A stretch of DNA of 64,000 bases from Styela clava (taxonomy: Eukaryota): positions 8,928,001 to 8,992,000 of the forward strand of contig NC_135250.1 in assembly GCF_964204865.1 (NCBI RefSeq), written 5' to 3'. The position numbers and the translations under genes are program-made. Position 1 is the stretch's first letter; each line of letters opens with the position of its first letter. Positions 1-64,000 of this stretch are shown piece by piece. The notes under the pieces were generated by a model, which worked only from the letters and a program-made list of their open reading frames with translations, was not told where the DNA came from and made no database searches.

Positions 1-1969
1 GAAAAGTCGATTTTTGAGATAGTGGATTTCGAAAACAATTCAGAAGAAAGTGAATTAGATATTACAGTTGATTTAATAAGTATCATATATTTGTTTTTTT
101 TTCGGACATTTGTTAGTGTCGTAGTCCTGTTTCTAGAAATATTATTGCCTTTGTTCAAATACATAACCACATAAACTAAAAAAAGATTAATTGTAAATTG
201 TAATATTTCTGTTCACTATGTTATGTACATATTGTACATTCATTTAATTTTCTTGACTTTTGCGGTAAATTTCTAAGTGAGAAATAACTGATTTATTTGT
301 GTTTTCGTGCTCACGATGTTAATTTGTGACTTCATTGCTTAAAAATAAATACGTTTGATACTTGATAGCTTCTATAAAATGGATGTAGCTTTTTATGCTG
401 TTCTTGTTGTAAACTGCTTGTGGTTATTACATAAAATTTATTCTCAAATGTGAATCAGCGTTGTTGGTGTCGCTGCTTTCGAGGTCACTCCCGACTCCTG
501 TCACACAATTAAAGTATTTTTTGTTGTTGGTTACATGTATGCCATATTTTTCGTAATCTACCTAATAAATTATGATTGACTGAGGAAGTCCGATTTTGGT
601 CAGGCAAAACATTACAGGAATACATTTGTGTTAGTGTGCTGTAGGGCTCTCGAATTGTATAGTTCTTATGTATGCGTTGTAAACTTATGGTTATTGAATT
701 TCCGGGAACCTCTTATATTCAATTTCGCACCAGGATTGTGGAACAAGCTGTAATGCGTTCATTATGTTCGTTTTCACACAAAACTGAAGAATTTATTTAG
801 TTACCAGATGTGCGCTACGAAACTCATTTTCTGGGCGTTTTCATGGTTTCGTCTCACGGCCCATATCCGTGGTAAGGATCTACAAGTGTTTAATAATTTA
901 CTTATACATTTTTCAACAACGTCTTAGCATAACTTAACTAATAATAACTAAACAGGGCTATGGAAAGCCTGCCCAACTCAGCGCAAGGTCGAGCAGAAAT
1001 AACTAATATATTCATCCGCTCGCTAACAGCTGGTTTAATTCAATTGTTACGTCATGCAGAAGTCATTGTTCAGTGCCGACAATGTAGAGAATATAGGACA
1101 GATCGTAGCACATATTTCTTGTAGTAAAAGCGTCTTTTCCGTAAAACGTGCAACTTTTGTAAGTGGGAACAAGGCAATATTTGTTACTAAATTTTTAAGG
1201 AACATTTTAAAATCATTTTCAGGTAGTTACCTGATGTGCGCTACGAAACTCACTTTCTAGGCGTTTTTCAGGGCCTCGGCTCGCGGCCTAAATCATACCT
1301 CCCGCGGTGTAGATATATTTTATCAACTTTCTCACTTGCCTTTGCATCTTATTTGATCAACGGAGAATAATTACTAGAGATATTTATTAAGGGTCCGTTA
1401 AATGAATGTTTCTGATAAATTTCTCCGAATGGATTCATTTCTCATGACAATATTTCTGTTTGGATCACTGACCATGACCTTTTGTAACATGGCAACTACC
1501 GATTACATAACAATGGTTCAACAATGCCCTTGGCAACCTTGGTATCCATGAGAACCAGAGACAACCAATCATGTACCTCTGTACTTTTGCAATTAGTCTT
1601 GTAGTCTGTTCTGTCGAGTCTTTACTCGTTCGGTCGAGGGGGTTTAAGTTTCAATCGTACGATGTTTTCGATAGATCTTTCTGCGTGGCTTGTTATGTAA
1701 CACTTTCCTGGTGAGAAATGATAATAATGTTGGGCTATATGTGCCGATGCAATATTACTTCATGGTAACGTTATATTTAATGACTCAATCTGACGGATCG
1801 AATACCGATGCAAAATCGAACACTTATTGTCTAATCCGATTTTAATTTTCCGAGTTCTGTCAAATCCAAGTTTTTATAGTAATCAGACTTAATCAATATG
1901 TTATATTTTATAGCCTTGGAATAATACAATCAATTACGTTACATCCCATTCTTGCTAGCCAATTTCAAT

Positions 1970-4900
1970 ATGGGGATAGCGTGCTGTAAATGCACAAATG
2001 GAGATAATGATGAAACGATTAATAAAAAGAAAAAAATGACGAAAACGCAAAGGCGGCGTTGGTTAAGGCGGAGAAAAACAGATGGAGAGATATTTCAATC
2101 GACTGAACCAACGAGGGAATCGCTAGATGCAGAGAAGCGGGAAACAGGTCGAATCGCTTTTAAAAAGCAGCAGCTTTCGTTGTGAGTAACAATATTAATT
2201 TAATTCGAATAAGTGAATACTTGTTTTTTTTTATAGTTAAACTCAGAATTAAAACGGTTGTTGATATTACAAACATATTTTTTGATGAAATAATTTTGTC
2301 GTTGATAACACCGCCTACTTTTATCAATCTTGTCCTGCTAGGAATCTTGAAGTGAAGTAGTACTTTTCAGTGATACATCCGAAATTAGGATATATTAGCT
2401 TATTGACATGGAGGTACTCCCGAAGTATATTAACCAAGATGGCGGACACCAGAACGTGGTATGTGTACCAGGTTGAGGTTAGGGTGGGGCCATAATTTTA
2501 TTCCAATTTTCCTTATTTTAGTTCTATTATGAGTTTGCGGTCTAGCCAAATGAATCCCGTAATATTTGTACCTGAAATTATGGCTCAACCCTAACCTGCT
2601 ACACATACTACGTTCCGGTATTCGCCATCTTGGTTCACATACTTCGGGAGTACCGACATGAAAATCACTCGAAACGCTTTTTCCCAATAACACTAATCGA
2701 TCAGAAAGTGGTATTTTTGCACGCGCAACATTTAATGATCTGTTATTCAATACATTACATCAAATATAAGTCAATGTGAAAATAATTGTATTTATTTATC
2801 TTCTCCCATTTTTCTCCTGTCCGCATGGCATTTCCATTATTCCCGCACACAGTCAAACCATATTAAGAATAACTTTACTCGAAAAAAAAATTAACGTCCG
2901 TGGACAAATAACTTTATGGATCAATTGACATACATTAAATGGAATGAACATTGGCAACGGTGGCTGCAAAAAGATGATGAATCTTGTAATAACAACAACA
3001 ATTTTATTGAAAAGAAAAAGTGTGAACATTTTTTCATCGTCAGGAACTGCGTTTCGTTCATAACGAACAAAACCTAACCACAATGTAATGATATCACACA
3101 TCATAAACAATTCATGACATTGAGAGATGGAAGCTGACTGCGAATAACATAATCATCTTCATGCGGATTTTTCATTGATTTTATTCTATTAGTATCAGTT
3201 CGATTTGAATATTTTTGTCTTTTATCATTTGTTCAGAAGACGCTGTTTCTGATTTGTCATTTAATTTGAGTTGGTTTATAGAACCAGGCTGAATTTGCTT
3301 TATAGAATAATTGAATTTTTTTATTTTCAGCGGGCTTGTAACATGGCATTTCTTCAGTGAATTTCATTCCTACTGTCAATTGCATACATTTAAAAATATT
3401 TCTAAAAAAAAAACAGTTTGCTAAAAAAAGGTAATATAATATTTCATCATCAACTAGTAGCCCAAGGCATTTTCAACTCATTCGCGTAACGTGGATGGCT
3501 TTAAATAATATGCATATTCACAAAAATGTAATTAGCAATGCATTTTTAGAAATGGAACTTTTGGGAGGAGAAATACCCTGAAGCCTTTGCGAATATACCT
3601 GGGGAATCGTTTACAAGAGTAAGTTTTTACCTGTTTCATTAATTTGCCGTTGCCACGATTCACTTTTCCACAAAACATTATTTTTACAGAACTCAGAGAG
3701 TTTGGGAGACAAAGCTGCTTTGGGCATCGGATTTGAGATCCAATTACACTGCGCTACTTCTACGAGGACTAGTTCTTTCTTCCAGGAGGGTAATGTGTCC
3801 ATTTACTCTTTCGAAATATTCAGAGTATTCACACGTTTAGACGGTTCATATTATATGTAATCTGCTGATACAAATTGAAACTCATCATGTTAAGCTAAGA
3901 TGCATGTCAAGGCATCAAATTGAGTATCTTTTCGTATAAATTAATCCTTATTCCGTATATCGACAGACACGTCATGTTACAAGAGTAAATGGGCTAATGT
4001 CATCAGTCAACGTTGTCAATACCACTAATAAAAAATGCATCGAATCATTTTCCACAAAAGTCTCGAAATTTCAATCAACAGTAAGTATATTGGTTTCTGA
4101 AAACAAAAATTTGTGTCACTATTAGTAGTATTCCATGTAGTTGTTAATATTTTATTATATTTTCAGAATTGTAATCCGATGCAACAATTTGATCCACTGA
4201 GGTAAGCGCTTTATATTTGAAATATTTTTTATCAATAGACATAAACTTTGAAATTCATACCTGAGCAATTTATACAATTAGCCATAAAAAATATTCTGTT
4301 TTATATATCTAGAAATGGGAATTTCACAGGAGTGATCTCCATGAGGAAGACACTCAGAAACTATTTGCAACAGTAAGTTCATGAATTATATTATTAACTT
4401 GGCATTGTTCCTGCAATTTATACTTTAAAACGAGATTAAATTTTCGCAGAACTCGAATGGCGTGGGAACAAAGTTCCTTGTTATGGGCTTCCAACGTCAA
4501 AGTAAACCCAGGTCGTTGTGTGGAGATTGTTCAAAGTATTGTTCGTTTTACTTTTGAGGTAACTTTCAACAGACGTATTTTTATATTCAAGAATATGTTT
4601 ATTTCAGCCTGCTTAGAAATGCGGAATAGGTCGCTATAAATATGTATATTGATTTTTTAACTGGTTCGTGTCCACAGCACACAACACAATGTGAAGAGTT
4701 TTTAGATCTTGGAGAGTAAAATTAACGCTTGCCTTTAAAAATATCGAATAGGTGTGTGAAGCATTTTTACCAAATGGTATCCATCTTCACCTGTTTTTAT
4801 TTAAACAGGCATCTCCGATGTCTCTTAAAGCAGGAAAACTGATTTCGGCCATTCCTATTGGCCATATGAGGTCGGCCAAATTGGCAAATGACGAATCAAA

Positions 4901-7548
4901 AGTAAGTTCGGTCACTAAAAATAAATATAGTATTGACTGACAGTAATTAAGATAAAACACTTCCAGATAGGGGAAATGCAAATTAACATAAAGTTCAGAC
5001 ATGGTTTCTTTATTTTTGTATTTGGTTAAGTGGTATAACGCGTATCCAAACCCCTTTTTTGTACCTTCATCTTAGTGAGTCCCCATGCTAAGCGTGCACG
5101 TATATAAACTACCGCTAAGACTAACTTTTTGAATGCCTATTTTTTAAAATATTCAGCCGAAAAAAGAAATTGTTTCATCTAGCAATTTGACAGATCTTAA
5201 AACATTGGGTTGCAAAAGAGATGAAACGTTAGTTCAGTCAAGGGTAGGTTGATTTTATTATTCGTAATTCGCAAATTTCTGTGTCAACTAAAAACTATAT
5301 ATTTTTTTGTTTTCTGTATTTTAAGAATTATCAGGAGAACAGATTCCATCAAACTATGTATGTATCTTTTTTCATTTGAATAAAATATATATGTTGAAAA
5401 TCCAATATATTATTCACGTTTCTGTTTTATTTCAGGGAAATTGCAAAACTTAAACAACAGAACGAGAGAACGAAAATAAAAATCAAACGACAGATTCAGG
5501 TGATATATCGACGATCATGGCTGACAAATATTTTACTCGAAAATAAAAACGATTAGAAAGTTCATATACAAATATTCAAAGTATAATTAATTAATTAAGC
5601 GCAAACAATAAACCAATTGTCCATATCAAAACAAAAACTGATCAAAATGTGATCGACTTTTAGGAACGACATGAAATGGCGCAGGACAGAAGCCATCGAT
5701 TCACTAATCCGAAGGTCAGTTATATTTATTCTAACACACATACTCTAATCATTCATCAATTTTGGCTGCTTTTTACTATGCTCTGCACTGCTTATTTACT
5801 ATGCTCTAATATTGTAATAGACACTCATGGATTTCATTTTTAGACACCGTGTTTTGTTAACTGCGAGGTTAATAAATCGGCGATTCATAGCAGTCCTACA
5901 AATGTGAGATCTGCTTCAAACGAAGTTAAACGTGAATCAAAAGTAAGTATATTCATCGGATGTATTGTGATAAAAAAAAATTACATTTTATTTCTTTAAT
6001 ATTCAACAATAATTAATGAGTAAAATTTGAGCGAAAAAGGGGATTTTTATGATAATTCCTATTTTTAATCCGTTTCATTTCTTATTTCAAGTGCTTTCCT
6101 GGAGAAAACGACGTCCGGCCACGTCTGTGAGTATAATATCTATTTTTTCATTTATTAATATGATTGAAATTTTGGGTAACGAATTTAAAGTACTTCTCTT
6201 TTTTAAGTGGATTTGTAAGATTCAAGGAAAAGAATAAAAAAAGGATGGAGACAATCAGGAGGCGGAGAGAGGTAAAATAATAACAGAAACATCAAAAAAA
6301 ATTATTTCAAAATTTGAAAAAAATTATTCGAAAAGTTTTTACAAGCTGATATAGAAAATTGCATGTTTTCACTGGAGTGGGAGCAGGATTTGCATTTTCT
6401 AAATTCCCCAGAGTCGAAGTTTTTGTTACAAAAATTCGATTATTCCGGATTTCATAGCTGGAGTGGGAGTCGGTCCTGAAATATGGTCCGAGTCCGGATG
6501 CGTCAGGCGGAGTCGATTTGAATTCTCTCCGGCTCTAAATCCCTGTAAAAGTAAAAAATGATTTCCATCCTTTTAGGAACTCGAAGAAAGAGTTCGGCAG
6601 ATGGATGAAGACCTCAGAATATCCAAAATGAAGGTCTGGTATTTATTTATTTATACTAGATTTTTTTACTTTTTCTCCATTTCAACTTTAAACTTTGGAT
6701 CAATATTTCTATCTTAAGTTTGTATGAAAAATGTCTTATTCTATTTTTGAGTTTAGTGTTTTGATAACTTTTTTGACCAAACTTCATTATGGTTTTATTA
6801 TTGCCATCTAAGCACCTTTTCGAACAGATTTGAAGAATATTATTTGGTAAAGCAATCACTCGCACATTTCATGTTTGACACAGTTAGAATCACGAATATT
6901 CTAAAATCTATTCCGCTTATTTTTTTTTTTAGCTTGAACGATCTAATTCAGGGAATACTGTAAAACATCATCAAACCGAAGTTGGTAAGTATCATAGTCC
7001 ATTTCGCTATGTTAAAATATCAACTCAATTTTATCTGAATATGACGACATTTGTGTTATTTAGATTTATTAGTTTGCCGCAAAATAGAAAGTGTATTTGT
7101 GAGATTTGGTTGGGTCATAGCCCAAGTTCGTGAGACAAAATAAGATATAACTGCTAAGATTAAGATGATAATAATTGCTGAGTCAAGTAATTAGAATGTA
7201 ATAAAAATATGAAGATGGAAGGATTTAGTCTGTCTAATTTTGGTTATGCGCATACGAAGTAGACAAGGAGAAAGGATCTGCAGTTTAACATAATATCCTA
7301 GTACCCAACGTAGTTCAAACTGATGGTTACAAATTAGTATCGTGGAAATTCCATTACGATTTCGATTGGTGCTAATTCTAGCATATTAAAACATATTTAA
7401 AAAGATAAAATTATCATTCGAATCGCATGGGATACAATATTTTATAAAATACTACAAAAATTCAAAAGATCAATATCCCTATCTCATATTTACAGGTGAC
7501 AGCAGAAACAGGGAATGCCGAAACTCCCAGCAATGTTTTCCGCCATAA
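1970..7548 (+). CDS. 18-exon orphan gene, copy 1 (~461 aa; putatively N-acylated, internal repeat plus coiled-coil-like protein)
   Basis: Exons 1970-2181, 3550-3618, 3690-3789, 3967-4080, 4167-4201, 4313-4372, 4450-4558, 4809-4901, 5157-5243, 5326-5357, 5436-5499, 5664-5714, 5844-5942, 6092-6126, 6208-6271, 6577-6633, 6933-6984, 7496-7548. All introns are GT..AG, all phases are compatible, total 1386 nt with no internal stop. Protein MGIACCKC...NGTFGRRNTLKPLRIYLGNRLQETQRVWETKLLWASDL...MEIAKLKQQNERTKIKIKRQIQ...ELEERVRQMDEDLRISKMK...RNSQQCFPP*. Confidence 0.8.
2407..2660. mobile_element. Foldback MITE with long imperfect inverted repeats in intron 1 (copy 1)
   Basis: Left end CATGGAGGTACTCCCGAAGTAT..AACCAAGATGGCG matches the reverse complement of the right end CGCCATCTTGGTT..ATACTTCGGGAGTACCGACATG. 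Inverted similarity extends ~90 bp. No clear TSD. Confidence 0.8.
6370..6545. mobile_element. Remnant of a GGAGT(C/G)-repeat short DNA element in intron 15 (present in all units)
   Basis: GC-rich island with repeated CTGGAGTGGGAG/GGAGTCG motifs ending CTCCGGCTCTAAATCCCTG (hAT-like CCCTG end). Length is polymorphic between units. Confidence 0.4.
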
Positions 7549-7769
7549 CCACTGGGTCACCAATCCACATACATTTGCATATTTGTGTGTCTTGATTTTT
7601 TTATATGCACTTATTTCTCTGTAATTTAGCATAAATATATATATAAACATAATTATCGGATTTGATATCCTTTATTTGGGTGAATTTTTGTAAATGTAAT
7701 AGTTGAATCAGTGTTTTCAGCTGGGTTGCTCGACCTAAAAGGGAAATTGACTTTTGAACTATCGGAAAG

Positions 7770-8235
7770 AACTTGACTACTTTCCTCCTTGACTTCTTCT
7801 CTTTTTTCGCCAAAATGATTTTTTCTGTCTTATTCCACATATTCACACCTTAATTTTTTTGGGGGGCCTCGCCGATTGACCTTATTTATTATATTTTTTA
7901 CTTTAACTTCTCAATGCTTAATTTTTTCATTCCTTTTTTATTCGTAGTGCACACGCATAAACTTTATTTTATCTCACAACTTTCCTTGTCTGTTTTTCTA
8001 GATTACTTTCCTCTTTGGCCAGAATAATTTTTTTTTTCATCTATACTTATTTCAACATTTCCAATCTTAATTTTCTTTGGGGCCTCATTAAACTTTTTTC
8101 TCTACAACTTTGCTTGTCTGTTTTCCTAGACTACTTTCCTCCGTGACTTCTTTTCTCTTTGGCAAGAATGATTTTCTTTTATCTGTACTTATTTCACAAC
8201 ATTTCCAATATTAATTTTCTCTGGGGCCTCGCTTT
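7770..8235 (+). repeat. Degenerate pyrimidine-rich tandem repeat (3 units) downstream of the orphan gene; present in units 1-4
   Basis: GA(C/T)TACTTTCCTC...GGGGCCTC recurs at ~7774, ~8000 and ~8129. Confidence 0.65.
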
Positions 8236-9154
8236 ATTATTTTTTCCGATGAGATCTGCAACTTATTCGAGTATGTCACAGAAAACTGAAAGTTTCAAAG
8301 TGAAATCTATGAACGCAGTTGCTGTCACGGACATAGAATGTGAAACAGTATCAACAATCCATACAAACATTCCAAACGAGAAACATAAACTGTCAAATCA
8401 GTCTAAACGTATGAGCTGCCATTCGAAATATGAACATTTATGCAGAAAAGAACATGATACGGAGGAATACAACTCACTTGAATCAATTAAAGTGAATACA
8501 AAACATTTGATAACTTTGGGATTTCGTTGGAGCAGGTACCACACAACTTTGTCTGCTAACTGTCATTCTGCTTCCTTCCATTAAATATTATGATATCCTA
8601 TAAAAAGATTGAAAAAAAAGCTGATCTCTCAACTCTAGCGGATCACGCGACACAATCATAAGAGTCCGAGACCCTTACATTGTATATATACTATGGACGT
8701 TGTGTAAAAACGCGTTGCGTTATTGTAAACTCAAAATTTTCGGAAACTTGATATATCTTCTGTTTCTAGTTTATTCAATAAATTTAACACGGCCTTCGGA
8801 ATGTGTTCATTAAAACATTTTCAAATATTTTATCTGGTCTTCTCAAAATAGTGTAGCAAAAATTCTATTCTACAGACATTTAGAAATATTTGAATGTATA
8901 TTTTGAAATTATTGTGGTGGTTATTGCTCTACTAGAGGTGCGGTTGACGTGTTGTGGAGTAGCGATTCTTGAAATGGGTGAAGCAGATATGAAAAAGCGA
9001 AAAAAACTCGGATGGGGAGATTCATTCAAGCACATTTCAAAAGATTAAAAATATGGAAACTTGTTTTGGGTATGTGCCAGTTGTAAAACGCCCTCAGAAA
9101 TAGAAGCTCAAAGTTAGGCTGTAAGTGTGAAGTCAATTAAGCTATAGTATAGGG

Positions 9155-10157
9155 CCGGCCTGCCCAACCCTTTTAGTGTCGCGGGCCACTTTCACATAAA
9201 GAATTCATTGCGGGCCACAATCGTTTTTACCAAACTTAAATACCAGCCAAGTTCTGTTTTACGTCGTTTTGTAAAATTCGAATGACCAATACAAGTACCT
9301 AACAAAGCAACGTTTTTAGGATTTCCGAACGAATATATTGAATATGTAGGAATGACATCAAGTCAATATTATCACAATTTTAAACGGATTCGCAGTAACT
9401 AAATTTCAGAATTTTTATTTAACGCAAAATTAGCATGACCACAATAGAAAAATACAAACAGAAGAAAAAAAAACGAATGCCGGACCCAGTAGCAAATATA
9501 TTGTTCACTTTTTTTACGGCGGCGATAAGGAATATCAAAATCGACACGAATAATATGTAATAAGAATGAAATTAATTTCGACAATAGCTTTCGAGTTTGT
9601 CAAACAAAACGCGCAGTTCCGCAAGATATGAAAAACCTAAACATCAAAGTCCACCAGATCGCAAGACGTGATATCTGCGTGATATGGAGAACCGACATTT
9701 GGATAAAGATGGCCGGAATGAACACAGCAAAATCACGAAACATACCTTACTAGCCTATAGAAAATATCTGTATCTGAAATCCCAATTGTCATTCACGGCT
9801 CGTTGGAAAGTGGCGGTTGAATACATTCAATACAACACACTGAAATAGGCAAATCGTTCGTATCACTAATTGAAAGCAATGTCTCGAAAATTGTGATTTC
9901 AAAGCTGACTATGATAAAAAGGAAGTCAAGATATCTCTCCCCGACAATCACGTCCGCAAAGAGACTTGAAAAGTGGCATTTCTCGACCGTTTAAACAAGG
10001 AATAATGTTTTTATGGCATGTGTCAATATTTTCTTAGGTTTGTGGGAGACATCGAGATAAGTTTAGCATACCAAATTCTGGAAAATGCCGCGCGGGCCAC
10101 TCGGAACCCTTCAGTGGGCCAGATGTGGCCCCGCGGGCCATGTGTTGGACGACCCTT
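9155..10157. mobile_element. Non-autonomous hAT (Charlie-like) element, ~1.0 kb, unit 1
   Basis: Ends CCGGCCTGCCCAAC / GTTGGACGACCCTT, clustered subterminal GCGGGCCA motifs at both ends, 8-bp TSD GTATAGGG/GTATAGCG (7/8, central TA). Confidence 0.78.
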
Positions 10158-11503
10158 GTATAGCGTCTCCGCCACGGGCTTAGTCGAAAAAACGAGTTTT
10201 AGAGTCTATTTCGCAACTCAAGACCAAGGGGTTCATACTCGGGCTGTCAGTACAATGTAAATTCATACTACTTGCTGGCGTTTGCAAATTTATGTGCGTA
10301 TAGAAATTTTATATAGAATGACAGGGAGTTTTATATCCTCGAATATCTTTCTCGATTAAAGCATTGTTATTTGCAAAATGTAATGATGTGAAAAAAATAT
10401 TTCCAATCATAAGGCAGTTAAACATGGAGATTCCCGAGATATTTATTGAGATTTCCAGTTTGTTTCGAGTGTTTAAAATCATTACTAAATAATCATACCT
10501 CCCGCGGTGTAGATATATTTTATCAACTTTCTCACTTGCCTTTGCATCTTATTTGATCAACGGAGAATTTTGAAATATCCGAAGCAGCTCACTCGAATTC
10601 ACTGTGATGATTTTGGGAATATTTGTAAGTAATCGTGGCAACGCAACTCGTGTACGACCGATTTCTTGGAGAACTTTTTTATTCATTGGCGCAACTTAAT
10701 TGGATGATTCAGGAAGAGCTGTAACCTTGATTTGACCTTCGAATACTTATAATACACAAATAGTGGCATAAAATTCTCTACTCCGAATTATTTACTGACA
10801 ACGTTTTAAAAAACATCAGTAAATAAATAAATAATAAATAAATAACACCCGCATGTTAAAACAACGTTGTATCTATGCATTCTAAGATGTAACTGTTTGA
10901 ATTACTAGAGATATTTATTAGGGGTCCGTTTAATGAATGTTTCGAATAAATCTTTCCGAATGAATTCATTTACTCATGACAATATTTCTGTTTGGATCAC
11001 TGACCATGACCTTTTGTAACATGGCAACTACCGATTACATAACAATGGTTCAACAATGCCCTTGGCAACCTTGGTATCCATGAGAACCAGAGACAACCAA
11101 TCATGTACCTCTGTACTTTTGCAATTAGTCTTGTAGTCTGTTCTGCCGAGTCTTTACTCGTTCGGTCGAGGGGGTTTAAGTTTCAATCGTACGATGTTTT
11201 CGATAGATGTTTCTGCGTGGCTTGTTATGCTAACCATTTCCTGGTGAGAAATGATAATAATGTTGGGCTATATGTGCCAATGCAATATTACTTCATGGTA
11301 ACGTTATATTCAATGACTCAATCTGACGGATCGAATACCGGTGCAAAATCGAACACCTATTTTCTAATCCGATTTTAATTTTCCGAATTCTGTCCAAATC
11401 CAAGTTTTTATAGTAATCAGACTTAATGAATATGTTATATTTTATAGCCTTGGAATAATACAATCAATTACGTTACATCCCATTCTTGCTAGCCAATTTC
11501 AAT

Positions 11504-14500
11504 ATGGGGATAGCGTGCTGTAAATGCACAGATGGAGATAATGATGAAACGATTAACAAAAAGAGAAAAATGACGAAAACGCAAAGGCGGCGTTGGTTAA
11601 GGCGGAGAAAAACAGATGGAGAGATATTTCAATCGACTGAACCAACGAGGGAATCGCTAGATGCAGAGAAGCGGGAAACAGGTCAAATCGCTTTTAAAAA
11701 GCAGCAGCTTTCGTTGTGAGTAACAATATTAATTTAATTCGAATAAGTGAATACTTTTTTTTATAGTTAAACTCAGAATTAAAACGGTTGTTAATATAAC
11801 AAACATATTTTTTGATGAAATAATTTTGTCGTTGATAACACCGCCCACTTTTATCAATCTTGTCCTGCTAGGAATCTTGAAGTGAAGTAGTACTTTTCAA
11901 TGATACATCCGAAATTAGGATATATGGGTTACCAGCATATTGACATAGAGGTACTCCCGAAGTATAGTAACCAAGATGGCGGACACCGGAACGTGGTATG
12001 TGTACGAGGTTAGGGTTATGCCATAATTTAATTCCAATTTTCCGTATTTTAGTTCTATTATGAGTTTGCGGTCTAGCCAAATGACTCCCGTAATATTTGT
12101 ACCTGAAATTATGGCTCAACCCTGACCTGCTACACATACTACGTTCCGGTATTCGCCATCTTGGTTCACATACTTCGGGAGTACCGACATGAAAATCTCT
12201 CGAAACGCTTTTTCCCAATAACACTAATCGACCAGAAAGTGGTATTTTTGCACGCGCAACATTTAATGATCTGTTATCCAATATATGAAATCAAATATAA
12301 GTCAATGTGGAAATAATTGTATTTATTTATCTTCTCCCATTTTCCTTATGTTCCGCATGACATTTCCAATATTCCGGCACACAGTCCCACCATATAAAGA
12401 TTAACTTTACTCGAAAAAAAAAAATTTATTGTCCGTGGACAAATAACTTTATGGATCAATTGACATACATTAAATGGAATGAACATTGGCAACGATGGCT
12501 GCAAAAAGATGATGAATCTTGTAATTACATCAACAATTATATTGAAAAGAAAAAGTGTAAAGATTTTTCCATCGTCAGGAACTGCGTTTCATTCATAACG
12601 AACAAAACCCAACCACAATCTAATGAAATCACACATCATAAACAATTCATAACATTGGGAGATGGAAGCTGACTGCGAGTAATATATTCTCTTTAGCCGA
12701 TTTTTCATTGATTTTATTCTATTAGTATCAGTTCGATTTGAATATTTTTGTCTTTTACCGTTTGTTCAGAAGACGCTGTTTCTGATTTGTCATTTAATTT
12801 GAGTTGGTTTAGAGAACCAGGCTGAATTTGCTTTATAGAAAAATTGAATTTTCCTATTTTAGCTGGCTTGTAACATTGCATTTATTCAGTGAATTTCATT
12901 CCTACTATCAATTGCATACATTCAAATATATTTCTAAAAAAAAAACAGTTTGCTAAAAAAAGGTAATATAATATTTCATCATCAACTAGTAGTCCAAGGC
13001 ATTTTCAACTCATTCGCGTAACGTGGATGGCTTTAAATAATATGCATATTCACAAATTGTTATTGGCATATGCATTTTTAGAAATGGAACTTTTGGGAGG
13101 AGAAATACCCTGAAGCCTTTGCGAATATACCTGGGGAATCGTTTACATGAGTAAGTTTTTACCTGTTTTATTAATTTGCCGTTGCCACGATTCACTTTTC
13201 CACAAAACGCTATTTTTACAGAACTCAGAGAGTTTGGGAGACAAAGCTGCTTTGGGCATCGGATTTGAGATCCAATTACACTGCGCTACTTCTACGAGGA
13301 CTAGTTCTTTCTTCCAGGAGGGTAATGTGTCCATTTACTCTTTCGAAATATTCAGAGTATTCACACGTTTAGACGGTTCATATTATATGTAATCTGCTGA
13401 TACAAATTGAAACTCATCATGTTAAGCTAAGATGCATGTCAAGGCATCAAATTGAGTATCTTTTCGTATAAATTAATCCTTATTCCGTATATCGACAGAC
13501 ACGTCATGTTACAAGAGTAAATGGGCTAATGTCATCAGTCAACGTTGTCAATACCACTAATAAAAAATGCATCGAATCATTTTCCACAAAAGTCTCGAAA
13601 TTTCAATCAACAGTAAGTATATTGGTTTCTGAAAACAAAAATTTGTGTCCCTATTAGTAGTATTCCATGTAGTTGTTGATATTTTATTATATTTTCAGAA
13701 ATGTAATCCGATGCAACAATTTGATCCACTGAGGTAAGCGCTTTATATTCAAAATATTTTTTATCAATAGACAAACTTTGAAATTCATACCTGAGCAATT
13801 TATACAATCAACCATAAAAAATATTCTGTTATATATATCTAGAAATGGGAATTTCACAGGAGTGATCTCCATGAGGAAGACACTCAGGAACTATTTGAAA
13901 CAGTAAGTTTATGAATTATATTATCAACTTGGCATTGTTGTTGCAATTTATACTTTAAAACGAGATTGATTTTTCGCAGAACTCGAATGACGTGGGAACA
14001 AAGTTCCTTGTTATGGGCTTCCAGCGTCAAAGTAAACCCAGGTCGTTGTATGAAGATTGTTCAAAGTATTGTTCGTTTTACTTTTGAGGTAACTTTTAAC
14101 ACGCGTATTTTATAATCAAGAATATGTTTATTTCAGCCTGCTTATAAAGTGCGGAATAGGTCGCTATAAATATGTATATTGATCTTTTAACTGGCTCGTG
14201 TCCACAGCACACAACACATAGGTGAAGAGTTTTTAGTTCTCGGAAAGTTAATTTAACGTTTGCCTTTCAAAAAAATCGAATAGGTGTGCGAAGCATTTTC
14301 TACCAAACAGTATCCATCTTCACCTATCAAAAAATATTTGCACCAGCATTTTTATTTAAACAGGCATCTCCGATGTCTCTTAAAGCAGGAAAACTGATTT
14401 CGGCCATTCCTATTGGTCATATGAGGTCGGCCAAGTTGGCAAATGACGAATCAAAAGTAAGTTCAGTAACTAAAAATGAATATATATAGTATTAACTGAC

Positions 14501-17105
14501 TGTAATTAAGATAAAACACTTCCAGATAGGAGAAATGCAAATTAACATAAAGTTCAGACATGGTTTCTTTATTTTTGTATTTGGTTAATTGGTATAACGC
14601 GTATCCAAACCCCTTTTTTGTACCTTCATCTTAGTGAGTCCCCATGCTAAGCGTGCACGTATATAAACTACCGCTAAGACTAACTTTTTGAATGCTTATT
14701 TTTTTAAATATTCAGCCGAAAAAAGAAATTGTTTCATCTAGCGATTTGACAGCTCTTAAAACATTGGGTTGCAAAAGAGATGAAACGTTAGTTCAGTCAA
14801 GGGTAGGTTGATTTTATTTTTCGTAATTCGCAAATTTCTGTGTCAACTAAAAACTATATCTTTTTTGTTTTCTGTATTTTAAGAATTATCAGGAGAACAG
14901 ATTCCATCAAACTATGTATGTATCTTTTTTCATTTGAATAAAATATATATGTTAAAAATCCAATATATTATTCACGTTTCTGTTTTATTTCAGGGAAATT
15001 GCAAAACTTAAACAACAGAACGAGAGAACGAAAATAAAAATCAAACGACAGATTCAGGTGATATATCGACGATCATGGCTGACAAATATTTTACTCGAAA
15101 ATAAAAACGATTAGAAAGTTCATATACAAATATTCAAAGTATAATTAATTAATTAAGCGCAAACAATAAACCAATTGTTCATATCAAAACAAAAACTGAT
15201 CAAAATGTGATCGACTTTTAGGAACGACATGAAATGGCGCAGGACAGAAGCCATCGATTCACTAATCCGAAGGTCAGTTATATTTATTCTAACACACATA
15301 CTCTAATCATTCATCAATTTTAGCTGCTTTTTACTATGCTCTGCACTGCTTATTTACTATGCTCTAATATTGTAATAGACACTCATGGATTTCATTTTTA
15401 GACACCGTGTTTTGTTAACTGCGAGGTTAATAAATCGGCGATTCATAGCAGTCCTACAAATGTGAGATCTGCTTCAAACGAAGTTAAACGTGAATCAAAA
15501 GTAAGTATATTCATCGGATGTATTGTGATAAAAAAAAATTACATTTTATTTCTTTAATATTCAACAATAATTAATGAGTAAAATTTGAGCGAAAAAGGGG
15601 ATTTTTATGATAATTCCCATTTTTAATCCGTTTCATTTCTTATTTCAAGTGCTTTCCTGGAGAAAACGACGTCCGGCCACGTCTGTGAGTATAATATCTA
15701 TTTTTTCATTTATTAATATGATTGAAATTTTGGGTAACGAATTTAAAGTACTTCTCTTTTTTAAGTGGATTTGTAAGATTCAAGGAAAAGAATAAAAAAA
15801 GGATGGAGACAATCAGGAGGCGGAGAGAGGTAAAGTAATAACAGAAACATTAAAGAAAATTATTTCAAAATTTGAAAAAAAATATTCGAAAAGTTTTTAC
15901 AAGCTGATATAGAAAATTGCATGTTTTCACTGGAGTGGGAGCAGGATTTGCATTTTCTAAATTCCCCAGAGTCGAAGTTTTTGTTACAAAAATTCGATTA
16001 TTCCGGATTTCATAGCTGGAGTGGGAGTCGGTCCTGAAATATGGTCCGAGTCCGGATGCGTCAGGCGGAGTCGATTTGAATTCTCTCCGGCTCTAAATCC
16101 CTGTAAAAGTAAAAAATGATTTCCATCCTTTTAGGAACTCGAAGAAAGAGTTCGGCAGATGGATGAAGACCTCAGAATATCCAAAATGAAGGTCTGGTAT
16201 TTATTTATTTATACTAGATTTTTTTACTTTTTCTCCATTTCAACTTTAAACTTTGGATCAATATTTCTATCTTAAGTTTGTATGAAAAATGTCTTATTCT
16301 ATTTTTGAGTTTAGTGTTTTGATAACTTTTTTGACCAAACTTCATTATGGTTTTATTATTGCCATCTAAGCACCTTTTCGAACAGATTTGAAGAATATTA
16401 TTTGGTAAAGCAATCACTCGCACATTTCATGTTTGACACAGTTAGAATCACGAATATTCTAAAATCTATTCCGCTTATTTTTTTTTTTAGCTTGAACGAT
16501 CTAATTCAGAGAATACTGTAAAACATCATCAAACCGAAGTTGGTAAGTATCATAATCCATTTCGCTATGTTAAAATATCAACCCAATTTCATCTGAATAT
16601 GACGACATTTGTGGTATTTAGATTTATTAGTTTGCCGCAAAATAGAAAGTGTATTTGTGAGATTTGGTTGGGTCATAGCCCAAGTTCGTGAGACAAAATA
16701 AGATATAACTGCTAAGATTAAGATTATAATAATTGCTGAGTCAAGTAATTAGAATGTAATAAAAATATGAAGATGGAAGGATTTAGTCTGTCTAATTTTG
16801 GTTATGCGCATACGAAGTAGACAAGGAGAAAGGATCTGCAGTTTAACATAATATCCTAGTACCCAACGTAGTTCAAACTGATGGTTACAAATTAGTATCG
16901 TGGAAATTCCATTACGAAGTCGATAGGTGCTTTTCTAGAATATTAAAACATATTTAAAAAGATAAAATCATCATTCGACTCGCATGGGATACAATATTTT
17001 ATAAAATACTACAAAAATGTAAAAGATCAATATCCCTATCTCATATTTACAGGTGACAGCAGAAACAGGGAATGCCGAAACTCCCAGCAATGTTTTCCGC
17101 CATAA
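11504..17105 (+). CDS. 18-exon orphan gene, copy 2 (apparently intact)
   Basis: Same exon chain as copy 1 with splice dinucleotides retained. Only substitutions seen in the exons, no stop or frameshift. Confidence 0.78.
11944..12191. mobile_element. Same foldback MITE, array copy 2
   Basis: Same inverted repeats at the equivalent intron-1 position. Confidence 0.8.
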
Positions 17106-18713
17106 CCACTGGGTCACCAATCCACATACATTTGCATATTTGTGTGTCTTGATTTTTTTATATGCACTTATTTCTCTGTATTTTAGCATAAATATATATA
17201 TAAACATAATTATCGGATTTGATATCCTTTATTTGGGTGAATTTTTGTAAATGTAATAGTTGAATCAGTGTTTTCAGCTGGGTTGCTCGACCTAAAAGGG
17301 AAATTGACTTTTGAACTATCGGAAAGAACTTGACTACTTTCCTCCTTGACTTCTTCTCTTTTTTCGCCAAAATGATTTTTTCTGTCTTATTCCACATATT
17401 CACACCTTAATTTTTTTGGGGGGCCTCGCCGATTGACCTTATTTATTATATTTTTTACTTTAACTTCTCAATGCTTAATTTTTTCATTCCTTTTTTATTC
17501 GTAGTGCACACGCATAAACTTTATTTTATCTCTACAACTTTCCTTGTCTGTTTTTCTAGATTACTTTCCTCTTTGGCCAGAATAATTTTTTTTTTCATCT
17601 ATACTTATTTCAACATTTCCAATCTTAATTTTCTTTGGGGCCTCATTAAACTTTTTTCTCTGCAACTTTGCTTGTCTGTTTTCCTAGACTACTTTCCTCC
17701 GTGACTTCTTTTCTCTTTGGCAAGAATGATTTTCTTTTATCTGTACTTATTTCACAACATTTCCAATATTAATTTTCTCTGGGGCCTCGCTTTATTATTT
17801 TTTCCGATGAGATCTGCAACTTATTTGAGTATGTCACAGAAAACTGAAAGTTTCAAAGTGGAATCTATGAACGCAGTTGCTGTCACGGACATAGAATGTG
17901 AAACAGTATCAACAATCCATACAAACATTCCAAACGAGACACATAAACTGTCAAATCAGTCTAAACGTATGAGCTGCCATTCGAAATAGGAACATTTATG
18001 CAGAAAAGAACATGATACGGAGGAATACAACTCACTTGAATCAATTAATGTTGAATACAAAACATTTGATAACTTTGGGATTTCGTTGGAGCAGGTACCA
18101 CACAACTTTGTCTGCTAACTGTCATTCTGCTTCATTCCATTAAATATTATGATATCCTATAAAAAGATTGAAAAAAAAGCTGATCTCTCAACTCTAGCGG
18201 ATCACGCGACACAATCATAAGAGTCCGAGACCCTTACATTGTATATATACTATGGACGTTGTGTAAAAACGCGTTGCGTTATTGTAAACTCAAAATTTTC
18301 GGAAACTTGATATATCTTCTGTTTCTAGTTTATTCAATAAATTTAACACGGCCTTCGGAATGTGTTCATTAAAACATTTTCAAATATTTTATCTGGTCTT
18401 CTCAAAATAGTTTAGCAAAAATTCTATTCTACAGACATTTAGAAATATTTGAATGTATATTTTGAAATTATTGTGGTGGTTATTGCTCTACTAGAGGTGC
18501 GGTTGACGTGTTGTGGAGTAGCGATTCTTGAAATGGGTGAAGCAGATATGAAAAAGCGAAAAAAACTCGGATGGGGAGATTCATTCAAGCACATTTCAAA
18601 AGATTAAAAATATGAAAACTTGTTTTGGGTATGTGCCAGTTGTAAAACGCCCTCAGAAATAGAAGCTCAAAGTTAGGCTGTTAGTGAGAAGTCAATTAAG
18701 CTATAGTATAGGG

Positions 18714-19715
18714 CCGGCCTGCCCAACCCTTTTAGTGTCGCGGGCCACTTTCACATAAAGAATTCATTGCGGGCCACAATCGTTTTTACCAAACTTAAAT
18801 ACCAGCCAAGTTCTGTTTTACGTCGTTTTGTAAAATTCGAATGACCAATACAAGTACCTAACAAAGCAACGTTTTTAGGATTTCCGAACGAATATATTGA
18901 ATATGTAGGAATGACATCAAGTCAATATTATCACAATTTCAAACGGATTCGCAGTAACTAAATTTCAGAATTTTTATTTAACGCAAAATGAGCATGACCA
19001 CAATAGAAAAATACAAACAGAAGAAAAAAAAACGAATGCCGGACCCAGTAGCAAATATATTGTTCACTTTTTTTACGGCGGCGATAAGGAATATCAAAAT
19101 CGACACGAATAATATGTAATAAGAATGAAATTAATTTCGACAATAGCTTTCGAGTTTGTCAAACAAAACGCGCAGTTCCGCAAGATATGAAAAACCTAAA
19201 CAACAAAGTCCACCAGATCGCAAGACGTGATATCTGTGTGATATGGAGAACCGACAGTTGGATAAAGATGGCCGGAATGAACACAGCAAAATCACGAAAC
19301 ATACCTTACTAGCCTATAGAAAATATCTGTATCTGAAATCCCAATTGTCATTCACGGCTCGTTGGAAAGTGGTGGTTGAATACATTCAATACAACACACT
19401 GGAATAGGCAAATCGTTCGTATCACTAATTGAAACGATGTCTCGAAAATTGTGATTTCAAAGCTGACTATGATAAAAAGGAAGTCCAGATATCTCTCCCC
19501 GACAATCACGTCCGCAAAGAGACTTGAAAAGTGGCATTTCTCGACCGTTTAAACAAGGAATAATGTTTTTATGGCATGTGTCAATATTTTCTTAGGTTTG
19601 TGGGAGACATCGAGATAAGTTTAGCATACCAAATTCTGGAAAATGCCGCGCGGGCCACTCGGAACCCTTCAGTGGGCCAGATGTGGCCCCGCGGGCCAGG
19701 TGTTGGACGACCCTT
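18714..19715. mobile_element. Same hAT element, unit 2
   Basis: Same ends and TSD; copied with the array. Confidence 0.78.
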
Positions 19716-21061
19716 GTATAGCGTCTCCGCCACGGGCTTAGTCGAAAAAACGAGTTTTAGAGTCTATTTCGCAACTCAAGACCAAGGGGTTCATACTCGG
19801 GCTGTCAGTACAATGTAAATTCATACTACTTGCTGGCGTTTGCAAATTTGTGTGCGTATAGAAATTTTATACAGAATGACAGGGAGTTTTATATCCTCGA
19901 ATATCTTTCTCGATTAAAGCATTGTTATTTGCAAAATGTAATGATGTGAAAAAAATATTTCCAATCATAGGCAGTTAAACATGGAGATTCCCGAGATATT
20001 TATTGAGATTTCCAGTTTGTTTCGAGTGTTTAAAATCATTACTAAATAATCATACCTCCCGCGGTGTAGATATATTTTATCAACTTTCTCACTTGCCTTT
20101 GCATCTTATTTGATCAACGGAGAATTTTGAAATATCCGAAGCAGCTCACTCGAATTCACTGTGATGATTTTGGGAATATTTGTAAGTAAACGTGGCAACG
20201 CAACTCGTGTACGACCGATTTCTTGGAGAACTATTTTATTCATTGGCGCAACTTAATTGGATGATTCAGGAAGAGCTGTAACCTTGATTTGACCTTCGAA
20301 TACTTATAATACACAAATAGTGGCATAAAATTCTCTACTCCGAATTATTTACTGACAACGTTTTAAAAAACATCAGTAAATAAATAAATAATAAATAAAT
20401 AACACCCGCATGTTAAAACAACGTTGTATCTATGCATTCTAAGATGTAACTGTTTGAATTACTAGAGATATTTATTAAGGGTCCGTTTAATGAATGTTTC
20501 GAATAAATCTTTCCGAATGAATTCATTTACTCATGACAATATTTCTGTTTGGATCACTGACCATGACCTTTTGTAACATGGCAACTACCGATTACATAAC
20601 AATGGTTCAACAATGCCCTTGGCAACCTTGGTATCCATGAGAACCAGAGACAACCAATCATGTACCTCTGTACTTTTGCAATTAGTCTTGTAGTCTGTTC
20701 TGCCGAGTCTTTACTCGTTCGGTCGAGGGGGTTTAAGTTTCAATCGTAAGATGTTTTCGATAGATGTTTCTGCGTGGCTTGTTATGCTAAGCCATTTCCT
20801 GGTGAGAAATGATAATAATGTTGGGCTATATGTGCCAATGCAATATTACTTCATGGTAACGTTATATTTAATGACTCAATCTGACGGATCGAATACCGGT
20901 GCAAAATCGAACACCTATTGTCTAATCCGATTTTAATTTTCCGAATTCTGTCCAAATCCAAGTTTTTATAGTAATCAGACTTAATCAATATGTTATATTT
21001 TATAGCCTTGGAATAATACAATCAATTACGTTACATCCCATTCTTGCTAGCCAATTTCAAT

Positions 21062-24000
21062 ATGGGGATAGCGTGCTGTAAATGCACAGATGGAGATAAT
21101 GATGAAACGATTAACAAAAAGAGAAAAATGACGAAAACGCAAAGGCGGCGTTGGTTAAGGCGTAGAAAAACAGATGGAGAGATATTTCAATCGACTGAAC
21201 CAACGAGGGAATCGCTAGATTCAGAGAAGCGGGAAACAGGTCAAATCGCTTTTAAAAAGCAGCAGCTTTCGTTGTGAGTAACAATATTAATTTAATTAAT
21301 ATTGTAATAAGTGAATACTTTTTTTTATAGTTAAACTCAGAATTAAAACGGTTGTTAATATAACAAACATATTTTTTGATGAAATAATTTTGTCGTTGAT
21401 AACACCGCCCACTTTTATCAATTTTGTCCTGCTAGGAATCTTGAAGTGAAGTAGTACTTTTCAATGATACATCCGAAATTAGGATATATATCGATTAGGA
21501 TAAAATCTCTCGAAACGCTTTTTCCCAATAACACTAATCGACCAGAAAGTGGTATTTTTGCACGCGCAACATTTAATGATCTGTTATCCAATATATGAAA
21601 TCAAATATAAGTCAATGTGAAAATAATTGTATTTATTTATCTTCTCCCATTTTCCTTATGTTCCGCATGACATTACCAATATTCCGGCACACAGTCCCAT
21701 CATATTAAGATTAACTTTACTCGGAAAAAAAATATTATTGTCTGTGGACGAAGAACTTTATGAATCAATTGACATGCATTAAATGGAATGAACATTGGTA
21801 ACGATGGCTGCAAAAAGATGATGAATCTTGTATTAACAACAACAAATAAATTGAAAAGAAAAAGTGTGAAGATTTTTCTGTGGTCAGGAACTGCGTTTCG
21901 TTCATAACGAACAAAACCCAACCACAATGTAATGATATCACACATCATAAACAATTCATAACATTAAGAGATAGAAGCTGACTGCGAGTAACATATTCAT
22001 CTTTAGCCGATTTTTCATTTATTTTATTCTATTAGTATCAGTTCGATTTGAATATTTTTGTCTTTTACCATTTCTTCAGAAGACGCTGTTTCTGATTTGT
22101 CATTCAATTTAAGTTGGTTTATACTTCAGTCTGAATTTGCTTTACAGAAAAATTGAAATTTTCCTATTTTAGCGGGCTTGTAAAATGGCATTTCTTTAGT
22201 GAATTTCATTCCTACTATCAATTGCATACATTTAAAAATATTTAAAAAAAAAACAGTTTGCTAAAAAAAGGTAATATAATATTTCATCATCAACTAGTAG
22301 CCGAAGGCATTTTCAACTCATTCGCGTAACGTGGATGGCTTTAAATAGTATGCATATTTACAAATTGTAATTGGCATATGCATTTTTAGAAATGGAACTT
22401 TTGGGAGGAGAAATCCCCCGAAGCCTTTGCGAATATACCTGGGGAATCGTTTACAAGAGTAAGTTTTTACCCGTTTTATTAATTTGCCGTTGCCACGATT
22501 CACTTTTCCACAAAACGCTATTTTTACAGAACTCAGAGAGTTTGGGAGACAAAGCTGCTTTGGGCATCGGATTTGAGATTCAATTACACTGCGCTACTTT
22601 TACGAGGACTAGTTCTTTCTTCCAGGAGGGTAATGTGTCCATTTACTCTTTCGAAATATTCAGAGTATTCACACGTTTAGACGGTTCATATTATATGTAA
22701 TCTGCTGATACAAATTGAAACTCATCATGTTAAGACAAGATGCATGTCAAGGCATCAAATTGAGTATCTTTTCGTATAAATTAATCCTTATTTGGTATAT
22801 CGACAGACACGTCATGTTACAAGAGTAAATGGGCTAATGTCATCAGTCAACGTTGTCAATACCACTAATAAAAAATGCATCGAATCATTTTCCACAAGAG
22901 TCTCGAAATTTCAATCAACAGTAAGTATATTGGTTTCTGAAAACAAAAATTTGTGTCACTATTAGTAGTATTCCATGTAGTTGGTAATATTTTATTATAT
23001 TTTCAGAATTGCAATCCGATGCAACAATTTGATCCACTGAGGTAAGCGCTTTATATTCAAAATATTTTTTATCAATAGACAAACTTTGAAATTCATACCT
23101 GAGCAATTTATACAATCAACCATAAAAAATATTCTGTTATATATATCTAGAAATGGGAATTTCACAGGAGTGATCTCCACGAGGAAGACACTCAGGAACT
23201 ATTTGAAACAGTAAGTTTATGAATTATATTATCAACTTGGCATTGTTGTTGCAATTTATACTTTAAAACGAGATTGATTTTTCGCAGAACTCGAATGACG
23301 TGGGAACAAAGTTCCTCGTTATGGGCTTCCAGCGTCAAAGTAAACCCAGGTCGTTGTATGAAGATTGTTCAAAGTATTGTTCGTTTTACTTTTGAGGTAA
23401 CTTTTAACAGACGTATTTTATAATCAAGAATATGTTTGTTTCAGCCTGCTTATAAAGTGCGGAATAGGTCGCTATAAATATGTATATTGATCTTTTAACT
23501 GGCTCGTGTCCACAGCACACAACACATAGGTGAAGAGTTTTTAGTTCTCGGAAAGTTAATTTAACGTTTGCCTTTCAAAAAAATCGAATAGGTGTGCGAA
23601 GCATTTTCTACCAAATGGTATCCATCTTCACCTATCAAAAAATATTTGCACCAGCATTTTTATTTAAACAGGCATCTCCGATGTCTCTTAAAGCAGGAAA
23701 ACTGATTTCGGCCATTCCTATTGGCCATATGAGGTCGGCCAAATTGGCAAATGACGAATCAAAAGTAAGTTCGGTAACTAAAAATAAATATAGTATTGAC
23801 TGACAGTAATTAAGATAAAACACTTCCAGATAGGCGAAATGCAAATTAACATAAAGTTCAAACATGGTTTCTTTATTTTTGTATTTGGTTAATTGGTATA
23901 ACGCGTATCCAAACCCCTTTTTTGTACCTTCATCTTAGTGAGTCCCCATGCTAAGCGTGCACGTATATAAACTACCGCTAAGACTAACTTTTTGAATGCT

Positions 24001-26384
24001 TATTTTTTAAAATATTCAGCCGAAAAAAGAAATTGTTTCATCTAGCAATTTGACAGATCTCAAAACATTGGGTTGCAAAAGAGATGAAACGTTAGTTCAG
24101 TCAAGGGTAGGTTGATTTTATTATTCGTAATTCGCAAATTTCTGTGTCAACTAAAAACTATATATTTTTTTGTTTTCTGTATTTTAAGAATTATCAGGAG
24201 AACAGATTCCATCAAACTATGTATGTATCTTTTTTCATTTGAATAAAATATATATGTTAAAAATCCAATATATTATTCACGTTTCTGTTTTATTTCAGGG
24301 AAATTGCAAAACTTAAACAACAGAACGAGAGAACGAAAATAAAAATCAAACGACAGATTCAGGTGATATATCGACGATCATGGCTGACAAATATTTTACT
24401 CGAAAATAAAAACGATCAGAAAGTTCATATACAAATATTCAAAGTATAATTAATTAATTAAGCGCAAACAATAAACCAATTGTTCATATCAAAACAAAAA
24501 CTGATCAAAATGTGATCGACTTTTAGGAACGACATGAAATGGCGCAGGACAGAAGCCATCGATTCACTAATCCGAAGGTCAGTTATATTTATTCTAACAC
24601 ACATACCGGTACTCTAATCATTCATCAATTTTGGCTGCTTTTTACTATGCTCTGCACTGCTTATTTACTATGCTCTAATATTGTAATAGACACTCATGGA
24701 TTTCATTTTTAGACACCGTGTTTTGTTAACTGCGAGGTTAATAAATCGGCGATTCATAGCAGTCCTACAAATGTGAGATCTGCTTCAAACGAAGTTAAAC
24801 GTGAATCAAAAGTAAGTATATTCATCGGATGTATTGTGATAAAAAAAAATTACATTTTATTTCTTTAATATTCAACAATAATTAATGAGTAAAATTTGAG
24901 CGAAAAAGGGGATTTTTATGATAATTCCTATTTTTAATCCGTTTCATTTCTTATTTCAAGTGCTTTCCTGGAGAAAACGACGTCCGGCCACGTCTGTGAG
25001 TATAATATCTATTTTTTCATTTATTAATATGATTGAAATTTTGGGTAACGAATTTAAAGTACTTCTCTTTTTTAAGTGGATTTGTAAGATTCAAGGAAAA
25101 GAATAAAAAAAGGATGGAGACAATCAGGAGGCGGAGAGAGGTAAAGTAATAACAGAAACATTAAAGAAAATTATTTCAAAATTTGAAAAAAAATATTCGA
25201 AAAGTTTTTACAAGCTGATATAGAAAATTGCATGTTTTCACTGGAGTGGGAGCAGGATTTGCATTTTCTAAATTCCCCAGAGTCGAAGTTTTTGTTACAA
25301 AAATTCGATTATTCCGGATTTCATAGCTGGAGTGGGAGTCGGTCCTGAGTCGATTTGAATTCTCTCCGGCTCTAAATCCCTGTAAAAGTAAAAAATGATT
25401 TCCATCCTTTTAGGAACTCGAAGAAAGAGTTCGGCAGATGGATGAAGACCTCAGAATATCCAAAATGAAGGTCTGGTATTTATTTATTTATACTAGATTT
25501 TTTTACTTTTTCTCCATTTCAACTTTAAACTTTGGATCAATATTTCTATCTTAAGTTTGTATGAAAAATGTCTTATTCTATTTTTGAGTTTAGTGTTTTG
25601 ATAACTTTTTTGACCAAACTTCATTATGGTTTTATTATTGCCATCTAAGCACCTTTTCGAACAGATTTGAAGAATATTATTTGGTAAAGCAATCACTCGC
25701 ACATTTCATGTTTGACACAGTTAGAATCACGAATATTCTAAAATCTATTCCGCTTATTTTTTTTTTTAGCTTGAACGATCTAATTCAGGGAATACTGTAA
25801 AACATCATCAAACCGAAGTTGGTAAGTATCATAATCCATTTCGCTATGTTAAAATATCAACTCAATTTCATCTGAATATGACGACATTTGTGTTATTTAG
25901 ATTTATTAGTTTGCCGCAAAATAGAAAGTGTATTTGTGAGATTTGGTTGGGTCATAGCCCAAGTTCGTGAGACAAAATAAGATATAACTGCTAAGATTAA
26001 GATTATAATAATTGCTGAGTCAAGTAATTAGAATGTAATAAAAATATGAAGATGGAAGGATTTAGTCTGTCTAATTTTGGTTATGCGCATACGAAGTAGA
26101 CAAGGAGAAAGGATCTGCAGTTTAACATAATATCCTAGTACCCAACGTAGTTCAAACTGATGGTTACAAATTAGTATCGTGGAAATTCCATTACGAAGTC
26201 GATAGGTGCTTTCCTAGAATATTAAAACATATTTAAAAAGATAAAATCATCATTCGACTCGCATGGGATACAATATTTTATAAAATACTACAAAAATGTA
26301 AAAGATCAATATCCCTATCTCATATTTACAGGTGACAGCAGAAACAGGGAATGCCGAAACTCCCAGCAATGTTTTCCGCCATAA
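21062..26384 (+). CDS. 18-exon orphan gene, copy 3 (apparently intact)
   Basis: Same exon chain with splice sites retained. The indels seen (MITE loss, 6-bp insertion, 32-bp deletion) are all intronic. Confidence 0.78.
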
Positions 26385-27991
26385 CCACTGGGTCACCAAT
26401 CCACATACATTTGCATATTTGTGTGTCTTGATTTTTTTATATGCACTTATTTCTCTGTAATTTAGCATAAATATATATATAAACATAATTATCGGATTTG
26501 ATATCCTTTATTTGGGTGAATTTTTGTAAATGTAATAGTTGAATCAGTGTTTTCAGCTGGGTTGCTCGACCTAAAAGGGAAATTGACTCTTGAACTATCG
26601 GAAAGAACTTGACTACTTTCCTCCTTGACTTCTTCTCTTTTTTCGCCAAAATGATTTTTTCTGTCTTATTCCACATATTCACACCTTAATATTTTTGGGG
26701 GGCCTCGACGATTGACCTTATTTATTATATTTTTTACTTTAACTTCTCAATGCTTAATTTTTTCATTCCTTTTTTATTCGTAGTGCACACGCATAAACTT
26801 TATTTTATCTCTACAACTTTCCTTGTCTGTTTTTCTAGATTACTTTCCTCTTTGGCCAGAATAATTTTTTTTTCATCTATACTTATTTCAACATTTCCAA
26901 TCTTGATTTTCTTTGGGGCCTCATTAAACTTTTTTCTCTACAACTTTGCTTGTCTGTTTTCCTAGACTACTTTCCTCCGTGACTTCTTTTCTCTTTGGCA
27001 AGAATGATTTTCTTTTATCTGTACTTATTTCACAACATTTCCAATATTAATTTTCTCTGGGGCCTCGCTTTATTATTTTTTCCGATGAGATCTGCAACTT
27101 ATTCGAGTATGTCACAGAAAACTGAAAGTTTCAAAGTGGAATCTATGAACGCAGTTGCTGTCACGGACATAGAATGTGAAACAGTATCAACAATCCATAC
27201 AAACATTCCAAACGAGACACATAAACTGTCAAATCAGTCTAAACGTATGAGCTGCCATTCGAAATATGAACATTTATGCAGAAAAGAACATGATACGGAG
27301 GAATACAACTCACTTGAATCAATTAATGTTGAATACAAAACATTTGATAACTTTGGGATTTCGTTGGAGCAGGTACCACACAACTTTGTCTGCTAACTGT
27401 CATTCTGCTTCCTTCCATTAAATATTATGATATCCTATAAAAAGATTGAAAAAAAAGCTGATCTCTCAACTCTAGCGGATCACGCGACACAATCATAAGA
27501 GTCCGAGACCCTTACATTGTATATATACTATGGACGTTGTGTAAAAACGCGTTGCGTTATTGTAAACTCAAAATTTTCGGAAACTTGATATATCTTCTGT
27601 TTCTAGTTTATTCAATAAATTTAACACGGCCTTCGGAATGTGTTCATTAGAACATTTTCAAATATTTTATCTGGTCTTCTCAAAATAGTGTAGCAAAAAT
27701 TCTATTCTACAGACATTTAGAAATATTTGAATGTATATTTTGAAATTATTGTGGTGGTTATTGCTCTACTAGAGGTGCGGTTGACGTGTTGTGGAGTAGC
27801 GATTCTTGAAATGGGTGAAGCAGATATGAAAAAGCGAAAAAAACTCGGATGGGGAGATTCATTCAAGCACATTTCAAAAGATTAAAAATATGGAAACTTG
27901 TTTTGGGTATGTGCCAGTTGTAAAACGCCCTCAGAAATAGAAACTCAAAGTTAGGCTGTTAGTGAGAAGTCAATTAAGCTATAGTATAGGG

Positions 27992-28993
27992 CCGGCCTGC
28001 CCAACCCTTTTAGTGTCGCGGGCCACTTTCACATAAAGAATTCATTGCGGGCCACAATCGTTTTTACCAAACTTAAATACCAGCCAAGTTCTGTTTTACG
28101 TCGTTTTGTAAAATTCGAATGACCAATACAAGTACCTAACAAAGCAACGTTTTTAGGATTTCCGAACGAATATATTGAATATGTAGGAATGACATCAAGT
28201 CAATATTATCACAATTTTAAACGGATTCGCAGTAACTAAATTTCAGAATTTTTATTTAACGCAAAATTAGCATGACCACAATAGAAAAATGCAAACAGAA
28301 GAAAAAAAACGAATGCCGGACCCAGTAGCAAATATATTGTTCACTTTTTTTACGGCGGCGATAAGGAATATCAAAATCGACACGAATAATATGTAATAAG
28401 AATGAAATTAATTTCGACAATAGCTTTCGAGTTTGTCAAACAAAACGCGCAGTTCCGCAAGATATGAAAAACCTAAACATCAAAGTCCACCAGATCGCAA
28501 GACGTGATATCTGCGTGATATGGAGAACCGACATTTGGATAAAGATGGCCGGAATGAACACAGCAAAATCACGAAACATACCTTACTAGCCTATAGAAAA
28601 TATCTGTATCTGAAATCCCAATTGTCATTCACGGCTCGTTGGAAAGTGGTGGTTGAATACATTCAATACAACACACTGGAATAGGCAAATCGTTCGTATC
28701 ACTAATTGAAAGCGATGTCTCGAAAATTGTGATTTCAAAGCTGACTATGATAAAAAGGAAGTCCAGATATCTCTCTCCGACAATCACGTCCGCAAAGAGA
28801 CTTGAAAAGTGGCATTTCTCGACCGTTTAAACAAGGAATAATGTTTTTATGGCATGTGTCAATATTTTCTTAGGTTTGTGGGAGACATCGAGATAAGTTT
28901 AGCATACCAAATTCTGGAAAATGCCGCGCGGGCCACTCGGAACCCTTCAGTGGGCCAGATGTGGCCCCGCGGGCCAGGTGTTGGACGACCCTT
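27992..28993. mobile_element. Same hAT element, unit 3
   Basis: Same ends and TSD. Confidence 0.78.
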
Positions 28994-30392
28994 GTATAGC
29001 GTCTCCGCCACGGGCTTAGTCGAAAAAACGAGTTTTAGAGTCTATTTCGCAACTCAAGACCAAGGGGTTCATACTCGGGCTGTCAGTACAATGTAAATTC
29101 ATACTACTTGCTGGCGTTTGCAAATTTGTGTGCGTATAGAAATTTTATACAGAATGACAAGGAGTTTTATATCCTCGAATATCTTTCTCGATTAAAGCAT
29201 TGTTATTTGCAAAATGTAATGATGTGAAAAAAATATTTCCAATCATAAGGCAGTTAAACATGGAGATTCCCGAGATATTTATTGAGATTTCCAGTTTGTT
29301 TCGAGTGTTTAAAATCATTACTAAATAATCATACCTCCCGCGGTGTAGATATATTTTATCAACTTTCTCACTTGCCTTTGCATCTTATTTGATCAACGGA
29401 GAATTTTGAAATATCCGAAGCAGCTCACTCGAATGCACTGTGATGATTTTGGGAATATTTGTAAGTAATCGTGGCAACGCAACTCGTGTACGACCGATTT
29501 CTTGGAGAACTATTTTATTCATTGGCGCAACTTAATTGGATGATTCAGGAAGAGCTGTAACCTGGATTTGACCTTCGAATACTTATAATACACAAATAGT
29601 GGCATAAAATTCTCTACTCCGAATTATTTACTGACAACGTTTTAAAAAACATCAGTAAATAAATAAATAATAAATAAATACCACCCGCATGTTAAAACAA
29701 CGTTGTATCTATGCATTCTAAGATGTAACTGTTTGAATTACTAGAGATATTTATTAAGGGTCCGTTTAATGAATGTTTCGAATAAATCTTTCCGAATGAA
29801 TTCATTCACTCATGACAATATTTCTGTTTGGATCACTGACCATGACCTTTTGTAACATGGCAACTACCGATTACATAACAATGGTTAAACAATGCCCTTG
29901 GCAACCTTGGTATCCATGAGAACCAGAGACAACCAATCATGTACCTCTGTACTTTTGCAATTAGTCTTGTAGTCTGTTCTGCCGAGTCTTCACTCGTTCG
30001 GTCGAGGGGGTTTAAGTTTCAATCGTACGATGTTTTCGATAGATGTTTCTGCGTGGCTTGTTATGCTAACCATTTCCTGGTGAGAAATGATAATAATGTT
30101 GGGCTATATGTGCCAATGCAATATTACTTCATGGTAACGTTATATTTAATGACTCAATCTGACGGATCGAATACCGGTGCAAAATCTAACACCTATTGTC
30201 TAATCCGATTTTAATTTTCCGAATTCTGTCCAAATCCAAGTTTTTATAGTAATCAGACTTAATCAATATGTTATATTTTATAGCCTTGGAATAATACAAT
30301 CAATTACGTTACATCCCATTCTTGCTAGCCAATTTCAATATGGGGATAGCGTGCTGTAAATGCACAGATGGAGATAATGATGAAACGATTAA

Positions 30393-32346
30393 CTCTTTGA
30401 ACTCTGATGGCTCTGAGCAAAGTTACTCGCTCACCCTGAAGGTTCGCGGCGCCGTATTGGTAGAACAATAAAATAAGTCTAAATACTGGCTATTTGGCAC
30501 GCTTATAACTTTTTACCAATTATAGGTAGCACGTTGTGTGACATTTCAATCGAAAGGAAATTTTATCGTGCATTCAGAATGTATTTTCCATTTTGAAATA
30601 CATTTTGTCAAAATTAATAAAATTGACTCTAATCTAACAGTGATTTTTCTGCATGTATGTGAGTTTTGGCTTGAAATTTTGTTAGTTTGGTACAAAATAT
30701 ACTGCCAATATTTGATGTTCATAAAGAGTTTTTTATAAGCTTTTTGTTGATATTCGAATTACTATTGTGGCTGCCATATAACCAATTTTATATTTAAATA
30801 TTTAATTGTGTATCATTGTGTCGGGTGAACAACTGCGATAAGCGGCCATGACGCACTGATTACGCAGGTACGCAAAAGCCGATCACGTGACTACCGTCAT
30901 GAATATGTTGATAAGTACGTTCGAAACGTATTGCGTGGCAAAATGCGCGAGATAACTTTCACGACGACGTTCTCAGCGGGACATCGGTCGCCGAGTTTCG
31001 ATATGATATTAACCCTGTATGGATTGAAGTACCGACGTCGAGTAATGCGTGCAGTAATAGCAAAGTGAAGGGAAGCTAATATCGTCATATAAAATTTCAC
31101 GTGGAAAATGTTTTATTCGCCCATAGGTATTTGTTCAAATATCAACCAAAATAAGTACTTGCCTGCTCTGCAGATTAAAATATCTGATTGTACGAATGTT
31201 AGGCGAAGCAAGTGGATGGATCAATATCTGAGAGCACTAATAATGCAGAAAGAGCAACTCTTATTCCAACAAGATCATATGCATCGCCAGAACTAGATAC
31301 CCCACCGCAAAACGCCAGTTCTAATAATAGATGCGTCGTATGCAGCAAAATTTACGTTATTGCCAAAAAACCAATCCAGCTGCTAAAGACAAAGCGTTGC
31401 TGAAACGATGCGAGACAGTATATAAGTACAAATACTGTAATGAGTACCTATGTATAGGTAACGAAACCAACAACCATTGGTATAACTGGCACAACAAAGT
31501 GCAATATTGGATCTAGAATGTGTCTTTTATCTGCATAATATTTTCATGTTCTTCATTGTTCCTGGCACAACAAAGTGCAATATTCAATTTAAATTTTTTA
31601 GCAAGCAGTCTTTTATGTACATACATTTTTCATGGACTTTATTGTTCTGTTATTCGCTAAGATAATCACAATCTTGTTCATGTTGCGTATACGTAACCAC
31701 AACTTAAAGAGGCTTGGGCAGTCAAAGTGTAGTGCGAATTTTGAATGCGTAGCATCGGGTTAATTAATTACTTCCTGCGGACATTTAAATGATAACATCT
31801 CGACGTAACGTTATTGCGGATATCGTCACGTTTAGTTGCATTTGCGTAATATACGTAAAGTTGTGCGTGACGAGACGTTGCCTCTCTTCAATGAGAACAC
31901 CAATTTGACGCAGCGTCGCTGTTAAATCTACAGATAATCTAATATATTTGGCCATAAAATTTGAATGGCTTATCGTAAAATCGTTTTGGATACGTATATG
32001 AAAAGCTATTCAAATTCTCCACATATATTGCCGATTGAATATGTGGCTATTTAGGCAAGAAATCGAAATTCTTTATATTAAATATTTGTTATCATACAAT
32101 AATTTCATACGCACTTTCAAATTGCCAATTTTACTGAAACATCGTATTTTAGAGCACCGATATTTACAATATAATTAGTCCCAATAACAAGCTTTCATGC
32201 AATATAAAATTTATTTAAATACTCATTGTGGTTCTTGAGATACGATATCATAAAGTTGATTCCCTCCGACAAGCCGGTAAACCGGCTTGCCGGGGCACAG
32301 AGCGTACTCAAACAAGCCGGTAAACCGGCTTGCCGGGTTCAAGCGG
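30393..32346 (+). mobile_element. piggyBac-like non-autonomous (internally deleted) transposon, 1954 bp
   Basis: Present only in unit 4; the other units show the empty site. TTAA is duplicated at 30389-30392 and 32347-32350. Imperfect TIRs CTCTTTGAACTCTG / revcomp CCGCTTGAACCCGG. Contains a remnant of the transposase C-terminal Cys-rich domain. Confidence 0.92.
31150..31516 (+). pseudogene. Frameshifted C-terminal fragment of a piggyBac transposase (cysteine-rich domain)
   Basis: Joined frames read ...NNRCVVCSK/NLRYCQK...KRCETVYKYKYCNEYLCIG..NHWYNWH, matching the RCxxC...RxETxYxCxxC..LC....C(F/W)xx(Y/W)H pattern of piggyBac C-terminal domains, with some Cys decayed. No DDD core visible. Confidence 0.8.
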
Positions 32347-32737
32347 TTAACAAAAAGAGAAAAATGACGAAAACGCAAAGGCGGCGTTGGTTAAGGCGGA
32401 GAAAAACAGATGGAGAGATATTTCAATCGACTGAACCAACGAGGGAATCGCTAGATGCAGAGAAGCGGGAAACAGGTCAAATCGCTTTTAAAAAGCAGCA
32501 GCTTTCGTTGTGAGTAACAATATTAATTTAATTCGAATAAGTGAATACTTTTTTTTATAGTTAAACTCAGAATTAAAACGGTTGTTAATATAACAAACAT
32601 ATTTTTTGATGAAATAATTTTGTCGTTGATAACACCGCCCACTTTTATCAATCTTGTCCTGCTAGGAATCTTGAAGTGAAGTAGTACTTTTCAATGATAC
32701 ATCCTAAATTAGGATATATGGGTTACCAGCATATTGA

Positions 32738-32985
32738 CATAGAGATACTCCCGAAGTATAGTAACCAAGATGGCGGACACCGGAACGTGGTATGTGTACG
32801 AGGTTAGGGTTACGCCATAATTTAATTCCAATTTTCCGTATTTTAGTTCTATTATGGGTTTGCGGTCTAGCCAAATGACTCCCGTAATATTTGTACCTGA
32901 AATTATGGCTCAACCCTGACCTACTACACATACTACGTTCCGGTATTCGCCCTCTTGGTTCACATACTTCGGGAGTACCGACATG
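32738..32985. mobile_element. Same foldback MITE, array copy 4
   Basis: Same inverted repeats. The element is absent from copies 3 and 5. Confidence 0.8.
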
Positions 32986-35900
32986 AAAATCTCTCGAAAC
33001 GCTTTTTCCCAATAACACTAATCGACCAGAAAGTGGTATTTTTGCACGCGCAACATTTAATGATCTGTTATCCAATATATGAAAGCAAATATAAGTCAAT
33101 GTGAAAATAATTGTATTTATTTATCTCCTCCCATTTTCCTTATGTTCCGCATGACATTTCCAATATTCCGGCACACAGTCCCATCATATTAAGATTAACT
33201 TTACTCGGAAAAAAATATTATTGTCTGTGGACGAAGAACTTTATGAATCAATTGACATGCATTAAATGGAATGAACATTGGTAACGATGGCTGCAAAAAG
33301 ATGATGAATCTTGTATTAACAACAACAAATAAATTGAAAAGAAAAAGTGTGAAGATTTTTCTATGGTCAGGAACTGCGTTTCGTTCATAACGAACAAAAC
33401 CCAACCACAATGTAATGATATCCCACATCATAAACAATTCATAACATTAAGAGATAGAAGCTGACTGCGAGTAACATATTCATCTTTAGCCGATTTCTCA
33501 TTTATTTTATTCTATTAGTATCAGTTCGATTTGAATATTTTTGTCTTTTACCATTTCTTCAGAAGACGCTGTTTCTGATTTGTCATTCAATTTAAGTTGG
33601 TTTATACTTTATAGAATCAGTCTGAATTTGCTTTACAGAAAAATTGAAATTTTCCTATTTTAGCGGGCTTGTAAAATGGCATTTCTTTAGTGAATTTCAT
33701 TCCTACTATCAATTGCATACATTTAAAAATATTTAAAAAAAAAAACAGTTTGCTAAAAAAAGGTAATATAATATTTCATCATCAACTAGTAGCCGAAGGC
33801 ATTTTCAACTCATTCGCGTAACGTAGATGGCTTTAAATAGTATGCATATTTACAAAATGTTATTGGCATATGCATTTTTAGAAATGGAACTTTTGGGAGG
33901 AGAAATCCCCCGAAGCCTTTGCGAATATACCTGGGGAATCGTTTACAAGAGTAAGTTTTTACCTGTTTTATTAATTTGCCGTTGCCACGATTCACTTTTC
34001 ACAAAACGCTATTTTTACAGAACTCAAAGAGTTTGGGAGACAAAGCTGCTTTGGGCATCGGATTTGAAATCCAATTACACTGCGCTACTTCTACGAGGAC
34101 TAGTTCTTTCTTCCAGGAGGGTAATGTGTCCATTTACTCTTTCGAAATATTCACAGTATTCACACGTTTGGACGGTTCATATTATATGTAATCTGCTGAT
34201 ACAAATTGAAACTCATCCTGTTAAGACAAGATGCATGTCAAGGCATCAAATTGAGTATCTTTTCGTATAAATTAATCCTTATTCGGTATATTGACAGACA
34301 CGTCATGTTACAAGAGTAAATGGGCTAATGTCATCAGTCAACGTTGTCAATACCACTAATAAAAAATGCATCGAATCATTTTCCACAAGAGTCTCGAAAT
34401 TTCAATCAACAGTAAGTATATTGGTTTCTGAAAACAAAAACAAAAATTTGTGTCACTATTAGTAGTATTCCATGTAGTTGTTAATATTTTATCATATTTT
34501 CAGAATTGTAATCCGATGCAAAAATTTGATCCACTGAGGTAAGCGCTTTATATTTAAAATATTTTTTATCAATAGACATAAACTTTGAAATTCATACCTG
34601 AGCAATTTATACAATTAGCCATATAGAAATATTCTGTTTTATATATCTAGAAATGGGAATTTCACAGGAGTGATCTCCATGAGGAAGACACTCAGAAACT
34701 ATTTGCAACAGTAAGTTCATGAATTATATCATTAACTTGGCATTGTTCTTGCAATTTATACTTTAAAACGAGATTAATTTTTCGCAGAACTCGAATGGCG
34801 TGGGAACAAAGTTCCTTGTTATGGGCTTCCAACGTCAAAGTAAACCCAGGTCGTTGTGTGGAGATTGTTCAAAGTATTGTTCGTTTTACTTTTGAGGGAA
34901 CTTTCAACAGACGTATTTTTATAATCAAGAATATGCTTATTTCAGCCTGCTTAGAAATGCGGAATAGGTCGCTATAAATATGTATATTGATTTTTTAACT
35001 GGTTCGTGTCCACAGCACACAACACAATGTGAAGAGTTTATAGATCTTGGAGAGTAAAATTAACGCTTGCCTTTAAAAATATCGAATAGGTGTGTGAAGC
35101 ATTTTTACCAAATGGTATCCATCTTCACCTGTTTTTATTTAAACAGGCATCTCCGATGTCTCTTAAAGCAGGAAAACTGATTTCGGCCATTCCTATTGGC
35201 CATATGAGGTCGGCCAAATTGGCAAATGACGAATCAAAAGTAAGTTCGGTACTTAAAAATAAATATAGTATTGACTGACAGTAATTAAGATAAAACACTT
35301 CCAGATAGGGGAAATGCAAATTAACATAAAGTTCAGACATGGTTTCTTTATTTTTGTATTTGGTTAATTGGTATAACGCGTATCCAAACCCCTTTTTTGT
35401 ACCTTCATCTTAGTGAGTCCCCATGCTAAGCGTGCACGTATATAAACTACCGCTAAGACTAACTTTTCGAATGCTTATTTTAAAATATTCAGCCGAAAAA
35501 AGAAATTGTTTCATCTAGCAATTTGACAGATCTTAAAACATTGGGTTGCAAAAGAGATGAAACGTTAGTTCAGTCAAGGGTAGGTTGATTTTATTATTCG
35601 TAATTCGCAAATTTCTGTGTCAACTAAAAACTATATATTTTTTTGTTTTCTGTATTTTAAGAATTATCAGGAGAACAGATTCCATCAAACTATGTATGTA
35701 TCTTTTTTCATTTGAATAAAATATATATGTTAAAAATTCAATATATTATTCACGTTTCTGTTTTATTTCAGGGAAATTGCAAAACTTAAACAACAGAACG
35801 AGAGAACGAAAATAAAAATCAAACGACAGATTCAGGTGATATATCGACGATCATGGCTGACAAATATTTTACTCGAAAATAAAAACGATTAGAAAGTTCA

Positions 35901-38900
35901 TATACAAGAATACAAAGTATAATTAATTAATTAAGCGCAAACAATAAACCAATTGTTCATATCAAAACAAAAACTGATCAAAATGTGATCGACTTTTAGG
36001 AACGACATGAAATGGCGCAGGACAGAAGCCATCGATTCACTAATCCGAAGGTCAGCTATATTTATTCTAACACACATACTCTAATCATTCATCAATTTTG
36101 GCTGCTTTTTACTATGCTCTGCACTGCTTATTTACTATGCTCTAATATTGTAATAGACACTCATGGATTTCATTTTTAGACACCGTGTTTTGTTAACTGC
36201 GAGGTTAATAAATCGGCGATTCATAGCAGTCCTACAAATGTGAGATCTGCTTCAAACGAAGTTAAACGTGAATCAAAAGTAAGTATATTCATCGGATGTA
36301 TTGTGATAAAAAAAAATTACATTTTATTTCTTTAATATTCAACAATAATTAATGAGTAAAATTTGAGCGAAAAAGGGGATTTTTATGATAATTCCTATTT
36401 TTAATCCGTTTCATTTCTTATTTCAAGTGCTTTCCTGGAGAAAACGACGTCCGGCCACGTCTGTGAGTATAATATCTATTTTTTCATTTATTAATATGAT
36501 TGAAATTTTGGGTAACGAATTTAGAGTACTTCTCTTTTTTAAGTGGATTTGTAAGATTCAAGGAAAAGAATAAAAAAAGGATGGAGACAATCAGGAGGCG
36601 GAGAGAGGTGAAGTAATAACAGAAACATTAAAGAAAATTATTTCAAAATTTGAAAAAAAATATTCGAAAAGTTTTTACAAGCTGATATAGAAAATTGCAT
36701 GTTTTCACTGGAGTGGGAGCAGGATTTGCATTTCCTAAATTCCCCAGAGTAGAAGTTTTTGTTACAAAAATTCGATTATTCCGGATTTCATAGCTGGAGT
36801 GGGAGTCGGTCCTGAAATATGGTCCGAGTCCGGATGCGTCAGGCGGAGTCGATTTGAATTCTCTCCGGCTCTAAATCCCTGTAAAAGTAAAAAATGATTT
36901 CCATCCTTTTAGGAACTCGAAGAAAGAGTTCGGCAGATGGATGAAGACCTCAGAATATCCAAAATGAAGGTCTGGTATTTATTTATTTATACTAGATTTT
37001 TTTACTTTTTCTCCATTTCAACTTTAAACTTTGGATCAATATTTCTATCTTAAGTTTGTATGAAAAATGTCTTATTCTATTTTTGAGTTTAGTGTTTTGA
37101 TAACTTTTTTGACCAAACTTCATTATGGTTTTATTATTGCCATCTAAGCACCTTTTCGAACAGATTTGAAGAATATTATTTGGTAAAGCAATCACTCGCA
37201 CATTTCATGTTTGACACAGTTAGAATCACGAATATTCTAAAATCTATTCCGCTTATTTTTTTTTTTAGCTTGAACGATCTAATTCAGAGAATACTGTAAA
37301 ACATCATCAAACCGAAGTTGGTAAGTATCATAATCCATTTCGCTATGTTAAAATATCAACCCAATTTCATCTGAATATGACGACATTTGTGGTATTTAGA
37401 TTTATTAGTTTGCCGCAAAATAGAAAGTGTATTTGTGAGATTTGGTTGGGTCATAGCCCAAGTTCGTGAGACAAAATAAGATATAACTGCTAAGATTAAG
37501 ATTATAATAATTGCTGAGTCAAGTAATTAGAATGTAATAAAAATATGAAGATGGAAGGATTTAGTCTGTCTAATTTTGGTTATGCGCATACGAAGTAGAC
37601 AAGGAGAAAGGATCTGCAGTTTAACATAATATCCTAGTACCCAACGTAGTTCAAACTGATGGTTACAAATTAGTATCGTGGAAATTCCATTACGAAGTCG
37701 ATAGGTGCTTTTCTAGAATATTAAAACATATTTAAAAAGATAAAATCATCATTCGACTCGCATGGGATACAATATTTTATAAAATACTACAAAAATGTAA
37801 AAGATCAATATCCCTATCTCATATTTACAGGTGACAGCAGAAACAGGGAATGCCGAAACTCCCAGCAATGTTTTCCGCCATAACCACTGGGTCACCAATC
37901 CACATACATTTGCATATTTGTGTGTCTTGATTTTTTTATATGCACTTATTTCTCTGTATTTTAGCATAAATATATATATAAACATAATTATCGGATTTGA
38001 TATCCTTTATTTGGGTGAATTTTTGTAAATGTAATAGTTGAATCAGTGTTTTCAGCTGGGTTGCTCGACCTAAAAGGGAAATTGACTTTTGAACTATCGG
38101 AAAGAACTTGACTACTTTCCTCCTTGACTTCTTCTCTTTTTTCGCCAAAATGATTTTTTCTGTCTTATTCCACATATTCACACCTTAATTTTTTTGGGGG
38201 GCCTCGCCGATTGACCTTATTTATTATATTTTTTACTTTAACTTCTCAATGCTTAATTTTTTCATTCCTTTTTTATTCGTAGTGCACACGCATAAACTTT
38301 ATTTTATCTCTACAACTTTCCTTGTCTGTTTTTCTAGATTACTTTCCTCTTTGGCCAGAATAATTTTTTTTTTCATCTATACTTATTTCAACATTTCCAA
38401 TCTTAATTTTCTTTGGGGCCTCATTAAACTTTTTTCTCTGCAACTTTGCTTGTCTGTTTTCCTAGACTACTTTCCTCCGTGACTTCTTTTCTCTTTGGCA
38501 AGAATGATTTTCTTTTATCTGTACTTATTTCACAACATTTCCAATATTAATTTTCTCTGGGGCCTCGCTTTATTATTTTTTCCGATGAGATCTGCAACTT
38601 ATTTGAGTATGTCACAGAAAACTGAAAGTTTCAAAGTGGAATCTATGAACGCAGTTGCTGTCACGGACATAGAATGTGAAACAGTATCAACAATCCATAC
38701 AAACATTCCAAACGAGACACATAAACTGTCAAATCAGTCTAAACGTATGAGCTGCCATTCGAAATAGGAACATTTATGCAGAAAAGAACATGATACGGAG
38801 GAATACAACTCACTTGAATCAATTAATGTTGAATACAAAACATTTGATAACTTTGGGATTTCGTTGGAGCAGGTACCACACAACTTTGTCTGCTAACTGT

Positions 38901-39491
38901 CATTCTGCTTCATTCCATTAAATATTATGATATCCTATAAAAAGATTGAAAAAAAAGCTGATCTCTCAACTCTAGCGGATCACGCGACACAATCATAAGA
39001 GTCCGAGACCCTTACATTGTATATATACTATGGACGTTGTGTAAAAACGCGTTGCGTTATTGTAAACTCAAAATTTTCGGAAACTTGATATATCTTCTGT
39101 TTCTAGTTTATTCAATAAATTTAACACGGCCTTCGGAATGTGTTCATTAAAACATTTTCAAATATTTTATCTGGTCTTCTCAAAATAGTTTAGCAAAAAT
39201 TCTATTCTACAGACATTTAGAAATATTTGAATGTATATTTTGAAATTATTGTGGTGGTTATTGCTCTACTAGAGGTGCGGTTGACGTGTTGTGGAGTAGC
39301 GATTCTTGAAATGGGTGAAGCAGATATGAAAAAGCGAAAAAAACTCGGATGGGGAGATTCATTCAAGCACATTTCAAAAGATTAAAAATATGAAAACTTG
39401 TTTTGGGTATGTGCCAGTTGTAAAACGCCCTCAGAAATAGAAGCTCAAAGTTAGGCTGTTAGTGAGAAGTCAATTAAGCTATAGTATAGGG

Positions 39492-40493
39492 CCGGCCTGC
39501 CCAACCCTTTTAGTGTCGCGGGCCACTTTCACATAAAGAATTCATTGCGGGCCACAATCGTTTTTACCAAACTTAAATACCAGCCAAGTTCTGTTTTACG
39601 TCGTTTTGTAAAATTCGAATGACCAATACAAGTACCTAACAAAGCAACGTTTTTAGGATTTCCGAACGAATATATTGAATATGTAGGAATGACATCAAGT
39701 CAATATTATCACAATTTCAAACGGATTCGCAGTAACTAAATTTCAGAATTTTTATTTAACGCAAAATGAGCATGACCACAATAGAAAAATACAAACAGAA
39801 GAAAAAAAAACGAATGCCGGACCCAGTAGCAAATATATTGTTCACTTTTTTTACGGCGGCGATAAGGAATATCAAAATCGACACGAATAATATGTAATAA
39901 GAATGAAATTAATTTCGACAATAGCTTTCGAGTTTGTCAAACAAAACGCGCAGTTCCGCAAGATATGAAAAACCTAAACAACAAAGTCCACCAGATCGCA
40001 AGACGTGATATCTGTGTGATATGGAGAACCGACAGTTGGATAAAGATGGCCGGAATGAACACAGCAAAATCACGAAACATACCTTACTAGCCTATAGAAA
40101 ATATCTGTATCTGAAATCCCAATTGTCATTCACGGCTCGTTGGAAAGTGGTGGTTGAATACATTCAATACAACACACTGGAATAGGCAAATCGTTCGTAT
40201 CACTAATTGAAACGATGTCTCGAAAATTGTGATTTCAAAGCTGACTATGATAAAAAGGAAGTCCAGATATCTCTCCCCGACAATCACGTCCGCAAAGAGA
40301 CTTGAAAAGTGGCATTTCTCGACCGTTTAAACAAGGAATAATGTTTTTATGGCATGTGTCAATATTTTCTTAGGTTTGTGGGAGACATCGAGATAAGTTT
40401 AGCATACCAAATTCTGGAAAATGCCGCGCGGGCCACTCGGAACCCTTCAGTGGGCCAGATGTGGCCCCGCGGGCCAGGTGTTGGACGACCCTT
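39492..40493. mobile_element. Same hAT element, unit 4
   Basis: Same ends and TSD. Confidence 0.78.
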
Positions 40494-41839
40494 GTATAGC
40501 GTCTCCGCCACGGGCTTAGTCGAAAAAACGAGTTTTAGAGTCTATTTCGCAACTCAAGACCAAGGGGTTCATACTCGGGCTGTCAGTACAATGTAAATTC
40601 ATACTACTTGCTGGCGTTTGCAAATTTGTGTGCGTATAGAAATTTTATACAGAATGACAGGGAGTTTTATATCCTCGAATATCTTTCTCGATTAAAGCAT
40701 TGTTATTTGCAAAATGTAATGATGTGAAAAAAATATTTCCAATCATAGGCAGTTAAACATGGAGATTCCCGAGATATTTATTGAGATTTCCAGTTTGTTT
40801 CGAGTGTTTAAAATCATTACTAAATAATCATACCTCCCGCGGTGTAGATATATTTTATCAACTTTCTCACTTGCCTTTGCATCTTATTTGATCAACGGAG
40901 AATTTTGAAATATCCGAAGCAGCTCACTCGAATTCACTGTGATGATTTTGGGAATATTTGTAAGTAAACGTGGCAACGCAACTCGTGTACGACCGATTTC
41001 TTGGAGAACTATTTTATTCATTGGCGCAACTTAATTGGATGATTCAGGAAGAGCTGTAACCTTGATTTGACCTTCGAATACTTATAATACACAAATAGTG
41101 GCATAAAATTCTCTACTCCGAATTATTTACTGACAACGTTTTAAAAAACATCAGTAAATAAATAAATAATAAATAAATAACACCCGCATGTTAAAACAAC
41201 GTTGTATCTATGCATTCTAAGATGTAACTGTTTGAATTACTAGAGATATTTATTAAGGGTCCGTTTAATGAATGTTTCGAATAAATCTTTCCGAATGAAT
41301 TCATTTACTCATGACAATATTTCTGTTTGGATCACTGACCATGACCTTTTGTAACATGGCAACTACCGATTACATAACAATGGTTAAACAATGCCCTTGG
41401 CAACCTTGGTATCCATGAGAACCAGAGACAACCAATCATGTACCTCTGTACTTTTGCAATTAGTCTTGTAGTCTGTTCTGCCGAGTCTTTACTCGTTCGG
41501 TCGAGGGGGTTTAAGTTTCAATCGTAAGATGTTTTCGATAGATGTTTCTGCGTGGCTTGTTATGCTAAGCCATTTCCTGGTGAGAAATGATAATAATGTT
41601 GGGCTATATGTGCCAATGCAATATTACTTCATGGTAACGTTATATTTAATGACTCAATCTGACGGATCGAATACCGGTGCAAAATCGAACACCTATTGTC
41701 TAATCCGATTTTAATTTTCCGAATTCTGTCCAAATCCAAGTTTTTATAGTAATCAGACTTAATCAATATGTTATATTTTATAGCCTTGGAATAATACAAT
41801 CAATTACGTTACATCCCATTCTTGCTAGCCAATTTCAAT

Positions 41840-44800
41840 ATGGGGATAGCGTGCTGTAAATGCACAGATGGAGATAATGATGAAACGATTAACAAAAAGA
41901 GAAAAATGACGAAAACGCAAAGGCGGCGTTGGTTAAGGCGTAGAAAAACAGATGGAGAGATATTTCAATCGACTGAACCAACGAGGGAATCGCTAGATTC
42001 AGAGAAGCGGGAAACAGGTCAAATCGCTTTTAAAAAGCAGCAGCTTTCGTTGTGAGTAACAATATTAATTTAATTAATATTGTAATAAGTGAATACTTTT
42101 TTTTATAGTTAAACTCAGAATTAAAACGGTTGTTAATATAACAAACATATTTTTTGATGAAATAATTTTGTCGTTGATAACACCGCCCACTTTTATCAAT
42201 TTTGTCCTGCTAGGAATCTTGAAGTGAAGTAGTACTTTTCAATGATACATCCGAAATTAGGATATATATCGATTAGGATAAAATCTCTCGAAACGCTTTT
42301 TCCCAATAACACTAATCGACCAGAAAGTGGTATTTTTGCACGCGCAACATTTAATGATCTGTTATCCAATATATGAAATCAAATATAAGTCAATGTGAAA
42401 ATAATTGTATTTATTTATCTTCTCCCATTTTCCTTATGTTCCGCATGACATTACCAATATTCCGGCACACAGTCCCATCATATTAAGATTAACTTTACTC
42501 GGAAAAAAAATATTATTGTCTGTGGACGAAGAACTTTATGAATCAATTGACATGCATTAAATGGAATGAACATTGGTAACGATGGCTGCAAAAAGATGAT
42601 GAATCTTGTATTAACAACAACAAATAAATTGAAAAGAAAAAGTGTGAAGATTTTTCTGTGGTCAGGAACTGCGTTTCGTTCATAACGAACAAAACCCAAC
42701 CACAATGTAATGATATCACACATCATAAACAATTCATAACATTAAGAGATAGAAGCTGACTGCGAGTAACATATTCATCTTTAGCCGATTTTTCATTTAT
42801 TTTATTCTATTAGTATCAGTTCGATTTGAATATTTTTGTCTTTTACCATTTCTTCAGAAGACGCTGTTTCTGATTTGTCATTCAATTTAAGTTGGTTTAT
42901 ACTTCAGTCTGAATTTGCTTTACAGAAAAATTGAAATTTTCCTATTTTAGCGGGCTTGTAAAATGGCATTTCTTTAGTGAATTTCATTCCTACTATCAAT
43001 TGCATACATTTAAAAATATTTAAAAAAAAAACAGTTTGCTAAAAAAAGGTAATATAATATTTCATCATCAACTAGTAGCCGAAGGCATTTTCAACTCATT
43101 CGCGTAACGTGGATGGCTTTAAATAGTATGCATATTTACAAATTGTAATTGGCATATGCATTTTTAGAAATGGAACTTTTGGGAGGAGAAATCCCCTGAA
43201 GCCTTTGCGAATATACCTGGGGAATCGTTTACAAGAGTAAGTTTTTACCTGTTTCATTAATTTGCCGTTGCCACGATTCACTTTTCCACAAAACGCTATT
43301 TTTACAGAACTCAGAGAGTTTGGGAGACAAAGCTGCTTTGGGCATCGGATTTGAGATCCAATTACACTGCGCTACTTCTACGAGGACTAGTTCTTTCTTC
43401 CAGGAGGGTAATGTGTCCATTTACTCTTTCGAAATATTCACAGTATTCACACGTTTGGACGGTTCATATTATATGTAATCTGCTGATACAAATTGAAACT
43501 CATCCTGTTAAGACAAGATGCATGTCAAGGCATCAAATTGAGTATCTTTTCGTATAAATTAATCCTTATTCGGTATATTGACAGACACGTCATGTTACAA
43601 GAGTAAATGGGCTAATGTCATCAGTCAACGTTGTCAATACCACTAATAAAAAATGCATCGAATCATTTTCCACAAGAGTCTCGAAATTTCAATCAACAGT
43701 AAGTATATTGGTTTCTGAAAACAAAAATTTTGGTCACTATTAGTAGTATTCCATGTAGTTGTTAATATTTTATTATATTTTCAGAATTGTAATCCGATGA
43801 AACAATTTGATCCACTGAGGTAAGCGCTTCATATTTAAAATATTTTTTATCAATAGACATAAACTTTGAAATTCATACCTGAGCAATTTATACAATTAGC
43901 CATAAAAAATATTCTGTTTTATATATCTAGAAATGGGAATTTCACAGGAGTGATCTCCATGAGGAAGACACTCAGAAACTATTTGCAACAGTAAGTTCAT
44001 GAATTATATTATTAACTTGGCATTGTTCTTGCAATTTATACTTTAAAACGAGATTAATTTTTCGCAGATCTCGAATGGCGTGGGAACAAAGTTCCTTGTT
44101 ATGGGCTTCCAACGTCAAAGTAAACCCAGGTCGTTGTGTGGAGATTGTTCAAAGTATTGTTCGTTTTACTTTTGAGGTAACTTTCAACAGACGTATTTTT
44201 ATAATCAAGAATATGTTTATTTCAGCCTGCTTAGAAATGCGGAATAGGTCGCTATAAATAGGTATATTGATTTTTTAACTGGTTCGTGTCCACAGCACAC
44301 AACACAATGTGAAGAGTTTTTAGTTCTTGGAGAGTAAAATTAACGCTTGCCTTTAAAAATATCGAATAGGTGTGTGAAGCATTTTTACCAAATGGTATCC
44401 ATCTTCACCTGTTTTTATTTAAACAGGCATCTCCGATGTCTCTTAAAGCAGGAAAACTGATTTCGGCCATTCCTATTGGCCATATGAGGTCGGCCAAATT
44501 GGCAAATGACGAATCAAAAGTAAGTTCGGTAACTAAAAATAAATATAGTATTCACTGACAGTAATTAAGATAAAACACTTCCAGATAGGGGAAATGCAAA
44601 TTAACATAAAGTTCAGACATGGTTTCTTTATTTTTGTATTTGGTTAATTGGTATAACGCGTATCCAAACCCCTTTTTTGTACCTTCATCTTAGTGAGTCC
44701 CCATGCTAAGCGTGCACGTATATAAACTACCGCTAAGATTTACTTTTTGAATGCTTATTTTTTAAAATATTCAGCCGAAAAAAGAAATTGTTTCATCTAG

Positions 44801-47185
44801 CAATTTGACAGATCTTAAAACATTGGGTTGCAAAAGAGATGAAACGTTAGTTCAGTCAAGGGTAGGTTGATTTTATTATTCGTAATTCGCAAATTTCTGT
44901 GTCAACTAAAAACTATATATTTTTTTGTTTTCTGTATTTTAAGAATTATCAGGAGAACAGATTCCATCAAACTATGTATGTATCTTTTTTCATTTGAATA
45001 AAATATATATGTTAAAAATCCAATATATTATTCACGTTTCTGTTTTATTTCAGGGAAATTGCAAAACTTAAACAACAGAACGAGAGAACGAAAATAAAAA
45101 TCAAACGACAGATTCAGGTGATATATCGACGATCATGGCTGACAAATATTTTACTCGAAAATAAAAACGATTGGAAAGTTCATATACAAATATTCAAAGT
45201 ATAATTAATTAATTAAGCGCAAACAATAAACCAATTGTTCATATCAAAACAAAAACTGATCAAAATGTGATCGACTTTTAGGAACGACATGAAATGGCGC
45301 AGGACAGAAGCCATCGATTCACTAATCCGAAGGTCAGTTATATTTATTCTAACACACATACTCTAATCATTCATCAATTTTGGCTGCTTTTTACTATGCT
45401 CTGCACTGCTTATTTACTATGCTCTAATATTGTAATAGACACTCATGGATTTCATTTTTAGACACCGTGTTTTGTTAACTGCGAGGTTAATAAATCGGCG
45501 ATTCATAGCAGTCCTACAAATGTGAGATCTGCTTCAAACGAAGTTAAACGTGAATCAAAAGTAAGTATATTCATCGGATGTATTGTGATAAAAAAAAATT
45601 ACATTTTATTTCTTTAATATTCAACAATAATTAATGAGTAAAATTTGAGCGAAAAAGGGGATTTTTATGATAATTCCTATTTTTAATCCGTTTCATTTCT
45701 TATTTCAAGTGCTTTCCTGGAGAAAACGACGTCCGGCCACGTCTGTGAGTATAATATCTATTTTTTCATTTATTAATATGATTGAAATTTTGGGTAACGA
45801 ATTTAAAGTACTTCTCTTTTTTAAGTGGATTTGTAAGATTCAAGGAAAAGAATAAAAAAAGGATGGAGACAATCAGGAGGCGGAGAGAGGTAAAGTAATA
45901 ACAGAAACATTAAAGAAAATTATTTCAAAATTTGAAAAAAAATATTCGAAAAGTTTTTACAAGCTGATATAGAAAATTGCATGTTTTCACTGGAGTGGGA
46001 GCAGGATTTGCATTTTCTAAATTCCCCAGAGTCGAAGTTTTTGTTACAAAAATTCGATTATTCCGGATTTCGTAGCTGGAGTGGGAGTCGGGAATCGAAT
46101 CGTAGTCGGTCCTGAAATATGGTCCGAGTCCGGATGCGTCAGGCGGAGTCGATTTGAATTCTCTCCGGCTCTAAATCCCTGTGAAAATGAAAAATGACTC
46201 CCATCCTTTTAGGAACTCGAAGAAAGAGTTCGGCAGATGGATGAAGACATCAGAATATTTAAAATGAAGGTCTGGTATTTATTTATACTAGGTTTTTATA
46301 CTTTTTCTCCATTTCGAGTTTAAATTTCGGATCAATATTTCTATGTTAAGTTTGTATGAAATATGTCTTATCCTATTTTTGAGTTTAGTGTTTCGATAAC
46401 TTTTTTGACCAAACTTTATTATGATTTTATTATTGCCATCTATGCACCTTTTCGAACAGATTTGAAGAATATTATTTAGTAAAGCAATCACTCGCACATT
46501 TCACAGTTAGAGTTACGAATATTCTAGAATCTATTCCGCTTATTTTTTTAGCTTGAACGATCTAATTCAGGAAATACCGTAAAACATCATCAAACCGATA
46601 TTGGTAAGTATCATAGTCCATTTCGCTATGGTAAAATTTCTACTCAATTTTATCTAAATATAACGACATTTGTGTTATCTAGAATTTTAAGAATCTAAGA
46701 ATAACATAATTTTTTTGCGAAATAGGAAGTGTTTTTGTGAGCTTTCGTTAGGCATAGTCTAACTTCGCGAGAAAAAATAATATATAACTGAGAAGATGAA
46801 GTTTATAATAATTGCTGAGTCAAGTAATGAGAATGTAATAAAAATATGAAGATGGAAGGATTTAGTCTGTCTAATTTTGGTTATGCGCATACGAAGTAAA
46901 CAAGGAGAAAAGATCTGCAGTTTAACATAATATCCTAGTACCCAACGTAGTTCAAACTGATGGTTACAAATTAGTATCGTGGAAATTCCATTACGAAGTC
47001 GATAGGTGCTAATTCTAGCATATTAAAACATATTTAAAAATATAAAATCATCATTCGACTCGCATGGGATACAATATTTTATAAAATACTACAAAAATTC
47101 AAAAGATCAATATCCCTATCTCATATTTACAGGTGACAGCAGAAACAGGGAATGCCGAAACTCCCAGCAATGTTTTCCGCCATAA
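41840..47185 (+). CDS. 18-exon orphan gene, copy 5 (apparently intact, most diverged 3' end)
   Basis: Same exon chain with splice sites retained. Exons 16-17 read ELEERVRQMDEDIRIFKMK / LERSNSGNTVKHHQTDI. Stop TAA at 47183-47185. Confidence 0.77.
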
Positions 47186-47389
47186 CTACTGGGTCGCCAA
47201 TCCACATACATTTGCATATTTGTGTGTCTTAATTTTTTTATCTGCACTTATTTCTCTATAATATAGTATAAATATATATATAAATAAATTTCAATAATAT
47301 TTGAATTTGATATCTTTTATTAGGGTGAATTTTTGTAATTACGTACTAAGTTGAATCAGTGTTATTTATTGCTGGGTTGACTTCTTTTC

Positions 47390-49160
47390 TCTTTGGCGTA
47401 TGGTAATATATTTTCCACTAACCGGTCTGCCGCTGATGTCCGCTTCCTTCTTCCTCCATTTGCGGGAGTTTTTATTTTTTTTGTTCGCTGCTCTGAGCTC
47501 GCTCCTCCCCTGCACGCCGCACGTTTGGTCTGCTGCTGCACGTCTGCCGCTGGATGCCCGCTGTTTTTATCAGGCCGTATCGCTTCTGTCCTCTGATATA
47601 TATAATTCTACTAACACCACGCACGGTCTGCTACTTCTTCACGTTTGCAGCTGGGGTCACCGCTAAGGGGTCACGTCTCCTTGACGTTCGATGGCGCAGG
47701 TCTGCCTAATGCTGCCCCCCTCAGGTTTGCGCCTTGGCTGTTTTGCGCGTCTGGTAGCACGCTCTCCCTGCATTTTTATCAGGAACGCCGGTCTCCTTGA
47801 CGCCCGGTGGGGGGGCTTGCAGGTCTGAGGGTCTGCCTAATGCTGCCCCCCTCCGGTTTGGTTTTCCTTGGCGTTGGTTGTTTTGCGCGTCTGGTCGCTC
47901 AACCTGCACGGCTGCCCCGCTCCTTGGCGTCCCCGTCTGGTGTGTCTATTTGCTGGTATATTTCTGCCCTGCCTTTTGGTCTTTGGGCCTGCCTTGCCTG
48001 TACGTTTTGGTCTGCTGCTGCACGTTTGCCGCTAGATGCCCGTATCGCTTCTGCCCTCTGGCTGCGCCTCTTCCTTGGCGTCCCCGTCTGGTGTGCCTAT
48101 TTACTGGTATATTTTTTCTGCCCTGCCTTTACGTTTGGTCTGCTGCTGCACGTCTGCCGCTCTGCCCTCTGGTATTTCCATTAACCCGGTCTGCTACTTC
48201 TCCACGTTTGCCGCTGGATGCCCGCTATTTGTCAGGCCGTATCGCTTCTGCCCTCTGGTATATATTATTTCCACTGACCTCTCTGCTGGCGCTGATCGTT
48301 CAGGTCACGTCTCCTTGACGCTCGATGGCGCTGTCTAGGCGTCTGCCTAATGCTGCCCCCCCTCAGGTTTGCTTGGCTGTTTTGCGCCGCGCTCTCCCTG
48401 CCGTTTATCAGGAACGCCGGTCTCCTAGACGCCCGGTGGGGGGCTTGCATGTCTTGGGGTCTGTCTAATGCTGCCCAACTCCGGTTTGCCTTGGTTGTTT
48501 TGCGCGTCTGGTCGCTCAACCTGCACAGCTGCCTCTTCCTTGGCGTCCTCGTCTGGTGCGCCTATTTGCTGGTATATTTCTGCACTGCCTTCTGGTATAT
48601 TTTCACTAATCTGCCTAATGCTGCCCAACTCCGGTTTGCCTTGGTTGTTTTGCGCGTCTGGTCGCTCAACCTGCACGGCTGCCTCTCCTTGGCGTTCTCG
48701 TCTGGTGCGCCTATTTGCTGGTATATTTTCACTAATCTCTGCTGGCGCTCGCTCACCTGCACGCCGGGTCTCCTTGGCGTGCGGTCTGCTGCTTGTCGCC
48801 TCTGGTGGTGCGCCTATTTGCTGGTATATTTTCACTAATCTCTGCTGGCGCTCGCTCACCTGCACGCCGGGCCTCCTTGGCGTGCGGTCTGCTGCTTGTC
48901 GCCTCTGGTCTATATTTTCCACTCACCCTGGTTGTTTGCTGCTCTGGCTCTCTCGCCTGCTTCCTCGTCTGCTGACCTTCTACTCTACTCGATTTACCCA
49001 ACCCTCATCTGCGCCACCAGCTGCTGCTCTGGCTCGTATTTGCACGCCTGGTCTGCCTATTGCTGTCCCCTCTGGTTTATATTTCTACCCGCCTCGGCTG
49101 TTTGCTGCTCTGACTCGCTCTCCTGCTTCTCGTCTACTGACCTCTACCTACAGCTCGATC
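47390..49160. repeat. GC-rich, A-poor modular (shuffled-subunit) repeat tract
   Basis: Reiterated modules such as GTCTGCCTAATGCTGCCC, TGGTGCGCCTATTTGCTGGTATATTT, CTGCTGCTGCACGT and CAGGAACGCCGGTCTCC, with a ~104-bp tandem pair near 48700-48910. Sharp compositional break from the flanks. Confidence 0.9.
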
Positions 49161-49169
49161 TAGCATCTG

Positions 49170-49234
49170 GGGTTCGAACCTAGGCTCATAACTAACCTGT
49201 TGTTTGACCATGTCTCTACGCTTCCCCTGCGCTA
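49170..49234 (-). promoter_or_regulatory. tRNA-like internal Pol III promoter (A box plus B box), possible SINE head
   Basis: Minus strand TAGCGCAGGGG (A-box-like, 49234-49224) followed 43 nt later by GGTTCGAACCC (B-box, 49180-49170). No complete cloverleaf recognised. Confidence 0.45.
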
Positions 49235-51411
49235 CCATTACTGACGAGAGCGAAAGTATTGAAATCCTACTTGATTAACAACGTCACGCTTGGCAGCTCA
49301 CGTCCAAGCTAATTAATGCGACAAGACAAGGGCCACAGGTGGCGCTTAAAAGTAAATGTTAATAGATTCCCAGATTTGCCTACTGAATTTTGCACCTTTC
49401 GTTCGCTGTTGAATCCGACAACTCAATTTAACCGGTTATTTCGGTTCGACTCCGGATTTTTCGACTCCATACGCAAATCGATTGGAAGCTGCCTATAAAA
49501 CCGAATTTATGTAAAAAAAACATCCTATGATGTTTAATTAAAGTTTTATACTGTTACAATTAGCAATCAGAAAAGGTGCAGGCAAAATCAGTTTTTACGT
49601 GACCTGATTTCATATTGTAACGCCACTGAAGTTTGACATATGTATAGGCTGCAGTCAAATGTCACGTACAAATAATCTCATAAATACATTTTTTATGTCT
49701 ACTACGCATAAAATATAGTGCGTTCTGCTTCATGTTTTATATTATTGATCAGTGGATTTGTCCCGTGGTTTGCGGTGCAGCAGGGGTGAAGTTGGTGATA
49801 ATGGAAGCGAAAGAGATGATTAAATGTTCAAATCAAAAAACAGTGGATCAGCGAATAAATATTGAAAAAACTTGAAAATTGAGTGAAATTAATCAAAAAT
49901 AGCATTATCATAGAAATAGCATGTAACATATTTGAAAATACGTGAATGAAACGTTGATGACTCTTAAACATGAACCACGCACCTGCAGCACGGTTCTGTT
50001 TTACAGTATAATAAAATATTTGAGTTATATATGTTCCGCAGATTGAACTCGGATAAGCCTTGACACATCTCGATAAACCAGTGCCAATATTGTCGGTTAC
50101 AGCAAGCAGGATAATTGTTAGAAACCATAAAAATATTGGGACAGTAATGATCACGAATAGAAACAACGTGATTTACATAAATTTATATTTTAAGTACAAC
50201 GGCTTGTTAAAATCATCACGTTTTTTCAAGCCCAATGACTAAAAATATCCAAAACCATGTGATTAAATATTTTCAAATATATTTTGAAAAATAATGTAAG
50301 AAGGAATTAAAAATGTAACTTGTTAACATCATGAATCCCGTCCATATAGTACCTATCTATGCGTAAATTACGTTGTACCGTATAATTACTGGAATAACTT
50401 TAATTAAATTGGTGGAAGATTGATTTATTTATTAAACGCTTCCCACTATTGAACCTTATGCACAACACCAGGCGAAAACTCATCAAATAATCTCAAAGTT
50501 ACATTCGATGTTATCCAAGTTTGAATAATTTATGCGAAATCGGAGATAATCCTCAATTCTCTTATAACAGTTTATGTTTATACATGACAACAATATAGAC
50601 TCTATGGAGTATTAATTTAAATGTACTGGGATAGGTTAAAAATAGGTTTCGAAGTTAAACATGATTTGGCAAAAATAACAGTTCATGTGATATATTTTAC
50701 GTTCTTTAAATAACTTAATCTGCAAATTTGTCACGACTTTCACAGCAACGATTAATCATGGTCTTTGTATCCACGGCCAACGAATGCGCGTTTAAAGACA
50801 AGGTTATTACTTTGTTTACGAAAAATAATTTTAATTTTGAATCGCGTTATGAAAGTTCATTACTTCTTAAGCATGATAATTATCTCAATTCTAAAGCCAA
50901 ATTTAAGAGGATTGTCGTCATGGAAAACAGATATATTTCGATATATGTGATATAACCAACAACTCTTCCGGAGCAAACGATTTTTTTGTCGACATTTAAT
51001 TATGCGTAGTCATTCGAATCGGTTACATAAACCTTTTGGCATCAGTATGTAAATGAGAGGTATTTTAATGCTTCGGTTTATTTTGATTTAGTACAATGTT
51101 GAACGAACATCAGCTCGCTAAATTCAAAAAGCTGGAAACTTTGAATATATATATTTTCGAAATATATCTGAACGCATTTTCCAAAAATATGTACATAGTT
51201 GCAATGCTTAACGGTAGTTAGAAAAGTCAACTAATTTCTGTAATTGAGCATTTATATTTGCATTAATTGAAAGTATGGTTTAAATTTTGGATAAGTTATA
51301 ACAATACTGGAAATATACTTCCCTGATTTTTAGGGGGTTTATTATTGTACAAATATGTCTATTTTTCAGATATTAGTTATTATAAAATATTATCCAACCG
51401 AGAAAACAACG

Positions 51412-52299
51412 ATGAAATTGTTCGTATTGGTTGCGTTTTGCATGGTTATTGTCGCCTGTGACGCATTGAGCTGCCCCCCGTGCAATAAAAAGAAATGTCC
51501 CTACTTATACTGTCGCGGCAGGTCCGAAGTTCCCAACCCATGCGAGTGAGTTTTCTAACCGTGTGGAACGGCGGATATCTTTCTAGGCATTTCCAATGAG
51601 AAAATTCTTCATATTGTAGAAACGAAAAAGATAACGCCAACCTATTGCAGTGAATATCCACGTCGAAACCATAGACTATAAATGAACCAATGTTTATTAG
51701 AATATTTTTCTAGTTCCGCTTTTATGAATTTAGGTGTTGCAATGAATGCGCAAAACTGGAAGGTGAAGAATGTGGAGGTCCGTGGCACATTTACGGAAAA
51801 TGTGACCCCAGGAGATGGGACTTGGATTGCGTCAAGGGTCCGATTTGTGACAAAAAGCCAACAAAAGATTTCAACGCCAAAGGAATCTGCATGCGAAGAA
51901 GAACTGTTGTAAGTTCATAAAAACAAACTTTATTTTCGTTGAAGATTATATTGTTCTTACTCATTGTACTAATTATCTGATATAATTGAATCACCTAATT
52001 GATTAACTTGAAATTATTGTTATGGTTGTGGAACTTTCCCGAATTCACGCTGATAATGACAATGTCACATTTGATCGAGTTTGATATGATAATGTTCATT
52101 ATATTGTATTCTGGCCAACGAAGTCTTGTATATTCCTTACCTGTTTAAATGTAAACATATTTTAATAGGAAATTAATAACAAATAATCATATACACCTAA
52201 AGTTTTGATATAACTCTCTAACTAATATTACTAATTTATTTTCAGAAAATCATCAAAAAATATTGCGATAAGTACCCAGTTTGTATGAAGGAGTATTAG
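51412..52299 (+). CDS. Secreted single IGFBP N-terminal (IB) domain protein, SIBD/perlustrin-like, paralog 1 (120 aa, 3 coding exons)
   Basis: Exons 51412-51545, 51734-51908, 52246-52299: MKLFVLVAFCMVIVACDA-LSCPPCNKKKCPYLYCRGRSEVPNPCECCNECAKLEGEECGGPWHIYGKCDPRRWDLDCVKGPICDKKPTKDFNAKGICMRRRTVKIIKKYCDKYPVCMKEY*. Signal peptide plus CxCCxxCA..EGExCGG.W...GxC motif. AATAAA at 52359. Confidence 0.92.
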
Positions 52300-53186
52300 A
52301 TACAATGACGAATTTTCCTTTACATTGCCATGATGAACAACAAAAAGTACCAGGATTTAATAAATGTTTAATTTTACTTTAAAAGCCTATTACATTGATT
52401 TAGTCGCCGCCTTTGGTCTTGAAATGAGTTGAGTTTTGGTGGGGTTTATGTCATAGGCGAGCCAGAAATATACCATATAAATATAAGTTTTTCATGGTGT
52501 AGTCCATAGGCTATACCGTTATACCGTCGCGATTCGAGAATTGATTCGTAGATGAACATATGACTTCTGAGAAAATAGTGACCGACTTTATTTGTTTGAT
52601 TCTGTATACTTAATTAGAAATGGGGAGGGAACCGTGAAAGTATAATATAAGTGGCAGTCACTTTCGGTTGGGACAGTGGTTCATGAGACCCGTGTGGTCC
52701 ACAGTTAGATTTTAGAGGATCCATGATCTGTACATGCATAGGTAAAACAAAATATCAAAATGGAAATACTAGCCATTCGTAATTGGGGACTATAATTTTC
52801 AAAAGTTGATAAACACTATACGTCACGGTCACAGTGTATCACAAGATCGTTGAAAGTCATAATCTGTATTTGTTTCTTCAGGTACCTGATTTGAAATAAT
52901 TCAACACTTTCAGAAATACAAAAATGCGTAAGGAAATATTTATTGAAAATATAATTTGAACATATATATATAAGCAGATACCGCACAGAAACATTATATG
53001 AACTAGAGCTTTAATCTTGTCCAATGGAATGACCAAAACTGGACGCGATTGCATATTGGTTGTAGCGTTGAACTTGAATATGCTGTCATTGCAGGTTAAT
53101 AATACCACCCACGTTTAGCATCCGATTCAACGTGTAAAGGACAATTTCGAACCGGAAAAATTCGGGTTCCAGTAGTAGCCACTTAC

Positions 53187-53294
53187 CTGACAGTGGCTGA
53201 CTCTACCGATCCGAGAAAGGCGTATAAAATTCCGTATAAAAAATTATGTGAAATGAGGTCAGAAAATTTAATCTTTAGAGGTTTACTATAATTC
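53187..53294 (-). pseudogene. Duplicated orphan exon (108 nt) of the minus-strand decayed gene
   Basis: TTTAAG|GAATTAT...GTCAG|GTAAGT; open reading NYSKPLKIKFSDLISHNFLYGILYAFLGSVESATV; paralogous to 59944-59837. Confidence 0.45.
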
Positions 53295-53744
53295 CTTAAA
53301 AAAGTGATCAATGCTCAAATATATGGACACGAAGACCAAAACGAAGAACTAGTCTACCTACCTTTTGCAGTACCGGTACCGTCGCGTAGCACAAGAGGTC
53401 GAAGAACCGCTACAAATAATTTTTATTGATTTTGAAGTCACACACAAAATTTCGAAGTGGAAAACGAACCACATAGAGCCCACAGAATTAAAATAAATAA
53501 ATAAAAAGATTCTCTATCACCGTCTGCTTCTTGCACGAGTTAATAATATTTGAACATATTTTTACTATTACTGTGTAGTTCTTTTTCATTTCGACGATCA
53601 ATTTTTAATCAAACGTAATTTACCCTTAAACTTGAATAAAAGAAATCGGAATTTGTATTCTAAAAATTATTCTGGTAAGGCTATTATAATCTCGTGTAGT
53701 GAGATAGTGTAATAGCCCTCCAATGGTAATTTAAAACCAATCTG

Positions 53745-54090
53745 CGCGCCGGTTTCCTGGCGTTTGCTGGATCGTCCTTAAGGCTGCAGCTGACCCCTCT
53801 GGTTTGTATTCTCAATCGCCCTGGCTGTTCGCTGATCTAGCTTGCTCTCCCTTGGCGCCTGGTGTGCATGCTGCTGACCCCTCTGGTTTCTATTTCCACT
53901 CGCCTTGGCTGTTTGCTGCTCTGGCTTGCTCTCCTGCACGCCGGATTCCTCACATTTCTTGACCTTTTCTGGTCTACTGATTCGTCCCTACGCCTCCCCT
54001 GCGCCACCGCTGCAGACGAGGACCGGATGGATTAGAATCTTACATGATTAACAACGTCACGCTTGGCAGCCCACGCTAAAGCTAATTTCA
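53745..54090. repeat. Truncated second copy of the right end of the GC-rich modular repeat
   Basis: CCCCTCTGGTTT, GGCTGTTTGCTGCTCTG, CCCCTGCGCCACC and GATTAACAACGTCACGCTTGGCAG are shared with 49000-49310. Confidence 0.8.
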
Positions 54091-54154
54091 CCGACAAATA
54101 AGAGATTTAGAGTCCAGTGGGTTGTGGGTCACAGGTGGCGCCTAAAAGTAATTG

Positions 54155-54561
54155 TTACTTATCGATTTTAATCGGTAAGTATGTTNNNNNNNNNNNNNNN
54201 NNNNNNNNNNNNNNNNNNNNNNNNNNNNNNNNNNNNNNNNNNNNNNNNNNNNNNNNNNNNNNNNNNNNNNNNNNNNNNNNNNNNNNNNNNNNNNNNNNNN
54301 NNNNNNNNNNNNNNNNNNNNNNNNNNNNNNNNNNNNNNNNNNNNNNNNNNNNNGATATCTCACGAAAGCGAGATTGAATCTGCTCCAGATTTTGCATGTG
54401 CATTCATCATATATGATTTTTGATGAATTATGTCATATAATTAGCGAGTTATTAATTAATTAGTGATGGGACACAAGGTGTCACTATGGAGTAAGAGTGC
54501 TGTTTTGGGATCCCCTAACTTTCGATCGATAAGTCTTCGGTCTCTGACTGTTATTCTCGTT
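54155..54561 (+). mobile_element. Microsatellite-core element (Helentron-associated HINE/DINE-like), spans the assembly gap
   Basis: Subterminal inverted repeats ACTTATCGAT / ATCGATAAGT, small 3' stem CGGTC-TCT-GACTG, TT ends. Absent from the paralogous site in block A. Homologous to 58754-59041. Confidence 0.65.
54186..54353. other. Assembly gap (168 N)
   Basis: Run of N. Confidence 0.99.
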
Positions 54562-55697
54562 TTTTTATTGTCAGATTTTCATTTGTCAACATAAATTTTG
54601 CACCTGTCGTTCGCCATTGAATCCAACAATTCAACGGGTTATTTTAGCACTCGATGGTGCTAGAAGATGATGAGTTCGAATAATGTTTGAATAAAGTTTT
54701 TACTGTTTTGATCAGCAAACGTACAGGCAAAAATCAGTTTTCACGGGTCCTAATTTCATAGTGCGACGCCACTGAAGCGTAAGTTTGGCAACCAGTATTA
54801 GGCTACATTCAAATACATAACTCTTCTCTTCGTTCTTCATCAGAAAATGTCACGTAGCCCACCAATAATCTCATAAAAATTCAGATTTTTTATGGCTACT
54901 TCGCATTAAATTTTGTGCTTTCTGTTTCATGCTTTATAATTTATATTATTGATGAGTAGACTTGTCCCGTGGCTTACGGTGCAACAAGGGTGAAATTGTT
55001 GATAACGGAAGCGAAAGAGATGATTAAATATTCAAATAAAAACATATAGCGTATCAGTGACCAATAGATATTGAAAAACGTCCTACAGAGAGGAATTAAT
55101 TAAAAACACCATTATCATAGAAATCACATGTGATATACTTCAAAATAGCGTCAATGAATCCAAAATTACAATTAAAATATTATATATTTATTTACCTTCC
55201 GAAAGGTTTACTTGAACACGTCACGTCCACACGTCCAACTAAAAACCTTCGTGTCCTTTAAACACGTCCAACTAACAAAAAAATAACCAAAAAACGAGCA
55301 ATCATTAATAAGCAAAAATACATAAGGTCGATTTTTGTGTGGCTGGAAATACCTTTGGGCATTAAATAGTTTTATGGAGTGCATTCGCAAACCAAATTTC
55401 TGACTATCAGTGAAGGGATACTAAAACTGCACTTTCTGTTTTATGCATGCGTAGTATGTACATACAGTTTTATTTAGGTTCACTCCAAGTTGAAAACAGC
55501 AACCATTGAATATCATATTTGAATTAAGTCACATCTCAATAAATCAGAGACAATATTGTCCGTTGCAGCAAGTCGATAATTATTAAGTCAAAATTACATC
55601 CGATGTTATCTAAGTTTAAATAATTTAAGTGAAATCGGAGATAATTCTCAATTCTTTCTTAACAGTGTACGTGTATATATGACAATATTATATAGAC

Positions 55698-57305
55698 CAG
55701 GGGTCTGCAACCTTTTGAACTCCGCGTGCCATTTTATGAATAATGAGCACCTTCGCGTGCCAAACATTTTTATGTGTTTAGTTTGCCTAGTCAACTACCT
55801 GATTTGAATAGTCGGAATCGGAAATTTCCTTTTCTTATCTGAAACAGTCGCCGTGATTACACTTTCGTAAAAATAGCCGACTTTTTCAGCGTATACCGAC
55901 TGTTTAGTCGCGTAAAATAATCAATTCATGACAGCTACGAGAATCTATAAAATTTCCTACTATATTGATATAATTGGGTCCAACGTAACTCGCGGCTGCG
56001 TCTTCTTGCGTCAAAATATAAAGATTACTAGTCTAAAATACCGCTCAATCTGTTGACGTATAAAAATATGAGATAATCATGCCTGAGTGTATTCAGTTTC
56101 GATACTTTTTTGTGATCTTGCGAATTCGTTATCGCCGTTAGAAAAATCTCAAGATCTGTAATAAAAATCTCGTAGAGTACAATTAAATACATATAAAGTA
56201 TATCAGTAAATCAAAAATACATATTTATCGCCTCGAAATCCCCGCGGCTTTTTCGACGGATAATAATGGTTTTTCTGTTCTGCAAAGTAATCAATCCATG
56301 CCCGATACGGCCATATTTAAAATGTCTTGCTGTATTATAATTTACTTGTCTTCCATTTAACCTGCAGTTGCGTCGACAATATAAACGCATACGCATCACT
56401 ACACTAAAATACCACATCAATCCGCGGACATAAAAATGTGTGGTAAACTTCCCGGTTATATCTAGTTTTGATCCGTATTTTTCCAATTTTGCGAATTCGA
56501 CAAATCTGAGCTGTACTTGCAAAAATGACTCCGCTCTATCGCAATGCTGCCACTCAGATTTTGTACACGGAGTAAAATTTATTGGGTACAACGAAAATTG
56601 ATTGAATATACTTTAATTAATTATCTTATATCTCAACGCGACTTGGGGGAAAGTCGCGTTTCCAGCCTTATAATATGGATTGTATAATATTAACACGAAA
56701 ATTCCCGAAGGCAATTTAAAGTAATTGATAAAAAGGTAAATCCGCGCAACATTTAACCGTGTTTCTATTCTAATGGCTTTATGATTCTCAATGCCGCTCA
56801 AACTTATGTGTGCACCAGGCACACGAAATTTTGCAATTTACAATGCCTAAAGAAGTTGAATTCCATCAATTTTTTAAAAAGTGAAGTAAAAGTAATTTAT
56901 TTTTATTTTCGATACCAAAGAGATTGGGATTTTATTGGACTACATTCATTTCATCGAACGATTTAAAATTTCACCCAGGTTTTTGATGGTTTATAAAAAA
57001 TGGACTGAAATGTAGAAATTTTGGTATAATTGACATATTTTGTGATGATTCCTGACACAAAGTGTTTGATTGTGTGGCACAGTTATTTCATATGGAATTG
57101 ACGCACTGGATTTCAGTTAATAAAGTTTGAATGTTTGCAGTGCTGTAGGACATTTCTTCACCCATTTAACGATTTATTACCAGAATTTTAAGAGATGATA
57201 GAGGCCGCTTTTCCGAAGTGGAAAAATGTCCTGTAGTTTCACGTCCTGTAGTGTCACATACAATATGCACATTATTGGCATGGATTTACAATGTTACATT
57301 AAGAC
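55698..57305. mobile_element. ~1.6 kb hAT-like insertion upstream of IB paralog 2; only the left end is recognisable
   Basis: Starts CAGGGGTCTGCAACC with CGCGTGCCA subterminal motifs, flanked by ATATAGAC / CTATAGAC. Absent at the paralogous site (~50600). No matching right TIR. Confidence 0.65.
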
Positions 57306-57763
57306 CTATAGACTATGGAGTATTGATTAAAATGTACTGGGATTTTTTTATAAATATCAATTTCGAAGTTGAACAAGACTTGGCAAAAACAACAGTTCAC
57401 GTGATATCTATATTTTACGTACTTTGAATAACTTAATCTGCAAGTTTGTCGCGACTTTCGTAGCAACAATTAATCACGGTCTTTGTACCCACGGTCAACG
57501 AATGCGCGGTTAAAGATTAGGTTATTACTTTGTTTACGAAAAATAATTTTAATTTTTGGTTGCGTTATGAAAGTTCATTACTTCTTAAATCATAAGGATT
57601 ATCTCAATTCGAATGCCAAGTTTGAGTCGATTATCGTCATAGAAAATAGATATATTTCGGTATATGTGATATGACCAACAACTCTTCCGGAGTAATCGAC
57701 TTTTTTGTCGACGTTTAATAAGCGTAATCATTTGAACCGGTTACATAAACCTTTTGGCATTAG

Positions 57764-57771
57764 TATATAAA
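57764..57771 (+). promoter_or_regulatory. Candidate TATA box of IB paralog 2
   Basis: TATATAAA inside a non-coding block conserved between the paralogs, ~390 bp upstream of the ATG. Paralog 1 has TATGTAAA at 51046-51053. Confidence 0.35.
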
Positions 57772-58155
57772 TGAGAGGTTTTCCAATATTCCAGCATATT
57801 TAGGACAATGTTAATCGAAGATCAGCTCGCTAAATTCAAAAAGCTGGAAACTTTGAATATATTTTCGAAATATCTGAACGCATTCTCAAAAAAAATCCAA
57901 ATTGTATGCGGTAATAATCAGTATTTGTTTTAACACGACAGTCTTGTGACAGCATTTTGACAGAGTTGAAATACTCAACTAATTTGTGTAACTCAGCATT
58001 AATATTTGCAATAATTGAAAGAATAGTTGAAATTTTGAATGCTTTATAACAATACTAGAAAATTTTCCTCATTTTTGAGGGGGAGGGGGGTATTTACTGT
58101 GAAGACGTGTACTTTTTTAGATATTATAACATAGCATCCAACCGATACAACAACA

Positions 58156-58814
58156 ATGAAAATGTTCGTATTGTTGGCGTTTTGCATGATTATCGTCGCC
58201 TGTGACGCATTGAGCTGTCCCAAGTGCAATCCGTGGAAATGTCCCCACTTACCCTGCCCTGGAAGATCCCGAGTTCTCAACCCATGCAAGTGAGTTTTCC
58301 TCTCAAGCGGAACGACGAATATTTTTCAGGACATTTTCAATAAGAAAATGTTTTCGAATTGTAAAACGAAAAGGATAATGCCAAACGATTGGAGTAAATC
58401 TCAATGTCGGAACCATAGATTATAAATAGCCCAATGTTTATTAGAATATTTTCCGAGTTTTGCTTTAATGATTTTAGGTGTTGCAAAGAATGCGCAAAAC
58501 TGGAAGGTGAACCATGTGAAGGAATATGGAATATTTACGGAAAATGTGACCCCAAAATAAAGGACTTGAAATGCGTCAAGGGTCCAATTTGTGACAAAAA
58601 CCCAACGGATGATTCCGACGCCTCAGGAGTCTGCTTGCGAAGAAGAACCGTTGTATGTTTATAAAACAAATTATATTCACGTTTAGCAAGACCAGCGCAT
58701 GAGGAGTATATTGTTCTCACTCCTTGTACTGAGTATCTGATATAAGTGAATCATTACTTATCGATCTTTAGATCGGTAAGTATGTTGATAGGTATTTGTC
58801 TGTTTGTCTGTCTA

Positions 58815-58851
<37 letters not shown>

Positions 58852-59366
58852 TAGATGCACGCGATATCTCACGAAGGCGTGGTTGAATCTGCTTCAAATT
58901 GAATACGACAAATGATTTATGTCGTATAATTAGCGAGTTAATAATTAATTAGTGATGAGACACGCGGTGTCACTATAGAGTCATGAATCGAAACCCCAGT
59001 TTCGATCGATAAGTCTTCGTTTTTCGACTGATATTCACGTTCAAATAATTAACTTGAAATTACTGTTATTTTTGTTGAACTTTCCCAAATTTACGTCGGT
59101 AATGACAAAGTCACATTTGATATGATTTGTGTGAATGTTTGATCTGAATGTTCATTATATTGTATTCTGGCCAACGAAGTCATGTATATTCCTTTCCTGT
59201 TTAAATATAAAAATATTTTAATAGGAAATTAATTACAAATAATCATATACACCTAAAGTTAAAAAATATTCATAATGTTAATAATTTTTTTTTTCAGAAA
59301 AATATTAAAAAAACGTGCGATAAGTACCCACTTTGTGAGAAGAGGTATTATATTAGGTTACAATGA
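58156..59366 (+). CDS. Secreted single IGFBP N-terminal (IB) domain protein, paralog 2 (125 aa, 3 coding exons)
   Basis: Exons 58156-58289, 58478-58652, 59298-59366: MKMFVLLAFCMIIVACDA-LSCPKCNPWKCPHLPCPGRSRVLNPCKCCKECAKLEGEPCEGIWNIYGKCDPKIKDLKCVKGPICDKNPTDDSDASGVCLRRRTVKNIKKTCDKYPLCEKRYYIRLQ*. Same intron phases as paralog 1. Confidence 0.92.
58754..59041 (+). mobile_element. HINE/DINE-like element with (TCTG)n core in intron 2 of IB paralog 2
   Basis: ACTTATCGATC / GATCGATAAGT subterminal inverted repeats and an internal (TCTG)n tract at ~58797-58850. Absent from intron 2 of paralog 1. Confidence 0.7.
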
Positions 59367-59836
59367 CGAATTTTCCTTTACATTGCCTGATGAACAACAA
59401 AAAGTAGCAAAACTTAATAAATGTTTAATTTTAATTTCAAATCTTATTGCATTGTTTTGGTCGTCGCCATTAGTATTTAAATGAGTTGAGTTTTGGTGAG
59501 GTTTATGTCATATGCGATGCGAGCCAGAAATATACCACAAGATTTTCATGGGGGTGGCTTACATCGCATCATTAATATTATGCGTTATTGTAGCTCAAAC
59601 TAAAATGTTAACCTTGAGATATACCGTTGCGTATACTGGGGCGATTCGCAAATTGATTCATAGATGAACATATGACTTCTGAGGGAATATAGTGACCAAT
59701 CCCCCCACAAAATAGACCGAAAGTTTGACCCACACAACAAGCAAATTAGAATTAGAATTAAATCAGACTTACCTCACTCAAAGTATAGAGACAATTCCAA
59801 ACCGGAAAGATTCCAGTTCCAGTAGTAGCCACTTAC

Positions 59837-61486
59837 CTGACAATGGCTGACTCTACAGATCCGAGAAAGGTGTATAAAATTCCGTATACAAATTTATGTG
59901 GAATGAGGTCAGAAAATTTAATCTTTAGAGGTTTACTATAATTCCTGAAAAAAATAGAGCGATGCTCAAATATATGGACACGAAGACCAAAACGAAGAAG
60001 TAGTCTATCTACCTTTTACGGTACCGGTACCATCGAAAAAGTCGAAAGGAATCAGAATTTGTATTTTAAAAAGAATTCTGGTAAGGATATTATAATCTCA
60101 TGTAGTGAGATAGTGTAATAGCCCGCAAATGGTTATTCACAGCCAATCTGTTGGGGAATATTGCAAATCCTCAAACCAAAATTCCATGAGAATTCAGAAA
60201 TGCATCAGAGAAATTCGATACTCATAAACAACTTTTGTACAATCAATGATATTGATATATTTGAATAGCGTACGAGAAGTACGAGGGGGATATTACAATT
60301 GGAATGAATACTGTGCTAAGCGGGTAAAATGAAACCATACTTTAGATGTGTAATATATAATTAATATTACTGATGATAATTTTTTTTGTAAACTCCACGG
60401 AAATTTGGCAACGAGGAAGTTCTCTGTTCAAATAAAAAAACAGCTGAAGCAAACAACTGTGTAATTGCAAATTAAGAAATAAGAACACGAATACCTTTAT
60501 AAAAGATAAAGCTCGCTCTTGTTTGCTGTCACAACTCACCTATTTCTGATAATCAATAGTAGTGACGTTAACCGAAAAATCAAAATTGTAGTTAAGGTTT
60601 TGATTTGGAGGAAATTCCCAGGAAATCGGTCTTAGTCAGTCGAAACCACATATTTGCCTCCAGATAGCAAACAAATCGCTCATTTTTCAGTTTCTATTAA
60701 AAAATAGGATCAAAAGTTTATTATCTACTAATCCAAGTACGTCATTTCAATGTGTGTATTAGAACAAGGTAAGCATGAACTCACATAATAGAGAAAACAG
60801 AGACATCAGGCAACAAAATTGGAGATTGGAAAACGTAACTTTGCAACGATCCAATTTATGAAGTAATCGAATAGAGGTTGTTTTTTCTGAAATATATATT
60901 CAATTATGCTATTTTTATTATATATATTCCTAAATGGACACTCGCTAGTTAAAAGTTGAATAAACGTAAAAAATTCGAAATATACACCCCACTGCGCTCA
61001 TGCACCAAGAGATTGAGTTTAAAAATGCACTTGTTATATTGTTGTTATATACGGTATTCCCGTAGTATATGTACCAGGTTAGAGTTAGGCCATAATTTTA
61101 TTCCGAGTTCCGGGACTGTCTGTGTTAGCCAAGTTAATATCCCCTTGCCCATAGGTTTCAATCACTTTACACAACTTAATGTAAAATAGGTGAACAAAAT
61201 TAGTTACCTCAATATTGGTACACACACATCTGAAGGGTCGTTACATCTGCGTGGAACAGTTTGTTTCGACTTTTTATTCTGCGCCATGTAATTTAAGCGT
61301 TTTCCTAATACCTGCTGTAAAATCTTTGGCCCCAAATTCGTTTTTGAATCGGGTTAAAGAGGGGTTACTGGTGATTTGCGTGATAGTAATTCTACGCTCT
61401 TGTTGGTAACATGAAATTGCAGTTATGGCGCTCACTAATTGGTCAGGAAGAACCCAGAACAACACGAAGACAATCAAGTGAAGCAT
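59837..61486 (-). pseudogene. Decayed multi-exon gene for a signal-peptide-bearing protein
   Basis: ATG at 61486 gives MLHLIVFVLFWVLPDQLVSA-ITAISCY; after a frameshift it continues ..NLGPKILQQVLGKRLNYMAQ..RCNDPSDVCVPIL to a donor at 61207. Further AG/GT-bounded segments at 60886-60785, 60693-60540 and 59944-59837. Phases do not join cleanly. Confidence 0.45.
60995..61130. mobile_element. Fragment related to the left arm of the intron-1 foldback MITE
   Basis: TAGTATATGTACCAGGTTAGAGTTAGGCCATAATTTTATTCC resembles TGGTATGTGTACCAGGTT..GGCCATAATTTTATTCC at ~2457-2504. Confidence 0.5.
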
Positions 61487-62559
61487 GTATTATTAGATAT
61501 AAGAATCAAAATTCATAACAATAGTATAACAACGCGAGAAAGTACGACAGTTGAATTGGTTTTACTGGGCATCAGTTATATTGTTATAACATCGAATTTA
61601 TACAATATATTAAAGACGCCACTTAAATTTTGTTTGTTTACCATACATGCTAATAACCAACCAACCTCGTGTCATGCAGCATGGCATCCTTACGTTGTCC
61701 AAGCATTGCCTCTTTTTAGACAACTAATCTTGCTGTTGACTAATATCCGGCATATTTTTCCGTATCCTATATCCATATGGGGTGAGGTAAAGCCAGATAA
61801 GTCGTTATGAACTTTTCTTGTGACATCACGGCTCACTAATAGAATGTAGATTAGCATACAGCGAACACGAGTGCAGGAATTTTACTCAAAATATGTGGAA
61901 TAATTCTAATATATATATATATATATATATAGCAATGTTATGTTAAAAATTCACTGTCAACGAACGATACAAAATAAATAATGGCGGGTTCCAAGCTTGT
62001 TGTACATGTATGACTAAAAGTTTCAGAATGTTAATTACATGGAATCCAGGAAAACGATAGATGCAATGTTGATATAAATTATTCGCTGAAAATTTTGACG
62101 ACAAATATATTTTCAATGTTATTGTCTTCACAATTGCACTTGATCAATAATCTGGTAATTTGACTGTAGAACAAGCTTCGAGAGTGGAAATCATTTCTCA
62201 TCTATAAATAGAATTAGGTGGAGTGAAAATAGTTTTTATGCAGATTTGTTTATACCCAAACTAAATTTTCCAAGTCTGCTTGTGAGGATAAAAAATGATT
62301 GGAGAAATTCAACAAAAATAAATGCCAGAATCTCGTTCGGTCACATGAAGTCTAAAGTTTATATTTTTTCTTATGCAATTCTCCCCTATTTAGCCGTGAT
62401 CAGAATCCTAGGCATTTAGACCATGATTGTATTTATAATATCGCTTTAATATCAGCGAATACTTGAATAAATAGTCCTATAAACTACGGAAAAAAAACAA
62501 TATTTTAAACAATCAGGAAAGACAAAACGACTTTACTCATTCATTCAGAGATATCTAAA

Positions 62560-64000
62560 ATGTGTACCTGGCAGGGAGTGTATATTTTGTTATGCATTTC
62601 ATTTCTAATAACATGCGGGAAACCCGAGGGCGATAATTTCCCACCTGGTCATATGGAACCTCTTGGATCTCACATGCCTCCCATTGAGATAGAAGTCAGA
62701 GAATCAGTACCAAATCCAGTTGAATTTTATCAAAAATATATCAAACCTGGCAAGCCGGTTGTTATGAAAGAAGCGGCAAAAGTGTTCGAAAACTATAAGA
62801 CATGGAAGAACGACACTTACTTAAGGTATGTGACAAAACCAATGTACAATTTATAAGCAAAATATACATTCAATAATTTTTAAAGATTGCATCTATCGCA
62901 GTTTGTATTTTTAATAAAATATTATCCCGATAAATTCTAAATTCCTGGCAATAAAGTAGTTGCATTTCATACGAGTGTACGAAATTATAACGAACGAACC
63001 AGTCTAATGGTTCATGTCTATTAATTACCCCTCAATCAATAGTATTTCATTTCATTTAGAGAAAAGTACGGAGATTGGTTCATATCTGTAGAAGTTGGAA
63101 AATATGAAGGAAGTGTATTTGGAAATGATATTGAAATTCCATTCCGAATATTTATTGATTATTACAAAGAAAAAAATATCTATTTAATTACAGATATTGT
63201 GAAAGATAATCCTATGAGAGGTAATCAAATCTATCATTCGACATAATCTCAACTTTGATGCGTTTAAAAAATGCGGCACCAGATAGAAACAAGTGTCAAA
63301 CCCCGTCTCCACTGACCGTGTTTCTCTTTGACTTTTGTCTATACTCTATCCTATGCAGATGGCTGATTATTCGATCTCACTCCTCAACGAATAATCTTTG
63401 TAATACCGTCATTTTCTATTTTCTTGAATCATTGGGATCACTTAAAGAATTTTAATGTTTATCTGTATTAATATGTTGTCAAGATTGCCCCGACTGCATA
63501 TGGCTTCCTGAAAATTCCTACTACCAAGTACCAACTTTTAGAAGTTTGGAATTCCGATCCTATAAAGTTCAAAATTTCACCTCCGACAGACAGGCCTTTA
63601 TTATTGAATTTTGGCCCTTCAGTAGCAAGCTTGCTAAATATTCGGCTATAATATGTTACGAATAATATTATTATAAACCGCATTTCCACCTTCTATTTTT
63701 TCAACCATTGTGTTTATTTTTAGAATTCTAACATTTACTTGACCCAATATGTCTCTTTGCTCCAACCGCATAAATACCGGCAAAATATCTATTATGAGTA
63801 TAGTCGAAGTAAATTGCATTTGATTCTTATCCAGATGAAGTCTCACTACTGAAATCGATGGCCTGTGGAGGATATGCTGAACTCGTGGATAGCGTTATGT
63901 TGTTTTACTCTTCTGCAAGCACACAATCTGCTTTACATATGGACGACATTGAAAACATGCATTGCCTCTTCGACGGACAAAAAGAATGGGTTCTCTTTGA
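62560..64000 (+). CDS. JmjC-domain (cupin-8-like, JMJD7/JMJD8/HSPBAP1-type) 2-oxoglutarate oxygenase with N-terminal signal peptide; 3' end outside the window
   Basis: Exons 62560-62825, 63060-63220 and 63835->64000 join in frame: ..PNPVEFYQKYIKPGKPVVMKEAAK..W..DTYLREKYGD..VEVG..PFRIFIDYY..IYL...SALHMDDIENMHCLFDGQKEWVLF. Contains the HxD iron-binding motif and the G.K.W.LF JmjC strand. Confidence 0.9.

What the first reader, a model, noticed from the sequence alone, without database searches (positions are those of the whole stretch)
1970..47185. A hidden 18-exon orphan gene amplified five times in tandem
Seen: none of the listed ORFs captures this gene, but 18 short exons (32-212 nt) with GT-AG boundaries join into one 461-codon frame with compatible phases at all 17 junctions. 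In the four intact copies every indel I found lies in an intron. I recognise no known domain. Inference: a lineage-specific gene family in recent copy-number expansion (birth-and-death evolution), a pattern typical of reproduction, recognition or immune genes. This is the best candidate for an undescribed system in the window.
Basis: partly seen in the sequence, partly recalled or inferred. Interest (0 to 1): 0.88.

Follow-up and report, generated by a model that had tools for sequence, protein, structure and literature searches.

The report
Annotated orphan gene in tandem array
The 18-exon, 461-codon gene repeated five times is real, but NCBI already lists it as five "uncharacterized protein" genes of the sea squirt Styela clava, with no known relatives, domain or tested function.

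Summary
Window 1369-47379 is a tandem array of about 9.5-kb units: four full and one cut short. Each unit starts a gene at MGIACCKC (1970, 11504, 21062, 30340, 41840).

There are 18 exons of 32-212 nt, GT-AG at all 17 introns, and 461 codons plus stop. The frame is intact in copies 1, 2, 3 and 5. Copy 4 is broken by a 1954-bp TTAA-flanked insertion in exon 1 and a GT>GG donor after exon 7.

The gene is not hidden. The model translates exactly to RefSeq predictions for Styela clava: LOC144425848, LOC120341105, LOC144428024, LOC144425600 and LOC144425609. All are named "uncharacterized protein".

Orphan status holds at the sensitivity available. I found no Pfam, PDB or Atlas match and no relative outside this species. 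Elsewhere in the genome there are only pseudogene fragments.

Exons vary less than introns (2.9% against 7.0%), and only 1 of 42 indel events touches an exon. dN/dS between copies is 0.55-0.98 in nine of ten pairs, so it cannot be told from neutral.

The protein has a myristoylation/palmitoylation-type N-terminus, a polybasic tract and net charge +46. It has an old internal repeat and long helices, but no signal peptide or membrane span. This suggests an intracellular membrane-anchored protein, not a secreted recognition molecule. Expression could not be tested. Other notes of this scan cover parts of this same window; nothing was found on other DNA.

The parts
1369..47379 (+). Tandem array: four full units and one truncated unit of about 9.5 kb
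   Evidence: Self-BLAST blocks at 94-99% identity; k-mer offsets of 9250-11500 and their multiples; only these five copies in the 377-Mb genome.
1970..7548 (+). Copy 1 gene, intact. RefSeq LOC144425848 isoform X1, 461 aa (P0005); isoform X2 (P0004, 324 aa) starts at 3997. Exons: 1970-2181, 3550-3618, 3690-3789, 3967-4080, 4167-4201, 4313-4372, 4450-4558, 4809-4901, 5157-5243, 5326-5357, 5436-5499, 5664-5714, 5844-5942, 6092-6126, 6208-6271, 6577-6633, 6933-6984, 7496-7548
   Evidence: Exact spliced match of P0005 and P0004 to the window; phases, GT-AG and absence of stops.
11504..17105 (+). Copy 2 gene, intact. RefSeq LOC120341105, 461 aa (P0003), 18 exons
   Evidence: Exact spliced match.
21062..26384 (+). 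Copy 3 gene. The DNA holds the full 461-codon frame; RefSeq LOC144428024 (P0007, 439 aa) starts at Met23 (21128)
30340..37883 (+). Copy 4 gene, disrupted. RefSeq LOC144425600 (P0001, 397 aa, 17 exons) starts at 32364 after the insertion, uses a shortened exon 6 (34668-34710) and skips exon 7
30393..32346 (.). 1954-bp insertion in exon 1 of copy 4, flanked by duplicated TTAA (30389-30392 and 32347-32350). The ends are imperfectly inverted (CTCTTTGAAC / GTTCAAGCGG). It has no ORF of 90 aa or more, so it looks like a non-autonomous piggyBac-type element. It separates MGIACCKC...ETI from the rest of exon 1
   Evidence: Sequence read; alignment gap; ORF list.
34897..34898 (+). Lost splice donor (GG instead of GT) after exon 7 of copy 4
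41840..47185 (+). Copy 5 gene. The DNA holds the full 18-exon, 461-codon frame; RefSeq LOC144425609 (P0006, 370 aa) uses another first exon and skips exon 6. Its 3' end is the most diverged (90-94% identity), and the unit ends about 190 nt after the stop
1970..2080 (+). N-terminal lipid-anchor-type motif MGIACCKC followed by a polybasic tract (KKKKMTKTQRRRWLRRRK)
   Evidence: Translation. It fits the PROSITE PS00008 pattern G-{EDRKHPFYW}-x(2)-[STAGCN]-{P}, which I checked by eye from my own knowledge. MG[IL]ACCK plus a basic cluster is kept in diverged exon-1-like copies 122-127 kb upstream.
3550..4558 (+). Internal repeat: exon pair 2-3 (69+100 nt) and exon pair 6-7 (60+109 nt). Both total 169 nt with the same phases, and each encodes a module of about 56 aa
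   Evidence: Local alignment score 65 against a shuffle mean of 22.4 (sd 4.4, z 9.6, 0 of 2000 shuffles reach it). Only residual DNA similarity remains.
2413..2654 (.). Palindromic MITE-like dispersed repeat in intron 1. Present in copies 1, 2 and 4; absent from copies 3 and 5
   Evidence: Dozens of genome copies match on both strands; alignment gaps in copies 3 and 5.

Best explanation
Shown: the array holds five copies of one real, spliced, protein-coding gene of the ascidian Styela clava. NCBI's annotation pipeline has already predicted it as five 'uncharacterized protein' loci. Four copies keep the full 18-exon, 461-codon frame. One is a dying copy, hit by a TTAA-element insertion in exon 1 and the loss of one splice donor. 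No domain or relative is detectable outside this species. Copies exchange sequence, so the array is young and still recombining: copies 3 and 5 are 100% identical over 2023-3549, and copies 2 and 4 over 6461-10900. The edge copy and scattered fragments are decaying.

Inferred: the product is an intracellular protein held on the inner face of a membrane by N-terminal myristate (Gly2) and palmitate (Cys5, Cys6, Cys8), helped by a polybasic tract. The rest is a very basic (net +46), mostly helical chain. It has two copies of a module of about 56 aa and two long charged helices (residues 288-336 and 388-433) that may pair as a coiled coil. I take it for a membrane-anchored scaffold or adaptor whose partners are unknown. 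The amplification most likely reflects dosage or neutral unequal crossing-over, not diversification.
For: Identity with RefSeq: a phmmer search with exon 1 found P0001. P0005, P0003, P0007, P0001 and P0004 map exactly onto the window.

Intact frames and GT-AG in copies 1, 2, 3 and 5.

Constraint on the reading frame: variable sites are 40 of 1386 in exons against 272 of 3871 in introns (odds ratio 0.39, p = 2.7e-9). One of 42 indel events touches an exon (P = 9e-5).

Old protein-level internal repeat with matching exon phases but diverged DNA. This argues that the frame has been translated for much longer than the array has existed.

MG[IL]ACCK plus a basic cluster is conserved in 39-47%-identical exon-1-like copies upstream.

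No hydrophobic span, and 94 K+R against 48 D+E.

AlphaFold2 helices at 288-336 and 388-433 have block pLDDT of 62-93.

Mosaic identity blocks. Broken copy 4. Pseudogene fragments.
Against: XP_ records are computational models.

dN/dS between copies is 0.55-0.98 in nine of ten pairs and 1.96 for copies 1 and 4. There are 10 synonymous and 28 non-synonymous variable codons, and 78% non-synonymous is expected under neutrality. So amino-acid-level constraint is not demonstrated.

The AlphaFold2 model is poor overall (mean pLDDT 47.9).

Three of the five RefSeq models (copies 3, 4 and 5) do not include the MGIACCKC start.

Lipidation, localisation and coiled-coil pairing are untested.
Confidence: 0.72

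Rival explanations
1. The copies are transcribed but functionless. They would be a recently amplified open frame drifting neutrally towards pseudogenes, intact only because the array is young and homogenised by gene conversion.
For: dN/dS cannot be told from 1. There are no relatives and no domain. The structure prediction has low confidence. One copy is already broken and fragments lie elsewhere. The number of expected nonsense changes is small, so their absence is not significant (my estimate from 40 variable exon sites).
Against: Indels avoid exons (1 of 42, P = 9e-5), and exons vary 0.4 times as much as introns. All 34 splice dinucleotides are kept in four copies. The internal repeat is conserved as protein but not as DNA. 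The lipid-anchor motif is conserved in diverged upstream copies.
Confidence: 0.15
2. One reading: a fast-evolving reproduction, recognition or immune gene family whose expansion is driven by diversifying selection.
For: The tandem expansion, species restriction and high dN/dS are the usual marks of such families. The neighbourhood holds candidate immune genes according to unchecked notes of this scan and a weak Mab-21 hint downstream.
Against: There is no signal peptide or membrane span, and the N-terminus is an intracellular anchor type. So the protein is not a secreted or surface recognition molecule. Codons 275-414 are identical in all five copies, the opposite of diversification. No expression data are available.
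Confidence: 0.1
3. The copy number is an assembly artefact, with haplotypes or reads mis-stacked into a tandem array.
For: Multi-kb blocks are 100% identical between copies. An older RefSeq product (P0008) is a mosaic that matches no present copy.
Against: The copies differ by a MITE, a 1954-bp insertion, a 22-bp indel, an 18-bp indel and 1-8% substitutions, in a consistent mosaic within one 32.7-Mb contig. Haplotigs are usually separate contigs.
Confidence: 0.03

Closest known systems
RefSeq Gnomon models of Styela clava: LOC144425848 (XP_077971706.1, XP_077971710.1), LOC120341105 (XP_077971039.1), LOC144428024 (XP_077972793.1), LOC144425600 (XP_077971052.1), LOC144425609 (XP_077971061.1)
   Same: They are the same genes.
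   Different: Nothing differs for copies 1 and 2. RefSeq starts copy 3 at Met23 and gives copy 5 another first exon and no exon 6, although the DNA of both keeps the full frame.
SH4-type N-terminal dual-acylation anchors (Src-family kinases such as Lck and Fyn; GAP-43/BASP1/MARCKS-type membrane effector regions). This comparison rests on my own knowledge.
   Same: Met-Gly start fitting the myristoylation consensus, nearby cysteines for palmitate, and an adjacent polybasic tract. It would work like these anchors.
   Different: There is no SH3, SH2 or kinase domain, nor any other Pfam domain, and no sequence relation. It is a resemblance of motif only, not membership.
Species-restricted, tandemly duplicated gene families of ascidians (547 families exclusive to S. 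clava; Hsp70 tandem expansion; PMC7540406)
   Same: A lineage-restricted family expanded in tandem in the same genome.
   Different: That paper does not mention this family. A full-text search for LOC120341105 found no paper.

Membership tests
RefSeq LOC144425848 / LOC120341105 gene family (Styela clava uncharacterized protein) | The product translates exactly from the window with canonical introns | tested here: met
   P0005, P0003, P0007, P0001 and P0004 map exactly with 15-18 exons. P0006 (copy 5) and the old P0008 did not map exactly with my aligner.
N-myristoylated, palmitoylated (SH4-type) membrane anchor | Initiator Met followed by Gly, fitting G-{EDRKHPFYW}-x(2)-[STAGCN]-{P} | tested here: met
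   MGIACCKC in all five copies. The pattern is recalled from PROSITE PS00008 and was checked by eye.
N-myristoylated, palmitoylated (SH4-type) membrane anchor | Cysteine(s) within a few residues of Gly2, and/or a polybasic cluster | tested here: met
   Cys5, Cys6 and Cys8, and 12 K/R within residues 19-36. Both are conserved in upstream diverged copies.
N-myristoylated, palmitoylated (SH4-type) membrane anchor | Lipid actually attached; membrane localisation | not testable with these tools
   Needs metabolic labelling and imaging.
Src-family kinase or any other Pfam family | Recognisable domain above Pfam's threshold | tested here: not met
   The best hits are DivIC at E 2.5-4.5 and ANG-1 at E 0.35, far below the cut-offs. 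No PDB sequence match at E up to 10.
Secreted or surface recognition / immune receptor families | Signal peptide or transmembrane span | tested here: not met
   The highest 19-residue Kyte-Doolittle mean is 0.79. The N-terminus is polar after MGIACC.
Coiled-coil proteins | Long helix with heptad hydrophobic spacing that pairs with itself | tested here: inconclusive
   Helices 288-336 and 388-433 are confident in AlphaFold2. I read a 3-4 spacing of M400, I403, L410, V414, M417, L421 and L428 by eye. The self-pairing job gave no verdict.
piggyBac-type (TTAA-specific) transposon, for the insertion in copy 4 | TTAA target duplication and terminal inverted repeats | tested here: met
   TTAA on both sides, with ends matching 8 of 10 in inverted order. 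No transposase ORF, so it is non-autonomous. The canonical CCC...GGG ends were not seen.

The most novel reading that the evidence does not exclude
A Styela-specific family of lipid-anchored, extremely basic helical proteins that arose recently, possibly by exon-pair duplication plus capture of a lipid-anchor first exon shared with a neighbouring cluster. Its copy number would still be changing in the species under selection, for instance as an adaptor in innate immune or gamete membrane signalling.
Probability: 0.1. Interest if true: 0.5.

Novelty: new member of a known kind. Interest (0 to 1): 0.2.

Why it matters
The finding shows that a reader working from sequence alone rebuilt a correct 18-exon gene. 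As biology it is modest. It is one more species-restricted, tandemly duplicated gene of unknown function in an ascidian genome that has hundreds of such families, and it is already in the public annotation.

It could serve as a compact case of array dynamics. The array shows block duplication, gene conversion, transposon knock-out of one copy and decay of the edge copy. It could also serve as a test of whether an orphan protein with a textbook lipid anchor is functional.

Tried and rejected

My own exon-chaining program on copy 1 alone found 17 of the 18 true exons exactly, and exon 3 with an acceptor 7 nt off. It also added 8 false exons, four of which fail in other copies. I rejected it as a gene finder and used it only as a strand control.

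All whole-protein searches used the public proteins P0001 and P0005 by id. Exons were searched by reference.

Searches that gave nothing:
- Pfam on three family products and on eight ORFs of the spacer and flank.
- PDB sequences.
- ESM Atlas, with no usable hit.
- Three word-indexed protein searches, one whole-length and two by region.
- A full-text paper search for LOC120341105.

P0002 (986 aa, E 3.6e-5, 28% identity) is a repetitive basic protein. I take it for a composition match.

Complex prediction on two copies of residues 380-445 gave no verdict (score 0.08). It is not evidence either way.

I did not run fold search, because the model's mean pLDDT of 47.9 would give meaningless matches.

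Codon-position counts of variable sites were 17/13/16 on my earlier, slightly larger exon set. They show no third-position excess.
Full report
**What is there.** The window is G000:C1:8928001-8992000 of a 377-Mb eukaryotic genome. Public protein names identify the organism as the ascidian Styela clava.

K-mer offsets and self-BLAST show a head-to-tail array from about 1369 to 47379. The unit is about 9.5 kb, with 94-99% identity between units. The first 24 bases of the proposed coding sequence occur exactly five times, at 1970, 11504, 21062, 30340 and 41840. The fourth unit is longer because of a 1958-column insertion. The fifth unit stops at the point that corresponds to 7728 in copy 1. The rest of the genome holds no further full copy.

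**The gene model.** Exon 1 reads from the ATG at 1970 to 2181 (212 nt), followed by GTGAGT. I first tried to rebuild the model blind, with a dynamic program that chains GT-AG exons in frame on copy 1 alone. It scored 98 on this strand, 33 on the reverse complement and 17-53 on other parts of the window. So the strand carries far more well-flanked, frame-compatible exons than chance gives. The best chain, however, had 26 exons. Four of the extra exons fail in other copies. A chain with 'compatible phases' is therefore not enough on its own.

The decisive result came from a phmmer search of 1.84 billion representative proteins with exon 1, given by reference. It found a 397-aa protein, 98% identical over residues 23-70. 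This protein and its cluster mates are RefSeq models of Styela clava, all named 'uncharacterized protein':
- LOC144425848, isoforms X1 (461 aa) and X2 (324 aa)
- LOC120341105 (461 aa)
- LOC144428024 (439 aa)
- LOC144425600 (397 aa)
- LOC144425609 (370 aa)
- an older 262-aa version of LOC120341105

An exact spliced aligner places these proteins on copies 1, 2, 3 and 4. The 461-aa products use 18 exons of 32-212 nt. Projected onto every copy, the model gives 1386 nt, no internal stop and AG/GT at all junctions in copies 1, 2, 3 and 5.

**State of the copies.**
- Copy 4 carries a 1954-bp insertion (30393-32346) between duplicated TTAA, with imperfect inverted ends and no long ORF. It looks like a non-autonomous piggyBac-type element. 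It cuts the first 19 codons, which hold the lipid-anchor motif, from the rest of exon 1.
- Copy 4 has also lost the donor after exon 7, GT to GG. RefSeq's 397-aa product for this copy starts after the insertion and skips exon 7.
- Copy 5 is the edge copy. Its last kilobase is only 90-94% identical to the others, and the unit ends about 190 nt after the stop.
- RefSeq gives copies 3 and 5 shorter products, although their DNA keeps the full frame.

**History of the array.** Identity is mosaic. Copies 3 and 5 are 100% identical over 2023-3549, and both lack a MITE in intron 1 that copies 1, 2 and 4 have. Copies 2 and 4 are 100% identical over 6461-10900. In 3550-4800, copies 2 and 3 group together against copies 1, 4 and 5. 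A 13.8-kb block (11547-25342) matches 32341-46091.

This fits a two-unit block duplication followed by gene conversion or unequal exchange. Fragments with stop codons lie at C1:8.80 Mb (exon 1, part of intron 1, exons 2-3) and at C8:23.88 Mb (exon 5 and exons 12-18, at 76% identity over exons and introns alike). Birth-and-death is a fair description.

**Is the frame under constraint?** Between start and stop, 40 of 1386 exon columns vary among the five copies, against 272 of 3871 intron columns (odds ratio 0.39, p = 2.7e-9). Of 42 indel events, only the transposon insertion touches an exon (P of at most one = 9e-5). An earlier run on my slightly larger exon set, restricted to 3550 onward, gave 3.1% against 6.0% (p = 5e-5).

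Within exons, however, there are 10 synonymous and 28 non-synonymous variable codons. Pairwise dN/dS is 0.55-0.98 in nine of ten pairs and 1.96 for copies 1 and 4, where only eight differences were counted. With so few changes this cannot be told from neutrality. Codons 275-414 are identical in all copies along with their introns, which points to homogenisation rather than selection.

Independent support for long-term coding comes from an internal repeat. Exon pair 2-3 (69+100 nt) and exon pair 6-7 (60+109 nt) have the same total length and phases. They encode similar modules of about 56 aa (score 65 against a shuffle mean of 22.4, z 9.6), while the DNA keeps only traces of similarity.

**What the protein looks like.** There is no Pfam domain, no PDB sequence match, no Atlas look-alike and no relative outside S. 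clava in three further database searches.

The N-terminus MGIACCKC fits the myristoylation consensus, with cysteines placed for palmitoylation. A tract with 12 basic residues out of 18 follows (the consensus is from my own knowledge). Diverged exon-1-like sequences 122-127 kb upstream keep MGLACCK and a basic cluster while the rest differs.

The whole protein has 94 K+R against 48 D+E, 12 cysteines and no hydrophobic span. AlphaFold2 without an alignment is poor overall (mean pLDDT 47.9), but it gives two confident long helices at 288-336 and 388-433. By eye, the second helix has 3-4 hydrophobic spacing. A self-pairing prediction gave no verdict.

My reading is an intracellular, lipid-anchored, very basic helical protein that acts as a membrane-associated scaffold or adaptor. 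That mechanism is inference. Only the motifs are shown.

'Lineage-specific gene family in recent expansion' holds. 'Hidden' and 'undescribed' do not hold for the gene itself. The reproduction, recognition or immune guess has no support, and the architecture argues against a secreted or surface molecule. Species-restricted families are numerous in this genome: 547 are exclusive among five ascidians (PMC7540406).

**Limits.** XP_ records are predictions. I made no search with a protein joined from my own exons. Whole-length searches used the public proteins by id. The N run at 54186-54353 was left alone.

**Verdict.** The biology is ordinary and the gene is already annotated, and its function remains unknown. 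Interest is low to moderate.

Noticed in passing
G000:C1:8801247-8806388 (minus strand; L015 and L013), 122-127 kb upstream of the window: Cluster of six exon-1-like segments starting MGLACCK(P/A)V(A/S)DAGDE... with a basic tract, several with stop codons. There is also a closer broken copy of this gene's exon 1 (MGVAS*KCTNDEN...), a piece of intron 1 and exons 2-3. It may be a decayed sister array, or the source of the lipid-anchor exon.
   Followed up: partly
G000:C8:23883429-23885555 (minus strand; L006, L014, L016): Partial copy of the gene (exon 5 and exons 12-18 with their introns) at about 76% identity, with stop codons in exon equivalents. It is a pseudogene fragment on another chromosome.
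   Followed up: partly
window 49657-52475 and 54845-59537: A second, older duplication (79-85% identity) downstream of the array. An ORF at 49831-50166 (minus strand) gives a sub-threshold Mab-21 C-terminal domain hit (E 8.6e-4, 19.8 bits against a cut-off of 24.1). These are possibly two Mab-21/cGAS-like genes.
   Followed up: no
window 47700-49200: GC-rich island (48.6% GC against about 34% elsewhere) just after the array. It has strong C and T excess on the + strand, a 103-bp unit repeated twice (48703-48909) and long low-complexity ORFs. It is mostly unique in the genome, apart from a dispersed repeat of about 200 bp at 49105-49325.
   Followed up: partly
window 62560-62853 (+): ORF with a weak Cupin_8 (JmjC-like) N-terminal hit (E 0.02). 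It is probably the first exon of a neighbouring gene.
   Followed up: no
protein P0008 (XP_039265482.1, older RefSeq product of LOC120341105): Its sequence mixes variants that now belong to different copies: copy-1/5-type at the start, copy-2-type SSSDLTALK and a copy-5-type C-terminus. It matches no copy of this assembly exactly. This hints at a collapsed earlier assembly, or at differently recombined arrays in other individuals.
   Followed up: partly
window 2413-2654 and equivalents in copies 2 and 4: Palindromic MITE of about 240 bp with dozens of copies at 85-89% identity across the genome. Its presence or absence among array copies is a useful marker of the duplication order.
   Followed up: partly
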